64,000 bases of DNA from an uncultured Clostridia bacterium (GTDB taxonomy: Bacteria; Bacillota; Clostridia; TANB77; UBA1234). The notes under the pieces are model-generated. The model was not told where the DNA came from. It did no database searches and was given only the letters and a program-made list of their open reading frames with translations. Of the stretch, positions 1 through 64,000 are shown piece after piece (position 1 is the first letter of the stretch; each line of letters opens with the position of its first letter). The translations under genes and the position numbers were made by a program. Where the stretch lies: positions 75,689 to 139,688 of the forward strand of contig CAKPEF010000002.1 in assembly GCA_934149305.1 (NCBI GenBank), given 5' to 3'.

Positions 1-1
1 T

Positions 2-3000
2 TTTAAAGATGGAAGCGAAAATGAGCAAGTAATTAAAAAGAGTAACGAACCTATAAGATTAAAATACAAAGCAAGAGAAGGATATATTTTAGAGGGATGG
101 AGCAAGAGTGACACATCAGTTACTTCTGAATATATGCCAGGCAGTCTATTTAACGAAAATGCAGACACAGATTTGTATGCAGTATGGAAAGAGGGAGAAC
201 CTGCAATATATACAATAACATTTAACGCGAATGGTGGTAAGGGTGCTCCAAAGCCAATAAAGAAAACACAAAGATTACCAGTAACATTGCCATCAGGTGA
301 TGAACTACCAACAAAGACAGGTTCAACATTCGTAGCATGGAGCATATCATCAGACAAAGAAAATGTAGAAGAAAGATATGCAGAAGGCGCAGAATATACA
401 AAAGATAATAATGTGACATTATTTGCAATATGGCAAGAAAGTGATGTAAGAGTTGAAGCAGTTGTTGTTCCAGAGGGAGCAGGAAATGTAGTAGGAACAG
501 GCGTAAAAGAGGTAGGCAATATAGTTTATGTAACTGCTGTTGCAAATAAAGGGTACGCATTTGATAAATGGAAAGTTTTAAGTAATAATACAAAATTAGA
601 GAATACATATGCAGAAAAAACAAAATTTACAATGCCAGGTACCAAAGTAACATTGCAAGCAACATTTAAAGAGACAAGTTATGACTATGTAATAAAATAT
701 GATTCAAATGGTGGAAGTAATGCACCAAACACACAATATAAGAAGCAAAATCAAGATATAACGATAAGCACAATGTTACCAACTAGAAGTGGATATAAGT
801 TTACAGGTTGGGATGACACAGCCTTAGCAACAACAGTAAAATACCACCCTGGTGATACATATTCAAAAAATGCAAGTGCAATACTATATGCAGTATGGGA
901 AAAGAATACAGATGAAGTTACATTAACATTTGATTCAAATGGTGGAACAAAAGCACCAAAGAGTATAACAAAACCAAAAGACACAATAATATCAATACCT
1001 ACAGAAAAGCCAGTAAGAAACAACTTATTATTCTTGGGTTGGAGCGAAGATAAAGAAGCAACAGTTCCAGAGTACAGAATAAGCGATTCGTATACACTGG
1101 CAGAAAACGAAACACTTTATGCAGTATGGTCAGATTCAGAAAAAGCAGTAGTAAATATAACGGCAGGCGAAGAAAACGACAACTTAGTCCTATTTGGAAA
1201 TGCAGTAGATAACGGTGGAATAGTAAAATATGCATGGACAAATGAATTCTATTCTGAATCAAATCAAAACAAAATAAGTTGGGTAAGCCTAAGTAGCAGA
1301 CAAGATGAAGTATCAATCAAAAAAGATGTATTAAAATCAGGAATGCATTATTTCTATGTACAAGACATAGATGGAAATATATCATATGCATCAATAGATG
1401 TATATAAACTAACATTTAAGTCAGATGTAAACGGAAGTGTATTTGTAACAAAATATAAAGCTGCAGGATTTGGCATAGAGCTTACAAAGCAAAAACCAAA
1501 AAAGACAATGCAAGCATTTAAAGCATGGAAATCAGAAAAAGACAATAGAGTATATTCAAAACATGAAAAATACATATTAGATAGCGATGAAACATTCGTA
1601 CCAGTATGGGGGGATGCAATAGCATATATTCCATCAACAGACACATATTATTTATCGACACAAGAGGCAGTTGAAGCAATACCAACAGATTGCACAGATT
1701 ATGTGTTAATAAAACTAGTAGCAAATGATCCATCTGATGGAGTAACAATAAAAGCAGGACAAAAAGTATCGTTAAATACAGAAACATTTATGATAAACTC
1801 AAATAACACCACAATCAGCATAGAAGAAGGCGGAGCATTCAAATTAGTTGGAGGAACCGTAAAAGGCTCAAATTACGCCATAAGAAACTTTGGTAAGCTA
1901 GAAGTAAGTGGAGGAACAATAAATGCAAAATACGCGGTATATAACGCCAAAGAAATGGTAATGGGAGATAGTAGCATAGAATTTGCAAAAGATAGTGCAA
2001 AATTAGAAGGAACAAGAAGCTCATATATAAAAGCAAATGCAGAAGCAACACTTGCAATATATAACGGAAGCTTCACTGATTACAGAAACACAGAAACAGG
2101 TGGAACATATTCAGTAGATGTAACAGGAGCAACAATAAGAGATGGCTTCAAACTAAGAAAAATCGGTGATTCAACAACATCATCAATAATAACAACAATC
2201 GTACAAAAACTAAAAATAGCGCAAACAGTAGTAGCGGGAACAGAAGCGAAACCAGTAGAAAAGAAAATAACACTATCGTGTGACAACAACAACTTCACAT
2301 TCCAATATAGCCTAGATGGTGGAACAACATGGATAACAGGAAAAGAAGTAAATGTAATAGACAATGGAAAAGTATATGGAAGAATAGTAGATCAAGATGG
2401 AGTAGCAGACATAATCGACACAACAGTAAGTGATATAGTAGAACTAAAAGTCACATTTGATGCTCAAGGAAAGGTAACAAATCCATCACAAATAAGTGTA
2501 AAATATAAGAGAACTTATGGAGATAAACTACCTGCAATCAACGACAGTAGCTTGGATTACTACTTTTTAGGGTGGTATACGGCTTCAACAGGAGGAACAC
2601 AGGTGAAAAATACGGATAATGTAACAATAGCAACGGATCACACGTTATATGCGCAGTGGAAGGCGAAGTATGCGACTGTCACATATAGCCCAGGAGCATA
2701 TGCATCAAGTTTAAGTGCAAATTGTTGTATAAATGGAACTTGGAGCGGATACTATGCATCTGGTTCATATACTGGAAGTAGTCCACAACAAATGATTTTA
2801 ATAGGAAATACATACAGAACAGTATTTGTTACAAAAGAAAATTATGAAACTTATATAAAGAGTGGAGGAACAGCTACAGAAGATGGAAAGTACTATGCAG
2901 TAAATAGAGGAATGCCAAGCAATCCTAGTTCAAACGACTATAGATACGAATTCGAATGTTGGCGTGACGCAAACGGAAACAAAATCACAAGTAGTTCTGT

Positions 3001-3574
3001 AGTTTCAATTACAGGAGATCATACAATAACTGCTTCATGGAGCAAGGTAAGCTGTAAGTGCTCAAAATGTTCAAAAACATATTTAACAGATTGTAATTGC
3101 ACAAACAGTATATGTAGCAAATGTAGTGGTAATGTGTGCACATATCACTGCCCAGGCCACACATATTATTGCTCATGTAGTGCATGTTCTAATGAAGTTT
3201 CTACGAGTGGAGCAAGATGCTCATCATGTAGTTCAAACGATTGTAGTACTTGTGGAAGTTGTTATAATTGTTGCCCAGGACATAGCTCAGGAGGGGGAAG
3301 TTCTGGTGGCGGAAACACTTGTACATTCTGTTCTGGAAGCGGAGTAGTTGCCGCAACAATAGAAGTGGTTTCTTCATATAATACAGGTTCGCCATGTTCT
3401 TGTGGAAATAGTGATTTGTACCTTGAAGAAAGATGCACAGGTTGCGGTTCAACATATTCAAATTCACATGCAACGTGTATTGTATGTGGTGGCAGTTGGG
3501 GACCATGGAAACAACAACATGCTAATTGTAAAGTGAAGTGTGGGCATTGTAATGGTACGGGCCAAAGTAACTAA
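2..3574 (+). CDS. large secreted surface protein, 5-prime partial (frame open from nt 2). It has many Listeria-Bacteroides (InlB B-type / Flg_new) repeats ending in LYAxW and a Cys-rich C-terminal module with DnaJ-like CxxCxGxG motifs
   Basis: The ORF is open to the window edge. It contains repeated GYxFxGW...LYAVW units and a C-terminus CKVKCGHCNGTG with many CxxC pairs. No LPXTG motif is present. Confidence 0.7.
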   Translation, partial: FKDGSENEQVIKKSNEPIRLKYKAREGYILEGWSKSDTSVTSEYMPGSLFNENADTDLYAVWKEGEPAIYTITFNANGGKGAPKPIKKTQRLPVTLPSGDELPTKTGSTFVAWSISSDKENVEERYAEGAEYTKDNNVTLFAIWQESDVRVEAVVVPEGAGNVVGTGVKEVGNIVYVTAVANKGYAFDKWKVLSNNTKLENTYAEKTKFTMPGTKVTLQATFKETSYDYVIKYDSNGGSNAPNTQYKKQNQDITISTMLPTRSGYKFTGWDDTALATTVKYHPGDTYSKNASAILYAVWEKNTDEVTLTFDSNGGTKAPKSITKPKDTIISIPTEKPVRNNLLFLGWSEDKEATVPEYRISDSYTLAENETLYAVWSDSEKAVVNITAGEENDNLVLFGNAVDNGGIVKYAWTNEFYSESNQNKISWVSLSSRQDEVSIKKDVLKSGMHYFYVQDIDGNISYASIDVYKLTFKSDVNGSVFVTKYKAAGFGIELTKQKPKKTMQAFKAWKSEKDNRVYSKHEKYILDSDETFVPVWGDAIAYIPSTDTYYLSTQEAVEAIPTDCTDYVLIKLVANDPSDGVTIKAGQKVSLNTETFMINSNNTTISIEEGGAFKLVGGTVKGSNYAIRNFGKLEVSGGTINAKYAVYNAKEMVMGDSSIEFAKDSAKLEGTRSSYIKANAEATLAIYNGSFTDYRNTETGGTYSVDVTGATIRDGFKLRKIGDSTTSSIITTIVQKLKIAQTVVAGTEAKPVEKKITLSCDNNNFTFQYSLDGGTTWITGKEVNVIDNGKVYGRIVDQDGVADIIDTTVSDIVELKVTFDAQGKVTNPSQISVKYKRTYGDKLPAINDSSLDYYFLGWYTASTGGTQVKNTDNVTIATDHTLYAQWKAKYATVTYSPGAYASSLSANCCINGTWSGYYASGSYTGSSPQQMILIGNTYRTVFVTKENYETYIKSGGTATEDGKYYAVNRGMPSNPSSNDYRYEFECWRDANGNKITSSSVVSITGDHTITASWSKVSCKCSKCSKTYLTDCNCTNSICSKCSGNVCTYHCPGHTYYCSCSACSNEVSTSGARCSSCSSNDCSTCGSCYNCCPGHSSGGGSSGGGNTCTFCSGSGVVAATIEVVSSYNTGSPCSCGNSDLYLEERCTGCGSTYSNSHATCIVCGGSWGPWKQQHANCKVKCGHCNGTGQSN
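2581..2660. repeat. left arm of an ~80-bp inverted repeat inside the surface protein gene (3 mismatches to the 4531-4610 arm)
   Basis: Direct comparison: tcaacaggaggaacacaggtgaaaaatacggataatgtaacaatagcaacggatcacacgttatatgcgcagtggaaggc matches the reverse complement of 4531-4610. Confidence 0.85.
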
Positions 3575-3600
3575 TATGTTTTTCTAAACATAAAATTTAA

Positions 3601-3640
3601 AGCTGAATGAAATTTTTCAGAATTTCATTCAGCTTTTATA
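3601..3640 (+). terminator. rho-independent terminator of the surface protein gene, usable in both orientations
   Basis: Perfect 14-bp stem agctgaatgaaatt/aatttcattcagct, flanked by A-rich upstream and T-rich downstream. Confidence 0.8.
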
Positions 3641-3950
3641 TTGAATATTGTTATATGAGTATTTCAAAAACAGAAAAAAATTTTTTATATAGAATGCCAC
3701 AACTAAAATATATTTTTTAGCACCATTTTATTAAAATCGCAAATCTATTTGAGATAAAAATGATTTTCTTCAATTTTTTCGTACTTGTTTTATGAAAATA
3801 TTCAATTTTTATTGACTTGAACATAAACAAATGATAATTTATTCCAAAAAGCAATTTTTCAATGAACTGCGCCCCAAAAGTTAAACAAAAATGTTTAATA
3901 ATGATATAAATGTTAAGGCACTTCTCAGAAATTGAGAGGTGCCTGTATTT

Positions 3951-4612
3951 TTATATTGTTCCTTTTCCGTGACATCTTCCACATGTTTTTGTGTGAGTGC
4001 CACCTCCGGTAACGGAATAAGTTTTGTGACAGCTTCCACATGTTCCATTATTACTATAGTCGGTTGCATATCCACATTTATTGCATACCAGTCTTGCAGT
4101 ACCAACACTATTTGAACCGCAAGTGCACAAACCATTTGAAGATGTTCCCTCGACAACAAATGTCCCACAAGCTATACTGCCGGTTCCTTTGCAATCTGGG
4201 CATTGAGTTGTTGTACTTCCGCCACCAGTACTTCCACCTCCGCTAGATGTAGGAGTTGGTGTAGGAGTTGGTGTAGGAGTTGATGTTGGCGTAGGTGTAG
4301 GCGTTGGTCTTAGTGTCCAATGAGCATACAATGTGTGGTTTGTTATTGTAGTAACAGTTGTATTACTAGTTATATGACTTCCTCCACTTCTACTTGTATA
4401 CCAATCATCGAAATCATACCCAGATCTTGATGGTGTTGGTAGTGAACCATATTTTTGATTTATTGTTACTGTCTTTGAGGAAGTTGATACACTTCCTCCG
4501 TTTGCATCGAAACTAACTGTAACTGTTTTTGCCTTCCAGTGTGCATATAACGTGTGATCCGTTGCTATTGTTACATTATCAGTATTTTTCACCTGTGTTC
4601 CTCCTGTTGAAA
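3951..4612 (-). pseudogene. promoterless, start-less paralogous C-terminal cassette of the surface protein (two B-repeats + PT-rich linker + Cys-rich CxxCxGxG module), inverted relative to the expressed gene
   Basis: Minus-strand frame encodes STGGTQVKNTDNVTIATDHTLYAHWKAK..., matching residues encoded at 2586-2660. The ORF-track extension to 4790 runs through tRNA-His and is artefactual. Confidence 0.6.
4531..4610. repeat. right arm of the inverted repeat (pairs with 2581-2660)
   Basis: Reverse complement equals the 2581-2660 segment apart from 3 mismatches. Confidence 0.85.
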
Positions 4613-4674
4613 AGAAAAATAGTCCAGAGCAACCTATGTTAAAAAATGGCAAAAAACTTGTTTGTAAATAATTA

Positions 4675-4703
4675 TTGACAAGCGTGGAAAAATAAGTTAC
4701 AAT
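4675..4703 (+). promoter_or_regulatory. sigma-A type promoter for the tRNA-His/tRNA-Gln operon
   Basis: TTGACA, 17-nt spacer, TACAAT; lies 20 nt upstream of tRNA-His. Confidence 0.6.
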
Positions 4704-4723
4704 ATATCTTGCATTGGAAAGAC

Positions 4724-4801
4724 GGTGGATGTAGCTCAGTTGGTTAGAGCGCCAGGTTGTGGCCCTGGAGGCCGTGGGTTCGAGTCCCATCTTTCACCCC
4801 A
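4724..4801 (+). tRNA. tRNA-His (anticodon GTG) with encoded G-1
   Basis: Cloverleaf folded by hand. Anticodon loop is ttGTGgc, extra 5-prime G pairs with discriminator C73, CCA is encoded. Confidence 0.8.
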
Positions 4802-4812
4802 TAATTTAATAT

Positions 4813-4888
4813 TGGGCTGTAGCCAAGTGGTAAGGCACCAGACTTTGACTCTGGCATTTCGGCGGTTCGAATCCTCCCAGCCCAGCCA
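4813..4888 (+). tRNA. tRNA-Gln (anticodon TTG)
   Basis: Acceptor tgggctg/cagccca, anticodon loop ctTTGac, T-loop GGTTCGAATCC, CCA is encoded. Confidence 0.8.
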
Positions 4889-4892
4889 AAAA

Positions 4893-4935
4893 GAAGCTGT
4901 TTTAGAGTAATAACTCTAAAGCAGTTTTTTTATAT
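4893..4935 (+). terminator. rho-independent terminator after the tRNA pair
   Basis: Stem ctgttttagagt/actctaaagcag followed by a T7 run. Confidence 0.7.
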
Positions 4936-5187
4936 GTCACAATGGGGTGGTAGCCAAAATTATTTTGGGCAGAACCTAATTTTAAAAGCGGACTTTAAGT
5001 ATAACTTTTGAAATTTATTAAAAAATTTTTCGAAGCAGCAAAATGTCCGCAAATGTGCAGGTATCCATATTTTTAGGTGAAAATAATTTTTGTGTCGAAA
5101 GATGTCGAGCAATTTTAGTTGTAAATTGTATATAAATGGTATAGAACTAAGTTGTACGAAAATTTGGGAAAAGAGGGAGATTTTGTA

Positions 5188-6547
5188 ATGAACAATATGA
5201 TTGAAATGCAAAATTTGCTTGGTGCAAATGAAGTATTTAAATGGATAGCAAGCACTGTGATATTTTCAATTTTGTATTCGTTATTAAATATATATGTTTT
5301 TAAAACTTTACTAAATGTGAAGATTAAGTCTAATACAATTGTTTACTTATTGTTAGCAGATTCGCTTTTCAAAGCACTTTGTTCTATATTTATTCCAGCA
5401 CCGTATTATAGGATTATTAATATGTTTTTTACGGTCGTATTATTTAGATTGTTTACTCGGACAGAATATAGAAAAATGCATTATTAGTGAAGCTGCTAAT
5501 TTTATTGTAATAATATGCTCAGAAACTATATTTTTGGAGTTGTTTATGAATGTTTTTGAGTATGTAGATTCATATGTAAGCGGAATGTATGATTTTAAAT
5601 ATAAGACTTGTGTTGTTGCTTCAATTTTTTTGGTAAAACTTATTATATATCTATGGTTAAGGTATAAAAATGTTGTTGTTAAAATTAGTGATCATTTTAG
5701 AGCAAGAATAAGAAATTCTTTGATAGTGGTTTCTGTTCTTGAGGTAATGCTAATATTCTTTAATTTTGTTGAGATGGCGATATATATATCTGATTTTCCA
5801 TATAGCATACTTGTACTAGATATTTTTGCTTTAGCTATATTTTTCAATTATAGCATAAAACACATATTAAAGTGTGCAAGGCTAGAAGAACAAGACGTTA
5901 TTATTGAAAATTTGGAGGCGTATAATAAAACATTATCAATAATGTATGATAGAATTCGCTGTTTTAAACATGATTTTTCTAATTTTGTGCAAGCACTTGA
6001 TGGATACGCAAAGACAGATGATATGAGCGGAATAAAAACTATGACTAAGTCTGTACTTAAAGAATGTAAATCAGTAAATAATATGGGAATATTAAATCCA
6101 AAAGTAATAAACAATCCCGCAATATACAGTATAATAACAAACAAATATTATGTTGCTATTGAAAAGATGGTGCAGATGAACATAGAGGTGATGTTTGATT
6201 TAAAAGAAATAAGTGCAGATGCGTATGAACTTTGTGTTATATTTGGAATCCTTTTAGATAACGCAGTAGAAGCTGCGGAAGAAAGTGAAGAAAAGATTGT
6301 AAATATTAGATTTGAAAAAAATAAGAAAAATGTAAAAACAATTTTAGTTGAAAACTCATACAAAAATAAAAATGTAGATATAGGTCAAATATTTGAAAAA
6401 GGTTATAGTACAAAAGAGGTTAAAGGCAAAAAGGGCGAAAGAGGAATTGGCCTTTGGAATGTGAGAAGAATGTTAAGTCATTCAAGTAAGCTTAATTTAT
6501 TAACTTCAAAAGGCGAATTTTTTAGACAAGTGATAGAAGTTTATTAA
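5188..6547 (+). CDS. AgrC/ComD-like GHKL sensor histidine kinase (polytopic N-terminus, HATPase C-terminus). It is interrupted by an in-frame CGG at 5458-5460, after which the frame moves +1. It is given as two ORFs in the track (5152-5487 and 5534-6547)
   Basis: C-terminus GERGIGLWNVRRMLS is typical of AgrC-family HATPase_c_5. The region 5459-5533 is open in the downstream frame. The joined length (~450 aa) fits the family. Confidence 0.6.
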
Positions 6548-6739
6548 GCGATAATTCCGGCTTGATAATAATATTTTGTTTAGATATAATTGTTATAAGG
6601 TTGTGTAAACTAATTTATGAAAAAAGATGAAACATGCTGCAATCATGTGGCTTAAGTGTGCTCCATAAAAACTAATTGACAGAGTTACACTAAAATATTA
6701 GAATTAGTGTACACAACTTTTTATAATAAGGGGGAGCAT

Positions 6740-8333
6740 ATGTCTAAAAAACGTATTATTATTTGGTTAATTATTGGTATTATATTTTCTATTGGAATTT
6801 CAATAATGCTATATGTATTCATTCCTAAAAAATTAAAGATAAATATTAAACTTCCAAAAGAATTTGAATTTGAAATATCAAATTTTGATAATTATGTTCT
6901 TATAGAAAGTGATGAACTAACTATACACTATTCAGAAGATAGGTCTCCATATGAAGATACTTTTTGGTATATAGATTATTATCAAAATAGGTTTTATACG
7001 AATGAAGACTATTTAAAAGAAAATAATATAACCTTACACGAAAATAGAATAGCTTCAATCAATCGGTAATAAAACATCAATTTTATCACTTACAAAACAC
7101 TATGAAAATTTAGATGATACTACATATACTTATGTTTTTATTCAAACTGATGGGCAAAACTACACAAGGTTTATGTTTAAAACAACTATGAATTATGATG
7201 AAAGGTATGTAAAACTTTATGAGGATATAATAAATTCATATTCTGCTAGCAAGAAAGACACATTAAGAACAACGGCGATATATTATTCTAATAAAGTTAT
7301 GAGGAAGATATTTCATAAAAATGAATTCTTCAAGGCATACCAAACTGAAAAACTAGACTTAAAGCCGATTGCAAATCCAAACTGGGATGAAAAAACAAAA
7401 GAACTTTACCAAAAGTTTTTGAGCTCTAATAAAATCACATGGGGAATATTCACAGTAAATGATGTTGAAAAGGCTATGAGTGAGAAAGTACCAGATATAG
7501 AAGAAAAGTTAGATTATAAATTTGATATTATACTTGTTTATAATCACCTTGGAAATCCACTTCAGGTAGAAGAAATGAAGAAAATACATGAAGAAAATAG
7601 AATAATAGAGCTTACAGTTCAAACTTGTGTAAATAACAATACAAGATTATTTGGATATACGCCTATTTTTGATATATTAGATGGAAAAAAAGATGAGCAA
7701 ATTCGCACACTTGCAAAAGAGATAAAAGAATTTGGAAATCCGGTCTTGTTTAGATTAAATAATGAAATGAATACAGATTGGACAAGCTATTCTGGAATAA
7801 TTGCGCTTAGCGATTCAACTATTTATAAAGATGTATGGAAATATATATACAACATTTTTGAAGAAGAAAATGTGGCAAATTGCATTTGGATTTATAATCC
7901 AAACGACAACAATTATCCACCATCTATATGGAATAACTTTTTGTGCTATTATCCAGGTAACGAATATGTGCAAATGCTTGGTATTACGGGATATAACACT
8001 GGAACATATTATGAAAAACAAAATGCAGAACGCTTTAGAGAATTTAAAGAAATATATGATGATATAAATGGAAAGTATAAAGATATATTTAGTAAGTTTC
8101 CTTGGATTATCACAGAGTTTGCATCTAGCTCAATTGGTGGTGACAAAGCAAAATGGATAGAGAATATGTTTAAAAATATTGAGAATTACCCTAATATAAA
8201 AGCAGCAGTTTGGTTTAGCAATGCCGATTACGACCCAGCATATGAAAACAATACAAAAGTTTCAAGACCTTATTGGTTAGATGAAACAGATGAAACCATA
8301 GAAGCATTTAAAAAAGGAATACATAAAGACTAA
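6740..8333 (+). CDS. membrane-anchored GH26-like glycoside hydrolase. The N-terminal signal-anchor segment (6740-7063) is joined to the catalytic domain (7173-8333) across an in-frame CGG at 7064-7066 followed by a +1 frame
   Basis: GH26 motifs RLNNEMN and ITEFA are present. Frame 0 from 7065 to 7172 has no stop codon. The N-terminal TM segment would supply the otherwise missing export signal. Confidence 0.55.
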
Positions 8334-8551
8334 TAAAAAGGCCCGTATTATTTATTTGATGCAGTTTTTTTAATATAAAATAAATTATGTGAAGATTTTG
8401 TGAATTTTAGCACTCGACACTTGACAGTGCTAAAATTAGAGTTATAATAAAAAATGTAAAAAGTTGAAAGACTTATTACAACAATCAAATTAAATATGTG
8501 CTACTTTAAGTTAAGAGTGTCAACACATAAAAATAAAAAGGAGAGATTTAT

Positions 8552-8974
8552 ATGATGATGATACCAAGAAGAAATGATTTTGATGTGATAGGAGATATGT
8601 TTAGAGATCCATTTTTCACTGAACATGAAACAAGAGTTATGAAGACAGATATTAGAGAAAATAAAGATAATTATTTAATAGATATTGACTTGCCAGGATA
8701 TAGCAAAGACAATATTAAAATATCAGTAGAAGATGGTTATTTAACAGTACAAGCTTCAATTGATTCAAATCATGAAGAAAAAGAACATGGAAAATTTGTC
8801 AGAAGAGAAAGATATACAGGCAGTTGTTCAAGAAGCTTTTATGTAGGCGATGAAGTAAAGAGTGAGGATATAAAAGCATCATTTAAAAATGGTATATTAT
8901 GCTTAGCAGTACCAAAGAAAGAAGAAACAAAGAAATTGCCAGAAAAGAAATATGTAGAAATTATAGAAGAATAA
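8552..8974 (+). CDS. Hsp20 / alpha-crystallin small heat shock protein
   Basis: The alpha-crystallin domain is recognisable (DNYLIDIDLPGYSKDNIKISVEDGYLTV ... GILCLAVPK). Confidence 0.85.
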   Translation: MMMIPRRNDFDVIGDMFRDPFFTEHETRVMKTDIRENKDNYLIDIDLPGYSKDNIKISVEDGYLTVQASIDSNHEEKEHGKFVRRERYTGSCSRSFYVGDEVKSEDIKASFKNGILCLAVPKKEETKKLPEKKYVEIIEE

Positions 8975-8986
8975 GCATAAACAAAA

Positions 8987-9020
8987 GGCCAGTGAGTCTA
9001 AAACCCACTGGCTTTTGTTT
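8987..9020 (+). terminator. rho-independent terminator
   Basis: Stem gccagtg/cactggc followed by a T-run. Confidence 0.6.
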
Positions 9021-9052
9021 TAGCAGACATTTTAAAGAAAGGTTTTGATGAT

Positions 9053-9571
9053 ATGAAATATGTTTTTGTATCAGATATACATGGAAGCGTTGAAGGACTT
9101 CGAAAGGTTATTGATATTTATAAAAAAGAAAACGCGGATAAACTTGTTATCTTGGGCGATACTGCCTCTGGCATGAATGCAGAGGACAATAGAGAACTTG
9201 CACAAATGTTAAATGACATGAAAAACAATGTCGAAGTAATAAGAGGAAACTGCGATACTATTTCTTTTGAAGAAATGATAGATTTTGAAATGTATGACAT
9301 GGATATTTTATATATAAATGGTAAGTTTGTTACTATAACACACGGTCATTACTATAACGCATATAATCTTCCAGAAAACCATGGCGAAATATTTATACAA
9401 GGACATACGCATATTCCAATTCTAGCAAAACAAAATGGACTTATTTTAGCAAATCCAGGTTCTATAACAAGGCCAAGAGGAACAGATTTAAGATGCTATA
9501 TTTTAATAGATGAAAGTAAAATTTGCTTAAAAACATTAGATGGAAAAACAATTAAAGAATTGACCTTTTAA
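9053..9571 (+). CDS. YfcE-like metallophosphoesterase
   Basis: DIHGS, GD, GNCD, THGH and GHTH metal-binding motifs. Confidence 0.8.
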   Translation: MKYVFVSDIHGSVEGLRKVIDIYKKENADKLVILGDTASGMNAEDNRELAQMLNDMKNNVEVIRGNCDTISFEEMIDFEMYDMDILYINGKFVTITHGHYYNAYNLPENHGEIFIQGHTHIPILAKQNGLILANPGSITRPRGTDLRCYILIDESKICLKTLDGKTIKELTF

Positions 9572-9646
9572 TATTTATAAAGTATAATTTCCTTGTAAGT
9601 AAAAAGTGTGTTTGAAAATTTGACTTTTATTAAAGGAGGATACTTT

Positions 9647-10228
9647 ATGAAGCGCACGATCAAGGATATATCGCGGAGGGAAATGTATGCAATGGCACAG
9701 GAATATGCAGAAACTGATTATCTACTTTCAGGGAACTATTTTGCGGAAAGATATGAGATAAGCACTTCTACATTTTATGCCGTCTTGCATAAGGCAATTT
9801 CAGAATCGCTAGTCTCTATTGAGATTGCGAGAAAAATCACTCAAAAAGCAGCATACAATACAGGAAGACACGGTGGAGAAGCGGCTAAGACTAGAATATT
9901 CAGGGTATACCAGGACTATATAAGAGAGCGTGAAACATATAGGTTTGATAGAGAAGAGGCTAAAAAATGGGTGAGACTTTATATAGATTCAGAAGATGAT
10001 ATCGAAGCATTTGCTAAGAAAAAACTTTTGAATCTAAAAATACTAAAGCGGGCACTTTATGATGTAGTGACAAACAGTTGGCTTGGTGCAGAGTACGTAG
10101 AAAGGCTAAGAGAAAAGACCGTTATTCAAAACACTACATACTTTGAAAGGGCTTTCGAAAAGGTAAAAAACGGTGAGGAACTAAGCGAAAATGAACAAAA
10201 AATTTTGAGGATTTTTGAGATAAAATAA
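9647..10228 (+). CDS. hypothetical protein. The start is moved to the ATG with a strong RBS (AAAGGAGGA); it contains an in-frame CGG at 9674
   Basis: ORF track frame. The RBS-supported start gives MKRTIKDISRREMYA. Confidence 0.45.
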   Translation: MKRTIKDISRREMYAMAQEYAETDYLLSGNYFAERYEISTSTFYAVLHKAISESLVSIEIARKITQKAAYNTGRHGGEAAKTRIFRVYQDYIRERETYRFDREEAKKWVRLYIDSEDDIEAFAKKKLLNLKILKRALYDVVTNSWLGAEYVERLREKTVIQNTTYFERAFEKVKNGEELSENEQKILRIFEIK

Positions 10229-10235
10229 CTAACAA

Positions 10236-10268
10236 AAACTGGCTTGTAAATAACGAGCCAGTTTTTGT
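10236..10268 (+). terminator. rho-independent terminator
   Basis: Stem ctggct/agccag followed by tttttgtgggtttt. Confidence 0.6.
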
Positions 10269-10343
10269 GGGTTTTATAGCATTTAAGGTTGAAATTTACA
10301 TAATTATGTGATATAGTATTAAAAAAATAATTGGAGGCTTGTT

Positions 10344-10820
10344 ATGATAATTTATGGCAAAAACTGTATTCTTCGGGCGTTTGATTTAAAAGATGTTAAA
10401 TCTTTTTATGCTATTGCACATGATGACGATGTAAAGTCTTTTGTGCCATATGCATATCCAGAAAATATGCATGAGGCATTTGAAAATGTCTATGCATACT
10501 CTTGTGGCGATATGAAAAATGATTTTTATCTTGTAATAGAAAGAGATGGCGAAATAGTTGGCGCAATAATTTCTGTGCGGACAAATGAAGATTCATTAGA
10601 TACATCAGCATTTATATCGAAAAATTATAGAGGAATGGGTATAATGACAGATGCAATGAATACATTTGTAAAATGGATAAAAGAAAACACTAATTACAAG
10701 AAGTTAGTAATGACAATTGATTTGAAAAATGTCGCATCTAATCACCAAATCAAGAAGATCGGTGGAATTTTTATGATGGAAAAAGATTCATATAATGTCT
10801 ACAATGTATTTGTTAGATAA
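10344..10820 (+). CDS. GNAT family N-acetyltransferase (RimJ/RimL-like). It contains two in-frame CGG codons (10374, 10578) that read through as Arg
   Basis: The N-terminal ILRAFDLKDVKSFYAI segment and the overall GNAT fold pattern. Confidence 0.7.
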   Translation: MIIYGKNCILRAFDLKDVKSFYAIAHDDDVKSFVPYAYPENMHEAFENVYAYSCGDMKNDFYLVIERDGEIVGAIISVRTNEDSLDTSAFISKNYRGMGIMTDAMNTFVKWIKENTNYKKLVMTIDLKNVASNHQIKKIGGIFMMEKDSYNVYNVFVR

Positions 10821-10825
10821 GAAAA

Positions 10826-10862
10826 AACAGATGGTGATTACAAATTGCCATCTGTTTTTTTT
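10826..10862 (+). terminator. rho-independent terminator
   Basis: Stem cagatgg/ccatctg followed by a T8 run. Confidence 0.7.
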
Positions 10863-10924
10863 GAAATAATTAGAGTATAATTAGATATAGAGATATAGCA
10901 AATTAACATATAGAAAAATATAAA

Positions 10925-11170
10925 ATATGCTACAAACATGTAGCTTAAGCTTAAGTGTGCTCCATAAAAAATACTGAATACAACCATTATAAAGGTAGTA
11001 TAAACTGCTTTGTAAAAAATGCAAAATAGCTACAATCATGTAGAGGAGCACAGTGTGCTCCATAAAAAATACTGAATACAACCATTATAAAGGTAGTAAA
11101 AACTGCTTTGTAAAAAAATGCAAAATAGCTACAATCATGTAGAGGAGCTTAGGTGTGCTCCATAAAACCC
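10925..11170 (+). repeat. tandem array (3 units, ~110 bp period) of the dispersed GGAGC-hairpin intergenic repeat
   Basis: The unit ...aaaatgcaaaatagctacaatcatgtagaggagc(acag/ttag)gtgtgctccataaaaaatactgaatacaaccattataaaggtagta... is repeated. Confidence 0.8.
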
Positions 11171-11237
11171 AATTGATAATAACATACCAGAACAAAGTTG
11201 AAAAAATATTACAATTAGAGAACAGGGAGGTTTAGAT

Positions 11238-11960
11238 ATGAAAATAGGGTTAATTTCAGATGTACATGGCAATATTTTAGCACTTGAAAAAGTATTTGAA
11301 AAATTCGATGAAATAGGTGTCGATGCGGTACTATGTGCAGGAGATATTATTGGATTAGGTCCATTCCCAGAAGAGGTTGTACAATTTCTGAAAAACAAGA
11401 AAAATATATATCAAGTTAGAGGAAACCATGAAGGATACTTATTAGATGGTATACCAAAAATAATTCATGGGAGACCGATGAATGATACAGAAACCAATCA
11501 TCATAGATGGCAACATAGTAGACTAAGCGAAGATTCGATAAACTTTTTAAAAACGCTTCCTAAAGTTCAAAATCTAGAATTTAATGGTAAGAAAATTTAT
11601 ATGACACATTATCCAATAAGCAAATTTGGAATATATAAAAACTTTATTAGAGAGCCAACACTAGAAGAAAGTCAAAAACTTTTAGAAGAGGTAGATGCAG
11701 ATATTTGTATTTATGGGCATACACATATTTTTAGCAAAAATATTGATGATAAAAAGATGTATATAAATCTAGGTGCAACGGGATGTCCGGCAGATAACAT
11801 TTTTGCAAATGCTGGTATAATAAATATAAGTGGTGGAAATGTGGAATATTCACCAATAAAAATAGAGTATGATGTGCAAAGTGTAATAGAAGAAATAAGA
11901 AAGCTTAAGTATCCATTCTATGAAAGTGTAATACATATTTTTTATGGCGAAAAGGAGTAA
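11238..11960 (+). CDS. calcineurin-like metallophosphoesterase
   Basis: DVHGN, GD, GNHE and GHTH motifs. Confidence 0.75.
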   Translation: MKIGLISDVHGNILALEKVFEKFDEIGVDAVLCAGDIIGLGPFPEEVVQFLKNKKNIYQVRGNHEGYLLDGIPKIIHGRPMNDTETNHHRWQHSRLSEDSINFLKTLPKVQNLEFNGKKIYMTHYPISKFGIYKNFIREPTLEESQKLLEEVDADICIYGHTHIFSKNIDDKKMYINLGATGCPADNIFANAGIINISGGNVEYSPIKIEYDVQSVIEEIRKLKYPFYESVIHIFYGEKE

Positions 11961-11964
11961 TTAA

Positions 11965-12879
11965 ATGCAAGACAGATACAATCATCTAAACAAATATTTA
12001 AAAAACAAATTTGGAGAAAGAGTCTTGAAAATATGCATAGATGGTGGTTTTACATGCCCAAATCGTGACGGAAAATGCGGTTATGGCGGATGCATTTTTT
12101 GTGGTAGCTTTGGTAGTGGTGAACATTTAAATGCAAAAGAAAGCATAAGTAATCAAGTAAAAAATCATCTTAATTCGTATAGAGGTGAAAGAGCAAATAA
12201 ATTTATAGCGTATTTTCAAAACTTTACAAATACATATGATGACATAGGGGTATTAAAGCAAAAATATGATGCTGCACTAATAGATGAAAGAGTGATAGGA
12301 CTAGAAATTGCCACAAGGCCAGATTGCATAGATGAAAAAATAGCAAAATTATTGCATGAATATAAAGAAAAATATTATGTGGTAGTAGAACTTGGACTAC
12401 AAACATCAAACGATAAAACAGGTAAATTGATAAACAGAGGATACGACAGTGTCACTTTTACAAATGCAGTGAGTATTTTAAATAAATACGATATCGATGT
12501 GATAACTCACATAATGGTAGGCTTGCCTGGCGAAAGCAAAGAAGATTTACTAAACACAGCGAATTTTATAAATAAACATGAAATTCAAGGAGTAAAAATA
12601 CATTCAACATATATTATAAAAAATACTAAATTAGAAGAAATGTTTAAAATGGGAGAATACAAACCATTAGAACTAGAAGAATATATAAATCTTGCATGTT
12701 TTGTAATCGCTAATTTAAATCCAAAGTTTATTATACATAGAATATCTGGTGATGCACCGAAAGATATGCTTGTTGCTCCAAGTTGGAACTTACATAAAAA
12801 ATGGATAATGAATGGAATAGAAAAAAAGCTAATAGAGGAAGATATTTATCAGGGAAAATATTATAATAAAAATCAATAA
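11965..12879 (+). CDS. radical SAM protein, TIGR01212 (YhcC-like) family
   Basis: CPNRDGKCGYGGCIFC cluster and family-typical length. Confidence 0.7.
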   Translation: MQDRYNHLNKYLKNKFGERVLKICIDGGFTCPNRDGKCGYGGCIFCGSFGSGEHLNAKESISNQVKNHLNSYRGERANKFIAYFQNFTNTYDDIGVLKQKYDAALIDERVIGLEIATRPDCIDEKIAKLLHEYKEKYYVVVELGLQTSNDKTGKLINRGYDSVTFTNAVSILNKYDIDVITHIMVGLPGESKEDLLNTANFINKHEIQGVKIHSTYIIKNTKLEEMFKMGEYKPLELEEYINLACFVIANLNPKFIIHRISGDAPKDMLVAPSWNLHKKWIMNGIEKKLIEEDIYQGKYYNKNQ

Positions 12880-12920
12880 GTGGAGAATAAAACAATACAC
12901 TACATAAAAGGAGGAATCTT

Positions 12921-13556
12921 ATGGACTTTGTATTTACATTTTTAGAAGGTATAGCGAGTTTTATATCGCCGTGTTTACTGCCAATGCTACCGATATATAT
13001 ATCATATTTTGCTGGTGATGATAAAAACAATTTAAAGAAAAAAGTAATAAATTCGATTGGCTTTGTACTTGGCTTCACTACAATATTTATTACACTCGCA
13101 GTATTCGCAAGTGGATTTGGTGCGCTTATAAATTCTAATATAAAATATATAAAGATTTTATTTGGAATTATGATAATTATTTTTGGGCTAAACTATATAG
13201 AGATTATAAATATAAAATTTTTAAATAAATCAAAAGGTATAAAATCCGAAACTAAAAATCTAAATTTTATAAAATCATTTATATTTGGTGTAATGTTTTC
13301 AATAAGTTGGACACCTTGTATAGGAATGTTTCTAAGTAGTGCATTATTACTAATAGCAAAACATAGTGATATGCTAAAAGGAATACTTCTAATGTTAACA
13401 TACTCATTGGGACTTGCAATACCATTTATATTATCTGTATTTTTAATAGAAGCATTAAAAAACGCCTTTAATACAATAAAAAAACATTATAAAATAGTAA
13501 AAATAATATCAGGAATTATACTAATAGCAATGGGAATATATACAATATTTTGGTAG
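12921..13556 (+). CDS. ccdA: CcdA/DsbD-family cytochrome c-type biogenesis / thiol-disulfide transfer membrane protein
   Basis: ISPCLLPMLPIYISY motif and polytopic membrane profile. Confidence 0.7.
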   Translation: MDFVFTFLEGIASFISPCLLPMLPIYISYFAGDDKNNLKKKVINSIGFVLGFTTIFITLAVFASGFGALINSNIKYIKILFGIMIIIFGLNYIEIINIKFLNKSKGIKSETKNLNFIKSFIFGVMFSISWTPCIGMFLSSALLLIAKHSDMLKGILLMLTYSLGLAIPFILSVFLIEALKNAFNTIKKHYKIVKIISGIILIAMGIYTIFW

Positions 13557-13576
13557 TAACAATAAAATATGTTGTA

Positions 13577-13612
13577 AAAAATGTAGCTTAAGCTTAGGTG
13601 TGCTCCATAAAA
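13577..13612 (+). repeat. single copy of the GGAGC-hairpin intergenic repeat
   Basis: tgtagcttaagcttaggtgtgctccataaaagc. Confidence 0.7.
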
Positions 13613-13655
13613 GCAATTGATGGCAGTACACAAAAATAAATAAAAGGAGATTTTT

Positions 13656-14117
13656 ATGAGTGAAAAAAAACAATTGATAATACTAATACTAGTGGTAGTC
13701 TCGATATTTGTGGTATCGAGCGTTGTATTAAAAACAAATGATGATATGGAAATAAAAAAAGAAATAATGGAGTCAGGAGATATAAAAGAAACCGACGGAG
13801 AAGTAAAACATATATCTTCAAATGAATTTGAAAGTGAAGTTTTAAAATCTGAAAACGTAGTTTTAGTAGATTTTTATGCCACATGGTGTGGACCGTGCAA
13901 AACAGTTGCACCAATACTAGAAGAAATAGCAAAAGAAGATAGAAAAATAAAGATAGTAAAAGTTGATGTGGATGAATCAGAAGACATATCAGCAGAGTAT
14001 AATGTAATGTACATTCCAACATTAGTAATCATAAAAGATGGTGAAGAAGTAGATAGAATAGTAGGAGCAGCAAAAAAAGCTGAAATTCAAAAAATGATTG
14101 AAATACATTGTAAATAA
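13656..14117 (+). CDS. membrane-anchored thioredoxin-family protein (extracytoplasmic, likely partner of CcdA)
   Basis: N-terminal TM helix and a WCGPC active site. Confidence 0.75.
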
Positions 14118-14227
14118 TAGAAAAAGTTACTACTATGAAAAAAAGCATATTGTTCACTTATAGATTTGACTTTTGTAGAAAAAGAGATTATTATAGTACA
14201 AGAAATACAAAAATGGGAGGTCTCACA

Positions 14228-14740
14228 ATGAAGAAAGTAGATTTAAAAAAAGACATTGATATAAATGAGGTAAAAACAAAATCAAAAAGTTTTATGAAAG
14301 AATTTAAAGAATTTGCAATGAAAGGAAATGTTGTAGATTTAGCAATAGGTATGGTTATAGGCTCTGCATTTACTAGCATAGTTAATTCATTGGTAAATGA
14401 CATAATAACACCTTTAATTGGAGCAATAACTGGTGGACTTGACTTTTCAGAGTGGTTTATATCACTAGATGGAACCAAATATGCTTCACTTGCAGAAGCG
14501 AAAGATGCTGGAGCAGCAATACTTACATATGGAAACTTTATAACAGCTGTATTAAACTTTTTAATAGTAGCATTTGCAATATTTATAGTATTCAAAAAAA
14601 TATTGGTTCCACATCATAAAAAAGAAAAAGTAGCAGAAGTTACTCCTGCACCAGTTACTGAAAAAGAATGTCCTTATTGTAAATCGGTAATAAACATAAA
14701 TGCAACAAGATGCCCACATTGCACATCAGAACTAAAATAA
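14228..14740 (+). CDS. mscL: large-conductance mechanosensitive channel MscL with an unusual C-terminal CxxC...CxxC zinc-ribbon tail
   Basis: [23 protein letters not shown] core. The start is chosen at the RBS-supported ATG. The C-terminus is [18 protein letters not shown]. Confidence 0.75.
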
Positions 14741-14767
14741 AAGATTAAAAGCAAAACTCAAAATAAA

Positions 14768-14805
14768 AAAGATTTGTGCTTATATTAAAACACAAATCTT
14801 TTTAA
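14768..14805. terminator. bidirectional terminator between mscL and the serpin gene
   Basis: Stem aagatttgtg/cacaaatctt with A-run upstream and T-run downstream. Confidence 0.65.
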
Positions 14806-14816
14806 ATCATCAAATA

Positions 14817-16007
14817 TTATTTTGTAAAGGCATATTCGCCTAAGAATAAAATCTCACCAGAAACTTCGTCTCTGATAAAATAAGTAAAAGGTCTATTAGC
14901 TTTAAACTCTTTTATTTCCTCAGGCATTGGCAATGAATTCTTTGTCATTAAAATAACTGTTGCGGCAGCAGCCTCGGTGCCATTCTCGTCTACCTCAATA
15001 AATGTTTTATGGATAACATCAGATATGTGTGCTTCTACATTATCAAACATATTAGAAAAGTCTGCAGCATTTGTAAAAGCAATATTTATTCCCATTTGTT
15101 TTAAAACATCAACAAAACTTTTTGTAAATTCTGTTCTAAACTTTGGCATACTTACAGAAACTTTTTTGTATTCCATTTTGCTGATAATATCATTTATATC
15201 AACATCTTTATCATCATCATTAAGTAAAATGTACATCGCAATATCTCTGCCAGAGTAATTCATTTTAAGCATTTGAACTCCATCATTTTCATAATATCCA
15301 AAGTGTTTTGTTTGGTTCATAAAATCAATTTCAGATTTGTTTCCGTTTCTATCTGTAAAAGTATCCTTTTTAGTATTTGCTGTGTCAAACTGATTTTCAA
15401 AAGAACCTTTAAAATAAATAGTGTTAACAAGTGCAGATAAAAAGCCTGCAGGCCTTTCTGCTGGCAAGACATTAGTTATTTTATTGTTCGTTTCTTTAGC
15501 AATGAAATCATTGATTTTACTAGCGATGATGTCGGCATTTTCTTCCATTGCAACACCTTTGTAAAAATCAGAAATTATTTTTTTGTAAGTATCTTTAAAA
15601 TTAGCACCCATTGCCTCAGTTTTGTTTAACCAAATAGAATTAGCAACATTTAAATTAACATCCTTATTAGAATTATATCTAGTAATAATATCGTTTGCTT
15701 TTTGATTGTATTCATCAATGCTAGAAACACCAAGAGCGCTTAAAATCTCTTTTTGAGTGTAACCATTTGCACCGTTTGCAGCCATCATCATGGCCATTTT
15801 AATACTAAAAGGTGAAATCATATAGTTTTGGTCTTTAGGCATATATTTCATAAAATCAAAATCACTCTCATATGAAGAAGAAATCTCATAACTCATATCA
15901 CCAGAATAAATATCACCAGAACTTGGCTTAATGACATCAGTATCACCTTTCATTGTGCAACCTCCTAACATAAATAAACTAACTAAAATACTAAGTGCTT
16001 TAATCAT
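14817..16007 (-). CDS. serpin (serine protease inhibitor) lipoprotein
   Basis: Lipobox LGGC. Serpin hinge GTEAAAAT of the reactive-centre loop and a conserved C-terminal region. Confidence 0.75.
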   Translation of the reverse strand: MIKALSILVSLFMLGGCTMKGDTDVIKPSSGDIYSGDMSYEISSSYESDFDFMKYMPKDQNYMISPFSIKMAMMMAANGANGYTQKEILSALGVSSIDEYNQKANDIITRYNSNKDVNLNVANSIWLNKTEAMGANFKDTYKKIISDFYKGVAMEENADIIASKINDFIAKETNNKITNVLPAERPAGFLSALVNTIYFKGSFENQFDTANTKKDTFTDRNGNKSEIDFMNQTKHFGYYENDGVQMLKMNYSGRDIAMYILLNDDDKDVDINDIISKMEYKKVSVSMPKFRTEFTKSFVDVLKQMGINIAFTNAADFSNMFDNVEAHISDVIHKTFIEVDENGTEAAAATVILMTKNSLPMPEEIKEFKANRPFTYFIRDEVSGEILFLGEYAFTK

Positions 16008-16239
16008 AAAAAAACCTCCTTAAAAATAGCTTATATAAATTGGACAACTAAAAAAATGTAAAGTCTCGACTTTTAATAATACAAAAACTCTAAACATACT
16101 TAAAGTATAACATAGTGTTTACAAGAAAAGAAGAATAATATAAAATTATAAATAATAAAGTCACAAGAGATATAAATTGGCTGAAAAATATATCAATGCA
16201 AAATAATGGAAAGTAATTTAAAACGCAATTAGTAATAGT

Positions 16240-16475
16240 GGCACATGAAATGTAGCGGAGCACAGCGTGCTCCATAAAAGTATGTCGGCACCAACATGAT
16301 GAAACACAGTTTAAACCAATACCACAATTAGTAATAATGGCACACAAAAAGTAGCGGAGCTTAAGTGTGCTCCATAGAAAATATGTTGGCGACAATATAA
16401 CAAAACACAAATTCCACAATTGATAATAGGACACATAAAATGTAGCGGAGCTTAGGTGTGCTCCATAAAAAAGAG
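16240..16475 (+). repeat. tandem triplet (~73-bp period) of the GGAGC-hairpin repeat, immediately upstream of 16494
   Basis: Three units ...ccacaattagtaata.tggcacaNaaaa.gtagcggagc....gtgtgctccataaaa... Confidence 0.85.
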
Positions 16476-16493
16476 AAAAGGGGGGGAAGTTTA

Positions 16494-17345
16494 ATGGAAA
16501 TAAATGATGCAGATTCAAATCAAAATAATGAATTAGGTATAAATAATATAATAATACTTAAACCATATGAGCCAACAAATTATCGAAGGATAGTAAATGT
16601 TGTTTCTGATATTGGGTACAAGACTTTTTTCATTATCGCAATTATTGCACTGATTTGTACGATTAGAAGACATGAAAAAAATAAGAAAAATGAGGAAGCC
16701 AAAAAAAGCATAACACGAGGAGTTGTTCTTACAATAATATTTTTTATAATTTCAATTTTTGTATGGCTTGTCCATGTAGCAACAGAGTGTCTTACTGAAA
16801 AACCAATAATCTATCTATATCCAGAAGAAGAAACCAATATAGAAGTAAAATTAGGCAAGAAAGAAAATATAACATGTTCGTATCCAAAGTATGAAAACGG
16901 ATGGAAGGTTGTAGCAAATCCAAACGGAGATTTAAAATACATAGAAAATGGTAAAAACTTATATGCCCTATATTATGAAGCAAAGACAGAAAAAGAAAAT
17001 AAAGTAGAAAAAGAGGGCTTTGTAGTAAAAGGCGAAGATAGTGCCAATTTCTTAGAAGAAAAACTTGAAATATTAGGACTAAATGAAAGAGAGTCTGAAG
17101 AATTTATAGTATACTGGCTACCAAAGCTAGAAGCAAATAAATATAACTACATAAGATTTTTAAACAAAGAAGAAATAGAAGAAAACATGCCACTAGAAAT
17201 AGAGCCAAAACCAGATACACAAATAAGAGTTTTAATGACATTTAAGGGACTAAATAAAGAAATAAAAGTAGAAGAACAACAATTAACAAGAGTAGAAAGA
17301 AAAGGATATACAGTAGTAGAATGGGGCGGAAGCGAAATAAAATAA
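16494..17345 (+). CDS. hypothetical membrane-anchored protein (paralog A1). The C-terminal ~190 aa are identical to the 19414 product
   Basis: Start moved to the ATG after the RBS AAAAGGGGGGG; the track extension MLHKKEK lies inside the repeat. Two N-terminal TM helices. Confidence 0.6.
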   Translation: MEINDADSNQNNELGINNIIILKPYEPTNYRRIVNVVSDIGYKTFFIIAIIALICTIRRHEKNKKNEEAKKSITRGVVLTIIFFIISIFVWLVHVATECLTEKPIIYLYPEEETNIEVKLGKKENITCSYPKYENGWKVVANPNGDLKYIENGKNLYALYYEAKTEKENKVEKEGFVVKGEDSANFLEEKLEILGLNERESEEFIVYWLPKLEANKYNYIRFLNKEEIEENMPLEIEPKPDTQIRVLMTFKGLNKEIKVEEQQLTRVERKGYTVVEWGGSEIK

Positions 17346-17367
17346 AAAATAAAATAGGGGGAAAAAC

Positions 17368-17775
17368 ATGGAACTAAAAGCAGTGAAAAATGAAACTAAA
17401 AAAGAATATTTAACTAAAAAAGAGCAATATCAAAAAATAAAAAACAAAGCTGGAAAGATAGGAATAAGTACAACATTGATGTTTTTGGCAAGCAAGACAA
17501 GTTATGCGGTGGAAGGGGACCCTATGAGACTTGATGGTGCTTTACCTTATGAGCCACCAGTATATCTTAGAATTACGGGTCTTATTAGATGGGGATTTAT
17601 ATTTGCAGGAATAATTTCGTTAATTATAACTTTAACAATAGCTATAATAAATAGAAAAAAAGAAGATGTGAAGAAGAAAATAAAAAAAGGCTTAATAATT
17701 ACTGTTGCACTTTTCGGAATGAGTATTATATTGCAGATAGTTTATACTTTATTAGAGAAAAATATGTATTATTAG
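17368..17775 (+). CDS. small membrane protein, family B (conserved leader MELKAVKNETKKEYLTKKEQYQKIKNKAGKIGI..., variable body, two TM helices)
   Basis: Three paralogs in the window share the first ~45 aa and then diverge. Confidence 0.55.
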   Translation: MELKAVKNETKKEYLTKKEQYQKIKNKAGKIGISTTLMFLASKTSYAVEGDPMRLDGALPYEPPVYLRITGLIRWGFIFAGIISLIITLTIAIINRKKEDVKKKIKKGLIITVALFGMSIILQIVYTLLEKNMYY

Positions 17776-17961
17776 AAAATCAATTACAATCCAAGATTTA
17801 GTATTCCTGCTAGACCAAACTTTAAGTTTCAGAAAATATTTAATTTAAAAAAGTTAATACATTTGATTTTTGAAAATGATATAAAAAATACCTTATAGCC
17901 CATACAAAATAAATGTATATATAGTTATAAATTAAAAAATAAAAGGGGAGTAGATGTAATA

Positions 17962-18246
17962 ATGTATGAAGGATATGGAATAATCGAACCAGTAGATGAT
18001 ATGGTAGAACATAATTGCAAAGTACAAAGTATTGAAAAAATTTTTAGCATTGTAAGTAATAGTCTTTTTATAATATTCATCATAACAATGATTTTAACGA
18101 TTATAAGAGATATTAAAAACAAAAAGAGACCAGATGGTGAAAAAAGAAATTTTATAATTGACATTATTCTTGTAGTTTCATGCATAATATGTTTTTGCAC
18201 TGCAATTTTATGTTTTTGGCTTGCAAATGTATACGAGTGTAATTGA
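17962..18246 (+). CDS. hypothetical small membrane protein
   Basis: ORF preceded by an RBS; hydrophobic. Confidence 0.35.
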   Translation: MYEGYGIIEPVDDMVEHNCKVQSIEKIFSIVSNSLFIIFIITMILTIIRDIKNKKRPDGEKRNFIIDIILVVSCIICFCTAILCFWLANVYECN

Positions 18247-18445
18247 ATGTGGATTTATATTTGCAGGAATAATTTCGTTAATTATAACTTTAACAATAGC
18301 TATAATAAATAGAAAAAAAGAAGATGTGAAAAAGAAAATCAAAAAAGGCTTAATAATTACTGTTGTACTTTGGGGAATGGCAGTTATATTAGGAATAGCA
18401 ATTAATTTACTAAAAAATAAAATAGGGGGAAAAACATGGAACTAA
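18221..18445 (+). pseudogene. truncated remnant of a family-B gene (matches the 3-prime half of 17368-17775, lacks the leader)
   Basis: Identical from ggatttatatttgcaggaataatttcg onward; upstream sequence is unrelated. Confidence 0.5.
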
Positions 18446-19071
18446 AAGCAGTGAAAAATGAAACTAAAAAAGAATATTTAACTAGAAAAGAGCACTATCA
18501 AAAAATAAAAAACAAAGCTGGAAAAATAGGAATAGGCACAATATTGATGTTTATGGCAAGTAACATAAGTTATGCATTGCCAGGAGATGGTATAGATATT
18601 GCAGGTATTGCACCTATTTATACGACACCTGTATGGGTTAAGATTGTTGGTCTTGCTCAATGGATATTGATGTTTGTAGGAATAATTTTTTTGGTTGTAA
18701 ACTCTATAAAATTCATAGTAAACAGAGAGAAAGAAGACGCTGATAAAAAATTAAATCGTAATTTAATAGTAACAATATTATTATTTTCAATAGCATATTT
18801 TTTAAAAATAGTTGAGATGTGTTGTACAAATGGTAAAATGTACGGACCTAATTGCATTGAGTATGGACAGATGCATATTCATTATAGTCCTATTTATATT
18901 CTTTTGCAAAATATCATCGACATGCTTATACTCATAGCTTCTAGCGCTTTTGTAACAATGGTTTTAAAAAGTATAGTAAGAAAAAAAGCATATATAGTCG
19001 ATGCAGTAGAAATAATAATATTGTTTGTGTTAGCGGCTATTATTGGATGGGTAGTCCCATTTATACAATAG
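18436..19071 (+). CDS. family-B small membrane protein with an extended C-terminal region (paralog B2)
   Basis: Shares the MELKAVKNETKKEYLTRKEHYQKIKNKAGKIGIG leader. Confidence 0.55.
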   Translation: MELKAVKNETKKEYLTRKEHYQKIKNKAGKIGIGTILMFMASNISYALPGDGIDIAGIAPIYTTPVWVKIVGLAQWILMFVGIIFLVVNSIKFIVNREKEDADKKLNRNLIVTILLFSIAYFLKIVEMCCTNGKMYGPNCIEYGQMHIHYSPIYILLQNIIDMLILIASSAFVTMVLKSIVRKKAYIVDAVEIIILFVLAAIIGWVVPFIQ

Positions 19072-19169
19072 TATAAATACAGTTTAAGTTTGTTTAGGAA
19101 AGAATAACATTAACATATAAGCATATCGAAATGACTGTAAAAACACCACAATTGGTAATAGGGCACATA

Positions 19170-19395
19170 AAAATGTAGCGGAGCACAGCGTGCTCCATAA
19201 AAGTATGTCGGCACCAACATGATGAAACACAGTTTAAACCAACACCACAATTAGTAATAGTGGCACACAAAAAGTAGCGGAGCTTAAGTGTGCTCCATAG
19301 AAAATATGTTGGCGACAATATAACAAAACACAAATTCCACAATTGATAATAGGACACATAAAATATAGCGGAGCTTAGGTGTGCTCCATAAAAAA
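19170..19395 (+). repeat. tandem triplet of the GGAGC-hairpin repeat upstream of 19414
   Basis: Nearly identical to the 16240-16475 array. Confidence 0.85.
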
Positions 19396-19413
19396 GAAAA
19401 AGGGGGAATCTTA

Positions 19414-20277
19414 ATGGAAATAAATGAGGCAGATTTAAATCAAAAAAATGAATTAGATATAAATAATATAACGATAGCTGAAATACCTAAAGCAACCAAT
19501 TATCGAAGGATAATAAATATTGTTTCTAATATTGGATGCAATATTTTTTTCATTATTGCAATTATTGCACTGATTCTCACAATTAAGAGACATATAAAAA
19601 ATAAAAAAAATGAAGAAAAAAAGAGCATAGTACTTGGAATTGTTTTAACAGTAATATTTTTTTGTGTTTCACTAGTAGCGTGGGTGGTATATTTAGAAAC
19701 CAATTGGATAAATTATTCGCAAGCGGTTAAAAAACCAATAATCTACCTGTATCCAGAAGAAGAAACCAATATAGAAGTAAAGTTAGGCAAGAAAGAAAAT
19801 ATAACATGCTCGTATCCAAAGTATGAAAACGGATGGAAGGTTGTAGCAAATCCAAACGGAGATTTAAAATACATAGAAAATGGTAAAAACTTATATGCCC
19901 TATATTATGAAGCAAAGACAGAAAAAGAAAATAAAGTAGAAAAAGAGGGCTTTGTAGTAAAAGGCGAAGATAGTGCCAATTTCTTAGAAGAAAAACTTGA
20001 AATATTAGGACTAAATGAAAGAGAGTCTGAAGAATTTATAGTATACTGGCTACCAAAGCTAGAAGCAAATAAATATAACTACATAAGATTTTTAAACAAA
20101 GAAGAAATAGAAGAAAACATGCCACTAGAAATAGAGCCAAAACCAGATACACAAATAAGAGTTTTAATGACATTTAAGGGACTAAATAAAGAAATAAAAG
20201 TAGAAGAACAACAATTAACAAGAGTAGAAAGAAAAGGATATACAGTAGTAGAATGGGGCGGAAGCGAAATAAAATAA
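19414..20277 (+). CDS. hypothetical membrane-anchored protein (paralog A2)
   Basis: C-terminal domain identical to A1; N-terminal TM region diverged. Confidence 0.6.
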   Translation: MEINEADLNQKNELDINNITIAEIPKATNYRRIINIVSNIGCNIFFIIAIIALILTIKRHIKNKKNEEKKSIVLGIVLTVIFFCVSLVAWVVYLETNWINYSQAVKKPIIYLYPEEETNIEVKLGKKENITCSYPKYENGWKVVANPNGDLKYIENGKNLYALYYEAKTEKENKVEKEGFVVKGEDSANFLEEKLEILGLNERESEEFIVYWLPKLEANKYNYIRFLNKEEIEENMPLEIEPKPDTQIRVLMTFKGLNKEIKVEEQQLTRVERKGYTVVEWGGSEIK

Positions 20278-20299
20278 AAAATAAAATAGGGGGAAAAAC

Positions 20300-20710
20300 A
20301 TGGAACTAAAAGCAGTGAAAAATGAAACTAAAAAAGAATATTTAACTAAAAAAGAGCAATATCAAAAAATAAAAAACAAAGCCGGAAAAATAGGAATAGG
20401 CACAATGTTGATGTTCTTGGCAAGTGGGACAAGTTATGCATTGCCAGTAGATGTTACAAATATTACGCCGCTCGCAGGTGCTATGCCTATTGGTATGCCA
20501 CCTGCATGGTTTAGAGTTACCCATTGGTTATTAAGATTGGCAGGAATAATTTCTTTGATTATAACATTAATAGAAGTTATAGCGAGTTACATGCAAGAAG
20601 ATGCAAAAAAGAAAATCAAGAAAGATATAATAATCACAGTTGTCATCTTTGTGGTGGTTGTCATATTTGACATAGTATGTGCTTTATTAAAAAATCAAAT
20701 GTGGTGGTAA
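20300..20710 (+). CDS. family-B small membrane protein (paralog B3)
   Basis: Conserved leader followed by a variable body. Confidence 0.55.
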   Translation: MELKAVKNETKKEYLTKKEQYQKIKNKAGKIGIGTMLMFLASGTSYALPVDVTNITPLAGAMPIGMPPAWFRVTHWLLRLAGIISLIITLIEVIASYMQEDAKKKIKKDIIITVVIFVVVVIFDIVCALLKNQMWW

Positions 20711-20713
20711 ATT

Positions 20714-21805
20714 ATGAATTATACATTATATTTAACAGAAAAATGCAACTTGAATTGCAAGTACTGCTTTGAGGGGACAAAAGGTGAAAATGAACTTACT
20801 TTTGAAGATGTAAAAACAATAATGGATAGAGAGGTAGAGCTCGGCAGCAAAAATTGCATCTTAACTTTATTTGGAGGAGAGCCTCTTTTAAAAAAAGATT
20901 TGATTTTTGATATTGTAAATTATGCTAAAAAACTAGAAAAAGAAAATAAGATTAGATTTAAATATAGTATTACAACAAATGGAACTCTTATAGATGAAGC
21001 TTTTTTAAAACTTGCAAAGGAAAATGATTTTTTAATAGGTTATAGTTTAGATGGTGAAAAAGAAACGCAAAATAAAAACAGAATAAATTATAACGGCGAC
21101 GGAACATATGATGTGGTATTTGAAAATGCAAAAAAATTATTAAAGAATGTTAAAACGGTTGTAGCGATGCCTGTTATAACTAAAAATAATTATACAGATA
21201 TGACAAAGAATGTTGAACATCTTTTTGATATAGGTTTTAAAGCTGTAAATTGTGCGTTCGATTATATCGCAGACTGGCAAGATGATGATTTGCCAATATT
21301 AAAAAATGAATATACTAAACTTGCAGATATCTATTATCAGAGACTAAAAAAAGGAGAAAAATTATATCTTCAACCATTTGATAATAAAATATCAGACTAT
21401 ATAAAAGAGCAAGATTGCAATGAAAAATGCATGTTAGGCTTAAAACATGTGGATGTATCGAGCTATAAAAAAATATATCCATGTACTCAATTTGTTGGAA
21501 GAGAAGAATATGAAATTGGAAACATAGAAACAGGAATAGACAAATCAAAAAGAGAAAATTTGATAAAAAAATTACAAACAGATGGAAACGATATTTGCAA
21601 AGAATGTGAAATAAAAAAGCGTTGCAAGCACACATGCGGATGCTTAAATATATTAACCACTGGAGACCCGAAAGAAGTATCACCACTAATATGTGAGACA
21701 GAAAGAATGATAATAGAAATATCAGACAAACTTGCAGAAAGGCTGTATAAAGAAAAGGTGCAAACCTTTTATGAAAAAGAATATTTAGGATATGAAATAA
21801 TTTAG
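20714..21805 (+). CDS. radical SAM enzyme with a C-terminal SPASM/twitch Cys cluster (anSME / peptide-maturase family)
   Basis: CNLNCKYC radical SAM motif at the N-terminus; C-terminal CKECEIKKRCKHTCGC cluster. Start is 4 nt after the B3 stop. Confidence 0.7.
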   Translation: MNYTLYLTEKCNLNCKYCFEGTKGENELTFEDVKTIMDREVELGSKNCILTLFGGEPLLKKDLIFDIVNYAKKLEKENKIRFKYSITTNGTLIDEAFLKLAKENDFLIGYSLDGEKETQNKNRINYNGDGTYDVVFENAKKLLKNVKTVVAMPVITKNNYTDMTKNVEHLFDIGFKAVNCAFDYIADWQDDDLPILKNEYTKLADIYYQRLKKGEKLYLQPFDNKISDYIKEQDCNEKCMLGLKHVDVSSYKKIYPCTQFVGREEYEIGNIETGIDKSKRENLIKKLQTDGNDICKECEIKKRCKHTCGCLNILTTGDPKEVSPLICETERMIIEISDKLAERLYKEKVQTFYEKEYLGYEII

Positions 21806-21965
21806 TAACCAGATATAAAATTCTTCATAAAATATTTATATAAATATTTTATGGAGAATTTTTATAGTTTGTCAGCAGATTGTGCAAGAATACATACCCC
21901 CTATTGATTTATAGGCGTTTTTGTAGTATACTTTTAGCATATTATGGCAGAGAAGGGGTAATTAT

Positions 21966-24359
21966 ATGGAATATAATCACATAGAAATAGAGAAAAAATG
22001 GCAAAAATATTGGGAAGATAATAAAACATTTAAAACAGATGCTTGGGATTTTTCTAAACCCAAGTATTATGCATTAGACATGTTTCCTTATCCATCAGGT
22101 GTAGGTCTTCATGCTGGTCACCCAGAGGGATATACTGCAACTGATATTGTTTCTCGTATGAAGAGAATGCAGGGCTTCAATGTTTTACACCCAATGGGAT
22201 TTGATTCATTTGGACTTCCGGCAGAACAATACGCAATTGATACAGGTAACAATCCTAATACATTCACATTAGAAAATATTGAAACTTTCAGAACTCAGCT
22301 TAAGAAACTTGGCTTTAGTTATGATTGGGATAGAGAAATAATGACTAGTGATCCAAGCTATTATAAATGGACACAATGGATTTTCAAAAGACTTGTAGAA
22401 GATGGTCTTGCTAGATGTGTGGAAATGCCTGTTAACTGGTGTGAAGAGCTTGGCACAGTTCTTGCCAATGATGAGGTAATCGATGGCAAGAGTGAAAGAG
22501 GCGGTTTTCCAGTTGTTCGTAAAAATATGAAACAATGGATAATAGATATTCCTAAATATGCAGAGAGATTGTTAGATGGTCTTGAAGAGATAGATTGGCC
22601 TCTTTCAACAAAAGAAATTCAAAGAAATTGGATTGGTAAGAGCGTAGGAGCACATGTTAAATTTAAAGTTGATGGAACCGCAAAAGATTTCACAGTATTC
22701 ACAACTAGATGTGATACACTTTTTGGTGCGACATATTGTGTGCTTTCACCAGAACATGAGCTAATAGATGAGATTACAACACTTGAGCAAAAAGATGCTG
22801 TAAAAAAATATAAAGAAGAATGTGCAAAGAAATCTGAAATCGAGAGAACAGAATTAAACAAAGAAAAAACAGGTGTATTCACAGGCAGTTATGCTATAAA
22901 TCCTGTTAACGGCGAAAAAATTCCAATATGGATAAGCGATTATGTTTTGGTTACATATGGAACTGGTGCAATAATGGCTGTTCCAGCACATGATGAAAGA
23001 GACTATGCATTTGCTAAGAAATTTGATTTAAAAATCATTCCTGTAATAGAGGGCGGAGACATTGAAAAAGAAGCATACACAGGCGATGGAGTTCATATAA
23101 ACTCAGGATTTTTAAACGGCTTAAATAAAGAAGAAAGTATAGAAAAAATGATTGCTTGGCTTGAAGAAAATAAGCTTGGAGCAAAGAAAATAAATTACAA
23201 AATTCGTGAATGGATTTTCGCAAGACAAAGATATTGGGGAGAGCCAATGCCTGTTGTACATATGGAGGATGGCGATATAGTTTGTTTAAGTGATGACGAG
23301 CTTCCACTTATTTTGCCAAACATATCAGATTACAAGAGCCACAATGGTGAACCACCACTTTGCAATGCAAAAGATTGGGTAGAAGTTTCTATAAATGGCA
23401 AAAAAGGCAAGAGAGACACAAATACAATGCCAGGAAGTGCAGGTTCTAGCTGGTATTTCTTAAGATACATAGACCCACATAACGATAAAGAATTGGCAGA
23501 TAAAAAACTTATGGAACATTGGATGCCAGTTGATTTATATATTGGTGGTCCAGAGCACGCAGTAGGTCATTTACTATATTCTAGAATGTGGAACAATTAT
23601 TTATTTGATAAAGGAATTGTTCCCGTTAAAGAGCCATTTAAAAAGCTTGTACACCAAGGAATGATACTTGGAGCAAATGGAATAAAAATGGGTAAAAGAT
23701 ATCCTAAATATTGCGTAAATCCACTTGATGTTATTAGAGATTATGGTGCTGACACGCTTAGAATTTATGAAATGTTTATGGGACCTCTTGCAGCTGATAA
23801 GCCTTGGAACGACAGAGGAGTTGAGGGCGCTCATAAATTCTTAGACAGAGTATTTAGAATATTTGCAGACGGAAAAGTAAAAGATGTAGAAAACAAAAAT
23901 CTTGAAAAAATTTATCATCAAACAGTTAAAAAAGTTACAGATGATTATGAAAAATTATCATTCAATACTGCAATTAGCCAAATGATGATATTTATAAATG
24001 CAGTATATAAAGAAGATGTTTTACCAAAAGAATATGCAGAAGGATTTGTAAAATTACTAAATCCAATTTGCCCATTTATAACAGAAGAATTATGGGAGAT
24101 GCTTGGTCATACTGGCACAATTACTTACGAGCCATGGCCAAAATATGATGAAGAAAAAACAATAGAAGATGAAATAGAAGTTCCAGTTCAAGTAAACGGA
24201 AAACTTAGAGGAACAGTTATTGTAGCAAAAGAGGCTACTAGTGAAGATGTTGAAAAGGTAGCATTTGAAAACGAAGAAATCTTAAAATTTATAGAAGGAA
24301 AAGAAGTCGTTAAAAAAATATATGTACCAGGAAGAATCTTCACAGTTGTAGTAAAATAA
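21966..24359 (+). CDS. leuS: leucine--tRNA ligase
   Basis: [17 protein letters not shown]-terminus, PYPSGxGLHAGH motif, ~800 aa. Confidence 0.9.
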
Positions 24360-24381
24360 TAAATAATGAGGTGAAGAATAT

Positions 24382-25488
24382 ATGAGCAGAAAGATTATAC
24401 TAACAGGAGATAGACCAACAGGGCACTTACATATAGGACATTATGTGGGTTCTTTAAAACAAAGAGTTTTACTTCAAGAAAAAGGCGATTATGAAAAAAT
24501 GTTTATAATGATAGCCGATACACAAGCTTTAACAGATAATGCGGGAAATCCGCAAAAAGTTAGAGATAATGTTCTAGAAGTTATGCTAGATTATTTATCT
24601 GTTGGACTTGATCCGCAAAAAGTTACATTTTTTGTTCAATCAGAAATAAGAGCATTGCCAGAACTAATGGCATATTATATGAATTTGGTTACACTTTCAA
24701 GGCTTCTTAGAAACCCTACAGTTAAATCAGAAATAAAATTTAGAGGCTTTGATAACGAAAATAAAGGTATACCAGTTGGATTTGCAAATTATCCAATTAG
24801 CCAAGCGGCTGATATAACTGCATTCAAAGCAACACTTATACCTGTTGGTGAAGACCAACTTCCAATGATTGAACAAGCAAGAGAAATTGTTAGAAGCTTT
24901 AATAACACATACCAAAAAGAAATTTTGGTTGAGCCAGATGCTTACATACCAGAAAACAAAATTTGTTCAAGATTGCCAGGAACAGATGGAAATGCAAAAA
25001 TGAGTAAATCGCTTAATAATTGCATTTATCTATGTGATGACAAAGAAACAGTAAAAGCTAAAATAAGAAATATGTATACAGATCCAAATCATATAAAGGT
25101 AACAGATCCGGGAAATGTAGAGGGAAATGTGGTATTCACATATTTAGATGCATTTTCTACAGATGAACATTTTGAAAAATATTTACCAGAGTACAAAAAC
25201 TTAGATGAATTAAAAGCCCACTACAGAAGAGGTGGACTTGGGGATGTTAAAATCAAAAACTTCTTAAACATGATAATGGAAGAAATATTAGAACCAATGA
25301 GAGAAAGAAGAAAGTACTACGAAGCAAGACTTCCAGAGGTTCTAAAAATGCTTAAAAACGGAACAGAAGAAGCAGAGAAAGTAGCGGATGAAACATTGGC
25401 AGAAGTAAAAGAAGCGATGGGCATAAATTATTTTAACGATGAAGAATTCTTAAAAGAACAAATTGAAAAGCATAATAAAAATAACTAA
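24382..25488 (+). CDS. trpS: tryptophan--tRNA ligase (class I, TGDRPTGxLHIGHY type)
   Basis: HIGH-like LHIGHY and KMSKS motifs; 368 aa. Confidence 0.7.
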   Translation: MSRKIILTGDRPTGHLHIGHYVGSLKQRVLLQEKGDYEKMFIMIADTQALTDNAGNPQKVRDNVLEVMLDYLSVGLDPQKVTFFVQSEIRALPELMAYYMNLVTLSRLLRNPTVKSEIKFRGFDNENKGIPVGFANYPISQAADITAFKATLIPVGEDQLPMIEQAREIVRSFNNTYQKEILVEPDAYIPENKICSRLPGTDGNAKMSKSLNNCIYLCDDKETVKAKIRNMYTDPNHIKVTDPGNVEGNVVFTYLDAFSTDEHFEKYLPEYKNLDELKAHYRRGGLGDVKIKNFLNMIMEEILEPMRERRKYYEARLPEVLKMLKNGTEEAEKVADETLAEVKEAMGINYFNDEEFLKEQIEKHNKNN

Positions 25489-25536
25489 AAAATGAAGCTT
25501 TAAGTAATGAAAATTTTGCATTAAAATATATTAAAA

Positions 25537-25558
25537 GGCGAGACTTTAAAGTCTCGCC
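25537..25558. terminator. bidirectional terminator shared by trpS and the convergent regulator gene
   Basis: Stem ggcgagac/gtctcgcc with loop tttaaa. Confidence 0.7.
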
Positions 25559-25564
25559 TAATAT

Positions 25565-26647
25565 TTAGCTTTTGAATTCTGCGTATTCATCATCAAATCT
25601 TTCAATGAATACAATATTCAAATCTTTTTCTATCTTTTCTTTATTATTCAATATTTCTGGCACAAACAAGTCAACTAAAGTAGGATCGAATTGTACACCT
25701 TTACATGCTTTTAATTCATCTAAAGCTTTGTATAGAGTAAATCTTGGGCGATAGCTTCTATCTGATGTCATAGCATCAAAAGAATCGGCTACACAGACAA
25801 TTCTTGCGCTTAGTGGTATATCTTCACCTTTAAGACCAGATGGGTAACCACGGCCATCATAGCGCTCGTGGTGATGCTTAACCATTGGTATTATATTGTC
25901 AAATATTTTGGCAGGCTTTAATATATGCTCACCAATCGATGGGTGATTTTTAATATCGTGATATTCATCATCAGTTAGTTTACCTGCTTTTTGAAGAATA
26001 GCATCAGGAATACCAATTTTACCAATATCGTGGAACAATCCACCATCTCTAATAAGCTCAACTTCTTCATCAGGAAGTCCTAAAGCCTTTGCAAGTAATA
26101 CTGAGTAGTAAGAAACTCTGTCTGAATGATTTTTAGTATAAGAATCCTTTGCATCAACAGCAAGTCTTAAAGACTCCATTGTGCCTTTATATGCAGACTT
26201 TAAATCGGCATAAGCAGTCTCAAGCTTTTGATTTATATCGTTTATTATTCTCATTTGTGTTACTGATTTTAGGCCTGATTCTATAAGAAGAAGTAATTGG
26301 TCGAATTTATCTGTTTTTTCGCAATACCCTTGAATATCTAATCTCTTAATTGTTTCTAATGGTGGTGCTAAGTCTTTGTGACCAGTAAGTAGCAATATGT
26401 ATAAGTTTTTGTTGAATTTTCTTATTTCTTCAACTACTTGATCTCCATGTATAGGCATCATTAAAAAGTCTAATAACATTAAGTCAAAATGCTCATTTCG
26501 AACCAATTCGATGGCCTTTAATGGGTCGGTAACACCTGTTATATTATAATGATTTAAAAAGATTTTTAGAGAGTCAATGATTCCTTGTTCATCATCAACA
26601 ACTAAAATTTTATAATTTTCTTTTTGCACAGAATCTTTTAATCGCAT
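25565..26647 (-). CDS. response regulator with REC + HD-GYP (c-di-GMP phosphodiesterase) domains, RpfG-like
   Basis: N-terminal REC (VVDDE...), HD (LFHDIGK) and GYP (HHERYDGRGYP). Confidence 0.8.
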   Translation of the reverse strand: MRLKDSVQKENYKILVVDDEQGIIDSLKIFLNHYNITGVTDPLKAIELVRNEHFDLMLLDFLMMPIHGDQVVEEIRKFNKNLYILLLTGHKDLAPPLETIKRLDIQGYCEKTDKFDQLLLLIESGLKSVTQMRIINDINQKLETAYADLKSAYKGTMESLRLAVDAKDSYTKNHSDRVSYYSVLLAKALGLPDEEVELIRDGGLFHDIGKIGIPDAILQKAGKLTDDEYHDIKNHPSIGEHILKPAKIFDNIIPMVKHHHERYDGRGYPSGLKGEDIPLSARIVCVADSFDAMTSDRSYRPRFTLYKALDELKACKGVQFDPTLVDLFVPEILNNKEKIEKDLNIVFIERFDDEYAEFKS

Positions 26648-26851
26648 ATGCGAGCCTCCTCTATTGTGAAATGTAATAAACTGTAAGCATTCACTTGTGG
26701 GGTTATAAAAAAATTATAACATTTCTATTTTTTTCGTCAATATGTAAATTATAGTGATAAATATCTATTTTAAAGTTGAAATATATACAATAAATGTTAT
26801 ATAATAACCAATATATAGGAACCTCAAAATTATCACTAGAGGAGGATATAA

Positions 26852-28837
26852 ATGAAAAAAGAACATTTTAAGCTAAAGGGAATACTTTTATATAACATAT
26901 TTTTTATAATATCATCTATCGTATTTTATTATTTAATTCCAATAATTTTAAATTATCCGCCAGATTCTATCAATAATGAATTTGAACGTGGAATTGATGA
27001 CGGCATGTTATTTAATGTTCAATTTACGATGATTATTATTTCAGTAATGATAATCTTTAATATGTTTTTTGTATATCAAGTTTCAAAAGTTAGCAAATAT
27101 AAAAAATATATAAATAAAGATGACGAATATAGCAAGAAGGCAATCGAAAAAATAAGAAAAAGATGTTTTACATCTCCATATAAGATATATGCGGTACATG
27201 CACTTGTTCCAAGTTTGGCAATTGGTTTTATTTTGTTTTTTACAGGTGCTGAAATGGTACTTACATTAAGAGTTGTTTTGCTTATTTTTGCATTTACCCT
27301 AGTTTTGGCATTACTATCATACATATCAGCTAAAGAAATTTTCACAACCGTGTTAAAAGAAATAAAGAATCAAACAAAATATGAGAAAAAGATAAATATC
27401 GGATATAAGTGGAAAATATTCTTTTTGATTTATCCACTTATGATGGCAACGATATTTTTATTTGCTTTTTCAACGAATTCTATGCTTGCCAGTGAAAGCG
27501 GAGATTTCATATACGAAAATTATAATTCACAAATGAATTTCATAAATTTCGATGAAGCCAAGACACTTGACGAATATAAACAAAAGTTGCATGAAATAGC
27601 TAAACATTCGACTTTAGATGAATTATTTATAATAACCGAAGATGAAGTGCTATATTCTGACAAGGAGAAAACGGGAATAGATAATTTCTTTAAAAGATAT
27701 ACATTTTACAATGCTAATGATGGAAGAACTTATGGATATTATGCGTCTAAAATTCAAGGCGTTTGTAAAATTTATGAGATTAATGGTCAGAAAATAGCGG
27801 TTGGAATAATGTATAATACAGAAACAATAGAGTATGTTAAAATAATTATATTTACAAGTATTGCGCTATTGCTTATGTGTGCGTTTTTTATGCAGTATTT
27901 TTCAAAAGATATTTGTGAACAGGTAATTATTGTTGCCAACAATATGCAAAAAATTGCAAATGAAAAAACAATAGATTACGACCAGAAGATGCCAGTTTTG
28001 TCTAATGATGAAGTGGGCGATTTGGTAGTATCTTTTAATAAAATATTAGATTTAGAGAAAAAACATGCATTGCAAGTACAAAAAAATCAAGAAATAATTG
28101 TCGAGCAAGAAAGACTTTCTTCACTCGGACAAATGATAGGAGGGATAGCACATAATTTAAAAACCCCAATAATGTCTATATCTGGTGCTTCACAAGCATT
28201 AAGTGAATTGATAAATGAGTATGATATGTCAATATCTAATCCAGTGGTTACGAGTGAGGACCATCATGATATTGCAAAAGATATGAACGAGTGGAATGAT
28301 AAGATTAAGGTTTATCTAGAATACATGGGTGAAATAATTGATGCTGTAAAAGGACAAGCAGTTACGATGAATGCTTCAAATATAACCGAATTCACCATTG
28401 GAGAACTTGTAGCACGTGTTAAAATTTTAATGAAAGAGCAATTGCTTCATAGAAATTGTACGTTGGATGTAAATATTAATCTAGATAAGAATGCAACAAT
28501 TTATGGCGAAATCAGTGCACTTGTACAAGTTATAAACAACTTAGTTATAAATGCAATAGATGCTTACGAAGGAAAAACGGGAAAGATCAATTTAGATGTT
28601 TCGTGTGATGAAGACAAATATTATATTACTGTAGAAGATTATGCAGGAGGAATTCCCAAATCAGTACAAGAAAAATTATTTAAAAAAATGATAACCACAA
28701 AAGGCAAAAATGGCACGGGCTTAGGCCTATATATGTGTTATTCAACAATCAAAGGAAAATTTAATGGAGATATGTTTTTTGAAACTAAAGAAGGCATAGG
28801 AACAAAGTTCACGATTGTTTTAAATAAGAATAAGTAA
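26852..28837 (+). CDS. membrane sensor histidine kinase
   Basis: H-box GGIAHNLKTP and HATPase G-boxes GTGLGL; polytopic N-terminus. Confidence 0.8.
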   Translation: MKKEHFKLKGILLYNIFFIISSIVFYYLIPIILNYPPDSINNEFERGIDDGMLFNVQFTMIIISVMIIFNMFFVYQVSKVSKYKKYINKDDEYSKKAIEKIRKRCFTSPYKIYAVHALVPSLAIGFILFFTGAEMVLTLRVVLLIFAFTLVLALLSYISAKEIFTTVLKEIKNQTKYEKKINIGYKWKIFFLIYPLMMATIFLFAFSTNSMLASESGDFIYENYNSQMNFINFDEAKTLDEYKQKLHEIAKHSTLDELFIITEDEVLYSDKEKTGIDNFFKRYTFYNANDGRTYGYYASKIQGVCKIYEINGQKIAVGIMYNTETIEYVKIIIFTSIALLLMCAFFMQYFSKDICEQVIIVANNMQKIANEKTIDYDQKMPVLSNDEVGDLVVSFNKILDLEKKHALQVQKNQEIIVEQERLSSLGQMIGGIAHNLKTPIMSISGASQALSELINEYDMSISNPVVTSEDHHDIAKDMNEWNDKIKVYLEYMGEIIDAVKGQAVTMNASNITEFTIGELVARVKILMKEQLLHRNCTLDVNINLDKNATIYGEISALVQVINNLVINAIDAYEGKTGKINLDVSCDEDKYYITVEDYAGGIPKSVQEKLFKKMITTKGKNGTGLGLYMCYSTIKGKFNGDMFFETKEGIGTKFTIVLNKNK

Positions 28838-28854
28838 TATAAGGGGGAAAAATT

Positions 28855-31800
28855 ATGTTTAGTTTAACAGAGCCACAAAAGAATGTAATTGAAACGGATC
28901 AATTTTTTAAAAACACTTCAATTTCAAATATTGGAGGTTATTCGAGATTTTTAGACAGAGTAGATTTGGAACTAATGAAAAAAGCCATAAATAAATTAAT
29001 CGAAAATGCAGATGGGCTAAGACTTAGGCTAAAAAATGATAATGGTGAAATAAGTCAGTATATAGAGCCTTACAGAGAAGAAAAAATTGAGATTATTAAA
29101 TTGGATGGAGAAAACCCTATGGTCCAAAGCGAGAAATGGATGAGAAAACCATTTGGCTTTACATCTAAATTGTATGACTTTAAATTGGTTGAATTAGATG
29201 GCGAAGAAGGAATTTTCATAAAACTACATCATGCAATATCTGATGCATGGTCTATGGCAATTGTTTATTCGAAGGTTCTTATGTATTACGAGGCTTTGTT
29301 AAACGGAGAAGAAATACAAAATGATATACCTTCATATACTTTATTTTTAGAGAGTGAAAAAGAATATTTTAACTCAAAAAACTATGAAAGAGATGAAGAA
29401 TATTGGAATGAAAAATATAATGAAAAACCAACTTTTGTTTCACTTGCAAGTAAAAAAGGAGTAATAAGCGTAGCAGCTTCAAGAAAATCATTTATTATAT
29501 CAAAAGAAGAAAAGAAAGTAATAGAAGACTTTTGCACAGAAAATGGGATTTCTATGGCAGTATTTTTTGAAGCAGTTGTTTCTTTGTATGCTTCGAGAAC
29601 TAATAATGCTGATGATATTACACTTTGTACGATAGGTGTAAATAGATCAGGAAAAACCGAAAAGAAAATAGTAGGTATGTTTAATAATATTTTACCAATG
29701 ACAGTTAAAATTGATTGGAATTCGGATTTTAAAAATTTATGTAATAGCATTACAAAGGCACATTTTGAAATCTTTAGACATCAAAAATATCCGTACCAAA
29801 AAATAATGCATGCTATTAGCGAAAAACACGGAAGTTCTAATATTTATGATATAATGGTATCTTTTCAAAATGCAAAATATGATGAAAATATAAAAACAAA
29901 ATACAAAACAGAATGGATTTTTAATGGTTGTGCAGAACTTAGCTTTATGATGAATATAGCTGATATGGAAGGTGCGGGCGTATTAGATGTAAATATAGAT
30001 TATAAAGATGAAGCATTCACGGAAAATGAAATAGAGAAAATATATGCAAGACTTATGCATATAGTACAGCAAGTAATAAGGAAAAAAGAAATATCATTTA
30101 AAGATATAGAGGTTGTTACTGATGATGAGAAATTAGAAATATTGAAAAAATTTAATGATACTAAAAAAGATTATCCAAAAGAAAAGAGAATATATGACTT
30201 TTTAGAAGAGAATGTTATGAAATTTCCTCAAAAAGATGCATTATATTTTGAGGAAAATAAGATGTCATATTGTGAGTTTAATCAAAAAGTAAATTCACTT
30301 GCAAACTATATCATAAGCAAAAATGTAAAGCATAATTCAATAATAGGAATTATGCAAGAACGTTCATTTGAAATGCTTATAAGTATTTATGCAGCATTAA
30401 AAGCTGGCTGTGCATATATGCCTATGGACCCACATTTTCCAAACGATAGAATAGAATTCATGTTAGAAGATAGTGAAGCACCTATTGTTCTTACTAATTC
30501 AAAATGGTTGGACAAGTTAACGATGGCAAAAGAATGCGTGGAAGTAGATAAGTTTGATTATGAAAAATATTCAAAAGAAAATCCTAAAATAGATGTATCT
30601 TCAAAAGATGTGGCATATGTAATTTATACATCAGGTTCTACTGGAAAACCAAAAGGTGCGCAAATACAACATCATAGTGCAATAAACAGAATAAAATGGA
30701 TGCATGAACATTATCCTCTTTTGAAAGATGATGTAATACTTCAAAAAACCCCATATACTTTTGATGTGTCAGTATGGGAACTATTTTGGTGGAGCATGTA
30801 TGGCGGTAGCTTGAAAATACTTATACCAGAAGGACACAAGGATCCATTAGAAATAATAAATGCAATAGAAGATAAAAATGTAACACATATGCATTTTGTA
30901 CCATCTATGTTAATGGCATTTTTACAGTATATAAAAATAAATAAGAATCAAATTTCAAGATTAAAAACATTAAAATATGTTTTTGCAAGTGGTGAGGCTC
31001 TTCAAAGTGAACACGTAAAAGATTTTTATAACTTGCTAGGTCAAAATGGAACAATACTTATAAATTTGTATGGACCAACTGAATGTACGGTTGATGTTTC
31101 GTGTTATGAATGTCCTAAAGAAAACATACCAAGTATAATTCCGATAGGCAAGCCTATTGATAACACACAACTTTTGATATTAGATAAAGCTAATAAATTG
31201 TTGCCAGTCGGTGTTGCAGGAGAACTTATAATAAGTGGTGTGTTAGTAGGAAAAGGATACATAAAAAGAGATGAACTAACAAACGAAAAATTTATAAAGA
31301 ATGAATATTATGACTCTGAAAAAATGTATAAAACAGGTGACTTAGCAAGATGGCTTCCTGATGGAAACATTGAATACTTAGGAAGAATAGATAATCAAAT
31401 TAAAATTAGAGGTTTAAGAGTTGAACTTGGTGACATAGAAAATACTATACTTAAATATGCTTCTATAGCTGAAACTGTTGTTACAGTGTTCGAAAACATG
31501 GGAGAAAAATACTTGTGTGCATACTTTACAGCAACCGAAGAAATAGCAATACCAAAACTAAAAGAAGAGCTATCAAAAGAATTACCGGACTATATGGTAC
31601 CAACATATTATGTGCAATTGGACAAAATGCCATTAAATCATAATGGAAAAATAGATAGAAAAGCTTTACCAAAGCCAGATACAAATATCGAAGAAAAATA
31701 TATTGCACCTCAAAACGAGTTAGAAAAGAAATTACAAGAATGTGCCGAAAGAGCTTTAAAGAGAAAAAATATAAGCGTTGAGAGTGATTTGCTTTTATCT

Positions 31801-33066
31801 GGTCTTACATCACTAGGAGTTATTGCATTAATCACAGAATTATCTAACATGGGTATAGAGGTTAAAGTGCAAGACTTTTATAGAGGAAAGAGCATAAGAA
31901 AACTAGCCAATATCTTGTTAGGTGATGATAAAAAAGATGAAGATTATAAAGATGATGAAAATTATAAAGATATATCAGACATAAAAGATATAGTGGTAGA
32001 AACGAAGAATGATGGGGATATACTATTAACAGGTGTAACAGGATTTCTTGGAATTCATTTGCTAGAAGAACTATATAAAACAACAAATAGAAAAATTTAT
32101 TGTATTATTAGAAAAAAAGAAAAATATGATGAATTCTTGAAAACATATACAAGTATTCCAAAAGAAAATGACAGGGTAATAACATTAAATGGTGATATAA
32201 CTAATGAAAAATTAGGCTTGGATGATAATGTGTACGAGAAATTGACACATGACGTTTCTATTGTAATTCATTCAGCTGCTAATGTTTCATACTTCTGTTC
32301 ATTTGAGAAAGCAAGAGCAATTAATTACATTGGGACATGCAATGTAATTGAGTTTGCTAAATTAAGTAATGCAAAATTACATCATATTTCAACGATGAGT
32401 GTTTCGGGAGATGTACTTACTAAGCAAACTATGGAATATCCAAATTTGACGGAAGATAAGTTATATATAGGACAACTATATAAAGAAAATGTTTATGCAT
32501 ATACAAAATATTTAGCTGAAAAAGAGGTTATAAAAAATATAAGAGAGAAGAAATTATCAGCATCAATATATCGTTTGCCAAACTTAACTTGGAGAATGAA
32601 AGATGGAAAGTTCCAAAAGAATTATGAAGAAAACGATTTATATATTTTGACAAAAGTAATGGCAAGAATGAATAAAATACCATTGGAAATAAAGAATGAA
32701 AATATTTTATTGGCACCAATAGATGATTTAGCAAGAGCAATAGTATTACTAATAAATAAAAAGACTCAAAATGAGGTATATCATCTAGTTAGTTCATCAA
32801 GCCCAACAATAGAAGGATATATAAAAATGCTTACTGATGCGGAGACAGTACCAATTGCAGAAATGTACAAAATACTATTAGATAATTATCAAGATAAAGA
32901 AATGCAATTTGTATCGATGTATGTAAAAGGAATTTTAAATGATGCAGAGAAAATGGTAGTACACGTACATTATGAAAAAACGGAAAAAGAGTTAGAAGAA
33001 TTAGGATTTAAATGGGGAAAAATCGATAAAGAATACGTAGAAAAGATAAAACAAATAGGTAAATAA
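28855..33066 (+). CDS. single-module nonribosomal peptide synthetase, C-A-T-R (condensation, adenylation, thiolation, terminal NAD(P)H thioester reductase)
   Basis: C domain HHAISDAWS; A domain YTSGSTGKPKG, NLYGPTE, YKTGD, GRIDNQIKIRG; carrier Ser in LSGLTSLG; R domain TGVTGFLG Rossmann motif. Confidence 0.85.
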   Translation: MFSLTEPQKNVIETDQFFKNTSISNIGGYSRFLDRVDLELMKKAINKLIENADGLRLRLKNDNGEISQYIEPYREEKIEIIKLDGENPMVQSEKWMRKPFGFTSKLYDFKLVELDGEEGIFIKLHHAISDAWSMAIVYSKVLMYYEALLNGEEIQNDIPSYTLFLESEKEYFNSKNYERDEEYWNEKYNEKPTFVSLASKKGVISVAASRKSFIISKEEKKVIEDFCTENGISMAVFFEAVVSLYASRTNNADDITLCTIGVNRSGKTEKKIVGMFNNILPMTVKIDWNSDFKNLCNSITKAHFEIFRHQKYPYQKIMHAISEKHGSSNIYDIMVSFQNAKYDENIKTKYKTEWIFNGCAELSFMMNIADMEGAGVLDVNIDYKDEAFTENEIEKIYARLMHIVQQVIRKKEISFKDIEVVTDDEKLEILKKFNDTKKDYPKEKRIYDFLEENVMKFPQKDALYFEENKMSYCEFNQKVNSLANYIISKNVKHNSIIGIMQERSFEMLISIYAALKAGCAYMPMDPHFPNDRIEFMLEDSEAPIVLTNSKWLDKLTMAKECVEVDKFDYEKYSKENPKIDVSSKDVAYVIYTSGSTGKPKGAQIQHHSAINRIKWMHEHYPLLKDDVILQKTPYTFDVSVWELFWWSMYGGSLKILIPEGHKDPLEIINAIEDKNVTHMHFVPSMLMAFLQYIKINKNQISRLKTLKYVFASGEALQSEHVKDFYNLLGQNGTILINLYGPTECTVDVSCYECPKENIPSIIPIGKPIDNTQLLILDKANKLLPVGVAGELIISGVLVGKGYIKRDELTNEKFIKNEYYDSEKMYKTGDLARWLPDGNIEYLGRIDNQIKIRGLRVELGDIENTILKYASIAETVVTVFENMGEKYLCAYFTATEEIAIPKLKEELSKELPDYMVPTYYVQLDKMPLNHNGKIDRKALPKPDTNIEEKYIAPQNELEKKLQECAERALKRKNISVESDLLLSGLTSLGVIALITELSNMGIEVKVQDFYRGKSIRKLANILLGDDKKDEDYKDDENYKDISDIKDIVVETKNDGDILLTGVTGFLGIHLLEELYKTTNRKIYCIIRKKEKYDEFLKTYTSIPKENDRVITLNGDITNEKLGLDDNVYEKLTHDVSIVIHSAANVSYFCSFEKARAINYIGTCNVIEFAKLSNAKLHHISTMSVSGDVLTKQTMEYPNLTEDKLYIGQLYKENVYAYTKYLAEKEVIKNIREKKLSASIYRLPNLTWRMKDGKFQKNYEENDLYILTKVMARMNKIPLEIKNENILLAPIDDLARAIVLLINKKTQNEVYHLVSSSSPTIEGYIKMLTDAETVPIAEMYKILLDNYQDKEMQFVSMYVKGILNDAEKMVVHVHYEKTEKELEELGFKWGKIDKEYVEKIKQIGK

Positions 33067-33359
33067 TAAAAAGAATCTTTTGTAAATCATTTAAAATAGT
33101 CGGAATAAAAAATAGAATCTAAATTGTTATTAAAAATAATATGAATCATTTTAAATTAGCTAGTCTAATAAAGATGATACATATTAAAAGTATAACAGTG
33201 AGGATTCTATTTTTGTGTGAAAACAACATATTAATTCTCATAAGCTACTAAAATGCTCTAAAAATGATTTTGCGTATTAAATGTTAAATAATAGGCCTGC
33301 AAGTATAAAACTAAGAAAAACGGCAAAAATTTACCTTAGGAGGTATATTATGGAGTCGT

Positions 33360-34502
33360 ATGGATATAGAGAAAGAAAAAATGGTAATTTTTTTAAGTAT
33401 ATACTAGTAATATTAGCTACAGCAGCAATAACTTTATACATTAACAATGCTATGCAAAAAGCAAGTGAAATAGATGACTTTGCCAAGAGACTAAGTAGCA
33501 GTGGAGAAAACACGGTAAAAGAAGAAATAACAGAGTTTAGTGCTACTAAGACAAGCAATTATATCGAAAGAGCAATGCAAAGCACAGTTGGAATAGGGCT
33601 TATAAAACCTAGTGGCACAAGTGTTTTTGATTTGGATTTAGCTAGAAAATGGGGTCTTCGGAACTGGGATAATAGTATCAGAAAAAGGATATATATTAAC
33701 AAATCAACATTTGGCACAAAAAGTTGGAGCTAAGATTGTCGTAACGCTAAACACGGGCAAATCAGTACAGGGAAAAATAGTTTGGGTGGAAGAAAACATA
33801 GACCTAAGCTTAATAAAAGTAGAAGAAAAAGGTTTGACACCTGCAATATTAGGCGATTCAAACGATATATTAGTTGGCGATGAGGTAATAGCAATCGGAA
33901 ATCCGCTTGGAGCCGAATTTCAAGGAACGACAACAAAAGGCATAGTAAGCGGTTTAGATAGAACAATAATGTTTGAAGAGAATAATGAAAAAGTATATAT
34001 GGAAGGCTTAATTCAAACAGATGCAAGTATAAATCCAGGAAACAGCGGTGGACCGCTAATAAATGCAAGGGGCGAAGTAATTGGAATAAACACAGTTAAA
34101 ATCACATCAGCAGAGGGGATAGGTTTTGCTGTACCAATAAACTTAATAAAGAATGTGATAAATTCTTATGTTTTAGAAGATAAATTCGATGAGGCATATT
34201 TAGGGCTTTATGCGTATGATAATGGAGCAATAAAATACATGGAAAATAAGAACAACTTTGAAAAAGGAATATATATCGTAAGCGTTGACAAAATAGGACC
34301 ATGTGGAAAGGTGGGAGTAGCAAAAGGCGATATATTAACAAAAATTGATGGAAAGGAAATAAATAAGATGACAAAATTAAGAGAATATTTATATTCGAAA
34401 AAGCCAGGTGAAAAAGTTGTTTTAACACTTGAAAACTCAAGCTTAAAAGAAGTAGAAGTGGAACTTCGGAAAGAAAAAATAAAAGAGATGTTAAAAAGTT
34501 AA
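33360..34502 (+). CDS. htrA: HtrA/DegP-family serine protease with a PDZ domain, interrupted by an in-frame CGG at 33659-33661 followed by a +1 frame. Given as two ORFs in the track; the second in-frame CGG at 34467 sits near the C-terminus
   Basis: TM anchor; His-box region GTGIIVSEKGYILTNQHL; Ser site GNSGGPL; PDZ. Deleting the C of the CGG yields WGLGTGIIVS. Confidence 0.65.
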
Positions 34503-34536
34503 AGGTATAGCAAAAACACTAGCTATACCCTTAATA

Positions 34537-34613
<77 letters not shown>

Positions 34614-34711
34614 ATCACAAGTATATTATACAATGATTTTTTAAAAAAGCAATAACTTAAATTAAAATCTATTGAAAATTATCGAAATCTATACTATAAT
34701 TTGTTTGCAAT

Positions 34712-34788
34712 GCGTTCGTAGCTCAGTTGGATAGAGCGCTCCCCTCCTAAGGGAGAGGTCGGAGGTTCAATTCCCCTCGGACGCACCA
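34712..34788 (+). tRNA. tRNA-Arg (anticodon CCT)
   Basis: Acceptor gcgttcg/cggacgc; anticodon loop ctCCTaa; CCA is encoded. Confidence 0.8.
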
Positions 34789-34917
34789 ATGACGTATCTG
34801 TTCGAACTAATGGAACAGAATTGATACAAAATCAATCAGAAAATAAAATCTGGTTGATTTTTACGAAAAAATATTGTGATTTGTGAACAAAGCAAACGAA
34901 TACGAGGAGGAGTAAAA

Positions 34918-35832
34918 ATGAAAAATAATATAAAGGCGGTTGCTACCGCAAGCCTAGCTGGATTTATATTAGGAACAACATTGACTGTATCTGCTGGTAC
35001 ATGGATACAAGCATATAGAAATGACGAGATAAAAATAACTTTGAATGGAAAAGAACAAACATTTAGAGATGCTACAACAAATGAAATAGAGCTACCAATT
35101 ACATATAATAATAGAACATATTTACCACTTAGAAGTTTAGCTACATTACTTGGAATAAGTGTGGATTATGATGCAAATACAAAAACAGCTATATTAGAAA
35201 CTAAAAATGATGGAAAATTGCGCCCAGAGACTATAGGAGAATTTTGCGATATAGAGGAAGAAAGTGGCTTAGTTTATTATGGACCGGATAAAAGTTTGTA
35301 TGGCTTTGAAGATGAAATTGGCCCTGGATGCTCTGTGTGGTGTGCTGTACAGGATGGTGAAAGCAAAGCAAAGGCATCTTCAACATTAAAGCCTCAAGCT
35401 GGTTTTTCTTATGAAGCTTCAAATATAACAAATGACCTTAGAAAAAATGCGTGGGTAGAAGGTGCAGATGGCTATGGTATAGGCGAATATATAGAACTAT
35501 CACAAAAGTATGTTGTAGCTGATAAGAACTATGGTATTGATTTTATGAGCTTGTGTATAGTAAATGGATATGCAGAAAATAGTGAAAAATGGAAAAACAA
35601 TAGTAGGGTAAAGGAACTAAAAATGTACTATAATGGAGAGTATATTGCTAATATTGAATTAAAGGATACTATTAAGCCACAATATATAGACATAAGTTCA
35701 TTTGGCTTACATGCTAAATCTGGCAAAGAAGCTAAATTTAAATTTGAGATTGTTGATGTATATAAAGGTGAAAAATATGAGGATACTGCTATAACAGGCA
35801 TCTGTTTCGATATTTATACACCTAATCACTAA
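34918..35832 (+). CDS. secreted protein with a copper-amine-oxidase-like N-terminal (stalk) domain
   Basis: Signal peptide; NGKEQTF...LPLRSLATLLGISVDYD motif typical of Cu_amine_oxidN1. Start chosen at the RBS-supported ATG. Confidence 0.55.
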   Translation: MKNNIKAVATASLAGFILGTTLTVSAGTWIQAYRNDEIKITLNGKEQTFRDATTNEIELPITYNNRTYLPLRSLATLLGISVDYDANTKTAILETKNDGKLRPETIGEFCDIEEESGLVYYGPDKSLYGFEDEIGPGCSVWCAVQDGESKAKASSTLKPQAGFSYEASNITNDLRKNAWVEGADGYGIGEYIELSQKYVVADKNYGIDFMSLCIVNGYAENSEKWKNNSRVKELKMYYNGEYIANIELKDTIKPQYIDISSFGLHAKSGKEAKFKFEIVDVYKGEKYEDTAITGICFDIYTPNH

Positions 35833-35860
35833 TAATATAAAATGTAATATTTCTATTATA

Positions 35861-35888
35861 AAAACTAGGAGTGCGTTCCTAGTTTTTT
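35861..35888 (+). terminator. rho-independent terminator
   Basis: Stem ctagga/tcctag followed by a T6 run. Confidence 0.65.
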
Positions 35889-35974
35889 ATTGTGTTTAAA
35901 GCTGAACAGTAACTGATAGTTGGTTACTCTTCAGCTTTAAAAACTAGAAGTATATATAGAAGATAATTGTGCTT

Positions 35975-36010
35975 TGCAAAATGTAGCGGAGCACAGTGTG
36001 CTCCATAAAA
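35975..36010 (+). repeat. copy of the GGAGC-hairpin repeat (perfect GGAGCAC-AGT-GTGCTCC palindrome variant)
   Basis: aaaatgtagcggagcacagtgtgctccataaaaatac. Confidence 0.75.
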
Positions 36011-36124
36011 ATACTACTGTTCAGGATTGACCATAAATTAAGTCTGAACAGTAACGATAGCTGAGAAAAATTAAGTTGCAATTGTTTTAATACGGCAGAT
36101 ATGATAAAATCTCAACATAAGTGA

Positions 36125-36622
<498 letters not shown>

Positions 36623-36699
36623 ATTTGACAAATGCAAAATAATGTGTTACCATATAAATACAATAAAAATGTTTGAAAATCCGATGTTCAAGCGTAATC

Positions 36700-36732
36700 G
36701 TATGTGTACTGTGAATGCACATACTTTTTTTT
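36700..36732 (+). terminator. rho-independent terminator
   Basis: Stem gtatgtg/cacatac followed by a T8 run. Confidence 0.7.
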
Positions 36733-36788
36733 GCTCAAAAATAGAGTAGACCTGTGAAATCTACCCTATCGACTATGTAGTATTTACC

Positions 36789-36920
36789 TTAGTCTTTGTC
36801 TGTCTTGTCTTCATTTACTTTTTGGGTATCTTGCTGAATTTGTTGTTGTAATTGAAAGTTCTTTTCTTTTTCAGCAATTAGCATGTCAACTAAACGAAGA
36901 ACGGTATCTCCGATCTTCAA
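36789..36920 (-). CDS. possible small protein (43 aa) with a TTG start and strong RBS; not in the ORF track
   Basis: GGGAGGTTATAGTC TTG ... KIGDTVLRLVDMLIAEKEKNFQLQQQIQQDTQKVNEDKTDKD. Confidence 0.3.
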   Translation of the reverse strand: MKIGDTVLRLVDMLIAEKEKNFQLQQQIQQDTQKVNEDKTDKD

Positions 36921-37104
36921 GACTATAACCTCCCTTCCGTCTTCAGTAAAGACTACCTTTTGACAAGAAAGGTTGGTGATATTCTACAATGATTTTGACT
37001 TAAATACAAGCGAACATTTTGAAATTCTTGATAAATATTTGCTTTCTTGGTTACTATTCGGCTTAAAAAATAAAAAGGCATGTATCGAATGCAATTATAT
37101 TTTA

Positions 37105-37145
37105 TAAAAATGTCGAGGAGCTTAGGTGTGCTCCATAAAAAATTA
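37105..37145 (+). repeat. copy of the GGAGC-hairpin repeat
   Basis: aaaaatgtcgaggagcttaggtgtgctccataaaaaatt. Confidence 0.75.
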
Positions 37146-37300
37146 TAATTCAGCATTTGCTATAAATTAAGGTTGAATAATGACAATTTGTTAAGTTATG
37201 ATTTTTTTAAAGAATAAAAAAAGTCGAAAAGTTTGACAAAAAGCAAAAAAGTTAGTACACTTATAATTAGTGTACTAACTTTTTTAATATTGAATAGGAG

Positions 37301-37721
37301 ATGATACATATGGATCTTGAAGAAGTTCTAAGAAGAATGTTACAAAGAAAATATCACATATTAGAAATGAGACTTCAAAAGTATAACCTAGTTAAAGGTC
37401 AAGCTGATTTATTAGTTGTTATAAGAGAAAACGATGGCTTAACTCAAAACGAACTTGCGAATATATTAGGCATAAAAGGTTCTTCTATGAGTGCAAGGCT
37501 AAATAAATTGGAACAATATGATTATATTAGTAGAGTGACAGATGAAGAAAATTTAAAAAAGAAGAGAATTTATATAACTAAGTCACGGAAAGATTGCAAG
37601 TATCCAATGTAAAAGAATATTGAAAGAAATCGATGAATTGATGTATGAAGGATTTTCGAAAAAAGATATAAAAACATTTGAAAAGTATATAGAAAGAATG
37701 CTAAAGAACTTAAGAGCATAA
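37301..37721 (+). CDS. MarR-family transcriptional regulator, interrupted by an in-frame CGG at 37586-37588 followed by a +1 frame (the track shows only the first 103 aa)
   Basis: Winged-helix segment GLTQNELANILGIKGSSMSARLNKLEQYDYISR; the downstream frame encodes the C-terminal helix KRILKEIDELMYEGFSKKDIKTFEKYIERMLKNLRA. Confidence 0.6.
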
Positions 37722-37898
37722 GAAATAAAAACTTAGAAATTAAAAATTTTCGATTTTCAAATACCGAGCAAAGCCTATGTGGCATATGTGATTATTTTTG
37801 AATAATATAAAAGAATAAAAGAAATTTTTTATTTACCATGAATATTACCTGGATTTTATAAATAAAATAAGCCTACCGTATGGTAGGCTTTAACTTAC

Positions 37899-38219
37899 TT
37901 ATTTCTTTTTAGCTACTGGTTTTTTAGCAACTACTTTTTTAGCTACTGGTTTAGCAGCAACCTTTTTAGCAGCTGGTTTAGCAGCAACTTTCTTAGCTAC
38001 TGGTTTAGCAGCAACTTTTTTAGCAGCTGGTTTAGCAGCAACTTTCTTAGCAGCTGGTTTAGCAGCAACTTTTGTAGCTGGCTTAGCAGCAACTTTCTTA
38101 GCTACTGGTTTAGCAGCAGCTTTTTTAGCTACTGGTTTAGCGGCAGCTTTTTTAGCTACTGGTTTAGCAGCAACTTTCTTTGCAGCTGGTTTAGCAGCAA
38201 CTTTCTTTGCAACTGGCAT
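37899..38219 (-). CDS. Lys/Ala/Pro-rich tandem-repeat basic protein (histone H1-tail-like / AlgP-like), 106 aa
   Basis: MPVAKKVAAKPAAKKVAAKPVAKK... encoded by ~30-nt DNA repeats; RBS AAGAAGGGGGGG upstream. Confidence 0.6.
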   Translation of the reverse strand: MPVAKKVAAKPAAKKVAAKPVAKKAAAKPVAKKAAAKPVAKKVAAKPATKVAAKPAAKKVAAKPAAKKVAAKPVAKKVAAKPAAKKVAAKPVAKKVVAKKPVAKKK

Positions 38220-38694
38220 GTTATTGCCCCCCCTTCTTTTGTAAAACAATATGTTTTTATAAAAATCATGAAGTAACTTTTTTAATGACACACGAAAAGT
38301 GTATCTTAAGAAAAGTGTATAAATATAATTGCCTTTTGAGCAATAACTGTAAATCTATAAAAAGATTTACACTTTCCTCATAACAAAAATATAACTAATT
38401 TCGATATTTTTTGCAATAGTATTTTGAAAAAAAATTGCACTCAAAAATAATTAGCATACTAATTATTAGTAAGCTAATTATTTTGTTATGCATAAAATGA
38501 GAATTGTGGCAAAGATAAGAAAAAATATACATTTAAAAAAATTTTTTAACTTTTTTCATATAACAAGAAAATTTATTAAATTCTTTCATATTATCCAATA
38601 ATAATTAAATATAAAAATTAAAAATCTTATCTTCATAGATAGCTAATATTTTTGAAAAAATTGTTACTATTCAACCTTAATTTATGACAGATGC

Positions 38695-38735
38695 TGAATT
38701 ATAATTTTTTATGGAGCATACCTAAGTTCCTCTAC
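38695..38735 (-). repeat. reverse-oriented copy of the GGAGC-hairpin repeat
   Basis: Reverse complement reads atgtagaggaacttaggtatgctccataaaaaa. Confidence 0.65.
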
Positions 38736-38884
38736 ATTTTTTATCCATAATTACATTCAATGTATATTTTTGTTTTTGAAGACTAAATAGTAACTGAAGA
38801 CTTAATAATAACAAAAAATTTTAAGAAAATATACTAGTAATTTGAATTCTATTGTAATATAATGAAAACGAAGGTGGTGAAGTA

Positions 38885-40033
38885 ATGCAATACGACAAAC
38901 TACTTAACGAAGACAAGAGAAAATTATTAAGTTTGGTCAAACACGAATGTGTGAAGCTTGATTTTTCTAAGCTTACAAATGTCCTTGATAATAATTATGC
39001 TGAGCCGTTATGGATGGATGTTTCAGTTTTACTTTATGCGCTTAATATTCAAAATCCAGATATAACAGTATTTAACATATTGCTAAAAAAACTTTCTAAA
39101 CCTTTTGCAAGATTTTACTTTAAAGATGGCGAAAAAAGGTATATTGCTACCACAAATGAACTACTTATGAAGCAGTATTTATGGTATCAAATTACAAATG
39201 AACCTCAAGAGTATTACATAAATGTTCAATATATTCCACAAAAAGACTACATAAAACAATTGCTAAACTTAGATAAGTTCACTAATTGTGGGATATATGT
39301 AAAACATATTACAGAAGATAAATTTTTATTAACACCTATAAACAAAGAAATCTCTAATATTGACGAGGCAGAGATTGTATACAATGAGTTAATAGAAGTA
39401 CAAGATTTATTTAAAAGTTTAAAACTTTCAACCAAAAATTTCTTGGAGCATTATTCTGTTGCAAACAATCTAGCAAAAGATAAAAGAATGATAGCAACGC
39501 TTAGTAATATGCTTAGCTTATTTAGTTGTGAGTTTGTGCTAGAGAATGATTACATAACTATACCAAATACAAATTTGGTAATTAGAAACGAAGATGATGC
39601 TATGGTTTGTCAAGCAAAGGTAATCGATGCATATCATTTCTTTAGAAATGTAATAAACACACAAGATAAAAAGGATATAGTTAGTGAAATTTATAATCAA
39701 AAAATATCTTTAGACATAAAAAGACAGTTTGAGGAGCACTTGCAAGAATATATAAAGGCGATAAAAAATAAAGAGCTTATCGATTGGATTGTCACAATTT
39801 CAAAAGAGAGCAAATATACATTAAAAATAAATTTCGATGAGCAAGGCGTTTTTTATATAGATGGTGCTATTATAGTCACAGAGCAAGATGCAAAAGAGTA
39901 TTACATTGATTATATGGAAAAAAAGAAAGAAAAGCTTGCAATGGCTGTATACAATAACAACATTGTAAATAAACTTAAAAAGGTTTGGAATATTTTCAAA
40001 TCAAAATTTACAAAAATTTCGTTTGGTAAATAA
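38885..40033 (+). CDS. hypothetical protein
   Basis: Long ORF with RBS; no recognisable motifs. Confidence 0.5.
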   Translation: MQYDKLLNEDKRKLLSLVKHECVKLDFSKLTNVLDNNYAEPLWMDVSVLLYALNIQNPDITVFNILLKKLSKPFARFYFKDGEKRYIATTNELLMKQYLWYQITNEPQEYYINVQYIPQKDYIKQLLNLDKFTNCGIYVKHITEDKFLLTPINKEISNIDEAEIVYNELIEVQDLFKSLKLSTKNFLEHYSVANNLAKDKRMIATLSNMLSLFSCEFVLENDYITIPNTNLVIRNEDDAMVCQAKVIDAYHFFRNVINTQDKKDIVSEIYNQKISLDIKRQFEEHLQEYIKAIKNKELIDWIVTISKESKYTLKINFDEQGVFYIDGAIIVTEQDAKEYYIDYMEKKKEKLAMAVYNNNIVNKLKKVWNIFKSKFTKISFGK

Positions 40034-40119
40034 AAAATTATACTAGACAAGCAAAATATTTTGTGCTAAAATATGCTTGTCTAGTAGAGATATAAAGTAT
40101 ATAATCAAGCCATAAGGTG

Positions 40120-40225
40120 TGTTTATATGAATGATGTGCAATATTAGCCTATGAACCTCGTCAGGTCCGGAAGGAAGCAGCGATAAGTAGATACTTTTAT
40201 GTGCAACATCATTCATATAAGTATA
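40120..40225 (+). ncRNA. ffs: signal recognition particle RNA (small 4.5S-type)
   Basis: Conserved GUCAGGUCCGGAAGGAAGCAGC domain IV motif, closed by a 14-bp helix tatatgaatgatgt/acatcattcatata. It sits in the canonical position upstream of dnaX. Confidence 0.8.
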
Positions 40226-40319
40226 TCTTGTGGTAATTTTTTTATACAAAAGAAAATTTAAAATCTTACAAGTAAAATAGAAAAAGATATAGATTTAAAT
40301 ATTAAGAAAGGAGAAATTT

Positions 40320-41750
40320 ATGTCGTATAAGGCTTTATATAGAACTTTTAGACCACTTGTTTTTTCAGATGTAATAGGACAAGAACATATAACTGATACA
40401 TTAAAAAATCAAATCCAAACAGGCAGGGTGGCACATGCATATTTGTTTAGTGGAGGCAGGGGAAGCGGAAAAACTTCAACAGCAAAAATCTTGGCAAGAG
40501 CTGTAAATTGCTTGAATCCTAAAAATGGCGAGCCATGCAATGAGTGTGAAATATGCAAAGCAGCAATTGACGGTGCACTTACTGATATTAGCGAAATTGA
40601 TGCAGCATCTAATAATGGTGTTGATAATATAAGAGATATAAGAGAAGAAGTTGAATATGTTCCAACAAATTCAAAGTATAGAGTTTATATAATAGATGAG
40701 GTGCATATGCTTTCAACTGGTGCTTTCAATGCACTTTTAAAAACTCTTGAGGAGCCACCTAAACATGTTATATTTATTTTGGCAACAACGGAACCTCAAA
40801 AACTTCCGGTTACAATTCTTTCGAGATGTCAAAGATTTGATTTTAGAAGATTGTCAGTAGAGAACATAATGAAGAGATTAAGGTACATTTGTAGCCAAAT
40901 AAATGTTGAACCAGAAGAGAACGCGTTAAAGTTAATAGCTAAAATGGCAGATGGTGCAATGCGTGATGCAATAAGTTTATTAGATAGATGTGTCGCAGAT
41001 GGCGAGGCGCAAATAACAGAAAAAGCAGTAAGAGAGTTAGTAGGCGTACCGGAGTTTGAATATTTATCTAGAATGGTGGAAAACATAGTAAAACACGATA
41101 CTAGCGGTATGCTAGAATTATCACAGAAAATTATAGATGAAGGTAAGGACTTAGAATTTTATATTTGGGAGTTAATAAAATTTATCAGAGATATTGTTGT
41201 ATTGGAGGCAACTAATGATAAAAATCTATATGGAGAAGAAGAGCTAAAAAAGATACAAGAAATAATAAAAATCTCAAGTCAGGCAGAACTTTTAAATTTA
41301 ATTCCAACGCTTTCAGAGCTTCAAAACGATATGAAATGGGCAATAGATAAAGATATTATGTTTGAAACTGGACTTTTAAAAATTACTATAAATAAAAATA
41401 TAGATACCATAATACAAAAAAATAATACTATCGAAAGAAAAACAGAAGCGGTGCCAGAAAAAATAGTGCCAGTTAGTGAAAAAGTCATACCAGAAGTATC
41501 TTCTTCTACTGAAGATTTAAAAACAAAAGTATTGACAAATCTAAAAGAAAATCGCAAAATGATAATGCATACTATTTTATCTACAGCACAGTTTCAAAAG
41601 GTTGATGAGGATTTGATTCATATAATATTTAACAAAAATATTGATGATGTTAATAAGCAATACATGCAAAAAGAAGATAGCAAGATGCTTATCAAAGAAG
41701 TTGTAAAGAATACAGAAGGTAAAGAAATGAAGATAAAATATGTTTTTTAA
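40320..41750 (+). CDS. dnaX: DNA polymerase III subunit gamma/tau
   Basis: AAA+ motifs GRVAHAYLFSGGRGSGKTS; zinc module CNECEIC. Confidence 0.9.
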   Translation: MSYKALYRTFRPLVFSDVIGQEHITDTLKNQIQTGRVAHAYLFSGGRGSGKTSTAKILARAVNCLNPKNGEPCNECEICKAAIDGALTDISEIDAASNNGVDNIRDIREEVEYVPTNSKYRVYIIDEVHMLSTGAFNALLKTLEEPPKHVIFILATTEPQKLPVTILSRCQRFDFRRLSVENIMKRLRYICSQINVEPEENALKLIAKMADGAMRDAISLLDRCVADGEAQITEKAVRELVGVPEFEYLSRMVENIVKHDTSGMLELSQKIIDEGKDLEFYIWELIKFIRDIVVLEATNDKNLYGEEELKKIQEIIKISSQAELLNLIPTLSELQNDMKWAIDKDIMFETGLLKITINKNIDTIIQKNNTIERKTEAVPEKIVPVSEKVIPEVSSSTEDLKTKVLTNLKENRKMIMHTILSTAQFQKVDEDLIHIIFNKNIDDVNKQYMQKEDSKMLIKEVVKNTEGKEMKIKYVF

Positions 41751-41774
41751 AATAAAAAATAGGAGGAATTTATT

Positions 41775-42119
41775 ATGTCAAGATTTGGTGGATATCCAGG
41801 AATGGGTGGAGGAAATATGAATCAGCTATTAAAACAAGCACAAAAAATGCAAGCTGATATGCTTAAAACACAAGAGGATATAGAAGCAAAAGAAGTTGAG
41901 GTTACAAGTGGTGGTGGTGCAATAACACTTGTTATGACAGGTAAAAAGAGAATTAAATCTATAAAAATCAAAAAAGAAGTTGTAGATAGCGATGATGTAG
42001 AAATGTTAGAAGATTTAATAATGACTGCTGTAAATGAAGGAATTGCAAAAATAGAAGATGTTGCAGAAAATGAGATGAAAAAATATAACATACCAGGCGG
42101 TCTTGGTGGTTTAATGTAA
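41775..42119 (+). CDS. ybaB: YbaB/EbfC nucleoid-associated protein
   Basis: NMNQLLKQAQKMQADM...VTSGGGAITLVMTG. Confidence 0.85.
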   Translation: MSRFGGYPGMGGGNMNQLLKQAQKMQADMLKTQEDIEAKEVEVTSGGGAITLVMTGKKRIKSIKIKKEVVDSDDVEMLEDLIMTAVNEGIAKIEDVAENEMKKYNIPGGLGGLM

Positions 42120-42159
42120 GTATAAGTGATTGAAAATAGAAAAGCGGAGGATTAAAAAT

Positions 42160-42756
42160 ATGGCTTTTAGTGCATCAATAGAAAAGTTAATAGAAGAATT
42201 TGAAAAATTACCAAGCATTGGTCACAAGACAGCCGTTAGACTTGCTTTTTATGTGCTAAATATGCCACTTGATGATGCAAAAAAATTCTCGGAAACAATA
42301 ATTGAGGCGAGAGAAAAGTTAAAATATTGTTCGATTTGTGGGAATATAACAGATGAAGATCCATGCACGATATGTTCAAATACTAAGAGAAATAAAGAAC
42401 TTGTTTGTGTGGTAGAAGATGTTAGAGATATAATACCAATTGAGAGAACGCATGAATATACAGGAGTTTATCATGTACTTCATGGCGTGATTTCTCCAAT
42501 GAATGGTGTAGGACCAAATGATATAAACTTAAAAGACTTAATGACAAGAATAGGAAGTGGCGAAATAAAAGAGTTGATACTTGCAACAAACCCGAATGTT
42601 GAGGGGGAAGCAACAGCAATGTATATTTCAAAACTTGTAAAACCTTTTAACATTAAAACAACCAGAATTGCACACGGAATACCAATAGGTGGCGATTTAG
42701 AGTACACAGATGAGGTGACTCTTGCAAAAGCATTAGAAAATAGAAGAGAGATATAA
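42160..42756 (+). CDS. recR: recombination protein RecR
   Basis: HhH N-terminus [17 protein letters not shown]; C4 zinc finger [16 protein letters not shown]; Toprim domain. Start at the RBS-supported ATG. Confidence 0.85.
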
Positions 42757-42759
42757 AAA

Positions 42760-42808
42760 TAAGACTATATATTTTTCAATCTTTATGAAAAATATATAGT
42801 CTTATTTG
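42760..42808 (+). terminator. rho-independent terminator
   Basis: Long AT stem taagactatatattttt.../...aaaaatatatagtctta. Confidence 0.55.
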
Positions 42809-42927
42809 TTTTATTATATATAAATATATTTTTTGGCGGTAAATTGTAGAAGCATGATTTGTATTGTACGCTGGTTATTGACAAAATTAAACGGATATTT
42901 TTATAATAAAATAAGAGGTGATTTACT

Positions 42928-44148
42928 ATGATGACTCCAAATGAATTGTGGGAAAAAATTCAGTACTATAAGCTTAGTGGCAGAACAGATTATATTGATT
43001 TAGAGAAACAGTATAATAATGAGAAAGTGAGAAGCAAAACTGCACATGATGAAGCAAGAGAAACTGCTGGAAAGATTCGAGAGATGATGGATAATGGGGA
43101 ATATAATAGAATAATGAAAATAACCGATTATTATACGGGTATGAATGAAAGAGAAAAGTTAGCTATTAAATTTTCTGAACTAATGTCTTTCTTTGAAAAA
43201 ATAACTCCAAATTGGGCAGAAAATTATAATAAAAAAGAAGAAGAAAGAACAAACAATATGTCTGCTAAGATAGATGAAAGTGAAATTTCAATTGATAAAA
43301 TTGTAAGTGATGCTAATGAATTACCAAATGGATTATATCTAAACATAGATTCTGAAAATTTACGCTCAATAAGAATTACTGCATTAACAATGTTTTATGC
43401 TAATAAAATTGCACATCAATCTCGTTACTTAAGAGAAAGCATTTTATCACATCACTTAAATTATGAAATTAAAAGTAATGAGATATTGGAAAAAAATATA
43501 AAAGACGGAAGATTTAAAGAAATATCAAATAAGCTAAAAAATTATTATATGAGTAAATTTGAATATAAAGAAGAAAGAGATAGAGGTGCGAGTGAAGAAG
43601 ATTTAAAGATAAGATTGTCGGATTATAGTATGCGCCTAAAAGTTTTGGAAGAATGTGGAATCGATAGAGAGGATAAATTTATTTTACGAAGTAAAGCTTT
43701 ATCAACTTTAATTACTTCAGAGAAAGATGCTTTTTCTATAAAGGATATAGCGATGAAAGATTTGGTTAATCAATTAAGTAAACAAAGCGATATTTTATAT
43801 GGAGTAAAAAAAGATAATGAAGGAAAAGAAATTTTAGTCGTAGATTTACCAGGGTATGGACAATTTTCAGTGCACACTAAGGCTGAGAACTGCATGAGAA
43901 AAGAAAAAATTCCTCAATATCCATATGAAGTATATGGAGTTGATATAGGTAATGTTTTATTATTAGAAACAAAATCACCAACAATGAATTATATTCTTAA
44001 TAAGTATACTAAAAAAGCAAAAATAGTGAATGAATTAATTAAGTTAGGTGATATAGGTGAAGCACATCAAATTGCTGTAAAATTAGGATATAATAAAAAT
44101 ACACTTAGAAAAATACATAGTGAGATTGATTTAAATCAATCAGTATAA
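42928..44148 (+). CDS. hypothetical protein
   Basis: ORF with RBS GAGGTG; no known motifs. Confidence 0.5.
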   Translation: MMTPNELWEKIQYYKLSGRTDYIDLEKQYNNEKVRSKTAHDEARETAGKIREMMDNGEYNRIMKITDYYTGMNEREKLAIKFSELMSFFEKITPNWAENYNKKEEERTNNMSAKIDESEISIDKIVSDANELPNGLYLNIDSENLRSIRITALTMFYANKIAHQSRYLRESILSHHLNYEIKSNEILEKNIKDGRFKEISNKLKNYYMSKFEYKEERDRGASEEDLKIRLSDYSMRLKVLEECGIDREDKFILRSKALSTLITSEKDAFSIKDIAMKDLVNQLSKQSDILYGVKKDNEGKEILVVDLPGYGQFSVHTKAENCMRKEKIPQYPYEVYGVDIGNVLLLETKSPTMNYILNKYTKKAKIVNELIKLGDIGEAHQIAVKLGYNKNTLRKIHSEIDLNQSV

Positions 44149-44158
44149 AATTTGGGGA

Positions 44159-44536
44159 GTGATACGAATGGTAATAAGCGAATGTAGTACTTTGTTGAAA
44201 GATGATTTTCTAAGAGATAAAGTTGAAAAAATATCCAACAAAATCGAAGAGAATGATATAGAGACTGCATATAAAACAGCTCAACTTTTGATAAATTATA
44301 TAAATATGGATTTTTTACAGAAAAAATATAATATAATCAAATTAGAAGATTCTCAAATGTCAAATATATTAAAAATATATTTGACAAGGGAAGAAGAGTT
44401 ATTTAGAAAAAATAATTATATAAATAACATTTATATAGATGTATCTGAAAGAAGGCCTTGTAAAGAAGATGTTATAGAGTTATTATACGCTGCTGAGGAT
44501 ATTTGTAGAAGCAAAAAAGAAAAATATGGAATATAA
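44159..44536 (+). CDS. hypothetical protein
   Basis: ORF tightly following the previous gene. Confidence 0.45.
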   Translation: MIRMVISECSTLLKDDFLRDKVEKISNKIEENDIETAYKTAQLLINYINMDFLQKKYNIIKLEDSQMSNILKIYLTREEELFRKNNYINNIYIDVSERRPCKEDVIELLYAAEDICRSKKEKYGI

Positions 44537-44632
44537 AAGTATTTACATAATACAAAAATTGTGGTATAATACTAAGCAGTTGATAAAATATTTTAATAGT
44601 TATTGCTACAGTAGCAGGAAAGGGTTCATTAT

Positions 44633-44860
44633 ATGAATAAGTATTGTGAGCTTGAGTCTAGACTTGAGAAAATTGCCTTTGAAAGACCCAAAATGGAAGG
44701 CGATAGTGTCCGGTGCTATTTATTTTTAGCGGGAGAAGCACACAGGCTTTTGGGAAAGCTTGATCAGGTAAGACTTATGGATTTGCCTGAAGATTTCGAG
44801 TTGTCTTTTATCGAGAAACAGGTAGAAGATATCGAAAAAAGAATAAAGAAGATTTGTTAA
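44633..44860 (+). CDS. hypothetical small protein (contains an in-frame CGG at 44711)
   Basis: ORF with RBS GGAAAGGG. Confidence 0.4.
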   Translation: MNKYCELESRLEKIAFERPKMEGDSVRCYLFLAGEAHRLLGKLDQVRLMDLPEDFELSFIEKQVEDIEKRIKKIC

Positions 44861-44862
44861 AA

Positions 44863-44906
44863 AAGAAACTGATCGCACAGTATTTTGGCGATCAGTTTCT
44901 TTTTAT
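44863..44906 (+). terminator. rho-independent terminator
   Basis: 13-bp stem agaaactgatcgc/gcgatcagtttct followed by a T-run. Confidence 0.8.
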
Positions 44907-44978
44907 ATATGAAAAACAGCACATTTTACATTTATTGGAAAGTCAGTAAAGCTAATATTGTACTTTTTGAGAAATTTT

Positions 44979-46868
44979 TTATATCTGATTTTCTATTAAA
45001 TATTCCCATTCTTTATATAATTCAGTTATTTTTGTATTTATTTCTTCGATTTCGCTTGTGACTTCCATTGCTTTTTGATAGTCGCTCGAGTATTCTGGAG
45101 TTTCTAAAAGAGCATTTAAAGAATTTAATTTGTTGTTTAATTCTTCCATTTCTGATTCTATTTTTTTAATCTTATTTTCAATTTTTCTTTTGGCTGCTTC
45201 TTGCTCTTTTTTCTCTTTGTATGACAAGGCATTCTGACTCACAGTGTTTTCTTTTTTTATCTCATTTTTTACAAAGTTTGATATAAAAAAGTCATAATTT
45301 CCTTTGAATTCGGATAGTTTTTGATTATCAATATAGTAGATTTTTGTTGCTAATTTGTTTATGAAAAATCTATCGTGAGAAACAATCAAAAGTGTACCAT
45401 CGTAATCTAGTAGTGCACTTTCTAAAGCCTCTCGCGATGGAATATCTAAATGGTTTGTTGGTTCATCTAGTATTAAAAAGTTAGATTCTGAAAGCATTAA
45501 GTTAAGTAATGATAATCTTGCTTTTTCACCACCGCTTAAATCATTTACATTTTTAAATACATCTTCGCCTTTAAATAAAAACGCTGCAAGTGCGCTTCTT
45601 ATCTCGGTTTGAGTAAGTTTTGGATACATGTCCCACATGTACTCTAAAACATTTTTATTAGAAAAGGTTATATTAGAGGTTTGCTTATAGTATGCAATTT
45701 TTATATTTCCGCCAACATCTATAATTCCGCTATCTAATGGTATTTCTTTCATAACCATGTTTAAAATTGTTGTTTTACCAGAGCCATTGGGACCAAGCAA
45801 AAATACTCTTTCTTTTTTATATACTATAAATGAAGCTTTATTTAATAATGTTTTTTCACCAAAAGATTTTGAAATCTCATTCGCAACAACAACTTCTTTG
45901 TTACCACCAGATATTGTTTTGAATTTAAAGTGTATTGTATCTAATTCATCAGGTGGTTTTACCATATCGTTTTCGATTCTATCTATTGATTTTTGTTTGT
46001 TTCTTATTATTTTATAATTTCTCTCTTGACTCCATGTTACCTGCTGAGCTATTATTCCTTCAATTCGTTCTATTTCTTTTTGCTGCAAATTATATTTTTT
46101 AGTCATTGCAGTTTCTTTTTCTTTCTTTAGTTCAAGATATTTTGAGTAATTTCCAGAATAACTACTAAGTACATGGTTTTCAAGTTCTATTGTTTCATTT
46201 GTTACTTTGTCTAAAAAGTATCTGTCATGGGAAATTACAATAAAACTTCCCTTATAATTCATTAAAAAGTTTTCTAACCATTCGATAGATTCTATATCTA
46301 AATTGTTGGTTGGTTCATCTAAAAGTAGCAAATTTGAATCGCTGAGTAATAATTTTGCTAGTGCTATTTTTGTTTTTTGACCACCACTCAAATTTGCTAG
46401 ATTAAGAGACAATTCATTTTCTGTAAAACCAAGGCCGAGTAAGGTTGAACGCGTTAAATTTTTATATGTATAACCTCCGTTATTTTTATAGCTATTTATA
46501 ATTTCTTCTTGTCTTTTTATTAAAGCCGCAGTGTGATTTTCTAAAAGTTCATGATTTATTTTATCAAGTTCTCCTTCAAGTTTAATAAGGTTATTAAAAA
46601 CGCTAAGTGTGTCATCGTATATATTAATATTTTCGTTTGCATTTATGAATTGGTCTACATACGCTATTTTAGTTGATTTAGATATAAATATATCGCCTCC
46701 ATCTTGCTTTAATCTGTTTGCAATTATTTTAAAAAGTGTTGTTTTTCCACTTCCATTTGCACCAACAAATCCTATTTTATGGTTGTTTTCTATATTTAAA
46801 GATACATCTTTTAGTATAAGATCGCTTCCAAAATATTTAGTTATATTGCTTAAACTAAGTAGTGCCAT
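44979..46868 (-). CDS. ABC-F family ATPase (two ABC domains, C-terminal coiled coil; Uup/EttA-like)
   Basis: Two Walker A (GANGSGKTT, GPNGSGKTT) and two signature LSGGQ/LSGGE motifs. Start at the RBS-supported MALLSLSNITKYF. Confidence 0.8.
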   Translation of the reverse strand: MALLSLSNITKYFGSDLILKDVSLNIENNHKIGFVGANGSGKTTLFKIIANRLKQDGGDIFISKSTKIAYVDQFINANENINIYDDTLSVFNNLIKLEGELDKINHELLENHTAALIKRQEEIINSYKNNGGYTYKNLTRSTLLGLGFTENELSLNLANLSGGQKTKIALAKLLLSDSNLLLLDEPTNNLDIESIEWLENFLMNYKGSFIVISHDRYFLDKVTNETIELENHVLSSYSGNYSKYLELKKEKETAMTKKYNLQQKEIERIEGIIAQQVTWSQERNYKIIRNKQKSIDRIENDMVKPPDELDTIHFKFKTISGGNKEVVVANEISKSFGEKTLLNKASFIVYKKERVFLLGPNGSGKTTILNMVMKEIPLDSGIIDVGGNIKIAYYKQTSNITFSNKNVLEYMWDMYPKLTQTEIRSALAAFLFKGEDVFKNVNDLSGGEKARLSLLNLMLSESNFLILDEPTNHLDIPSREALESALLDYDGTLLIVSHDRFFINKLATKIYYIDNQKLSEFKGNYDFFISNFVKNEIKKENTVSQNALSYKEKKEQEAAKRKIENKIKKIESEMEELNNKLNSLNALLETPEYSSDYQKAMEVTSEIEEINTKITELYKEWEYLIENQI

Positions 46869-46978
46869 ATTGTTTCTCCTTTTCTTAATTACTAAGGATA
46901 TAATAAATAAAAAAGCAGAAAAAGTCAATTGATTCCAAGTGATAAATAGTGTAATATATAGTTAAAAGGAGCGATTAT

Positions 46979-47563
46979 ATGACAAAGAAAAAGTTGAAAG
47001 CCGTTTTTATATTATGCGTTTTAGTGCTTATTGTACTAATTTTTGTTACTAGCTGTAATAATGGGAATGTAATTCAAAATAATAATGAAGAAAATAGAGG
47101 AGATACAAATGTTGCTATAGTTAAAGATCTAGGAAAATATGATTATAACAACCTTACTGAAGAACAAAAGAATGAAATAAGAAGCAAATATGAAGTTATA
47201 AACTTCACAGATGAGGGACTCAAAATATATGATACAGTAAACAAAAGTAAGCTAAAAGAGACCATAACAAGCAAATGGCCTGAGAATGAGATTGGCAAAT
47301 TTATACCAGAGGCAACATATAGTGAATTAGATAAAATAGAGTATGGCGAAAACTTCATAAATGTGTTTTTTGATGGTGCGTCAAAGGGGGATGCAAAAGA
47401 TTATTTAAAAAAACTAAAGAAGGCGGACTTTAAAGAAAACCAAAAGACAGATGATGGCAAAGCGATGTTACAATACACTATTTATAATGAAAATGGGGAT
47501 AGAGTTATAGTAAGATACATGAAAGCAAGCAAAAAACTAGAGATTAGAGCAGAAAAGAATTAG
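46979..47563 (+). CDS. hypothetical lipoprotein
   Basis: Signal peptide with lipobox VTSC. Confidence 0.55.
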   Translation: MTKKKLKAVFILCVLVLIVLIFVTSCNNGNVIQNNNEENRGDTNVAIVKDLGKYDYNNLTEEQKNEIRSKYEVINFTDEGLKIYDTVNKSKLKETITSKWPENEIGKFIPEATYSELDKIEYGENFINVFFDGASKGDAKDYLKKLKKADFKENQKTDDGKAMLQYTIYNENGDRVIVRYMKASKKLEIRAEKN

Positions 47564-47672
47564 TCTTTTATCCACTTTTTCTGTCGATATGTGTTGAAAT
47601 TTAGGCAAAATCAGTATATAATGTTGAAAAAATTGAATAAACAAACCAAAAATGATTATCGGAGGTAACTTT

Positions 47673-48821
47673 ATGAAAGAGGCAAGAGAAATTTTTGATG
47701 AACAGTATGAAATCGAAAAAGCCATGTACATGTACCAAGCTTATCCGTGTCTTAGAAATGAGATAAACAGCTATGTTTCTTTGATAAAGGAACGGGTAAT
47801 TGGCCAAGAAAAGGCAATAAAAAATTTGGTGTATGTAACATATTATAACCAGTATCTGAATTACATTGAAAGTTATACAGAGGAAAGCGGTGGAAAGCGC
47901 GAATCAATGATGATTGTGGCACCGACTGGTTCTGGTAAATCAACAATGTTTAAGGCGCTTGAGGATGCTTTTAATCTTCCTGTATATCGTGCTAATGTTA
48001 CAGCTGTAACATCAGCCGGATATGTTGGCGAAAAGGTTGAAACAATGCTACTTGGACTTATTGACAAGGCAGGTGGTGATATCGAAAAGGCAGAAGAAGG
48101 GGTATTACTTATTGATGAAATAGACAAAAAAATAATATCTACAACTTCTGAAAGAGATGTTGCTGGAAAAGCAGTTCAGCAAGAATTGCTTAAATTTTTT
48201 GATGATGCAACAATTACTGTAACAAAACCTCATGCTTTAAAAACTGGTGAGACTGTTATGGAAAAAATCAAATTCCATACTGGCAGATTGACAATTGTTT
48301 TTGCCGGCGCATGTGTGGGCCTTGAGGAAATACGCCAGAAAAGACTTAAAAAGCAACCTATAGGTTTTGTAAGTGAAGAAACTTTAGAGAAAACAGGTGA
48401 GTATATACCTGAAGATTTAGTAGAATATGGCTTTATTCCTGAATTAGTCGGAAGAATAAACCACATTGAGGAACTAAAAAAACTCACAGAGCAAGACATC
48501 ATAGATATCATGTTTTTCTCAAAAGAATCAAGTATGCAAGAAAAAATGCGTATTTTGCGTTCGCTTGGGGTTAACAAGGTCGTGGTTGACTCAGTGCTTT
48601 GGGAACGGATTGCCACCATGGTAGCATTTGGAACGCTTGGTGTACGCGAATTGGATAATACCATAAGCAATCTATTTAGACCAATAATTTACAATGCATT
48701 TGGACACACAAGTGATGGAGAATTAAAAATTGATGCAAATGGCAACTACGAGCTTTCGTATCCTTGCGAGGAAAAAACATACAAAGGAAAAAGTTTAGAT
48801 TTTGAAGAATTAGAAGATTAA
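47673..48821 (+). CDS. ClpX-like AAA+ ATPase lacking the N-terminal zinc-binding domain (contains an in-frame CGG at 47793 read as Arg)
   Basis: VIGQEKAIK, GPTGSGKST, AGYVGE, IDEIDKK and sensor motifs. Start at the RBS (GGAGG)-supported ATG. Confidence 0.65.
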   Translation: MKEAREIFDEQYEIEKAMYMYQAYPCLRNEINSYVSLIKERVIGQEKAIKNLVYVTYYNQYLNYIESYTEESGGKRESMMIVAPTGSGKSTMFKALEDAFNLPVYRANVTAVTSAGYVGEKVETMLLGLIDKAGGDIEKAEEGVLLIDEIDKKIISTTSERDVAGKAVQQELLKFFDDATITVTKPHALKTGETVMEKIKFHTGRLTIVFAGACVGLEEIRQKRLKKQPIGFVSEETLEKTGEYIPEDLVEYGFIPELVGRINHIEELKKLTEQDIIDIMFFSKESSMQEKMRILRSLGVNKVVVDSVLWERIATMVAFGTLGVRELDNTISNLFRPIIYNAFGHTSDGELKIDANGNYELSYPCEEKTYKGKSLDFEELED

Positions 48822-48826
48822 AACAA

Positions 48827-48855
48827 AAACCAACCCATTCGGGTTGGTTTTTAAT
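48827..48855. terminator. bidirectional terminator
   Basis: Stem aaccaaccc/gggttggtt. Confidence 0.75.
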
Positions 48856-48859
48856 ATAC

Positions 48860-50182
48860 TTATGCTTTTATTTTTTGCTTTTTATCTTTAGATGGTGATG
48901 CTGAATCACTTTTCTTCATCCAATCCTTACCATCAACTATTCTTGCGGCAAGCATTGAAGAAGCACTGTCACCAACAACATTTAAAACAGTTGCAGGTGC
49001 ATCTATAATTGTAGCAATTGTTGTAAGTATAGGAACTGCTGTAAGCGGATATCCAAGCATCGTGATAATCATTGTCTCAGATATTGTTCCACCACCTATA
49101 GGAACTGCAGTTACAAGAAGTGTAGCAATTAGGGAAATACCTAATATTTGAAGCACACCACCTGCTGTATATACATTTGTTCCAAATAAGCATACCAAAA
49201 ACATTGCTTTAAATACAGAGCCGATTATAGAACCATCTTTATGAAAATTAGTTCCAAGAGGAATCAAAGTTTCAGCGATATCATCAGAAACACCTATATT
49301 TTTAGAAGTTTGCATATTAACTGGAATCGATGCAGCACTAGAGCATGTTGCAAGTGCTGTAAATGTTGCTGGTAAAATAAATTTCCAAAATCTCTTAAAA
49401 CCTTCTACACCTCCTGCAATGACAGCATATAGTGAATAAATAAAAAAGAAGCAGAAAATACAAGCAACAGTGTAAATTCCAAATACTTTTGCATACCCAA
49501 CCACAATGATTGTGCCAATCTTGCCAACGAATGCTGCAAAGTAGCAACCAAGTCCTATAGGCGCATAGTACATTATGATTGTTATAATTTTCATAATTAT
49601 TTCTGTTAAAGATTCTAAAACATTTTGCACAGGTTTTGCTTTCTCTCCGACCATTCTCATAGCACAACCGAACATTATAGAGAATACTACGATTGGGATG
49701 ATATTATCTTTTGATAGCAGTTTTGAAAAATCAGTTACTGTTAAAGCATCAACAGTTCTTTTTAAAAAATTTCTATCTTCTGGTTGCGCTTCTTCACCAC
49801 CAAGTTCAGCAAGGATTGCTGAACCTTTTTCACCTGAAACAAGCTCAAAAGGAAAAGTGAAAACAAGACCGATTAAGACTGCAACTAATGATGTTATAAC
49901 GAATACAAGTACAGTTGTACCCAGTATTTTGCCAACTCTTTTAGGTTGACTGATTTTTGAAATAGAAGTTGAAATTGTCAAAAAGATAAGTGGAACAATC
50001 ACCACAAACATTAAGTTCATGAAAATGTTACCAAGCGGTGTTAAAACCTCATCGATAAACTTCAAATAAAATTCTGGCGATGAACCATTTACTCCATTTG
50101 ATAAAAAAACTCCGACAATAGCACCTATAATTATAGATCCTACCAGGATGAGCGTTTGCTTGTAATTTTTAAGAAACGTCAT
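48860..50182 (-). CDS. dicarboxylate/amino acid:cation symporter (DAACS family)
   Basis: Family-typical N-terminus and polytopic profile; 440 aa. Confidence 0.7.
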   Translation of the reverse strand: MTFLKNYKQTLILVGSIIIGAIVGVFLSNGVNGSSPEFYLKFIDEVLTPLGNIFMNLMFVVIVPLIFLTISTSISKISQPKRVGKILGTTVLVFVITSLVAVLIGLVFTFPFELVSGEKGSAILAELGGEEAQPEDRNFLKRTVDALTVTDFSKLLSKDNIIPIVVFSIMFGCAMRMVGEKAKPVQNVLESLTEIIMKIITIIMYYAPIGLGCYFAAFVGKIGTIIVVGYAKVFGIYTVACIFCFFFIYSLYAVIAGGVEGFKRFWKFILPATFTALATCSSAASIPVNMQTSKNIGVSDDIAETLIPLGTNFHKDGSIIGSVFKAMFLVCLFGTNVYTAGGVLQILGISLIATLLVTAVPIGGGTISETMIITMLGYPLTAVPILTTIATIIDAPATVLNVVGDSASSMLAARIVDGKDWMKKSDSASPSKDKKQKIKA

Positions 50183-50349
50183 AAAAAATACCTCCTTTAT
50201 TAAATTATACTGCCATTATATAAAGTTTCTTTTTAAAAATCAATACAAAATTATAAAATTTGAAATCATAGGTTATGTATGATAGAATAAAGGCATCAAT
50301 TAAATTTATGCAAATTTATAAATTATAGAACCTAAAAAGGAGAGAGAAT

Positions 50350-50979
50350 ATGTTAGATAATGTAAAACTTCCATGCCATAGTAGCATAAAAATAGAGGGA
50401 AGCAAAACGATATATGTAGACCCTTTTATGATAGATAAAGATTATAGTGATGCAGATTATATTTTTTGCACGCATGGGCATTATGATCATTTTTCAGAAG
50501 AAGATATATTAAAAGTAATGAATGAAAAGACTAAAATAATTACCGTTGAGTGCACACACGGAATGGCTAGAGGTTTGTTTCAAGATGAAAACAAAATCAT
50601 TATAGTAGAGCCCAATAATGAATATGAAATTGATGATATAAAATTTAAAACAACTCCAGCATACAATAAAGAAAAAATGTATCATCAAAAGAAAGAAAAT
50701 TGGGTTGGCTATATAATAGAATTAGATGGTCTTAAATATTATATAGCAGGAGATACAGATGCTATTGATGAACTATTAAACATAGAATGTGATGTAGCAT
50801 TTTTGCCTGTAGGTGGAAAATACACGATGGATTATAAAGAAGCCGCATATTTGGCAAACGAAATCACGGCTGATGTTGTAATTCCAACTCATTATGGAAG
50901 CATTGTCGGCGAAAAAGAAGATGGCGAAAAGTTTGCTAAACTAGTTAATGGAAAGGAAGTTAAGGTTTATATAAAATAA
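50350..50979 (+). CDS. MBL-fold metallo-hydrolase
   Basis: HGHYDH metal-binding motif. Confidence 0.65.
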   Translation: MLDNVKLPCHSSIKIEGSKTIYVDPFMIDKDYSDADYIFCTHGHYDHFSEEDILKVMNEKTKIITVECTHGMARGLFQDENKIIIVEPNNEYEIDDIKFKTTPAYNKEKMYHQKKENWVGYIIELDGLKYYIAGDTDAIDELLNIECDVAFLPVGGKYTMDYKEAAYLANEITADVVIPTHYGSIVGEKEDGEKFAKLVNGKEVKVYIK

Positions 50980-51719
50980 TGAGAAATATAAAAATAATAA
51001 TAGAATATGACGGGAAAAATTTTGCTGGGTGGCAAATTCAACCTGGCAAAGCAAGTATACAAGGAGAAATGCAAAGAGCATTAAAAGATGTAACAGGAGA
51101 AGATATTGAAATAATAGCTTCAGGCAGAACTGATGCGGGTGTTCATGCGTATGGACAAACGGCTAATTTTAAAACAAATTCGAAAGTGCCAATTCAAAAA
51201 ATACCTTATGCATTAAATGCCAAACTTCCTAAGAGCATAGTTGTAAAATCTGCAGAAGAAGTTGATGAAAGATTTCATTCAAGATATAATGCAAAAGGAA
51301 AAACATATAAATATATTATAAACAATAACGAATTTCCATCAGCATTAGATAGATATAGAGAGTTTTATATGCCAAGCCATTTAGATAAAGAGGCTATGAG
51401 AAGAGCATTAAAGAAATTTGAAGGAGAGCATGATTTTAAAGGTTTTAAATCATCAGGTGGCAGCCCTAAAAAAACTACTGTTAGAACAATAACAAAGGCA
51501 GAAATGAGAGAACACGATGGAAAAATAGAAATAGAACTAACAGGAGATGGTTTTTTATATAATATGGTGCGAATAATCTGCGGAACGATAGTAGATGTCG
51601 GACTTGGAAAAATAAATGAAAATGAAATAGAAAATATAATACTTTCAGGCGACAGAACTAGAGCTGGCAAGACATTGCCACCACATGGTTTATACTTGAT
51701 GAAAGTTTACTATAAATAA
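50979..51719 (+). CDS. truA: tRNA pseudouridine(38-40) synthase
   Basis: IEYDGKNFAGWQIQ and RTDAGVHA motifs. Confidence 0.85.
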   Translation: MRNIKIIIEYDGKNFAGWQIQPGKASIQGEMQRALKDVTGEDIEIIASGRTDAGVHAYGQTANFKTNSKVPIQKIPYALNAKLPKSIVVKSAEEVDERFHSRYNAKGKTYKYIINNNEFPSALDRYREFYMPSHLDKEAMRRALKKFEGEHDFKGFKSSGGSPKKTTVRTITKAEMREHDGKIEIELTGDGFLYNMVRIICGTIVDVGLGKINENEIENIILSGDRTRAGKTLPPHGLYLMKVYYK

Positions 51720-51763
51720 CTAGAAAGGAGAATAGCATAACATTAAAGTTATGCTTAAATTTT

Positions 51764-52582
51764 ATGGATTTATCTAATGAGATTGTTGTTCAAGAAAATA
51801 TAAATGGTGTTGAAGTTTTAAGATTTAGAAAGTTATTAGAATATCCAAATTTAAAGCATGCATATGCATTAAAACCGTTTAATTTTAGAAGATTAGAGGG
51901 AGAAGATTCAAAATATAATGAGTATGAGAAATTCTTAAAAGCAGTAGAAATAAATCCTATAACACTTGTAAAACCAAATCAAACACATAGTGACAATATT
52001 CTGAAAATTGAAAAAAAGCAAAATGAAAATTTGCCAGATATATATTTAGAATATTTGGATGGAGTTGATGCGAGCATAACAAACAAACCTCAAATAACAC
52101 TTGCATCAACAAATGCAGACTGTATTTTAATAATGTTTTATGATAAAAATAAAAATGTAATAGCAAATGTGCATTCGGGTTGGAGAGGTACATTTCAAAA
52201 GATAGCACAAAAAACAGTAAAGAAAATGAAAGAAGACTACAACTCAAATCCAGAGGATATAATAGCTTGCATATGTCCGGCAATCAGAGTGTGCCACTTT
52301 GAAGTGGATACAGATGTTAAAGAAGAATGTGAAAGAATATTCAAATACACTAATAGATTAGATGAAATAATAAAACTTGGAAGAGTATTTGAAGAAAAAC
52401 AAAAATACAATATAGACACAATACTAATAAATAAAATATTGCTAAAAGAAGAAGGATTAAAAGAAGAAAATATATTAGATTCTGGCATTTGTAGTGTATG
52501 TTCATCAGAAAAAGTACATTCAAGAAGAGTAGAAGGAGCAAACTTTGGAGTCGGAAGTGCAGTGATTGCTTTGGATTTTTAG
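51764..52582 (+). CDS. pgeF: YfiH/PgeF (DUF152) laccase-domain peptidoglycan editing factor
   Basis: HSGWRGT motif and conserved His/Cys positions. Confidence 0.7.
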   Translation: MDLSNEIVVQENINGVEVLRFRKLLEYPNLKHAYALKPFNFRRLEGEDSKYNEYEKFLKAVEINPITLVKPNQTHSDNILKIEKKQNENLPDIYLEYLDGVDASITNKPQITLASTNADCILIMFYDKNKNVIANVHSGWRGTFQKIAQKTVKKMKEDYNSNPEDIIACICPAIRVCHFEVDTDVKEECERIFKYTNRLDEIIKLGRVFEEKQKYNIDTILINKILLKEEGLKEENILDSGICSVCSSEKVHSRRVEGANFGVGSAVIALDF

Positions 52583-52636
52583 AACATAGTTGATTTCAGG
52601 AGTAATACTGGTTCAAGTGATAATTTCAAAAATAAA

Positions 52637-52668
52637 AAGAAGCGGTTTGCATTCCGCTTCTTTTTATT
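52637..52668. terminator. terminator hairpin
   Basis: Stem gaagcgg/ccgcttc followed by a T-run. Confidence 0.7.
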
Positions 52669-53107
52669 TTTTATATATTTTTTGCATTAGTGCTTCTTGA
52701 AGTACTTGTGAAAAGTTTATATTTAATGATTCTGCTTTTGTATTAAGCCATTGAGGAATAGTTAAATTTTTTCTAACAGATTTGTTACTCCATTTTTGTG
52801 CAAATTCATCTAAATCTACCAATACTAAAGTTTTAAATGAACTGATTACATCTTTATCATCTATTTCCCAGTTTTTTTGGACTTCCTTTAGATCAATATC
52901 TTCAATATTACTTTGTTTTGGTATTTTGTTTTTGCTTACATCATCTAAATCCTCTAATATATATGTGGCAATTAAATCTTGTGCCATATATAAGGCCTCT
53001 TCTAATGTTTTACCAAAAGTATTATTTGTATCTAGGTCTGGAACAAAAGCCATATATTCTTCTTTTGTTTGAAAAATACAAACGGGATAAATAACTTTCA
53101 TGTTCAC
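52664..53107 (-). CDS. hicB: HicB-family antitoxin
   Basis: N-terminus VIYPVCIFQTKEEYMAFVPDL...TLEEALYMAQDLI fits HicB. Confidence 0.6.
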   Translation of the reverse strand: MNMKVIYPVCIFQTKEEYMAFVPDLDTNNTFGKTLEEALYMAQDLIATYILEDLDDVSKNKIPKQSNIEDIDLKEVQKNWEIDDKDVISSFKTLVLVDLDEFAQKWSNKSVRKNLTIPQWLNTKAESLNINFSQVLQEALMQKIYKK

Positions 53108-53141
53108 ACCTCCTAATATATATTTACAAGCAAGGTCTATT

Positions 53142-53322
53142 TTAGCCTTGCTTGTTTAAGTATGCTGTTAAGGGTTTTTTGAGGCAATCACCAGCATGTT
53201 TTGGTATAGTTACCTTGCCGTGGCTTGCTTGAATGTTTATATTGATAATGAGAACTTTTTGAAGCCCCTATACAATACCATCCATCCTCCCTTAACAGCT
53301 TATCTACTTGTCGGAAATTCAT
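53142..53322 (-). CDS. hicA: HicA-family toxin, interrupted by an in-frame CGG (plus-strand ccg 53218-53220) followed by a +1 frame
   Basis: MNFRQVDKLLREDGWYCIGASKSSHYQYKHSSKP then, after dropping one C, GKVTIPKHAGDCLKKPLTAYLNKQG; RBS AAAGGAGGA. Confidence 0.55.
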
Positions 53323-53401
53323 GACTTTCCTCCTTTCGATAATTAAATTATAATACGCATTATACGTATTGTCAATGATATTATATGACAAAATAATATT
53401 T

Positions 53402-54163
53402 TTATTCAATTTCAAATTCTAACTGCTTTGCGTTTTCTTTAAATAGTTCAAAATCATCACTTGTGAAAAATTCTCTAGTACCATTTTCGGTATTTAAGTT
53501 TTGTATATTGTTTTCTTTTAAATATTTTATGGAGTCTAATGCAGACATAACACCTGCATTTATAAGCTTTACACCGTTTCCTATTTCTTTTTGTATTTTT
53601 TCTTCTAGAATAGGGTAGTGGGTACAACCTAAAATTAAAGATGTGATATTTGTTCCTTTAAATTTTGATATATATTCTTTTATTGCTAAATCAGCAATTT
53701 GTGTTTTTGCAAATCCTTCCTCAACAATTGGCACAAAAAGAGGACAAGCAAGAGATATAACATTCGAATTTGGATTATATTTTTTTATTGCATTTTCCCA
53801 AGCATTACTTTTTATTGTTCCTTTTGTTGCAATAACACCAACATTTTCGTCTTTTATGCTAGATGCTGTTGGAGTTATTATATTTTTTATTGGAATGTCA
53901 TATTCTTTGCAAATGGTGCTAAATGCTTGTGCACTGGCGGTTCCACAGGCGATAACAATCATTTTCACATTTTTTGAAATTAAAAATTCTACAATGTTTC
54001 TTGAAAATTCTATAATTTTTTCTTTAGATTTATCGCCATATGGAAGATGAGCTGTATCACCGTAATATATGTAATTTTCATTTGGCATTAGTTTTAAATA
54101 TTCTTTTAGAACAGTGAGTCCACCGCAACCTGAATCAAACATTCCTATTGGTCTTGTATCCAT
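53402..54163 (-). CDS. murI: glutamate racemase
   Basis: MDTRPIGMFDSGCGGLTVL and second catalytic Cys region GCTHYP. Confidence 0.85.
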   Translation of the reverse strand: MDTRPIGMFDSGCGGLTVLKEYLKLMPNENYIYYGDTAHLPYGDKSKEKIIEFSRNIVEFLISKNVKMIVIACGTASAQAFSTICKEYDIPIKNIITPTASSIKDENVGVIATKGTIKSNAWENAIKKYNPNSNVISLACPLFVPIVEEGFAKTQIADLAIKEYISKFKGTNITSLILGCTHYPILEEKIQKEIGNGVKLINAGVMSALDSIKYLKENNIQNLNTENGTREFFTSDDFELFKENAKQLEFEIE

Positions 54164-54292
54164 TTAAATCAATCTCCTTTTGATAAACTTAAGTTTATTA
54201 TACCATTGTTATATATATATTGCTATTTTTATATATTTATAATAAAATATCATTAAATGACCGATAATACAATAAAGAAGAGGAGGAGAATT

Positions 54293-54610
54293 ATGGTACA
54301 TCATATAGAACCGGGTCAAATAATTGATGAGGTATTAAAGAACGAAGGATTAGTAGTAGTAGATTTTTTTGCAACTTGGTGCGCACCATGTCAAATGTTT
54401 GCACCAGTGCTTGTTGAATTAGAAAAAAAATATGGTGATGAAGTTAAGTTTTATAAAGTGAACATTGATGAAAGTGAAGATGCTGCAATACGCTATGGCG
54501 TTTCATCAGTACCAACACTTATATTTTTTAAAAATGGCGAAGAAATAGATAGGCAAGTGGGATTCGCAGATGAAGATGAACTTTCAAATTGGATTGAAGA
54601 AATGAAATAG
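54293..54610 (+). CDS. trxA: thioredoxin
   Basis: WCAPC active site; 105 aa from the RBS-supported start. Confidence 0.85.
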   Translation: MVHHIEPGQIIDEVLKNEGLVVVDFFATWCAPCQMFAPVLVELEKKYGDEVKFYKVNIDESEDAAIRYGVSSVPTLIFFKNGEEIDRQVGFADEDELSNWIEEMK

Positions 54611-54627
54611 ATTTTGCTTATAAAAAA

Positions 54628-54664
54628 ATCGTAGTGGATATTACTTCACTACGATTTTTTGTGA
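54628..54664. terminator. bidirectional terminator between trxA and the convergent ABC gene
   Basis: Stem atcgtagtg/cactacgat followed by a T-run. Confidence 0.8.
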
Positions 54665-54672
54665 TATGAATA

Positions 54673-55345
54673 CTATTTATTTACTTCTGTTAAAACACCA
54701 TCTTGTATTCTTATTATTCTTTTTGCTTGCTCAGCAACACCGCTGTCATGTGTAATCAAAACGATCGTGTTTCCTTTTGAGTTTAATTCTTTAAATATTT
54801 CCATTACTTCTTTTCCTGATTTAGAATCAAGATTTCCGCGTAGGTTCATCGGCTAAAATAAGAGGAGGATTTGTTATTAAAGCTCTAGCTATTGCAACTC
54901 TTTGTTGTTGTCCACCAGAAAGCTCATTCGGAGTATGGTCTGCTCTTAGTTCGAGCCCAACACTTTTTAATGCTTTTAAAGCCCTTTCACGGCGCTCTTT
55001 TGCTGGTACATTTTGATATATTAAAGGCAATTCAACATTCTCGATTGCTGTTAACTTTGGGAGTAAGTTAAATCCTTGGAATACAAATCCTATTTTATTA
55101 TTTCTAATATCTGCAAGTTCGTCATCACTCATTTTTGAAATAGGCTTTCCATCTAAAATATATGTTCCTTCAGTAGGAACATCAAGGCAACCAAGCATAT
55201 TCATAAGTGTTGATTTTCCTGAACCAGATGGACCAATAATAGAAACAAATTCATGCTCTTCTATGTGAAGGTTTATATGGTTAAGTGCATAAACTTTGTT
55301 TTCTCCCATTTCATAAATTTTTGACATATCTTTTATATCTATCAT
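54673..55345 (-). CDS. MacB/LolD-type ABC transporter ATP-binding protein, interrupted by an in-frame CGG (plus-strand ccg 54836-54838) followed by a +1 frame. No permease gene is adjacent
   Basis: Walker [10 protein letters not shown], signature LSGGQQQR, Walker B ILADEPT, then out of frame [15 protein letters not shown]...ITHD. Confidence 0.65.
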
Positions 55346-55528
55346 AAAAATTCCTTTCAATTTAAGAACTTCTTAGGTTAAGTATAATCGTAAATACCCG
55401 AAAAATCAATAATTAAATAGCAGACTCTATAAAGGGGGAACCTAAAATCAAGTCTGCTATTAAAAGGTATTCACGATTACCTTAAGATTATATTACAATA
55501 CATTTGTGTAAGATTTGTGAATAGAATA

Positions 55529-57058
55529 TCAATTTTGTGTGTCGTTTCCTGAATGTGCTTTTTCTAATTCAAACCAAAATTCAACTCCGCCATCAACATT
55601 TTGTACACCGTAATTCATATGATGCTGTTTCATTATTGCACGAACTAATGAAAGACCGATACCACTTCCGCCAACCTCTCTATTTCTAGAAGAGTCTACT
55701 TTATAAAATCTATTCCAGATTCTTGGAATATCTTCATCAGCTATATTTTCTCCACTATTGAATACAGATATTCTAACAAGTCCGCTTGGTTTGTTATCGT
55801 CAATAGAAATTTTAATTTCTTTCTTGTTGTCTAAGTGTTTCAGAGCATTGTTAAAATAATTTGTTAGTACTTGTTCTATTCTAAAAGTATCACCTTTTAC
55901 TTCTAAATCTTTTTCATAATCAAATGTGACTTTGATTTCTTTTTCATTTAATAATATTTCTTGTTTTCTAATTAGGTTATTTATAAGTTCTGTTATATTA
56001 AAGTTTTGTATATTTAATTCATTTTTGCCATATTCAAGATTTGATAAATCAAGTAATCCTCTTGTAAGTTCAGCCATTTTATTTGCTTCATCAAGAATAA
56101 CATCAAGATAATATTTTCTGCTTTCTTCATCTTGTACGATTCCGTCGCATAATCCTTCTGCGTATCCTTGAATTAAGGCGATTGGCGTTTTTAATTCATG
56201 AGAAACATCAGATATAAATTGACTCCTCATTTCTGAAATTTTAGATGTTTCTTCAATATCTTTTTCTAATTCCATGTTTGCTTTTTTTAGTTCTTGTATT
56301 GTCTTCTCGAGATTAGAGGATAGTGCATTTATACTAGTTCCAAGCATTCCAATCTCGTCATCAGTTGTGACTTCATATTTTTGTGAGAAGTCAAGCTTAG
56401 ACATTTTTTGAGATATTTGATTAAGTTCTTTTAGTGGTTTAGTGAACGTATTAGAAATGATAAGAGCTATAATTCCACTAATTATTATGGCAGATGCACC
56501 GCCGATTATCAAAAATCTATTTGTTATAGAAACACTTTCTTTTATTGATTCCATCGGAGTTCTCATAAAAATATGAAAGTTGTTATCTAATTTACCAACT
56601 AAAAATACGAAATCTGAATTCAAACTGCTGTCTTTTATAACACCGGTATAATAATTATTTCCATTTTGAAAATTCTCTCTAAAATAATCATTATTTAGGT
56701 AAAGGCTAACATCTAATTTTGAAAGTAAAAATCTATTTCTAGTAAAATCTTTTGAAGTAGTATAAATCGTGATTTCACCACCATTTTGAACAACGATGTC
56801 AACATTACTCATTGAATCAATTTTTTCAAGTTCAGACTCTATATCCTTTGAATCAGTGTCATAGTCATAATTGCTATAGATTTTGTTTACTTGTGAATAT
56901 AAGTGGCTAAGATCGTGCTTTTTTGTATATATGTAAAATTCCTCAAGCACGAGAGTATTTAAAATCCAAATAATGCTCACAACAATAAAAACTAGTAAAG
57001 CAAAGCATAAAAATAATTTATCATTTACAGACTTTTTCATGCGTAACATTCCTTTCAA
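55529..57058 (-). CDS. sensor histidine kinase (HAMP, HisKA, HATPase)
   Basis: H-box SHELKTPIALIQGYAE; G-boxes GGSGIGL. Confidence 0.8.
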   Translation of the reverse strand: MKGMLRMKKSVNDKLFLCFALLVFIVVSIIWILNTLVLEEFYIYTKKHDLSHLYSQVNKIYSNYDYDTDSKDIESELEKIDSMSNVDIVVQNGGEITIYTTSKDFTRNRFLLSKLDVSLYLNNDYFRENFQNGNNYYTGVIKDSSLNSDFVFLVGKLDNNFHIFMRTPMESIKESVSITNRFLIIGGASAIIISGIIALIISNTFTKPLKELNQISQKMSKLDFSQKYEVTTDDEIGMLGTSINALSSNLEKTIQELKKANMELEKDIEETSKISEMRSQFISDVSHELKTPIALIQGYAEGLCDGIVQDEESRKYYLDVILDEANKMAELTRGLLDLSNLEYGKNELNIQNFNITELINNLIRKQEILLNEKEIKVTFDYEKDLEVKGDTFRIEQVLTNYFNNALKHLDNKKEIKISIDDNKPSGLVRISVFNSGENIADEDIPRIWNRFYKVDSSRNREVGGSGIGLSLVRAIMKQHHMNYGVQNVDGGVEFWFELEKAHSGNDTQN

Positions 57059-57060
57059 AA

Positions 57061-57729
57061 TTATTCAAATTTGTATCCTAGACCGCGAATTGTTTGAATG
57101 TGTTCGCCTTTTTTGCCCATTTTCTTTCTTAGCTTTTTAATATGACTATCTATTGTTCTAGAATCTCCATAATAATCATAATTCCATACATTATTTAAGA
57201 TTTTTTCTCTAGATAAAGCTACACCTTTGTTAGAAATTAAATATTGCAATAATTCAAATTCTTTCATACTTAAATCAGCATTTTGTCCATCGATTGTAAC
57301 AACGTGAGCAGATTCATCTATAACAATACCATCAAATTCTGTTATTTCTTTGTTTTCAGGATAACATCTTGCAAGTAGTGCTTCGACTCTAGCAACTAGA
57401 ATCTTTGGACTAAATGGTTTTGATATATATTCATCAACTCCAAGCTCAAAGCCAAATAATTCATCCCTTTCTTCGCCCCTTGCTGTAAGCATGATAACAG
57501 GAACTTTTGAAGTTTTTCTAAGCTCTCTAAGGGTTGCCCAACCATCTAAAACTGGCATCATGACATCTAACAAAATTAAGCTTATATCTTTGTTTTCTTC
57601 AAAAATATCAAGTGCCTTCTGACCATTTTCTGCCTCTAAAATTTCATAATTATTTGCAGACAAAAAGTCGTTTAAAAGCTTTCTCATTCTACTTTCATCG
57701 TCTACGACAAGTATTTTAAATTTTTTCAT
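57061..57729 (-). CDS. OmpR-family response regulator
   Basis: REC domain followed by a winged-helix C-terminus. Confidence 0.8.
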   Translation of the reverse strand: MKKFKILVVDDESRMRKLLNDFLSANNYEILEAENGQKALDIFEENKDISLILLDVMMPVLDGWATLRELRKTSKVPVIMLTARGEERDELFGFELGVDEYISKPFSPKILVARVEALLARCYPENKEITEFDGIVIDESAHVVTIDGQNADLSMKEFELLQYLISNKGVALSREKILNNVWNYDYYGDSRTIDSHIKKLRKKMGKKGEHIQTIRGLGYKFE

Positions 57730-57815
57730 AAATTCTCATTCCTTTCGTTAATACTTATTGAATTTTATAATTTTTATATGTTTTTTTAGTGAAAAAAACA
57801 TATATTTTAAGAAAA

Positions 57816-58493
57816 CTATTTTAATAAATAGATTTTAATAAGTGCTATCAAAAGCATGTGTAAAGGGTAAAAAACATAAAAATAATATTTTAACGATTTG
57901 CCTTTTTGGCCATTGTAAAACAAAATAAAAGGTAGTGCAAGTAGCATGTACATTTGTAATGTGCTGTTTCTTATAAGTAGGTAGGCAATTGCAATTGCTA
58001 GCATACCTGGCACCATGAGCCACTTTTTATCTTTGCAAAAATAAGACAAGATTACAATTAAGACTGCAAATATACCATAATCCATAGGAATTACAATCGA
58101 TATTAATGCTAAAAATATTGACACGACATAAAAAATAGGTGTTTCTTTACCTTTTTCTATGAAAAATAATGATAAAAGAGCAATAGTAAATGTAAAGCAT
58201 ATATTTAGTGAAAAATGTGAAATGTTTTCAGGTATAAGTGCTGGAATGAAATTTGCTGACGAGAGTAACAGTAAAAAGGGAATTTCTGAAACTATTCCGC
58301 AAAGCAACATTCTAAGAATATATTTTGATTTAGAATGTGTATGTTTAAAACCTACTCCGACTTGAAAAGCGAAAATAGGCATTGCAATTCTTCCTACAAT
58401 CCTCATGAGTCTATTATTATCAAAAAGAGCTAGACCTAAATGGTCTACAAACATTGTTATGCAAGCAACTAATTTTAAAGCGAAAGAAGACAT
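57816..58493 (-). CDS. TraX-family membrane protein (tentative)
   Basis: Polytopic; N-terminus LKLVACITMFVDHLG resembles TraX. Confidence 0.4.
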   Translation of the reverse strand: MSSFALKLVACITMFVDHLGLALFDNNRLMRIVGRIAMPIFAFQVGVGFKHTHSKSKYILRMLLCGIVSEIPFLLLLSSANFIPALIPENISHFSLNICFTFTIALLSLFFIEKGKETPIFYVVSIFLALISIVIPMDYGIFAVLIVILSYFCKDKKWLMVPGMLAIAIAYLLIRNSTLQMYMLLALPFILFYNGQKGKSLKYYFYVFYPLHMLLIALIKIYLLK

Positions 58494-58626
58494 AAAATAC
58501 CTCCATGTACATTTTTATAAATTTAATGATATCATGAAAAGTTTTTAATGTAAATAAAGTGAAAATTATAAATTCCTTATTGCAGAAATATGTAGATTTT
58601 TGTATATTAATGTGAGAGGTGTAAAC

Positions 58627-59481
58627 ATGGATAAAATTGAGCTAAAGAATGTTGAAGATTTTAATTTGACACATATTTTAGAATGTGGGCAATGTTTTAG
58701 ATGGAAAAAAGAAAACGACGGAAGTTACACTGGAGTTATAAAAGCTGGTGTTATGAATGTAAGTTCAAATGATGGAAAAGACATATGCTTCACATACGAG
58801 TTGTCAGGTGACGCAAATCAAATAATAGAAAATTATTTTGATTTAAAAAGAGACTATAAAAAAATAAAAGATGTTATATCTGTCGAAGATAAAAATATGA
58901 TAGAAGCGATAAAATATGGTTATGGGATAAGAATATTAAAGCAAGATCCATGGGAGATGCTAATAAGCTATATAATATCAGCCGCAAATAATATTCCAAG
59001 AATTTCAAAAACGATAGAAAATATCTCTAAAGAATATGGTAGAAAGATAAAATTTAGCAATAAAGAATATTATTTATTTCCTACATCTAAAGAGCTATCT
59101 AAGGCGAGCATAGAAGATTTTAGAAGACTCAATTTAGGCTTTAGAGACAAATATGTATATGGTGCGGTTCAAGATGTTGTGAGTGGAACAGTTGATTTAG
59201 AAAAGATAAACCAACTAAAATACAAAGAAGCCAAAAAGGAGTTAATGAAGATCAAAGGAGTTGGCTCAAAAGTGGCCGATTGCATACTTTTATTTTCAAT
59301 GAATAAAATAGAGGCTTTTCCAATAGACACATGGATAAAAAAGGTTATGACAGAATTGTATAGTACCCAAAACAGCTTAAAAGACATAGAAAAATGTGCT
59401 ACCGAGCGATTTGGTGAATACGCAGGAATAGCACAACAATATCTATTTTATTACATGAGAGAAAAAGATAAAGCAAAATAA
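58627..59481 (+). CDS. ogg: 8-oxoguanine DNA glycosylase (Ogg, HhH-GPD)
   Basis: OGG_N-like CGQCFRW and HhH KIKGVGSKVADCILLF with catalytic Lys/Asp. Confidence 0.7.
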   Translation: MDKIELKNVEDFNLTHILECGQCFRWKKENDGSYTGVIKAGVMNVSSNDGKDICFTYELSGDANQIIENYFDLKRDYKKIKDVISVEDKNMIEAIKYGYGIRILKQDPWEMLISYIISAANNIPRISKTIENISKEYGRKIKFSNKEYYLFPTSKELSKASIEDFRRLNLGFRDKYVYGAVQDVVSGTVDLEKINQLKYKEAKKELMKIKGVGSKVADCILLFSMNKIEAFPIDTWIKKVMTELYSTQNSLKDIEKCATERFGEYAGIAQQYLFYYMREKDKAK

Positions 59482-59484
59482 ATT

Positions 59485-59757
59485 TTAATCATTGTGATTT
59501 TTTATAACATTATTCGCTACATCAATGACTAAACCACCGATTGTAAACTCTGAAAATAGGGTTATTGCAGAATAAACAAGCGAAGTGCCCAAAGTATACA
59601 TACTTATTGTTTGAAGTACATTTTTATTGTACGCAATTAAGCTAATACCGATAATGCAAAGTGCTACAGATGTAATCGAGCCTGCAATTATAACATGCTT
59701 TGAAAATTTATTTATTGAATTTAACTTTTCCATAATTTTATTAAACATAATAACCAT
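59485..59757 (-). CDS. hypothetical small membrane protein
   Basis: ORF; hydrophobic. Confidence 0.35.
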   Translation of the reverse strand: MVIMFNKIMEKLNSINKFSKHVIIAGSITSVALCIIGISLIAYNKNVLQTISMYTLGTSLVYSAITLFSEFTIGGLVIDVANNVIKNHND

Positions 59758-60170
59758 CTCCTCATAAGTTTCAAGCTTACAATCTTTTCATTTGCTATAA
59801 CACAATTATAGCACGGTAAACATAAAAAATCAATCAGAAAAAGCTTGGAAAAGCTTGGTACACAAGGAATTAACTAAACAAATGCTACGGAAACACAGAT
59901 TACATAAAACAAAAAAATTTTTGAGATAAAAATCACTTTTTTTATATTTATAGCTAAAATTATAGGGAAATAAGCATTTGCACGCAACACACAGAAATAA
60001 GTTACTGCATAAAAAAGATGGAAAATTGGAAATTACTAGGAAATTGTTTGGGCCTATTGTGAAATTTAAGTAATATTAGAATGCTTTTAAATAGATGTCA
60101 CAGTGAAATTGGACATCTATTTTAGGCAAAAAAAATAAGTCGAGCTTGGCTCGACATATAAAAATAATTT

Positions 60171-60434
60171 TTATTTAATAGTATTAAGTGTTTTAGCAAG
60201 ACTTGCTTTTTTTCTAGAAGCTGTGTTTGCTTTAATTACACCTTTATTAGCAGCTTTATCTACAGCTTTAGTAGCAACTTTGAATTTTTCTATAGCTAAA
60301 TCTTTGTCGCCGGCTTCAACAGCAGCTTTAAAGTTTTTAGTTGCAGTTTTGTATGCAGTTTTTACAACAGCATTGTCTTCTGTTTTTGTTTTAATTGTAT
60401 TTACTCTTTTAATAGCAGATTTAATATTTGGCAT
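60171..60434 (-). CDS. rpsT: 30S ribosomal protein S20
   Basis: MPNIKSAIKRV N-terminus; the track ORF is over-extended upstream. Confidence 0.85.
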   Translation of the reverse strand: MPNIKSAIKRVNTIKTKTEDNAVVKTAYKTATKNFKAAVEAGDKDLAIEKFKVATKAVDKAANKGVIKANTASRKKASLAKTLNTIK

Positions 60435-60682
60435 TACTAGCACCTCCTTTTGTACGCATCGTAGACAATTTACGAAAACTAGTTTAGCACATATTTTTAC
60501 AAAAAGCAAGCATTATTTATACATATAAAGAGAACTAAAGTTCTGTATTTTTTTGCTAATGCTATTGACAATACAAAAAAACTCAAGTATAATAGCATAT
60601 GTTATGAAGAGGAGAGACTAATTGAGAAACGAGCACAAATAGTTAATAACAAAATGTTTAAGCTTCGGAAGGAGGGAAAAGA

Positions 60683-60856
60683 ATGTCAGGAATAAAAATT
60701 AGAGATAACGAATCTATAGATAATGCATTAAAAAGATTTAAGAGAGATTGCGCTAGAAGTGGAGTTTTACAAGAGGTTAGAAAGAGAGAACATTACGAAA
60801 AACCTAGTGTAAAAAGAAAGAAGAAATCTGAAGCTGCAAGAAAAAGAAAATTTTAA
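60683..60856 (+). CDS. rpsU: 30S ribosomal protein S21 (57 aa, absent from the ORF track)
   Basis: RBS GGAGGG; [57 protein letters not shown]. Confidence 0.85.
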
Positions 60857-60933
60857 TAATACATAAGTCTGTTAGGGGGTCGCATTCATGAGTGTGACCC
60901 TTTAAATTTAAATTAAAGGAGGTTTTTTATAGT

Positions 60934-61374
60934 ATGTTAAAAGAGAAGTTATTACAAGATTTTAAAGAAGCAATGAAAGAAAAAAATGAATTAAAGAAAA
61001 ATACCGTAATGATGGTTAGAGCAGCAGTATTACAAATCGAAAAAGACACGCAAAAAGAAGTTTTAGATGACCAAATTTTAGAGATAATTGCAAAAGAAGT
61101 TAAAAAGAGAAAAGAATCACTTGCAGACTACGAAAAAAGTGGCAGAGAAGATTTAATAAGACAAATAAATGATGAAATCGCAATCTTGAAAGAGTACTTG
61201 CCAGAAGAGCTTAGCGAAGAAGAAATTAGAAAAATAGTAGAGGAAGCAATAAAAGAAACAGGTGCTGAGACAATAAAAGATATGGGCAAAGTGATGCAGG
61301 CAGCAAAAGCAAAATCTGCTGGTAGAGCGGACAATAAAGTTATAAATGAAATTGTTAGAGAATTCTTAAAATAA
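60934..61374 (+). CDS. yqeY: GatB/YqeY domain protein
   Basis: Typical YqeY N-terminus; classical rpsU-yqeY linkage. Confidence 0.75.
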   Translation: MLKEKLLQDFKEAMKEKNELKKNTVMMVRAAVLQIEKDTQKEVLDDQILEIIAKEVKKRKESLADYEKSGREDLIRQINDEIAILKEYLPEELSEEEIRKIVEEAIKETGAETIKDMGKVMQAAKAKSAGRADNKVINEIVREFLK

Positions 61375-61383
61375 AATTTTAAA

Positions 61384-61420
61384 AGCAACCATAGCACAAG
61401 ATGCCGTGGTTGCTTTTTAT
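61384..61420 (+). terminator. rho-independent terminator
   Basis: Stem aagcaacca/tggttgctt followed by a T-run. Confidence 0.75.
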
Positions 61421-61573
61421 AATTTTATATACTTGATTAAAATGTTATCTTCTTTTTGCGTAAATCCTCAATATTAGTTGATTTTTATCATATTTTGTCT
61501 ATTGACAAAATACTACATAAATAGTAATCTAAAAGTGAGAGTTTAAGTAAATATAACAGGAAGGAGTATTCAT

Positions 61574-63169
61574 ATGGGGGTTAGTTTCAAAAAGATTTTT
61601 AGTGAAAATGAAGAAGAATTAGTTGTAAATAGAAGCCGAAATGCAATAAAAGCTTTGATTTATATGGCAATTGCAGTTGTATGTATAATAGTTATTGCAG
61701 TGGTAATTAAATATTCAGGAGACAAAGATGCGATAAGGAGAGACAAAATAATTCATGATATACAAGCGGTTAGAACGGCGGTAGAAAGCAGAGCTAAAGA
61801 TTACAAAATAAGTCCAACAACAGCAGAACTTGTGGGTACTAGCTTGAAAGAAAATCCAATCGTACTTACAATCAACGGTGTTGAAGAAGAATATAGATAT
61901 GGGTATTACTATGTTACTCCTGAAGAGTTAGCATCATTAACACAAGCATTGAATTTAAAAAGTGAAGCATATATCGTAAATTATGATACGTACGATGTAA
62001 TAAATTATAAAGGTATTGTATATGCCAGAGGAAGATATCATTCATATGATGATTTATTACTTATCAAAAGTGGAAAAAAACCTGCTAAAAAGCAAATTAT
62101 AAGAACAATTGAAGATTTAAATAATATTAGAAATGATCCATCAGGACATTATAAACTTTCAAGTAATTTAGATTTGTCTTCATATGAACTTGGCGAAGGT
62201 TGGAGACCAATACCACAATTTAGTGGCACACTTGATGGAAGAGGATATACAATAAGCAATTTAACAATAGCAAGACCTTCTTCAAGATATGTTGGACTTT
62301 TTGAAAATCTAACAGATACAGCCAGAGTTACTAACATAAAGTTTGAAAATGTTAGTGTAAGAGGTGGTGAATATGTTGGAACATTAGCAGGAAGCAACGC
62401 AGGAAATATTAGCAATGTAACAATTAGTAGCGGAAGTGTAAATGGACAAACAAATTACACTGGAGGATTAGTTGGGTCACACAACAATGGTATTATTTCA
62501 AATTGTGTAGTTTTATTGGATCAAATAAATGGTTATTCTTCGGTGGGTGGCGTAGTTGGAACATTATATTCTGGCACGCTAACAAAGAGTGGTGCAAAAA
62601 CAAGTATAAAAGGTAGGGAGTCAGTAGGCGGAGTTATTGGTATGGTAGCGATAGAGGATGCAACATATGTACAACAAGTATGTGCTAACACCCAAATAAC
62701 TGGTACAAACAGCTTGGGCGGTTTGATAGGAACACTTCAAATATTGACAGATGATAGAATAGAACTTGAAAACTCATATAGTAAGGGTACAATAAATGGC
62801 ACTCACAAAAATGCAGGTGGTTTAGTAGGAATGATAACAAGTGTTGGTGATGCTAACATATATTTTAACGCTTTATATGCAGATGTGGATATTCTAAATA
62901 AAGATGTTACATCAGGTGGATGTGTTGGTTATTTTGATGTTTCTGTAACATCAAATGCAATAGTAAAAGACTGTTTCTGGGAGAAAGATTTAGCTCCAGG
63001 AGAAGTACTTAGAGACATTGGTACAAAAGCTGCAAACTCAATTACATTTAGTTTTGATGATGAAACGCCAGAAGACATGAGGATTCGTAACACATTTGTA
63101 AATTGGAATTTTGATATTTGGGGTATAGATGAAAGAGTAAGAACTCCATATTTAAGATGGGAAGTTTAA
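61574..63169 (+). CDS. membrane-anchored protein with GLUG-like Gly-rich repeats (GGxVG)
   Basis: N-terminal TM; repeated GGLVG/GGVIG/GGLIG units. Confidence 0.5.
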   Translation: MGVSFKKIFSENEEELVVNRSRNAIKALIYMAIAVVCIIVIAVVIKYSGDKDAIRRDKIIHDIQAVRTAVESRAKDYKISPTTAELVGTSLKENPIVLTINGVEEEYRYGYYYVTPEELASLTQALNLKSEAYIVNYDTYDVINYKGIVYARGRYHSYDDLLLIKSGKKPAKKQIIRTIEDLNNIRNDPSGHYKLSSNLDLSSYELGEGWRPIPQFSGTLDGRGYTISNLTIARPSSRYVGLFENLTDTARVTNIKFENVSVRGGEYVGTLAGSNAGNISNVTISSGSVNGQTNYTGGLVGSHNNGIISNCVVLLDQINGYSSVGGVVGTLYSGTLTKSGAKTSIKGRESVGGVIGMVAIEDATYVQQVCANTQITGTNSLGGLIGTLQILTDDRIELENSYSKGTINGTHKNAGGLVGMITSVGDANIYFNALYADVDILNKDVTSGGCVGYFDVSVTSNAIVKDCFWEKDLAPGEVLRDIGTKAANSITFSFDDETPEDMRIRNTFVNWNFDIWGIDERVRTPYLRWEV

Positions 63170-63175
63170 AATTAA

Positions 63176-63203
63176 AAAGAGTCGCCAACTAGCGACTCTT
63201 TTG
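63176..63203 (+). terminator. rho-independent terminator
   Basis: Stem agagtcgc/gcgactct followed by a T-run. Confidence 0.75.
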
Positions 63204-63302
63204 CACAAATGTAATAAGTAAAAGATAAAAATGAAGTAATGGAGCTTAAGTTGGGCTTTGAAAAAAATATATTGCTTCAAACATATTAAGGAGGGATATA
63301 CC

Positions 63303-63773
63303 TTGAAAAGGCAAAAAGGTGTCTCAATGGTAACACTTGTAATTTCAATTGTGGTTATGATTATAATTTTATCTATCGTAATAAACTCTAGTATAAATAG
63401 TGTAAATGAAACCAACCTTACAAAGATAGACAACGAAATAGGAGATCTAAAAAATGCAGTAGCAATAAGAATAACAAACTATCAAAGAAATTCCACATTA
63501 TATCCAATAGTTGGTCAAAAAATAGGTGATAATGTTTTTGAATACATAAGGTCAATTGAGAGATTGAGTTCATCTGAAATTGGAGATATAATAGATGAAA
63601 TAGTAAAGGATTATTCGAGTGAAAATGCAGATTATTATAGATTAGTTGGAAAGACTGAGGCAGAAAAACTGGGAATCGAAAATGTAGAAAATGATCACTA
63701 TTATGTTGTTGATTATATAAACGGTGAAGTTTATGGCCCTGTAGATTCACAAATTGTAAGTAATGGAGGTTAG
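63303..63773 (+). CDS. pilin-like/pseudopilin protein with a class III (prepilin) type signal (TTG start)
   Basis: KRQKG/VSMVTLVISIVVMIIIL N-terminus; RBS AAGGAGGG. Confidence 0.5.
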   Translation: MKRQKGVSMVTLVISIVVMIIILSIVINSSINSVNETNLTKIDNEIGDLKNAVAIRITNYQRNSTLYPIVGQKIGDNVFEYIRSIERLSSSEIGDIIDEIVKDYSSENADYYRLVGKTEAEKLGIENVENDHYYVVDYINGEVYGPVDSQIVSNGG

Positions 63774-63777
63774 TGCT

Positions 63778-64000
63778 ATGATGAAAAATTCTAATGGAGT
63801 TACAATGATGAATTTAGTAATTACAATTGTAGTTATGATTATCTTAATTAGTGTGTCAGGATATTATTCGATAGATAGTATAAAAAATGCCTATACAAGC
63901 AGACAAAAAAGAGAATTCGCATCAGTAGTGGACTACACAGCAACGCTGAAAGCAAAGATGCTTGTGGATGAGTTTTCGCCATCGAACGAAACAATAATAA
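63778..64000 (+). CDS. second pilin-like protein, 3-prime partial at the window edge
   Basis: MMKNSNG/VTMMNLVITIVVMIILI prepilin-like N-terminus; RBS GGAGG. Confidence 0.5.
   Translation, partial: MMKNSNGVTMMNLVITIVVMIILISVSGYYSIDSIKNAYTSRQKREFASVVDYTATLKAKMLVDEFSPSNETII

What the first reader, a model, noticed from the sequence alone, without database searches (positions are those of the whole stretch)
2581..4610. Candidate recombinational C-terminus switching system for the B-repeat surface protein
A promoterless, start-less cassette on the opposite strand (3951-4612) encodes an alternative C-terminal module. It consists of two B-repeats, a PT-rich linker and a Cys-rich domain with DnaJ-like CxxCxGxG motifs. 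It shares an ~80 bp inverted repeat (2581-2660 vs 4531-4610, 3 mismatches) with the expressed gene. The repeat sits exactly at a B-repeat end (DHTLYAQWKAK), where the two C-termini diverge.

Homologous inversion of 2661-4530 would fuse the expressed N-terminal ~840 aa in frame to the alternative C-terminus, which ends at the TAA at 3951-3953. The current C-terminus would become the silent cassette. A perfect 14-bp hairpin at 3601-3640 is flanked by A-rich and T-rich runs, so it could terminate transcription in either orientation.

This is the architecture of inversion-based antigenic or phase variation, like sapA or shufflon-style systems. No site-specific recombinase is seen nearby.
Basis: partly seen in the sequence, partly recalled or inferred. 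Interest (0 to 1): 0.75.

Follow-up and report, generated by a model that had tools for sequence, protein, structure and literature searches.

The report
Shufflon-like C-terminus switch, surface protein
An uncultured human-gut bacterium keeps a silent, promoterless spare tail-end for a giant repeat-rich surface protein next to the gene in inverted orientation; a sister strain shows such spare parts really are flipped at a 19-bp site, but this strain has only ever been seen in one orientation.

Summary
An 84-nt inverted repeat (2584-2667 / 4528-4611, 80/84 identical) links the 3' part of a 1460-aa InlB-B-repeat protein gene to a promoterless, start-less cassette on the opposite strand. Inversion would give an in-frame fusion. 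Each C-terminal module has its own terminator hairpin.

Strain comparisons support a cassette-exchange system:
- Seven silent cassettes from five strain types all keep intact 195-275-codon ORFs.
- The cleanest silent-versus-silent comparison gives dN/dS 0.18.
- Three Cys-rich tip types occur expressed in one strain and silent in another.
- Three metagenome contigs of one clone are 99.96-100% identical except for a clean inversion of a 1,656-bp two-cassette segment.

That crossover lies inside a 19-bp core (TTCAACAGGAGGAACACAG), the only long exact match between the two repeats there (69% identical).

Caveats:
- No recombinase lies within about -5 to +61 kb.
- All assemblies of the window's own 2-copy strain type that reach the switch (seven contigs checked base by base; others reported by the look-up tool as having the same gene neighbourhood) show the same orientation.
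- No flipped isoform was found.

This is a new member of a known kind: gene-altering programmed inversions, or shufflons.

The parts
1..2583 (+). Constant 5' part of the big surface-protein gene. The gene starts about 810 nt before the window; it is 1460 aa in the collinear contig L016.
   Evidence: The ORF runs off the left end of the window. Five Flg_new repeats and one Flg_new_2 repeat are present. The full-length sequence comes from L016. This part is 96-100% identical between strain types up to the core.
2584..2602 (+). 19-bp core, expression-site copy (TTCAACAGGAGGAACACAG). It is the proposed recombination site and the constant/variable junction.
   Evidence: There are exactly 2 copies in 64 kb, against 0 expected. 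It is conserved at every cassette 5' end in relatives. The crossover of the L002/L003 inversion is confined to it.
2584..2667 (+). Left arm of the 84-nt inverted repeat. It encodes STGGTQVKNTDNVTIATDHTLYAQWKAK.
   Evidence: 80/84 identical to the right arm.
2603..3574 (+). Currently expressed C-terminal module Ca: B-repeat tail, a divergent B-repeat body, Cys-rich region 1, a Gly linker and Cys-rich tip 'alpha'. Stop codon at 3572-3574.
   Evidence: Translation. Pfam gives only weak Flg_new matches.
3290..3314 (+). Secondary inverted repeat in the Gly-linker coding DNA; its partner is 4217-4241. It is a possible sub-module exchange point.
   Evidence: pair I3 (25 nt, 92%). L006 carries a Ca-type body joined to the Cb-type tip, with the junction near this linker.
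3599..3636 (+). Terminator hairpin of module Ca.
   Evidence: dG -20.4 kcal/mol, z -5.6.
3916..3944 (-). Terminator-like hairpin directly downstream of the silent cassette's stop codon.
   Evidence: z -5.5. The same element lies downstream of the big gene's stop in L002 (window 3891-3944 matches L002 12996-13047).
3951..4592 (-). Silent C-terminal cassette Cb: B-repeat tail, one full B-repeat, a PT linker, a Gly linker and Cys-rich tip 'beta'. Stop TAA at 3951-3953.
   Evidence: An exact 213-aa ORF is called in 9 other contigs. The same tip is expressed in L006.
4217..4241 (-). Partner of the secondary Gly-linker inverted repeat.
   Evidence: pair I3.
4528..4611 (-). Right arm of the 84-nt inverted repeat. 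Its outermost 19 nt (4593-4611) are the second core copy.
4612..4888 (+). Fixed outer boundary of the locus: an AT-rich spacer, a tRNA promoter (4675-4703), tRNA-His (4725-4801) and tRNA-Gln (4813-4888), all pointing away from the cassette.

Best explanation
**What it is.** The locus is a shufflon-like, gene-altering inversion system for the C-terminal 'tip' of a giant (1460-aa) B-repeat surface protein of an uncultured low-GC gut bacterium.

**Layout.** The constant part of the gene ends at a 19-bp core (2584-2602). Downstream lie two tail-to-tail C-terminal modules, each with its own terminator. Ca is expressed. Cb is silent: it has no promoter, starts in the middle of a B-repeat and is preceded by an inverted copy of the core.

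**Proposed mechanism.** Reciprocal recombination between the two inverted cores would invert 2603-4592. It would fuse the constant part in frame to Cb and make Ca the silent copy. I infer that a site-specific recombinase encoded elsewhere in the genome does this.

**Variation between strains.** Sister strains carry a third cassette and different tip domains. The species as a whole therefore maintains a mosaic repertoire of Cys-rich tips.

**Shown.**
- The anatomy of the locus.
- The in-frame fusion after simulated inversion.
- Conservation and coding constraint of silent cassettes.
- A real inversion between two cassettes in one clone, with the crossover inside the core.

**Inferred.**
- That the same reaction acts on the expression-site core.
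- That a dedicated recombinase catalyses it.
- That the window's own strain still switches.
- That the purpose is variation of binding specificity or antigenicity.
For: - **Anatomy and frame:**
- **Core statistics:** the core is present exactly twice in 64 kb, against 0 expected.
- **Core position in relatives:** every cassette in five strain types starts at the core, with unrelated DNA upstream.
- **Observed inversion:** L003 and L004 (two samples, MEGAHIT and SPAdes) are 100% and 99.96% identical to L002, except that L002 9982-11637 is inverted. The alignments overlap by exactly the 19-bp core at both ends.
- **Too little homology for RecA:** the two recombining repeats are only 58/84 identical, with a longest exact run of 19.
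- **Neutrality argument (inference):** that inversion only swaps two silent cassettes, so it is selectively neutral. Seeing both states within one clone argues for a high rate.
- **Sharp boundary:** between strain types, identity falls from about 0.95 to 0.74, 0.56 and 0.12 starting at the core.
- **Cassette integrity:** seven of seven silent cassettes keep 195-275-codon ORFs in a 30% GC genome.
- **Purifying selection:** silent Cg in L009 versus L021 gives dN/dS 0.18.
- **Tips seen in both positions:** alpha is expressed in the window and silent in L002. Beta is silent in the window and expressed in L006. Gamma is expressed in L009 and silent in L021.
- **Own terminators:** each module has its own terminator hairpin.
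- **Predictive attributes:** all four sequence attributes that Milman et al. [quoted passage not shown]
- **Remote recombinases are known:** for example RecV and Mpi (PMC5903667).
- **Contig-end geometry:** SPAdes contig L004 begins 36 nt before the expression-site core (36 + 19 = 55, which I take from memory to be the usual largest metaSPAdes k; the assembly's k was not checked). It ends on the last base of another core, as expected if the assembly graph branches at the cores.
Against: - No tyrosine or serine recombinase was found in the 61 kb downstream or about 5 kb upstream.
- All assemblies of the window-type strain that reach the switch have the same orientation. L001, L007, L008, L016, L102, L103/L105 and L106 were verified. 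Further contigs were reported as 'similar places'.
- The ORF diagnostic of the flipped state (323 aa) exists in a 15-billion-protein collection only as an artefact of N-runs in scaffold L102.
- An inversion involving the expression-site core has not been directly observed in any strain.
- The core shows no obvious dyad symmetry and does not resemble the shufflon repeat consensus quoted in PMC5430464.
- Three strain types (L001, L006, L009) have a 1-nt difference between the expression-site core and the silent core.
- L021 has a degenerate core with a 1-nt insertion.
- Some rearrangements in the family are plainly illegitimate or homologous: the deletion in L006 and the gene-conversion tract in the L001 repeat.
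Confidence: 0.58

Rival explanations
1. **RecA-dependent homologous inversion across the 84-bp repeat.** This is the first reader's sapA-like model. General recombination between the two 95%-identical arms flips the segment, and no dedicated enzyme is needed.
For: - The window's repeat is long for a recombinase site: 84 nt, with a longest exact run of 38.
- The L001 expression-site repeat carries cassette-type bases at repeat positions 70, 73 and 82. This is a gene-conversion tract showing that the two arms do interact by homology.
- No recombinase lies nearby.
- recR is in the window.
Against: - The only documented inversion used repeats that are 69% identical, with just 19 identical bases. 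From my own knowledge, that is below the usual minimal efficient processing segment for RecA pathways.
- In the 3-copy strain, the expression-site repeat and the inverted cassette repeat share only a 21-nt exact run. Homology cannot be the general mechanism in the species.
- Homology begins exactly at the core in every copy.
Confidence: 0.17
2. **Evolutionary reservoir, not a programmed switch.** The cassettes are 5'-truncated paralogue remnants. They occasionally donate sequence to the expressed gene, by rare recombination or gene conversion over evolutionary time. In the window's strain the locus is effectively fixed.
For: - Every window-type assembly examined has one orientation, and no flipped isoform exists in the public collections searched.
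- The modules are mosaic, with junctions at PT/Gly linkers.
- L001 carries a gene-conversion tract.
- There are deletion derivatives and degenerate cores (L006, L021).
- No recombinase lies nearby.
Against: - Two inversion states occur within one clone that is otherwise 99.96-100% identical over 2-11 kb. This indicates a recent event that is probably frequent and selectively neutral.
- Silent cassettes show purifying selection and intact ORFs across strains that differ by 5-12% in DNA.
- The perfectly conserved 19-bp core sits at the edge of otherwise diverged repeats.
- Each cassette retains a terminator.
Confidence: 0.2
3. **Independent small gene.** The cassette is a separate gene of about 213 aa, translated from the GTG that follows the AGGAGG inside the core. 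It is not a spare part.
For: - The core contains AGGAGG 7 nt before a GTG (ATG in L021).
- Gene callers therefore annotate 189-222-aa 'Flg_new' ORFs.
Against: - No promoter reads into it.
- The product would begin in the last third of a B-repeat and have no signal peptide.
- The AGGAGG is explained by the Gly-Gly codons of the conserved STGGTQ motif, which is also present in the expressed gene.
- The same modules occur fused to the big gene in other strains.
Confidence: 0.03

Closest known systems
Gene-altering programmed inversions, also called 'partial intergenic invertons' (Milman et al. 2023, PMC9881135; Chanin et al., PMC10028968)
   Same: - An inverted repeat lies inside a full-length gene and inside a 5'-truncated partner arranged tail-to-tail.
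- Inversion swaps the 3' coding part.
- All four predictive attributes are met: repeat >=44 bp, CDS distance <=2588 bp, orientation matching, and asymmetry >=0.87.
- Intra-species structural variation is present at the locus.
   Different: - The target family (InlB B-repeat / Flg_new protein with Cys-rich tips) is not among the families named in that paper's main text.
- There is no adjacent recombinase.
- Variation at the expression site itself has not yet been seen.
R64 / IncI shufflon (PilV C-terminal segments, 19-bp repeats, Rci; PMC5430464)
   Same: - A constant N-terminal part is joined to alternative C-terminal segments.
- A conserved repeat of about 19 bp sits at the constant/variable junction, and the crossover occurs there.
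- Partial ORFs are arranged in opposite orientations.
- The number of segments differs between isolates through insertion or deletion of segments.
   Different: - The locus is chromosomal and in a low-GC Gram-positive-type gut bacterium.
- The core sequence is unrelated to the shufflon repeat consensus (GTGCCAATCCGGTNNGTGG).
- There is no rci-like gene next to it.
- The target is not a PilV-family protein.
- It has only 1-2 invertible segments.
Phage Mu/P1-type tail-fibre switches (Gin/Cin/Hin family serine invertases); features given from my own knowledge
   Same: Inversion replaces the C-terminal, specificity-determining part of a long fibrous protein while the N-terminal part stays constant.
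   Different: - Those systems have an adjacent serine invertase gene and 26-bp sites with dyad symmetry. Neither is seen here.
- This locus is not in a prophage.
   Same: Inversion brings an alternative silent surface-protein coding sequence to a single expression site.
   Different: - sap uses several hundred bp of conserved 5' homology and RecA, and it exchanges whole genes behind one promoter.
- Here the 3' end is exchanged, and the documented crossover used 19 bp.
Neisseria pilE/pilS and similar silent-cassette gene-conversion systems; features given from my own knowledge
   Same: - Cassettes are promoterless and 5'-truncated.
- They encode variable parts of a surface protein.
- Alleles are mosaic across strains.
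- A conversion tract is seen in the L001 repeat.
   Different: - The event documented here is a reciprocal inversion, not a non-reciprocal transfer.
- The cassettes are complete 3' ends with their own terminators, in inverted orientation.

Membership tests
Gene-altering programmed inversion (attributes of Milman et al. 2023) | Long inverted repeats (>=44 bp) inside both coding sequences | tested here: met
   84 nt, 80/84 identical; threshold taken from PMC9881135
Gene-altering programmed inversion (attributes of Milman et al. 2023) | Short distance between the two CDSs (<=2588 bp) and an orientation that matches the repeat positions (tail-to-tail, repeats upstream of the swapped parts) | tested here: met
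   The stop codons are 377 bp apart (3574 vs 3951) and the CDSs converge
Gene-altering programmed inversion (attributes of Milman et al. 2023) | Gene/pseudogene asymmetry: one partner lacks everything upstream of the repeat | tested here: met
   The cassette has 0 nt of homologous sequence upstream of the core. The gene has 2583 nt in the window, about 3390 nt in full
Gene-altering programmed inversion (attributes of Milman et al. 2023) | Intra-species variation consisting of an inversion bounded by the repeats | tested here: inconclusive
   Met in the 3-copy sister strain, for the segment between two silent cassettes (L002 vs L003/L004). Not seen for the window's own repeat pair in any assembly
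Gene-altering programmed inversion (attributes of Milman et al. 2023) | [quoted passage not shown] | tested here: not met
   None found from about -5 kb to +61 kb
Classical shufflon (R64/IncI, Rci) | Conserved repeat of about 19 bp at the constant/variable junction, with recombination occurring at that repeat | tested here: met
   A 19-bp core starts every cassette. The L002/L003 crossover is confined to it
Classical shufflon (R64/IncI, Rci) | Repeat matches the shufflon consensus GTGCCAATCCGGTNNGTGG | tested here: not met
   The core is TTCAACAGGAGGAACACAG; the consensus is quoted in PMC5430464
Classical shufflon (R64/IncI, Rci) | Adjacent rci tyrosine recombinase gene | tested here: not met
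   No Phage_integrase-family ORF in the window or in the sequenced flanks of relatives
Classical shufflon (R64/IncI, Rci) | Target is the type IV pilus tip adhesin PilV | tested here: not met
   Only Flg_new and Flg_new_2 domains were detected. The N-terminus gives only sub-threshold pilin/pseudopilin hits: E 0.012 and 0.1, 12.6-15.7 bits against cut-offs of 88.85-138
RecA-dependent sap-type inversion | Hundreds of bp of near-identical homology at the exchange point | tested here: not met
   84 nt in the window; only 19-21 nt of exact identity in the strain where inversion is documented
RecA-dependent sap-type inversion | Dependence on recA | not testable with these tools
   Needs genetics or a heterologous assay
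Hin/Gin/Cin serine-invertase switch | Adjacent serine invertase (resolvase-family) gene | tested here: not met
   No resolvase-family ORF in the Pfam and NCBIfam scans of window ORFs. The imperfect-dyad 26-bp site was judged by eye only
Silent-cassette gene conversion (pilE/pilS-like) | Non-reciprocal transfer from a promoterless cassette into the expression site | tested here: inconclusive
   The cassettes are promoterless and truncated. One conversion tract occurs in the L001 repeat and alleles are mosaic. However, the only clone-level event seen is a reciprocal inversion

The most novel reading that the evidence does not exclude
This is a recombinase-orphan chromosomal shufflon in an uncultured gut Bacilli/Clostridia lineage. 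A remote 'master' invertase acts on an asymmetric 19-bp core to shuffle Cys-rich (CxxCxGxG, zinc-ribbon-like) tip domains of a previously undescribed family. The protein that carries them is giant and N-terminally anchored, and its leader resembles a prepilin/pseudopilin lacking Glu5. That would make it a Gram-positive functional analogue of the PilV tip-adhesin shufflon. Secondary exchange at the PT/Gly-linker repeats would add combinatorial diversity to the tips.
Probability: 0.15. Interest if true: 0.7.

Novelty: new member of a known kind. Interest (0 to 1): 0.48.

Why it matters
If it is active, a common but uncultured human-gut bacterium (present in Hadza and other cohorts) can change the exposed tip of a 1460-aa surface protein without mutation. 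That would affect adhesion, immune recognition or phage susceptibility.

It would add the widespread InlB-B-repeat protein class to the known targets of programmed inversions. It would also be another case where the invertase is not next to its site, which matters for inverton-finding pipelines that rely on nearby recombinases.

There is a practical warning too. The ~200-aa 'B-repeat proteins' called at such loci are silent cassettes rather than genes.

Tried and rejected
1. **Flipped isoform via the diagnostic ORF.** I searched for the ORF that the flipped state would create. P0080 (323 aa) is 100% identical to module Ca and looked like a hit. However, its contig L102 is collinear with the window and is merely broken by N-runs, so I rejected it as an artefact.
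2. **GTDB species representatives.** They contain no relative of the big gene. Of the 80 HSP20-anchored loci from related species, none has a cassette or big-gene relative (tblastn); the only core match at <=3 mismatches (L086) falls inside its HSP20 gene. No cross-species comparison was therefore possible, and the organism could only be placed near uncultured gut Clostridia/Bacilli MAGs (Clostridium sp. CAG:571, Ca. Coprovivens).
3. **JGI metagenome scan.** It returned one short, odd contig (L005) that I could not interpret.
4. **Homology search with the region upstream of the repeat.** It did not return the full-length proteins, so fusion isoforms could not be enumerated that way.
5. **More 3-copy-type and other strains via their HSP20 alleles.** Contigs either break in the tRNA genes or carry a prophage or integrative element at the tRNA site, so they gave no further orientation data.
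6. **Contig breaks near the tRNAs as evidence of heterogeneity.** I rejected this because the breaks fall inside the multi-copy tRNA genes. Only the ends of L004 coincide with the cores.
7. **AlphaFold model of the cassette product.** Mean pLDDT was 34, so it was unusable and no fold search was run.
8. **Family searches on the Cys-rich tips.** Pfam, NCBIfam and PDB sequence searches gave nothing above noise.
9. **The split AAA_14/DUF4143 gene between cassettes in 3-copy strains.** I considered it as a recombinase candidate and rejected it, because neither domain family is a recombinase family.

Full report
**1. The observation**

The window opens inside a large plus-strand ORF that ends at 3574. 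On the minus strand, an ORF-competent stretch runs from 4611 down to a TAA at 3951-3953.

The two share an inverted repeat at 2584-2667 / 4528-4611: 84 nt, 80/84 identical, longest exact run 38. Homology starts abruptly. Upstream of the cassette copy there is unrelated AT-rich DNA, then a near-consensus promoter (4675-4703) and tRNA-His/tRNA-Gln, all pointing away from the cassette.

Pfam finds five Flg_new (Listeria-Bacteroides/InlB B-repeat) units and one Flg_new_2 unit in the big protein. It finds one full unit in the cassette, which therefore begins with only the last 28 residues of a repeat.

Simulated inversion gives an uninterrupted fusion ending ...CGRCHGKGTI.

The hairpin at 3599-3636 is real. 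Each C-terminal module is therefore a complete 3' gene end.

The first 19 nt of the repeat (TTCAACAGGAGGAACACAG) occur exactly twice in the 64-kb window, even allowing three mismatches, against zero expected. No other cassette-like sequence is in the window.

**2. Organism and protein**

- Identical neighbour proteins occur only in human-gut metagenome assemblies and unnamed MAGs.
- The nearest named genomes are uncultured Clostridia/Bacilli MAGs, Clostridium sp. CAG:571 and Ca. Coprovivens, at 82% HSP20 identity or less. Of the 80 related-species loci, none has a cassette or big-gene relative (tblastn); the only core match at <=3 mismatches (L086) falls inside its HSP20 gene.
- The full-length protein (L016) is 1460 aa. 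It has a basic N-terminus followed by a hydrophobic segment (…SPKG LSMITLVITIVVVVIIATISIV…). This gives only sub-threshold pilin/pseudopilin hits. I treat it as an N-terminal anchor or leader and nothing more.
- The Cys-rich termini carry CxxCxGxG motifs and match no Pfam, NCBIfam or PDB family. An AlphaFold model was unusable.

**3. What relatives show**

The strain types I could compare fall into these groups:

- **(a) Window-type strains.** L001, L007, L008, L016, L102, L103/L105 and L106, plus 'similar places' not shown, are collinear with the window and have the same orientation.
- **(b) A 3-copy strain type (L002).**
  - The big gene carries a different C-terminus (Cd).
  - It has a split AAA_14/DUF4143 gene and two tail-to-tail cassettes of 237 aa (Ce) and 199 aa (Cc).
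  - Each cassette starts at the same 19-bp core.
- **(c) An inversion within that clone.**
  - L003 (another sample, MEGAHIT) is 100% identical to L002, and L004 (another study, SPAdes) is 99.96% identical.
  - The exception is the 1,656-bp segment L002 9982-11637, which is inverted.
  - The alignments overlap by exactly the 19-bp core at both ends.
  - The two recombining repeats are only 58/84 identical, and the core is their longest exact run.
  - A 19-bp repeat is shorter than the k-mers used by either assembler (contig names k119; SPAdes k from memory). Two assemblers gave the same structure, so this is not a misassembly (inference).
  - Because it merely exchanges two silent cassettes, it should be selectively neutral. 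Finding both states in one clone argues for a high rate (inference).
- **(d) L009.** The big gene is fused to a B-repeat + PT-linker + Cys-tip module (Cf). L021 holds the same module type as a silent cassette (P0013).
- **(e) L006.** The big gene has a Ca-type body but the window's silent Cb tip. A deletion removed the silent cassette.

Three tip types therefore occur in both expressed and silent positions across strains.

All seven silent cassettes keep intact 195-275-codon ORFs. The cleanest silent-versus-silent comparison (Cg, L009 vs L021) gives dN/dS 0.18 (11 synonymous and 7 non-synonymous differences). The other comparisons give 0.4-0.6 but are confounded by mosaicism.

Between strain types, nucleotide identity of the big gene drops sharply at the core.

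**4. Mechanism**

The data favour reciprocal recombination at the 19-bp core. A site-specific recombinase is the most economical explanation, as in shufflons, where Rci acts on 19-bp repeats at the constant/variable junction of pilV (PMC5430464).

No recombinase is encoded in the window or in the about 5 kb upstream that relatives let me see. Remote invertases are well documented, for example RecV and Mpi (PMC5903667; PMC9881135).

Homologous interactions also occur. The L001 expression-site repeat carries cassette-type bases at positions 70, 73 and 82. The PT/Gly-linker DNA forms a second inverted repeat, 3290-3314 / 4217-4241, near the L006 chimera junction.

SPAdes contig L004 starts 36 nt before the expression-site core, and 36 + 19 = 55, which I take (from memory) to be the usual largest metaSPAdes k-mer; the assembly's actual k was not checked. 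It ends on the outermost base of another core. That is the geometry expected if the assembly graph branches at the cores. It would mean the sample is mixed, possibly including an exchange at the expression site. This is suggestive and not proof.

**5. What is not shown**

- No assembly shows the window's own repeat pair recombined.
- The one apparent hit for the flipped state (P0080) is an artefact of N-runs.
- The uniform orientation in the verified window-type contigs and the further 'similar places' may reflect selection for Ca in the gut, a low rate in the 2-copy configuration, or loss of activity. The samples are not all independent.
- Some strain types have a 1-nt core mismatch (L001, L006, L009) or a degenerate core (L021).

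**6. Comparison with known systems and verdict**

The locus meets all four sequence attributes that predict gene-altering programmed inversions. It behaves like a shufflon.

It fails the defining features of the classical R64 shufflon: the repeat consensus, an adjacent rci gene and a PilV target. It also fails those of sap-type and Hin/Gin-type systems.

B-repeat proteins are not among the target families named in Milman et al.'s main text.

I therefore classify it as a new member of a known kind.

Noticed in passing
window 4725-4888; L010/L013 4456-6235; L117-L119 1-6176: The tRNA-His/tRNA-Gln site bordering the cassette is an integration hotspot. Some strains carry an element there with a 477-aa tyrosine integrase, HTH_17, DUF6076 and a DNA methylase. 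Others carry a prophage end (XhlA, Amidase_2) at the same place, which displaces the big gene by more than 10 kb.
   Followed up: partly
L005 (OQVL01040559.1) 1355-1766: In this short metagenome contig the big gene runs through the repeat. It then joins 4 unmatched bases, the reverse complement of window 2832-2722 (100% identical), and 297 bp that match nothing else fetched. It is either a chimeric assembly or another rearrangement and remains unexplained.
   Followed up: partly
window 2590-2605 and 4590-4605; L021 526-550: The core contains AGGAGG 7 nt before a GTG (ATG in L021). Gene callers therefore annotate silent cassettes as stand-alone 189-222-aa 'Flg_new' proteins (P0001, P0003, P0013). 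Many short B-repeat ORFs in databases may be such cassettes.
   Followed up: partly
L016 2020-2150 (upstream of the window): The N-terminus of the full-length protein (MKKLLKNPKEKIKSPKG/LSMITLVITIVVVV...) resembles a prepilin-type leader with Thr instead of Glu at +5. NCBIfam gives only weak hits to prepilin-dependent pilin (E 0.012) and GspG (E 0.1), and Pfam N_methyl was not detected.
   Followed up: partly
L002 11686-13003; L004 907-2224; L021 3-479: Three-copy strains carry an AAA_14 ORF (159 aa). In L002 and L004 it is paired with a DUF4143 ORF (258 aa); the L021 contig ends within the AAA_14 ORF. The gene lies between the expression site and the cassettes and looks like a split COG1373-type ATPase gene. 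Window-type strains lack it. L009 looks like an L021-type locus after deletion between two directly repeated cores.
   Followed up: partly
L006 5487-6081: L006 has no intact silent cassette. A core in direct orientation plus 32 nt of repeat is joined, by a 6-bp overlap, to the tRNA flank at a point 16 nt beyond the usual core position. This is a scar of an illegitimate deletion in the locus.
   Followed up: partly
window 5152-6547: A small multi-pass membrane ORF is followed by a GHKL/HATPase_c_5 histidine kinase with a SpoOB-type helical domain. It looks like an agr-like quorum-sensing module and sits immediately beyond the tRNAs.
   Followed up: no
window 28855-33066: A single-module NRPS-like gene (Condensation, AMP-binding, PP-binding and a terminal reductase; 1403 aa) lies downstream of a HAMP histidine kinase and an HD-domain response regulator.
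   Followed up: no
window 14817-16007 (-): A 396-aa serpin gene is conserved at this position in most strain types examined (absent from the fully sequenced interval in L117 and L120).
   Followed up: no
window 16458-17345 and 19381-20277: Two membrane-protein ORFs give weak NCBIfam hits (E about 0.002) to Mycoplasma ICE 'pilin-like conjugal transfer' proteins. This region varies between strains (283/136/246-aa ORFs in relatives).
   Followed up: no

What the first reader, a model, noticed from the sequence alone, without database searches (positions are those of the whole stretch)
6634..38735. Novel dispersed hairpin repeat family at gene 5-prime ends
More than 15 copies are present. They fall in four groups:
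- Tandem arrays: 10925-11170, 16240-16475 and 19170-19395.
- Single copies: 6634-6672, 13577-13612, 35975-36010 and 37105-37145.
- One reverse-oriented copy: 38695-38735.
- One degenerate copy near 63235.

The core carries an inverted repeat, GGAGCAC-AGT-GTGCTCC or GGAGC-ttaggtgt-GCTCC. It is always intergenic, is oriented with the downstream gene, and ends 20-160 nt before the start codon. The tandem triplets precede the metallophosphoesterase gene and both A-cassette genes.

It could be an operator for a global regulator, a promoter-associated RNA leader element, or a REP/BOX-like element. I do not recognise it as any known box (cre, CodY, Rex or T-box).
Basis: seen in the sequence. Interest (0 to 1): 0.55.

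Follow-up and report, generated by a model that had tools for sequence, protein, structure and literature searches.

The report
REP elements of gut Clostridia
The repeated hairpin is a clostridial family of REP elements: small GTAG-tagged palindromes spread by a domesticated transposase (RAYT). It is a known kind of selfish or semi-domesticated DNA repeat, not a new regulatory box, although its strong sense orientation is unusual.

Summary
The repeat is real. There are 14 copies plus one relic, all intergenic, with core (A)TGTAG-N-GGAGCAC-AGY-GTGCTCC-ATAAAA.

It meets the published definition of a REP element: a GTAG tag 1 nt 5' of a GC-rich 7-bp stem.

- **Distribution.** The same sequence occurs many times per genome in uncultured gut and rumen Clostridia MAGs.
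- **BIME-like arrays.** In those MAGs it alternates in inverted orientation with partner REPs (GGCGAAC, GGCGCAC stems).
- **Cognate transposase.** Five independent metagenomic loci carry a 150-160 aa RAYT flanked by this REP on one side and an inverted copy on the other. The RAYT matches Pfam Y1_Tnp, and its only PDB match is E. coli TnpA-REP (4ER8). The catalytic and GTAG-binding residues are conserved.
- **Instability.** Copy number differs between strains of the window's own species: 1 vs 3 copies before the metallophosphoesterase gene, and 0, 1 or 2 before tadA.
- **Embedding.** All window copies sit inside larger repeated modules. Two kinds are bounded by inverted repeats, one with 8-bp direct repeats and one with an outward promoter.
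- **Placement.** The "5'-end" position mostly reflects co-directional genes.
- **Unexplained.** Across other genomes single copies are co-oriented with flanking genes 80:16.

Verdict: a new member of a known kind. No RAYT lies in the window.

The parts
6634..6672 (+). REP copy with degenerate 5' arm (TGTGGCTTAAGT-GTGCTCCATAAAA)
6599..6717 (+). 'Type A' composite module. Imperfect inverted ends GGTTGTGTAAACTAATT / AATTAGTGTACACAAC enclose the REP and an outward promoter-like site, TTGACA-17-TAGAAT (6676-6704). The same module precedes unrelated genes in L010, L047 (x2) and L075.
10936..10970 (+). REP copy 1 of array 1 (5' arm replaced by GCTTAAGCTTAAGT)
11035..11068 (+). REP copy 2 of array 1: GTAGA-GGAGCAC-AGT-GTGCTCC-ATAAAA, 7-bp stem
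11134..11167 (+). REP copy 3 of array 1 (GGAGC-TTAGGTGT-GCTCC). It is followed by a Type A-like right arm before the metallophosphoesterase gene. The array period is 98 nt (TRF 10954-11167, 95% matches). The related strain L093 has a single copy here.
13577..13613 (+). REP copy (5' arm degenerate), 20 nt after the DsbD-like gene and 42 nt before the thioredoxin gene
16248..16280 (+). REP copy 1 of array 2 (7-bp stem, loop AGC)
16350..16380 (+). REP copy 2 of array 2 (GGAGC-TTAAGTGT-GCTCC, tail ATAGAAA)
16436..16471 (+). REP copy 3 of array 2, 22 nt before the start codon of a membrane-protein gene
19169..19203 (+). REP copy 1 of array 3. Array 3 is the paralogue of array 2, within the duplication 16226-17763 / 19149-20695.
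19273..19303 (+). REP copy 2 of array 3
19360..19394 (+). REP copy 3 of array 3 (tag ATAG instead of GTAG), 19 nt before the start codon
35923..36055 (+). 133-nt composite unit with inverted ends GTTACTCTTCAG...CTGAACAGTAAC. It encloses REP 35979-36012 and is flanked by GATAGTTG / GATAGCTG. It is absent in strains L100 and L101 and tandemly doubled in L095.
37050..37184 (+). Second copy of the composite unit, enclosing REP 37108-37141 (tag GTCG), upstream of a small MarR-family gene
38663..38794 (-). Third, inverted copy of the composite unit, enclosing degenerate REP 38706-38736 (GGAAC...ATGCTCC)
63236..63262 (+). Probable relic: GTAATGGAGCTTAAGT keeps the 5' half; the 3' arm is lost
   Evidence: not detected

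Best explanation
The repeats are REP elements (repetitive extragenic palindromes) of a family that is widespread in uncultured gut and rumen Clostridia.

**What the unit is.** Each unit is a GTAG tetranucleotide, one spacer base, and a GC-rich hairpin (GGAGCAC / GTGCTCC) with an A-rich 3' tail.

**How it works.**
- Inferred from the E. coli system: as single-stranded DNA the unit is the substrate of a REP-associated tyrosine transposase (RAYT / TnpA-REP). This is a single-copy, IS200-like HUH-Y1 enzyme that recognises the hairpin and the GTAG guide, then cleaves and rejoins next to it. It thereby maintains and disperses the repeats in trans.
- Shown: related genomes encode such a RAYT, bracketed by exactly this REP in inverted orientation.
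- Shown: the window holds only non-autonomous copies, each nested in a larger repeated module.
- Shown for copy-number change, inferred for its mechanism: the window copies expand and contract locally by tandem duplication and deletion with units of 98 nt and about 142 nt.

**Effect on genes.** No dedicated regulatory role is needed to explain them.
- Inferred: when transcribed, which would be in sense orientation for most copies, the REP forms a stable stem-loop in 5'-UTRs or intercistronic RNA and may affect mRNA stability or translation.
- Inferred: in antisense orientation the hairpin is followed by a U-rich run and looks terminator-like. Selection against that could explain the orientation bias.
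For: **1. Fit to the REP definition.** Quentin et al. 2018 (PMC6006769) require a GTAG or GTGG tag 0-2 nt 5' of a fully paired stem of at least 7 bp, a loop of 2-5 nt and a GC-rich base. Four window copies meet this exactly: GTAG-N-GGAGCAC-AGY-GTGCTCC.

**2. Many copies per genome in one lineage.**
Several MAGs gave at least 10 loci each.
- The metagenome scan also hit its limit, at 120 loci.
- There were no matches in 2.9 million viral contigs.

**3. Variant stems keep the tag.** GGCGAAC/GTTCGCC and GGCGCAC/GTGCGCC carry the same GTAG tag. They alternate with GGAGCAC REPs in inverted orientation, for example 8 REPs at L046 2418-2688. This is BIME-like.

**4. The RAYT itself (L156 2973-3428).**
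- Pfam Y1_Tnp scores 26.1 bits, above the 23-bit cut-off.
- The only PDB match is 4ER8 TnpA-REP, E = 4.5e-7.
- The best NCBIfam hit is REP_Tyr_transpos, E = 1.5e-18.
- H59/H61, W94, Q95, H101, R104, Y115 and N119 are aligned and conserved. E100 is replaced by D, as in subclasses 2.5 and 2.7 of PMC6006769.

**5. REP-RAYT-REP loci (REPtrons).**
- L156 is flanked by REP(+) and REP(-) of the GGAGCAC type.
- Four further homologues at 66-78% identity, each in a different gene neighbourhood (L223/226, L227, L228, L232), have the same layout.
- More distant homologues are flanked by other stems: L231 (61%) by GGCGAAC/GGCGCAC, and L230 (51%) by GGCGAAC REPs upstream and just after the stop, here in direct orientation.
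- L034 has a truncated RAYT next to a REP.

**6. Instability within the species.** 1 vs 3 copies before the metallophosphoesterase gene. 0, 1 or 2 copies before tadA. Assemblies break at the repeat.

**7. No Rfam family matches,** even at E up to 1.
Against: - No RAYT lies in the 64-kb window or in the first 91 loci. The RAYT-bearing contigs are not from the window's species. So a RAYT in this genome is assumed, not shown.
- The window has no inverted REP pairs, only single copies and head-to-tail arrays.
- Six window copies have a 5-bp stem with an 8-nt loop, outside the strict REP descriptor.
- Unlike classical REPs, which cluster near the 3' ends of upstream genes (PMC3733652), these copies are strongly sense-oriented. 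They lie slightly nearer the downstream start: median 87 vs 167 nt in one set and 43 vs 68 nt in the other.
- The 8-bp direct repeats flanking the 133-nt unit suggest a DDE-type transposition, which RAYTs do not perform. More than one mobility mechanism is therefore involved.
- RAYT activity on this REP is untested.
Confidence: 0.9

Rival explanations
1. A cis-acting RNA element. It would be a hairpin in the 5'-UTR or between cistrons that stabilises the mRNA (for example a block to 5'-3' or 3'-5' exonucleases) or tunes translation. It would be selected for that role, whatever its origin.
For: - Sense co-orientation with flanking genes is 37:10 and 43:6 in two independent sets.
- About half of the copies end within 60 nt of the next start codon.
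- In L080 the REP ends 1 nt before the tpiA Shine-Dalgarno sequence, inside the pgk-tpiA operon, so it must be transcribed.
- The outer stems of the 133-nt unit tolerate G-U pairs on the sense strand.
- The convergent and divergent cases show no majority-strand bias (6:5). This argues weakly against a purely replication-driven orientation.
Against: - The downstream genes are unrelated: pilins, uppS, PPIase, ABC transporter, tadA, thioredoxin.
- Copy number varies within the species with no change in the gene.
- Four window copies have lost the hairpin.
- Region types match the supply of intergenic DNA.
- There is no Rfam match.
- A hairpin alone is symmetric, so RNA stabilisation does not itself predict an orientation bias.
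- This reading is compatible with REP identity rather than an alternative to it.
Confidence: 0.25
2. An operator, that is a binding site for a dimeric transcription factor (a global regulator), using the 7-3-7 palindrome near promoters.
For: - GGAGCAC-AGT-GTGCTCC is a perfect palindrome.
- In Type A modules it sits 8-10 bp upstream of a -35-like hexamer.
- One copy precedes a MarR-family gene.
Against: - Loop length varies from 3 to 8 nt, so half-site spacing is not kept.
- The stem sequence covaries (GGCGAAC, GGCGCAC) while the asymmetric GTAG tag stays fixed.
- Copies lie inside operons and inside coding sequence (L080, L056).
- There are BIME-like arrays of 8 copies.
- The same sequence brackets RAYT genes.
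- The downstream gene set is functionally incoherent.
Confidence: 0.03
3. The repeated units are primarily MITEs mobilised by a DDE transposase. The GTAG hairpin would be just a conserved internal module, not an independent REP.
For: - The 133-nt unit has 12-16-bp inverted ends.
- It has perfect 8-bp flanking direct repeats in L030 (AGAATATG) and L015 (TCTCAAAC), and 7/8 in the window.
- It lies in unrelated contexts in different species.
- The Type A module is also bounded by about 17-bp inverted repeats and ends abruptly at them.
Against: - Most foreign copies are bare hairpins without these arms.
- Two modules with unrelated ends share the same core.
- The hairpin forms BIME-like arrays and brackets RAYT genes on its own.
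- The apparent target duplications also fit tandem amplification of 'unit plus spacer' (L095, L015).
- No matching transposase was seen.
Confidence: 0.1

Closest known systems
E. coli REP/BIME elements with TnpA-REP (RAYT; PDB 4ER8)
   Same: - A GTAG tag 5' of a GC-rich imperfect palindrome.
- Many extragenic copies.
- Several stem variants within a genome, alternating in inverted orientation.
- A single small HUH-Y1 gene bracketed by inverted REPs.
- The catalytic and GTAG-contacting residues are conserved.
   Different: - The host is a low-GC Clostridia lineage (window 30% GC), not a Proteobacterium.
- The stem is shorter (7 bp).
- There is a conserved A-rich 3' tail, CCATAAAA, whose CCATG variant supplies the RAYT start codon (L223, L228).
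- In the window there are only singletons and head-to-tail arrays.
- There is a strong sense-orientation bias and no clustering at the 3' ends of genes.
REPIN-RAYT systems of Pseudomonas (Bertels and Rainey 2011) and the GTAG-tagged families of Di Nocera et al. 2013 (PMC3733652)
   Same: - GTAG-tagged palindromes.
- Dimers in head-head or tail-tail arrangement in some genomes (for example GGAGCAC + GGCGAAC tail-to-tail in the CAMVPR MAG).
- RAYT association.
   Different: - Most copies here are singles, not doublets.
- The 2013 survey text does not mention Clostridia or Firmicutes.
- Bertels et al. 2017 only note that Group 1 RAYTs also occur in Clostridia, with few flanking repeats.
Promoter-carrying MITEs such as Neisseria Correia elements, and pneumococcal BOX/RUP composite repeats
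   Same: - Modules of about 120-135 nt with inverted ends.
- They are inserted upstream of unrelated genes.
- One type carries an outward sigma-70-like promoter.
- They are modular and variable in copy number.
   Different: - The core here is a RAYT-type REP.
- No cognate DDE transposase was identified.
- Target duplications are seen in only 3 of 7 units.
- There is no sequence similarity to those families, and no Rfam hit.
IS200/IS605 insertion sequences
   Same: The enzyme is a Y1 HUH transposase acting on subterminal DNA hairpins, with a tetranucleotide guide.
   Different: - The protein matches the RAYT model far better than IS200 (67 vs 17 bits).
- The repeats are about 25 nt and dispersed without the gene.

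Membership tests
REP / RAYT system | GTAG (or GTGG) tetranucleotide 0-2 nt 5' of the hairpin | tested here: met
   GTAG plus 1 nt in 10 of 14 window copies. The variants are ATAG, GTCG and TGTGG. The tag is kept across stem variants in other genomes.
REP / RAYT system | Fully paired GC-rich basal stem of at least 7 bp with a loop of 2-5 nt | tested here: met
   Met by 4 window copies (GGAGCAC-AGY-GTGCTCC, -11.6 kcal/mol) and by most foreign copies. Six window copies have a 5-bp stem with an 8-nt loop, and 4 are degenerate.
REP / RAYT system | High copy number, predominantly extragenic | tested here: met
   14 of 14 copies are intergenic in a window that is 84% coding. Only 6 foreign copies lie inside genes.
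REP / RAYT system | Inverted pairs or alternating arrays (BIME / REPIN) | tested here: met
   Met in related MAGs (L046 with 8 alternating REPs, also L016, L065, L006). Not met in the window itself, where arrays are head-to-tail.
REP / RAYT system | A cognate RAYT gene flanked by the same REP in inverted orientation | tested here: met
   L156, L223/226, L227, L228 and L232. Not found in the window or in its species' contigs.
REP / RAYT system | The RAYT has the HUH motif, the catalytic Tyr with downstream Asn, and the GTAG-contacting residues | tested here: met
   The alignment to 4ER8 shows H59, H61, W94, Q95, D for E100, H101, R104, Y115 and N119. Pfam Y1_Tnp is above its cut-off. NCBIfam REP_Tyr_transpos scores 67 bits, below its 80-bit equivalog cut-off.
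REP / RAYT system | The RAYT binds and cleaves the single-stranded REP | not testable with these tools
   This needs biochemistry.
MITE (composite modules only) | Terminal inverted repeats and target-site duplication, with copies at non-orthologous sites | tested here: inconclusive
   Inverted ends are present and contexts differ. 8-bp direct repeats are seen in 3 of 7 units, but tandem amplification can mimic them. No transposase was identified.
Curated cis-regulatory RNA / riboswitch (Rfam) | A match to a covariance model, or a conserved structure beyond a single hairpin linked to a coherent gene set | tested here: not met
   No hit at gathering score or at E up to 1. Flanks differ between copies, and the downstream genes are unrelated.

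The most novel reading that the evidence does not exclude
This clostridial REP family has been co-opted as a sense-strand RNA or promoter module.

- Selection, not insertion mechanics, would keep it co-oriented with transcription (80:16).
- Selection would also keep it close to start codons.
- The antisense orientation would be purged because hairpin plus U-run terminates transcription.
- The composite versions would act as portable promoter and 5'-UTR cassettes that rewire the expression of whatever gene they land in front of.
Probability: 0.2. Interest if true: 0.55.

Novelty: new member of a known kind. Interest (0 to 1): 0.35.

Why it matters
- **Taxonomic reach.** REP/RAYT systems have been studied almost only in Proteobacteria. 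Here a well-defined REP family with its RAYT is documented in abundant, uncultured, low-GC gut and rumen Clostridia.
- **Annotation and assembly.** These repeats break short-read assemblies, create spurious ORFs across arrays, and could be mistaken for regulatory motifs or small-RNA genes.
- **Strain variation.** Copy number differs between strains directly upstream of genes. This gives natural alleles for testing whether REPs affect expression.
- **Open question.** The strong sense orientation is not what the classical REP literature describes. It could help separate replication-linked from transcription-linked constraints on RAYT-driven elements.

Tried and rejected
- **Known RNA family.** Rfam gave nothing on the repeats, at gathering score or at E up to 1.
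- **Alternative-sigma or sigma-54 promoter reading of the core.** By inspection, the spacing between candidate hexamers is inconsistent among copies. In L080 the Shine-Dalgarno sequence starts 1 nt after CCATA, leaving no room for a -10 in the core.
- **RAYT in the window or first 91 loci.** A search by HUH regex and tblastn, using E. coli YafM recalled from memory, found none. Clustering all ORFs near REPs showed only housekeeping families. Nothing was encoded next to REP clusters.
- **Phage or plasmid origin.** There were 0 matches in viral contigs. Two loci do carry MobV-type relaxases, not followed up.
- **A conserved leader upstream of tadA.** Rejected because the same 133-nt unit lies in other contexts in other species and is absent in some strains.
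- **Separating replication from transcription as the cause of the orientation bias.** In 8-kb loci, flanking-gene strand, majority strand and GC skew always agreed for unidirectional regions, so the test has no power. The convergent and divergent cases (6:5) hint against replication, but the numbers are small.
- **Two scripts did nothing useful.**

Full report
**1. The observation**

The reported arrays and single copies are at the stated coordinates.
- GTGCTCCATA with up to 1 mismatch occurs 15 times against 2.4 expected; one of these (243) is a chance hit. GTAGNGGAGC occurs 14 times against 3.0 expected, some of them chance one-mismatch hits.
- A profile built from 89 copies in other genomes finds 14 copies in the window, 13 on the + strand and one on the - strand.
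- The copy near 63235 keeps only the 5' half and is best read as a relic.
- All copies are intergenic in a window that is 84.4% coding.
- Ten copies fold into the hairpin. Four have a 7-bp stem with a 3-nt loop, and six have a 5-bp stem with an 8-nt loop. Four have lost the 5' arm.
- The arrays at 16.2 kb and 19.2 kb are part of one 1.57-kb segmental duplication at 86% identity, so they are one event, not two.
- The window is 30% GC, and its genes look like those of a gut Clostridia organism. Identical proteins occur on Hadza and other human-gut metagenome contigs.

**2. What the core is**

The consensus is (A)TGTAG-N-GGAGCAC-AGY-GTGCTCC-ATAAAA.

Nearly all are uncultured Clostridia MAGs from gut and rumen, and several MAGs gave at least 10 loci each. 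A metagenome scan also hit its limit, at 120 loci. A scan of 2.9 million viral contigs found none.

*Stem variants.* In those genomes the same GTAG tag precedes hairpins with other, internally complementary stems: GGCGAAC/GTTCGCC (22 cases) and GGCGCAC/GTGCGCC (6 cases). These alternate with the GGAGCAC type in inverted orientation, for example eight REPs at L046 2418-2688.

*Fit to the definition.* A GTAG tag 0-2 nt 5' of a GC-rich stem of at least 7 bp with a short loop, present in many extragenic copies and arranged in alternating arrays, is the published operational definition of REP/BIME elements (PMC6006769, read; PMC3733652, read).

**3. The cognate transposase**

No Y1 gene lies in the window or in the first 91 loci. 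The metagenome loci gave one.
- L156 2973-3428 encodes a 151-aa protein with NHIHMI and WQKSYYDHIIRN...YIDEN motifs.
- It passes Pfam Y1_Tnp (26.1 bits, cut-off 23).
- Its only PDB match is E. coli TnpA-REP 4ER8, E = 4.5e-7. In that alignment H59, H61, W94, Q95, H101, R104, Y115 and N119 are conserved, and E100 is D.
- Its best NCBIfam model is REP_Tyr_transpos, at 67 bits against 17 bits for IS200.
- The gene is bracketed by GTAGCGGAGCACTACAGTGCTCCATA upstream and an inverted GTAGCGGAGCACTAAAGTGCTCCATTA right after the stop codon.

A protein search found 5148 relatives. The closest are from Clostridia MAGs.
- Four homologues at 66-78% identity, each in a different gene neighbourhood, have the same REP(+)-RAYT-REP(-) layout. 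In L223/226 the downstream REP carries one stem mismatch. In two of the four loci the REP's CCATG tail provides the start codon.
- More distant homologues (61% and 51%) are flanked mainly by GGCGAAC/GGCGCAC-type REPs. So REP type tracks RAYT divergence.
- L034 carries a truncated RAYT beside a REP.

This meets the strongest defining feature of the family, although not in the window's own species.

**4. Behaviour in the population**

- A contig encoding an identical metallophosphoesterase has one REP where the window has three.
- Upstream of tadA, strains carry 0 (L100, L101), 1 (window and L096-L099, L102) or 2 tandem copies (L095) of the 133-nt unit.
- Short-read contigs start or end inside the repeat.

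The triplets are therefore unstable amplifications, not a fixed regulatory design.

**5. Larger modules**

Every window copy is nested in a longer repeated unit.

*The 133-nt unit.*
- It occurs at 35923-36055, 37050-37184 and 38663-38794 (inverted). It has 12-16-bp inverted ends.
- It recurs in other species in unrelated contexts: between rpsB and an unannotated 167-aa ORF in L058, and elsewhere in L030.
- Perfect 8-bp direct repeats flank it in L030 and L015, and a 7/8 repeat flanks it in the window.
- This looks MITE-like, but tandem 'unit plus spacer' amplification (L095, L015) can mimic target duplications.

*The 'Type A' module.*
- It lies at window 6599-6717. Related right arms follow the REPs before the genes at 11238 and 13656.
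- It is bounded by about 17-bp inverted repeats and contains a promoter-like TTGACA-17-TAGAAT right after the REP.
- The same module precedes unrelated genes in L010, L047 and L075.

*A third form.* Its left arm, gATAGTGTTAAGTAGTCTATGAAAAATT, plus the REP sits directly before the ribosome-binding sites of pilin, uppS, PPIase and ABC-transporter genes.

**6. Placement and orientation**

Region types. Counting single REPs once per intergenic region in the two independent collections, the regions are 83% unidirectional, 10% divergent and 7% convergent. Intergenic DNA in the same loci is 76%, 17% and 7%. So there is no special affinity for 5' ends. 'Upstream of a gene' follows from co-directional gene order.

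Orientation. What is non-random is orientation.
- In unidirectional regions the GTAG strand matches the coding strand 37:10 (p = 1e-4) and 43:6 (p = 6e-8).
- I could not separate replication from transcription as the cause.
- A plausible selective reason is that the reverse complement reads as a GC hairpin followed by CUACAUUUUU. The terminator scan flags this for five window copies, whereas the sense strand is followed by AUAAAA. This is inference.

**7. Rivals**

- An operator is unlikely. Loop length varies, stems covary around a fixed asymmetric tag, and copies occur inside operons (L080, pgk-tpiA) and inside tsaB (L056).
- A dedicated RNA leader is unlikely. The downstream genes are unrelated, copy number varies, and Rfam finds nothing.
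- Secondary RNA effects of a REP remain possible and are the most interesting open point.

**8. Novelty**

REP/RAYT systems are well known. Bertels et al. 2017 mention that Group 1 RAYTs also occur in Clostridia, with few flanking repeats. The 2013 GTAG-REP survey does not mention Clostridia or Firmicutes. This is a new member of a known kind. It has two unusual traits: sense-orientation bias and nesting in promoter-bearing or MITE-like modules.

Noticed in passing
window 16226-17763 and 19149-20695: A 1.57-kb segmental duplication at 86% identity. It carries a REP triplet, a 283-287-aa membrane protein and a roughly 135-aa protein, neither with a Pfam family. The second copy is followed by a radical-SAM gene (20714-21805). 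This may be a peptide-modification cluster.
   Followed up: partly
window 37899-38291 (-), tandem repeat 37906-38216: A lysine/alanine-rich histone-H1-like ORF built from 27-nt tandem repeats (11.5 copies). Gene calls in other strains give 97 and 106 aa, so its length is polymorphic.
   Followed up: partly
L095 1243-2317, L098 1473-2559, compared with window about 34500-34876: Some strains carry an extra Bro-N-domain gene plus a 61-aa ORF between the trypsin-PDZ protease gene and the NADase-translocation-domain gene, next to the tRNA genes at window 34540-34785. This is a strain-variable islet at a tRNA locus.
   Followed up: no
L223 2486-2510, L228 2486-2510: The RAYT start codon is the ATG of the REP's 3' tail (GTGCTCCATGA). 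The upstream REP hairpin therefore overlaps the translation start, reminiscent of the stem-loop control of IS200 transposase translation.
   Followed up: partly
L056 3333-3496: Three REPs (GGCGCAC and GGAGCA types) lie in frame inside a tsaB-like gene (287 aa), adding repeated 'EAHSVR' peptide segments.
   Followed up: no
L057 about 6930-7760, L081 about 4217-5470: MobV-type relaxase genes (HMDETTPHMHL motif) lie within a few kb of REP copies. Some REP-bearing contigs may be mobilisable elements.
   Followed up: no
window 28855-33066: A 1403-aa NRPS-like gene with condensation, AMP-binding, PP-binding and NAD-binding reductase domains, according to gene calls on identical contigs.
   Followed up: no
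window 14817-16007 (-): A bacterial serpin gene (Pfam Serpin, E = 3e-86), divergent from REP array 2.
   Followed up: no
window 40126-40220; 4725-4885; 34540-34785: Small SRP RNA between a 382-aa ORF and dnaX, and four tRNA genes. These are the only Rfam hits at gathering score in the window.
   Followed up: yes
window 6680-6717: Inverted repeat TACACTA-N13-TAGTGTA straddling the -10 of the Type A module promoter. The same TAGTGTA word forms the module's left end. It could be an operator or simply the module's terminal repeat.
   Followed up: no

What the first reader, a model, noticed from the sequence alone, without database searches (positions are those of the whole stretch)
16240..21805. 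Duplicated cassette ending in a radical SAM/SPASM enzyme
Two near-identical cassettes lie at 16240-17775 and 19170-20710. Each has a repeat triplet, then an A protein and a B protein. The A proteins share an identical C-terminal domain of ~190 aa.

The B proteins (17368, 18436, 20300, plus a remnant at 18221-18445) share a 45-aa N-terminal segment, MELKAVKNETKKEYLTKKEQYQKIKNKAGKIGIGT...SYA. It looks like a long n-region signal peptide or leader. After it they diverge completely into two-TM bodies.

A radical SAM enzyme with a SPASM-type C-terminal Cys cluster starts 4 nt after the last B gene. A conserved leader with a hypervariable body, plus an adjacent SPASM maturase, is RiPP-like. However, the B bodies are membrane helices with few Cys. 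They could instead be VirB2/TrbC-like pilin subunits or variable immunity/holin-like proteins.

The function is unknown, the family is not one I recognise, and the locus is clearly recombinationally active.
Basis: partly seen in the sequence, partly recalled or inferred. Interest (0 to 1): 0.6.

Follow-up and report, generated by a model that had tools for sequence, protein, structure and literature searches.

The report
Radical SAM maturase with tagged partners
A radical SAM/SPASM enzyme related to peptide-crosslinking maturases is always encoded beside exported membrane proteins or lipoproteins that carry a conserved tag ahead of their signal peptide, which suggests an undescribed way of modifying exported proteins; in this genome the partner genes are duplicated and shuffled.

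Summary
Two mosaic cassettes, plus a decayed third between them, lie upstream of one radical SAM/SPASM gene (20714-21805).

The key result concerns B and the rSAM. B proteins form an unnamed family of about 106 clusters with no Pfam or NCBIfam model. A B-type protein lies next to a homologue of this rSAM in every related locus whose flanks could be read (19 lineages, rSAM identity down to 31%, GC 26-59%).

The conserved part is an N-terminal tag, ME[IL][KR]x[VI]..xYP.., placed before a signal-peptide-like hydrophobic segment. The body behind it varies: one or two TM helices in low-GC lineages, a ~290-aa lipoprotein in others.

The enzyme clade is the RRE-less neighbour of SCIFF maturases. 47 more distant loci carry canonical SCIFF peptides instead.

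My best reading is that a cytoplasmic maturase is addressed by the tag and modifies exported proteins before export. The chemistry is unknown, and thioether formation cannot be universal because many B proteins lack Cys.

A is a lineage-specific companion. It combines a B-like TM module with a domain from a very large unannotated family.

The "repeat triplets" are copies of a dispersed, species-specific hairpin element.

I rate this a new variant of a known kind.

The parts
14817..16007 (-). Serpin gene, divergent neighbour of the locus. It is context, not part of the rSAM-B module.
   Evidence: PF00079 E=3e-86. It holds the same position in the relatives L001 and L018.
16219..16467 (+). Hairpin-repeat triplet 1. 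Three units of 92-99 nt, each with the core GTAGCGGAGC-loop-GTGCTCCATA.
   Evidence: D6 family; pattern hits at 16252, 16351 and 16442. No Rfam family matches. The hairpins are terminator-like only on the minus strand.
16494..17345 (+). A1, 283 aa: an acidic N-terminus, a B-like 2-TM module, and a conserved 181-aa C-terminal domain of unknown function.
   Evidence: ORF. More than 7000 homologues of the C-terminal domain. AF2 model pLDDT 86 with no PDB fold match. The B-body HMM hits its N-terminal part at E=1e-7.
17368..17775 (+). B1, 135 aa: tag, signal-peptide-like segment (…SYA), G motif, then 2 TM helices. It contains no Cys.
   Evidence: Leader HMM E=9e-20.
17962..18246 (+). A' remnant: an A-type N-terminal 2-TM module without the C-terminal domain.
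   Evidence: 51% identical to the N-terminus of the A protein in L001, E=1e-16. B-body HMM E=4e-9.
18221..18445 (+). B' remnant: the C-terminal 2-TM part of a B gene, with no leader.
   Evidence: D2 repeat at 85%. HMM E=2.7e-15. Intact versions exist in other strains (P0255) and in L001.
18436..19071 (+). B2, 211 aa: the same leader followed by a longer 4-TM-like body.
   Evidence: Leader HMM E=2e-19.
19142..19389 (+). Hairpin-repeat triplet 2, 98% identical to triplet 1.
   Evidence: D4 and D6; pattern hits at 19175, 19274 and 19370.
19414..20277 (+). A2, 287 aa: C-terminal 181 aa identical to A1, N-terminal TM module 62% identical.
20300..20710 (+). B3, 136 aa: tag, signal-peptide-like segment, PLAGAMP motif, 2 TM helices, and a C-terminal MWW.
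   Evidence: Leader HMM E=8e-20.
20714..21805 (+). Radical SAM/SPASM enzyme, 363 aa, with no N-terminal RRE domain. It is tightly packed behind B3 (3-nt gap).
   Evidence: PF04055 E=9e-21. NCBIfam best hit is PapB at 230 bits against a cutoff of 340. CteB (5wgg) E=1e-40, aligned from CteB residue 101. Invariant Cys at 11, 15, 18, 239, 257, 295, 298, 304, 308, 310 and 327.
21817..21862 (.). AT-rich perfect palindrome after the rSAM gene. It may mark the end of the operon.
   Evidence: Inverted repeat I6: 23-nt arms, 96% complementary, no spacer. The simple terminator scan did not call it.

Best explanation
The core of the locus is a two-component maturation module. One component is a cytoplasmic radical SAM/SPASM enzyme from an RRE-less sister clade of the SCIFF/PapB thioether maturases. 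The other is one or more substrate proteins (B).

**Substrate architecture.** B proteins carry a conserved ~15-35-residue N-terminal tag, ME[IL][KR]x[VI]…x-Y-P-K, which appears as …K-x-Y-x-x-P-x-Y-P… in other lineages. The tag sits directly in front of a Sec-type or lipoprotein-type signal sequence.

**Proposed mechanism (inferred).**
- The enzyme docks on the tag of the nascent or pre-export protein.
- It installs a radical-mediated modification in the region just behind the signal sequence. The h-x-G-[GA]…P-rich stretch is the best candidate site.
- The protein is then exported, and signal peptidase removes tag and signal sequence together.

**This genome.** The substrate gene has been amplified into three intact paralogues plus one remnant. 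The tag is kept constant and the membrane bodies are shuffled, so one enzyme serves several variable substrates.

**A protein.** A combines a B-like TM hairpin with a conserved external domain. It is a lineage-specific companion that probably works with B in the membrane.

**Shown.** The gene pairing, the conservation of the tag, the enzyme class, and the mosaic duplication.

**Inferred.** That the tag is the recognition element, that modification precedes export, where the modification falls, and its chemistry.
For: **1. Conserved adjacency.** A tag-bearing ORF lies 0-60 nt from, or overlapping, the rSAM gene in the window and in L001-3, L018, L009/10, L011/12, L015/16, L013/14, L017, L019, L020-L026, L028, L029 and L033.
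- rSAM identity to the window enzyme runs from 100% down to 31%, and locus GC from 0.26 to 0.59.
- The partner can be upstream or downstream of the rSAM, so the link is not simply inherited synteny.
- In the protein searches, rSAM and B clusters share the same 'longest contig' lengths in at least 12 cases, for example 18538, 35170, 28740, 9081, 58963 and 49480.

**2. Only the N-terminus is conserved.**
- The bodies are 2-TM, 1-TM, 4-TM or ~290-aa lipoproteins.
- The nearly invariant positions are M1, E2, V6, Y14, K18, K27, K30, A47 and G57.
- In L019 the tag and the FVGG motif persist without the hydrophobic segment.

**3. Family boundary.** Of the loci where the rSAM is no more than 33% identical to the window enzyme, 47 carry a canonical SCIFF peptide upstream instead of a tag protein. 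The SCIFF leader (M[KE]xIKT[LI]…GG) resembles the start of the tag.

**4. Enzyme features.**
- It has a full SPASM domain with 8 invariant Cys.
- It has no RRE; CteB aligns only from residue 101.
- All 37 aligned clade members start at the CX3CX2C motif.

**5. Multi-paralogue arrangement.** One maturase with several B copies recurs in L015 and L017. Strain-level shuffling of B bodies under a constant leader is seen in P0241, P0255, P0257 and L018.

**6. Second motif.** An h-x-G-x motif behind the signal segment occurs in 43/48 family members, against a mean of 24 and a maximum of 32 in 500 shuffles.

**7. Precedent (established knowledge).** anSME modifies signal-peptide-bearing sulfatases before export, and QhpD crosslinks QhpC before export.
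Against: - No modification has been observed, and nothing identifies the target residue.
- There is no conserved Cys. B1 and 13 of the 36 non-redundant members have none after residue 50. The thioether chemistry of the nearest characterised relatives therefore cannot be the general reaction.
- The enzyme lacks the usual leader-binding RRE domain, so how it would bind the tag is unknown.
- The G motif in some lipoproteins is simply the lipobox (LAGC, LSGC). A shared 'core' motif across both body classes is therefore not secure.
- The AF2 model of B is of low confidence (pLDDT 64).
- Signal-peptide cleavage is inferred from sequence only. If the hydrophobic segment is an uncleaved TM helix, the tag stays on the mature protein and could be a permanent cytoplasmic docking or regulatory element.
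- All evidence is gene-neighbourhood evidence from metagenome assemblies.
Confidence: 0.55

Rival explanations
1. B proteins are VirB2/TrbC-type (type IV secretion) pilin-like subunits. Their long leader is the usual long pilin signal peptide, and the rSAM either is unrelated or decorates a pilin.
For: - The architecture fits: a 45-55-aa leader, two TM helices and a basic loop.
- 7/32 members hit NF045849, the 'Mbov_0395 family pilin-like conjugal transfer protein' (best E=8.7e-10; one member reaches 34.8 bits against a cutoff of 40).
- 2/32 members hit Pfam T4SS_pilin PF18895.
Against: - All hits are below the curated cutoffs, and they fall in Ile/Lys-rich TM hairpins where composition inflates scores.
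- The window's own B1-B3 do not hit these models at 0.01.
- No VirB4, VirD4, relaxase or other T4SS genes appear in any of the ~19 contexts, which are housekeeping neighbourhoods.
- The same tag precedes soluble lipoproteins.
- Foldseek of the B model finds no pilin (the model is of low confidence).
Confidence: 0.1
2. The locus is a bacteriocin/immunity or holin-like polymorphic toxin locus. In this reading B bodies are membrane-active peptides released after leader cleavage at the GG-like motif, and A or other B copies give immunity.
For: - There are multiple polymorphic paralogues under a constant leader, shuffled between strains.
- An I-x-G-G-like motif resembles double-glycine leaders, most clearly in L019, which lacks the hydrophobic segment.
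- The enzyme is related to RiPP maturases.
Against: - No C39-peptidase ABC exporter, no regulator and no dedicated immunity gene appears in the Pfam-annotated contexts.
- In most members the GG-like motif lies after a signal-peptide-like segment, on the outside of the membrane, where a cytoplasmic C39 domain could not reach it.
- The bodies follow the positive-inside rule of resident membrane proteins.
- The lipoprotein partners are ~290-aa folded proteins.
- PADLOC and PHROGs give nothing for A or B.
Confidence: 0.12
3. The tag, or the released signal peptide, is itself the product. The rSAM modifies the N-terminal region, and after signal-peptidase cleavage it is released as a signalling peptide, in the way enterococcal pheromones derive from lipoprotein signal peptides. 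The body would then be only a carrier.
For: - The N-terminal tag is the only element conserved across all body types, including a nearly invariant Tyr.
- The bodies are freely exchangeable.
- The precedent of signal-peptide-derived pheromones comes from established knowledge; it was not tested here.
Against: - No cognate receptor, regulator or exporter is conserved nearby.
- The window's tag (KKEYL) departs from the YP consensus.
- The body families themselves are conserved within lineages: the 2-TM architecture, and the lipoprotein domain with its invariant C-terminal WLKAQGII. This suggests the bodies matter.
Confidence: 0.15
4. The adjacency is incidental. The rSAM would be a sulfatase-type or cofactor maturase for an unlinked substrate, and the cassettes are just duplicated membrane-protein genes or an assembly artefact.
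For: - anSME is among the hits (111 bits; 4k37 E=6e-21).
- The scan of species-representative genomes found no close relatives, so complete-genome checks were not possible.
Against: - anSME scores far below PapB and SCIFF and below its cutoff of 349.
- Adjacency holds down to 31% enzyme identity, in both gene orders and across GC 0.26-0.59.
- Independent assemblies of the same species show the same organisation with different B repertoires (L018).
- The diverged segments between the repeats argue against a collapsed or duplicated assembly.
Confidence: 0.05

Closest known systems
SCIFF peptide / SCIFF maturase (CteA/CteB; TIGR03973/TIGR03974)
   Same: - It is the nearest solved structure (5wgg, E=1e-40) and the next clade out.
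- 47 of the loci retrieved with the clade's own motifs are SCIFF loci.
- Both have the substrate gene directly beside the maturase.
- The SCIFF leader begins M[KE]xIKT[LI] and ends in GG, which resembles the beginning of the tag and the later G-G motif.
   Different: - The enzyme here lacks the ~100-residue N-terminal RRE domain and scores 160 bits against a cutoff of 425.
- The substrate has no six-Cys core and is 90-300 aa long.
- The substrate carries a signal-peptide or lipoprotein signal and TM helices or a folded domain.
PapB / ranthipeptide (freyrasin) maturases (NF047865)
   Same: It is the best-scoring NCBIfam model (230 bits, full-length alignment). It has the same radical SAM plus twin-cluster SPASM architecture.
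   Different: - The score is below the cutoff of 340.
- PapB has an RRE at residues 1-86 (PMC12715619) and acts on CX3D/E repeats.
- B1 has no Cys at all, and 13/36 family members have none in the mature part.
Anaerobic sulfatase-maturating enzyme (anSME) with Sec/Tat-exported sulfatases
   Same: Both are RRE-less radical SAM/SPASM enzymes of ~360-370 aa. anSME modifies a full-size, signal-peptide-bearing protein in the cytoplasm before export (established knowledge). This is the closest functional analogy for what is proposed here.
   Different: - The score is only 111 bits against a cutoff of 349.
- The partners are not sulfatases and carry no C/S-x-P-x-R motif.
- Recognition here appears to use an N-terminal tag ahead of the signal peptide.
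QhpD/QhpC (quinohemoprotein amine dehydrogenase γ-subunit maturation)
   Same: It is the third-best NCBIfam hit (157 bits). QhpD is a radical SAM/SPASM enzyme that crosslinks a leader-bearing protein subunit before export (established knowledge).
   Different: - QhpC is Cys-rich with Cys-Asp/Glu thioethers.
- A dedicated exporter/peptidase and the dehydrogenase genes accompany QhpD. None is present here.
TIGR04133 'rSAM_w_lipo' radical SAM/SPASM family
   Same: It is a database-recognised radical SAM/SPASM family whose short name links it to a lipoprotein partner. A member-like enzyme (325 bits against a cutoff of 425) sits with B-like 2-TM proteins and an A-domain protein in L104.
   Different: - It belongs to a different rSAM clade, 28% identical to the window enzyme.
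- The window enzyme does not list TIGR04133 among its best 25 families.
- The L104 B-like proteins have ordinary short signal peptides without the tag.
Prochlorosin-type combinatorial RiPP loci (one enzyme, many precursors with constant leader and variable core)
   Same: The genetic logic is the same: a constant leader, diversified bodies, several paralogues per enzyme, and recombination between paralogues.
   Different: The enzyme class is different (LanM), and those are small soluble peptides. The comparison concerns logic only.

Membership tests
Radical SAM superfamily | CX3CX2C cluster motif and the PF04055 core | tested here: met
   C11, C15 and C18 are invariant in 37 clade members. PF04055 E=8.7e-21, 75 bits against a cutoff of 29.5.
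SPASM-domain subfamily | C-terminal 7-Cys motif for two auxiliary [4Fe-4S] clusters | tested here: met
   C239, C257, C295, C298, C304, C308, C310 and C327 are invariant. They align with the SPASM regions of CteB and anSME. The Pfam SPASM model itself was not reported for the window protein; it appears only as 'faint' or present in some homologues.
PapB ranthipeptide maturase (NF047865) | Score at or above the curated cutoff (340 bits) | tested here: not met
   230 bits. Homologues score 203-221 bits.
PapB ranthipeptide maturase (NF047865) | Adjacent Cys-rich precursor with CX3[DE] motifs | tested here: not met
   B1 has no Cys, and no Cys-rich small ORF lies in 16000-22000.
SCIFF maturase (TIGR03974) | Score at or above 425 bits, an N-terminal RRE, and an adjacent SCIFF peptide | tested here: not met
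   160 bits. The alignment to CteB starts at residue 101. The SCIFF motif is absent from the window-type loci but present in 47 outgroup loci.
Anaerobic sulfatase maturase (TIGR03942) | Score at or above 349 bits | tested here: not met
   111 bits.
Anaerobic sulfatase maturase (TIGR03942) | A sulfatase substrate with C/S-x-P-x-R in the genome | not tested
   Only the 64-kb window is available. No sulfatase was seen among the ORFs that were scanned.
RiPP (leader-guided modified peptide) | Precursor with a conserved leader next to its modifying enzyme | tested here: met
   The tag is conserved across ~19 lineages beside the enzyme.
RiPP (leader-guided modified peptide) | Demonstrated post-translational modification and leader removal | not testable with these tools
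   This needs mass spectrometry of co-expressed proteins.
Type IV secretion pilin (PF18895 / NF045849; VirB2-TrbC-like) | Match above the curated cutoff | tested here: not met
   The best member scores 34.8 bits against 40 (NF045849) and 18.9 against 26.6 (PF18895). Only 7/32 and 2/32 members hit at E≤0.01, and the window's B1 gives no hit at that level.
Type IV secretion pilin (PF18895 / NF045849; VirB2-TrbC-like) | Encoded within a T4SS or conjugation gene cluster | tested here: not met
   The neighbours are housekeeping genes: LeuRS, TrpRS, ribosomal L19, TrmD, RecG, PriA and GatC.
Double-glycine leader bacteriocins | Associated C39-peptidase ABC exporter | tested here: not met
   No Peptidase_C39 or ABC exporter appears in the Pfam-annotated neighbourhoods.
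Known RNA families (Rfam 15), for the repeat triplets | Covariance-model match | tested here: not met
   No match at the gathering threshold in the window, and none at E≤10 in 16000-21900.

The most novel reading that the evidence does not exclude
This would be a previously unrecognised protein-maturation and sorting system. A short cytoplasmic tag fused ahead of a Sec or lipoprotein signal peptide recruits an RRE-less radical SAM/SPASM enzyme. The enzyme installs a non-thioether modification on membrane proteins and lipoproteins before export.

The system is spread across low-GC gut bacteria and higher-GC lineages. In this species it has been diversified into a polymorphic family of surface-membrane proteins that pair with the equally uncharacterised, very widespread A domain.
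Probability: 0.4. Interest if true: 0.8.

Novelty: new variant of a known kind. Interest (0 to 1): 0.68.

Why it matters
Radical SAM/SPASM maturases are mostly studied on small soluble Cys-rich peptides that bind through an RRE domain. This clade has no RRE, and its constant partner is an exported membrane protein or lipoprotein marked by an N-terminal tag in front of the signal peptide.

If the pairing is enzymatic, it would have four consequences:
- It adds a second example, after sulfatases and QhpC, of radical chemistry on full-size exported proteins.
- It defines a new recognition mode, in which tag and signal peptide are removed together.
- It probably involves new chemistry, because no Cys is conserved.
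- It gives a testable function to two unannotated families common in human-gut metagenomes: B (~106 clusters) and the tagged lipoproteins.

It also offers a lead on the A domain, which has more than 7000 homologues.

The strain-to-strain shuffling of B bodies suggests selection at the cell surface, for example from phage, host or competitors.

Tried and rejected
**Searches and tests that found nothing**
- Rfam, at gathering threshold and at E≤10, gave nothing for the repeat triplets. The 296-nt leader folds no better than shuffles (z=-0.22), so I dropped a riboswitch or structured-leader reading.
- Pfam, NCBIfam, PADLOC and PHROGs for A and B gave only sub-threshold TM-composition hits.
- For the A domain, the PDB sequence search found 0 hits, and Foldseek against PDB found nothing below E=0.2.
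- Foldseek of the B model was uninformative (pLDDT 64).
- No other tag-bearing ORF exists elsewhere in the 64-kb window.

**Tools and sources that were unavailable or unhelpful**
- The genome-contig scan with the rSAM found only two distant loci, a Treponema and a Prevotella MAG, neither with a B-like neighbour. The organism therefore remains unidentified and whole-genome co-occurrence could not be checked.
- Cluster look-up returned no source names.
- Literature searches for a SPASM enzyme with signal-peptide, lipoprotein or TM partners, and for TIGR04133, TIGR04134 or PF27331, found nothing relevant.

**Ideas considered and dropped**
- CRISPR-like mini-arrays for the hairpin triplets. The loops vary, the 'spacers' are diverged copies of one unit, and no cas genes are present.
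- A sigma-54 or sporulation-sigma promoter in the repeats. There is no consensus fit.
- An E-X3-Y (PqqA-like) target in B1. It is not conserved in B2 or B3.
- Strict co-variation between the A and B TM modules. In L018 an identical A1 is followed by a different B.

Full report
**1. What is in the sequence**

The region lies in a ~29% GC chromosomal stretch. On one side are MscL and a divergently transcribed serpin (14817-16007, minus strand). On the other are LeuRS and TrpRS. The order of features is:

- hairpin-repeat triplet (16219-16467)
- A1 (16494-17345)
- B1 (17368-17775)
- an A-type remnant (17962-18246)
- a B remnant (18221-18445)
- B2 (18436-19071)
- second hairpin triplet (19142-19389)
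- A2 (19414-20277)
- B3 (20300-20710)
- a radical SAM/SPASM gene (20714-21805)
- an AT-rich palindrome (21817-21862)

The duplication is real but mosaic:

| Segment | Identity between copies |
|---|---|
| Hairpin triplets | 98% nt |
| A C-terminal domain | 181/181 aa; 4/546 nt differ |
| A N-terminal membrane part | 62% aa |
| B leader (residues 1-47) | 85-94% aa |
| B bodies | 37-47% aa |

The stretch between the two cassettes is the wreck of a third. The ORF at 17962-18246 is 51% identical to the N-terminal TM module of the A protein of a relative (E=1e-16). The ORF at 18221-18445 is the C-terminal half of a B type that is intact in other strains and in L001.

**2. The enzyme**

The 363-aa protein has the CX3CX2C motif and eight further invariant Cys in SPASM positions.

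- Its best curated family is PapB, a ranthipeptide maturase, at 230 bits against a cutoff of 340.
- Next come the SCIFF maturase (160 bits), QhpD (157 bits) and, much lower, anaerobic sulfatase maturase (111 bits).
- The best solved structure is the SCIFF maturase CteB (E=1e-40). The alignment starts at CteB residue 101, so the N-terminal RiPP-recognition element is missing.
- PapB also has such an element, at residues 1-86 (PMC12715619).
- All 37 aligned clade members begin directly at the cluster motif.

**3. The B family and its link to the enzyme**

An exhaustive single-sequence search with B1 found only 8 representatives. A profile search found 106 clusters, none with a Pfam domain or a name. 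The family architecture is as follows:

- an N-terminal motif ME[ILF][KR]x[VI]..E….Y(P)K
- a basic stretch, often IPxKW
- K[IVM]G[IL] followed by a hydrophobic segment ending in a small-x-small site, typically A at -1
- an 8-25-residue linker
- an h-x-G-[GA] motif and a Pro-rich stretch
- TM1, a Lys-rich loop and TM2, often ending in YY, WW or MW

The decisive finding is gene neighbourhood. Contexts were retrieved through the A protein, through rSAM homologues, through B homologues, and through a metagenome scan with an rSAM alignment. In every locus where the rSAM is at least 33% identical to the window enzyme and both flanks are readable, plus one locus at 31%, a tag-bearing ORF touches the rSAM gene.

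| Lineage (loci) | rSAM identity to the window enzyme |
|---|---|
| window | 100% |
| L018 | 100% |
| L001-3 | 88% |
| L009/10 | 58% |
| L011/12 | 48% |
| L015/16 | 49% |
| L013/14 | 47% |
| L017 | 46% |
| L019 | 45% |
| L020-L026, L028, L033 | 33-41% |
| L029 | 31% |

- The partner is upstream in some lineages and downstream or overlapping in others.
- Locus GC ranges from 0.26 to 0.59.
- 47 loci whose rSAM is no more than 33% identical instead carry a canonical SCIFF peptide (…GGCGECQTSCQSACKTSC) upstream. This gives the clade a sharp boundary and identifies SCIFF maturases as its neighbours.
- A Treponema locus at 32% has no tag-bearing neighbour.

Only the N-terminus is common to all partners. 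In low-GC lineages the body has one, two or four TM helices. In L020-L033 it is a ~190-480-aa lipoprotein. These lipoproteins start with M-E-[IL]-x-P-[IV]-K-x-Y-K-x-P-x-Y-P, then a lipobox (LSGC, LAGC, LTAC). They carry a conserved but unannotated domain (…PLFEHGDGxGxxGCVxVAPPVFLSEEEA … WLKAQGII). In L019 the tag and an FVGG motif are present without the intervening hydrophobic segment.

Several paralogues per enzyme recur: three in L015 and two identical copies in L017. Within the window's species the B bodies are recombined between strains. Examples are P0241, which combines a B2-like front with a B3 back, and P0255, P0257 and L018, which carries a different set.

**4. Interpretation**

A conserved cytoplasmic N-terminal extension attached to otherwise unrelated exported proteins, always beside a cytoplasmic radical SAM/SPASM enzyme, is most simply read as a recognition tag for that enzyme.

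The working analogies are anSME acting on sulfatases and QhpD acting on QhpC. In both, a protein is modified before export. With respect to paralogue diversification, the analogy is one-enzyme, many-precursor RiPP loci.

What is modified remains unknown:

- Thirteen of 36 non-redundant B members, B1 among them, have no Cys after residue 50. The thioether chemistry of PapB, CteB and QhpD therefore cannot be general.
- An h-x-G-x motif behind the signal segment is enriched: 43/48 against 24 expected and a maximum of 32 in 500 shuffles. It is my best candidate region. In some lipoproteins, however, the match is just the lipobox, so this is weak.
- The tag itself, with its nearly invariant Tyr, could be the substrate rather than the address.

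I give 0.55 to the 'tag-addressed pre-export maturation' model. The bare claim that B and the enzyme are a functional pair deserves much more.

**5. The A protein**

- Its 181-aa C-terminal domain belongs to a very large family. More than 7000 hits were found, at 60-70% identity across many clusters. There is no Pfam model in the local copy, and one homologue carries a precomputed PF27331.
- The AF2 model is confident (pLDDT 86; the C-terminal domain is mostly above 90). It has no PDB match by sequence or by Foldseek.
- A is absent from rSAM-B loci outside this species group, and it occurs alone elsewhere. In L004-6 it follows an alpha-2-macroglobulin gene; in L101-3 it has no informative neighbours. 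A is therefore not part of the conserved module.

Two results still tie A to B:

- A B-body HMM hits the N-terminal TM module of A and nothing else in the window (L001 A 9e-11, A' remnant 4e-9, A1 1e-7, A2 4e-6). BLAST aligns PYEPTNYRRIVNVV of A1 with PYEPPVYLRITGLI of B1.
- In L104 an A-domain protein lies in an integrase-flanked island with an ECF sigma factor, two B-like proteins (signal peptide plus 2 TM) and a different radical SAM/SPASM enzyme. That enzyme is TIGR04133-like (325 bits against a cutoff of 425) and 28% identical to the window enzyme.

The recurrence of the trio A + B-like + rSAM/SPASM with a non-orthologous enzyme suggests that A works with B in the membrane.

**6. The repeat triplets**

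- The core, (A)TGTAG[CA]GGAGC-loop-GTGCTCCATAAAA, is not specific to the cassettes. It also occurs as a triplet at ~10940-11164, upstream of a Metallophos/rSAM/DsbD/thioredoxin operon. Single copies lie at 35983, upstream of a TadA-like deaminase, and at 37117.
- All copies are on the + strand and intergenic, with 0 expected by chance.
- The unit length (92-99 nt) is kept while the inter-hairpin sequence differs between loci.
- Among 100 fetched loci, only the same-species locus L018 has it. There it is present as two copies before A1 and none before A2.
- No Rfam family matches, and the region as a whole is not unusually structured.
- The hairpins look terminator-like only on the minus strand, and a weak sigma-70-like site precedes the third hairpin.

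I regard it as a species-specific dispersed hairpin repeat of unknown role. It may contribute to the recombination that built the cassettes.

**7. Verdict**

The RiPP-like interpretation is right in its logic but should be widened to protein maturation. The pilin and toxin readings are not excluded but are poorly supported.

Neither B, nor the tagged lipoproteins, nor this enzyme clade, nor the A domain is covered by Pfam-A or NCBIfam above threshold. No paper in the searchable library describes the pairing.

I class it as a new variant of a known kind, a radical SAM/SPASM maturase with a leader-bearing substrate, with a fair chance of new chemistry and a new recognition mode.

Noticed in passing
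window 10940-11164, 16219-16467, 19142-19389, 35983-36007, 37117-37136: A dispersed, same-orientation hairpin element with core GTAG[CA]GGAGC-loop-GTGCTCCATAAAA. It forms triplets of 92-99-nt units at three loci and occurs as singles at two more. The first copy of each triplet has a 7-bp stem with a triloop; later copies have a 5-bp stem with a UUARGUGU loop. It matches no Rfam family and is found only in this species among 100 loci.
   Followed up: partly
window 16800-17345 and 19732-20277; loci L004-6, L101-3, L104: The 181-aa A C-terminal domain belongs to a very large family (>7000 hits), highly conserved at 60-70% identity across clusters and unannotated. Its AF2 model is confident, with no PDB sequence or Foldseek match. 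It sits next to protease-inhibitor genes in two contexts: a serpin here and in L001/L018, and alpha-2-macroglobulin in L004-6.
   Followed up: partly
L104 1227-5690: An integrase-flanked island with ToxN nearby. It encodes an ECF-type sigma with a C-terminal TM tail, a B-like 117-aa protein, a TIGR04133-like radical SAM/SPASM enzyme, a B-like 114-aa protein, 124- and 167-aa unknown proteins, and an A-domain protein. This is a second, non-orthologous A + B-like + rSAM/SPASM combination.
   Followed up: partly
L020 3076-3942; L021-L024, L028, L033 (ORFs adjacent to the rSAM): A family of ~190-300-aa lipoproteins carrying the N-terminal tag. They share a conserved domain (PLFEHGDGxGxxGCVxVAPPVFLSEEEA … WLKAQGII) with no Pfam or NCBIfam match.
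   Followed up: partly
L015 5001-5481 (and P0300, P0311, P0313, P0322, P0326, P0330): Short one-TM B variants end exactly where the Lys-rich loop would begin (…AIRI[CF]N). In L015 the loop plus TM2 continues in another reading frame (5293-5481). This suggests either a frameshifted gene or frameshifting; a full-length relative exists (P0321).
   Followed up: no
L001 7243-8559: In the single-cassette relative, an AAA_14/DUF4143 ATPase gene is inserted between A and B, and a Cu/Zn superoxide dismutase follows the rSAM. That relative has no hairpin repeats upstream of A.
   Followed up: no
window 28855-33066: A single-module NRPS with C-A-T-R (terminal reductase) domain order. It follows a histidine kinase and lies near an HD-domain response regulator. 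From memory, this is the architecture of gut-clostridial peptide-aldehyde (protease-inhibitor) synthetases. That is notable beside a serpin gene.
   Followed up: no
window 17962-18445: The A' and B' remnants overlap by 26 nt in different frames. The end of A' (…ILCFWLAN) resembles the h-region of the B leader (…TLMFLASK; repeat D13 at 18207-18226). This suggests the deletion that destroyed the middle cassette joined an A TM module to a B gene.
   Followed up: partly
L038, L044-L100 (47 loci), ~500 nt upstream of the rSAM match: Canonical SCIFF precursors have leaders starting M[KE][HR]I[KQ]T[LI] and ending in GG. This resembles the first residues of the tag (ME[IL][KR]P[VI]K) and the later G-G motif, and hints that the tag evolved from a SCIFF-type leader.
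   Followed up: no
window 11238-14117: An operon downstream of a hairpin triplet encodes a Metallophos phosphoesterase, a second radical SAM protein (Radical_SAM_C type), a DsbD-like membrane protein and a thioredoxin. It is conserved in L018.
   Followed up: no
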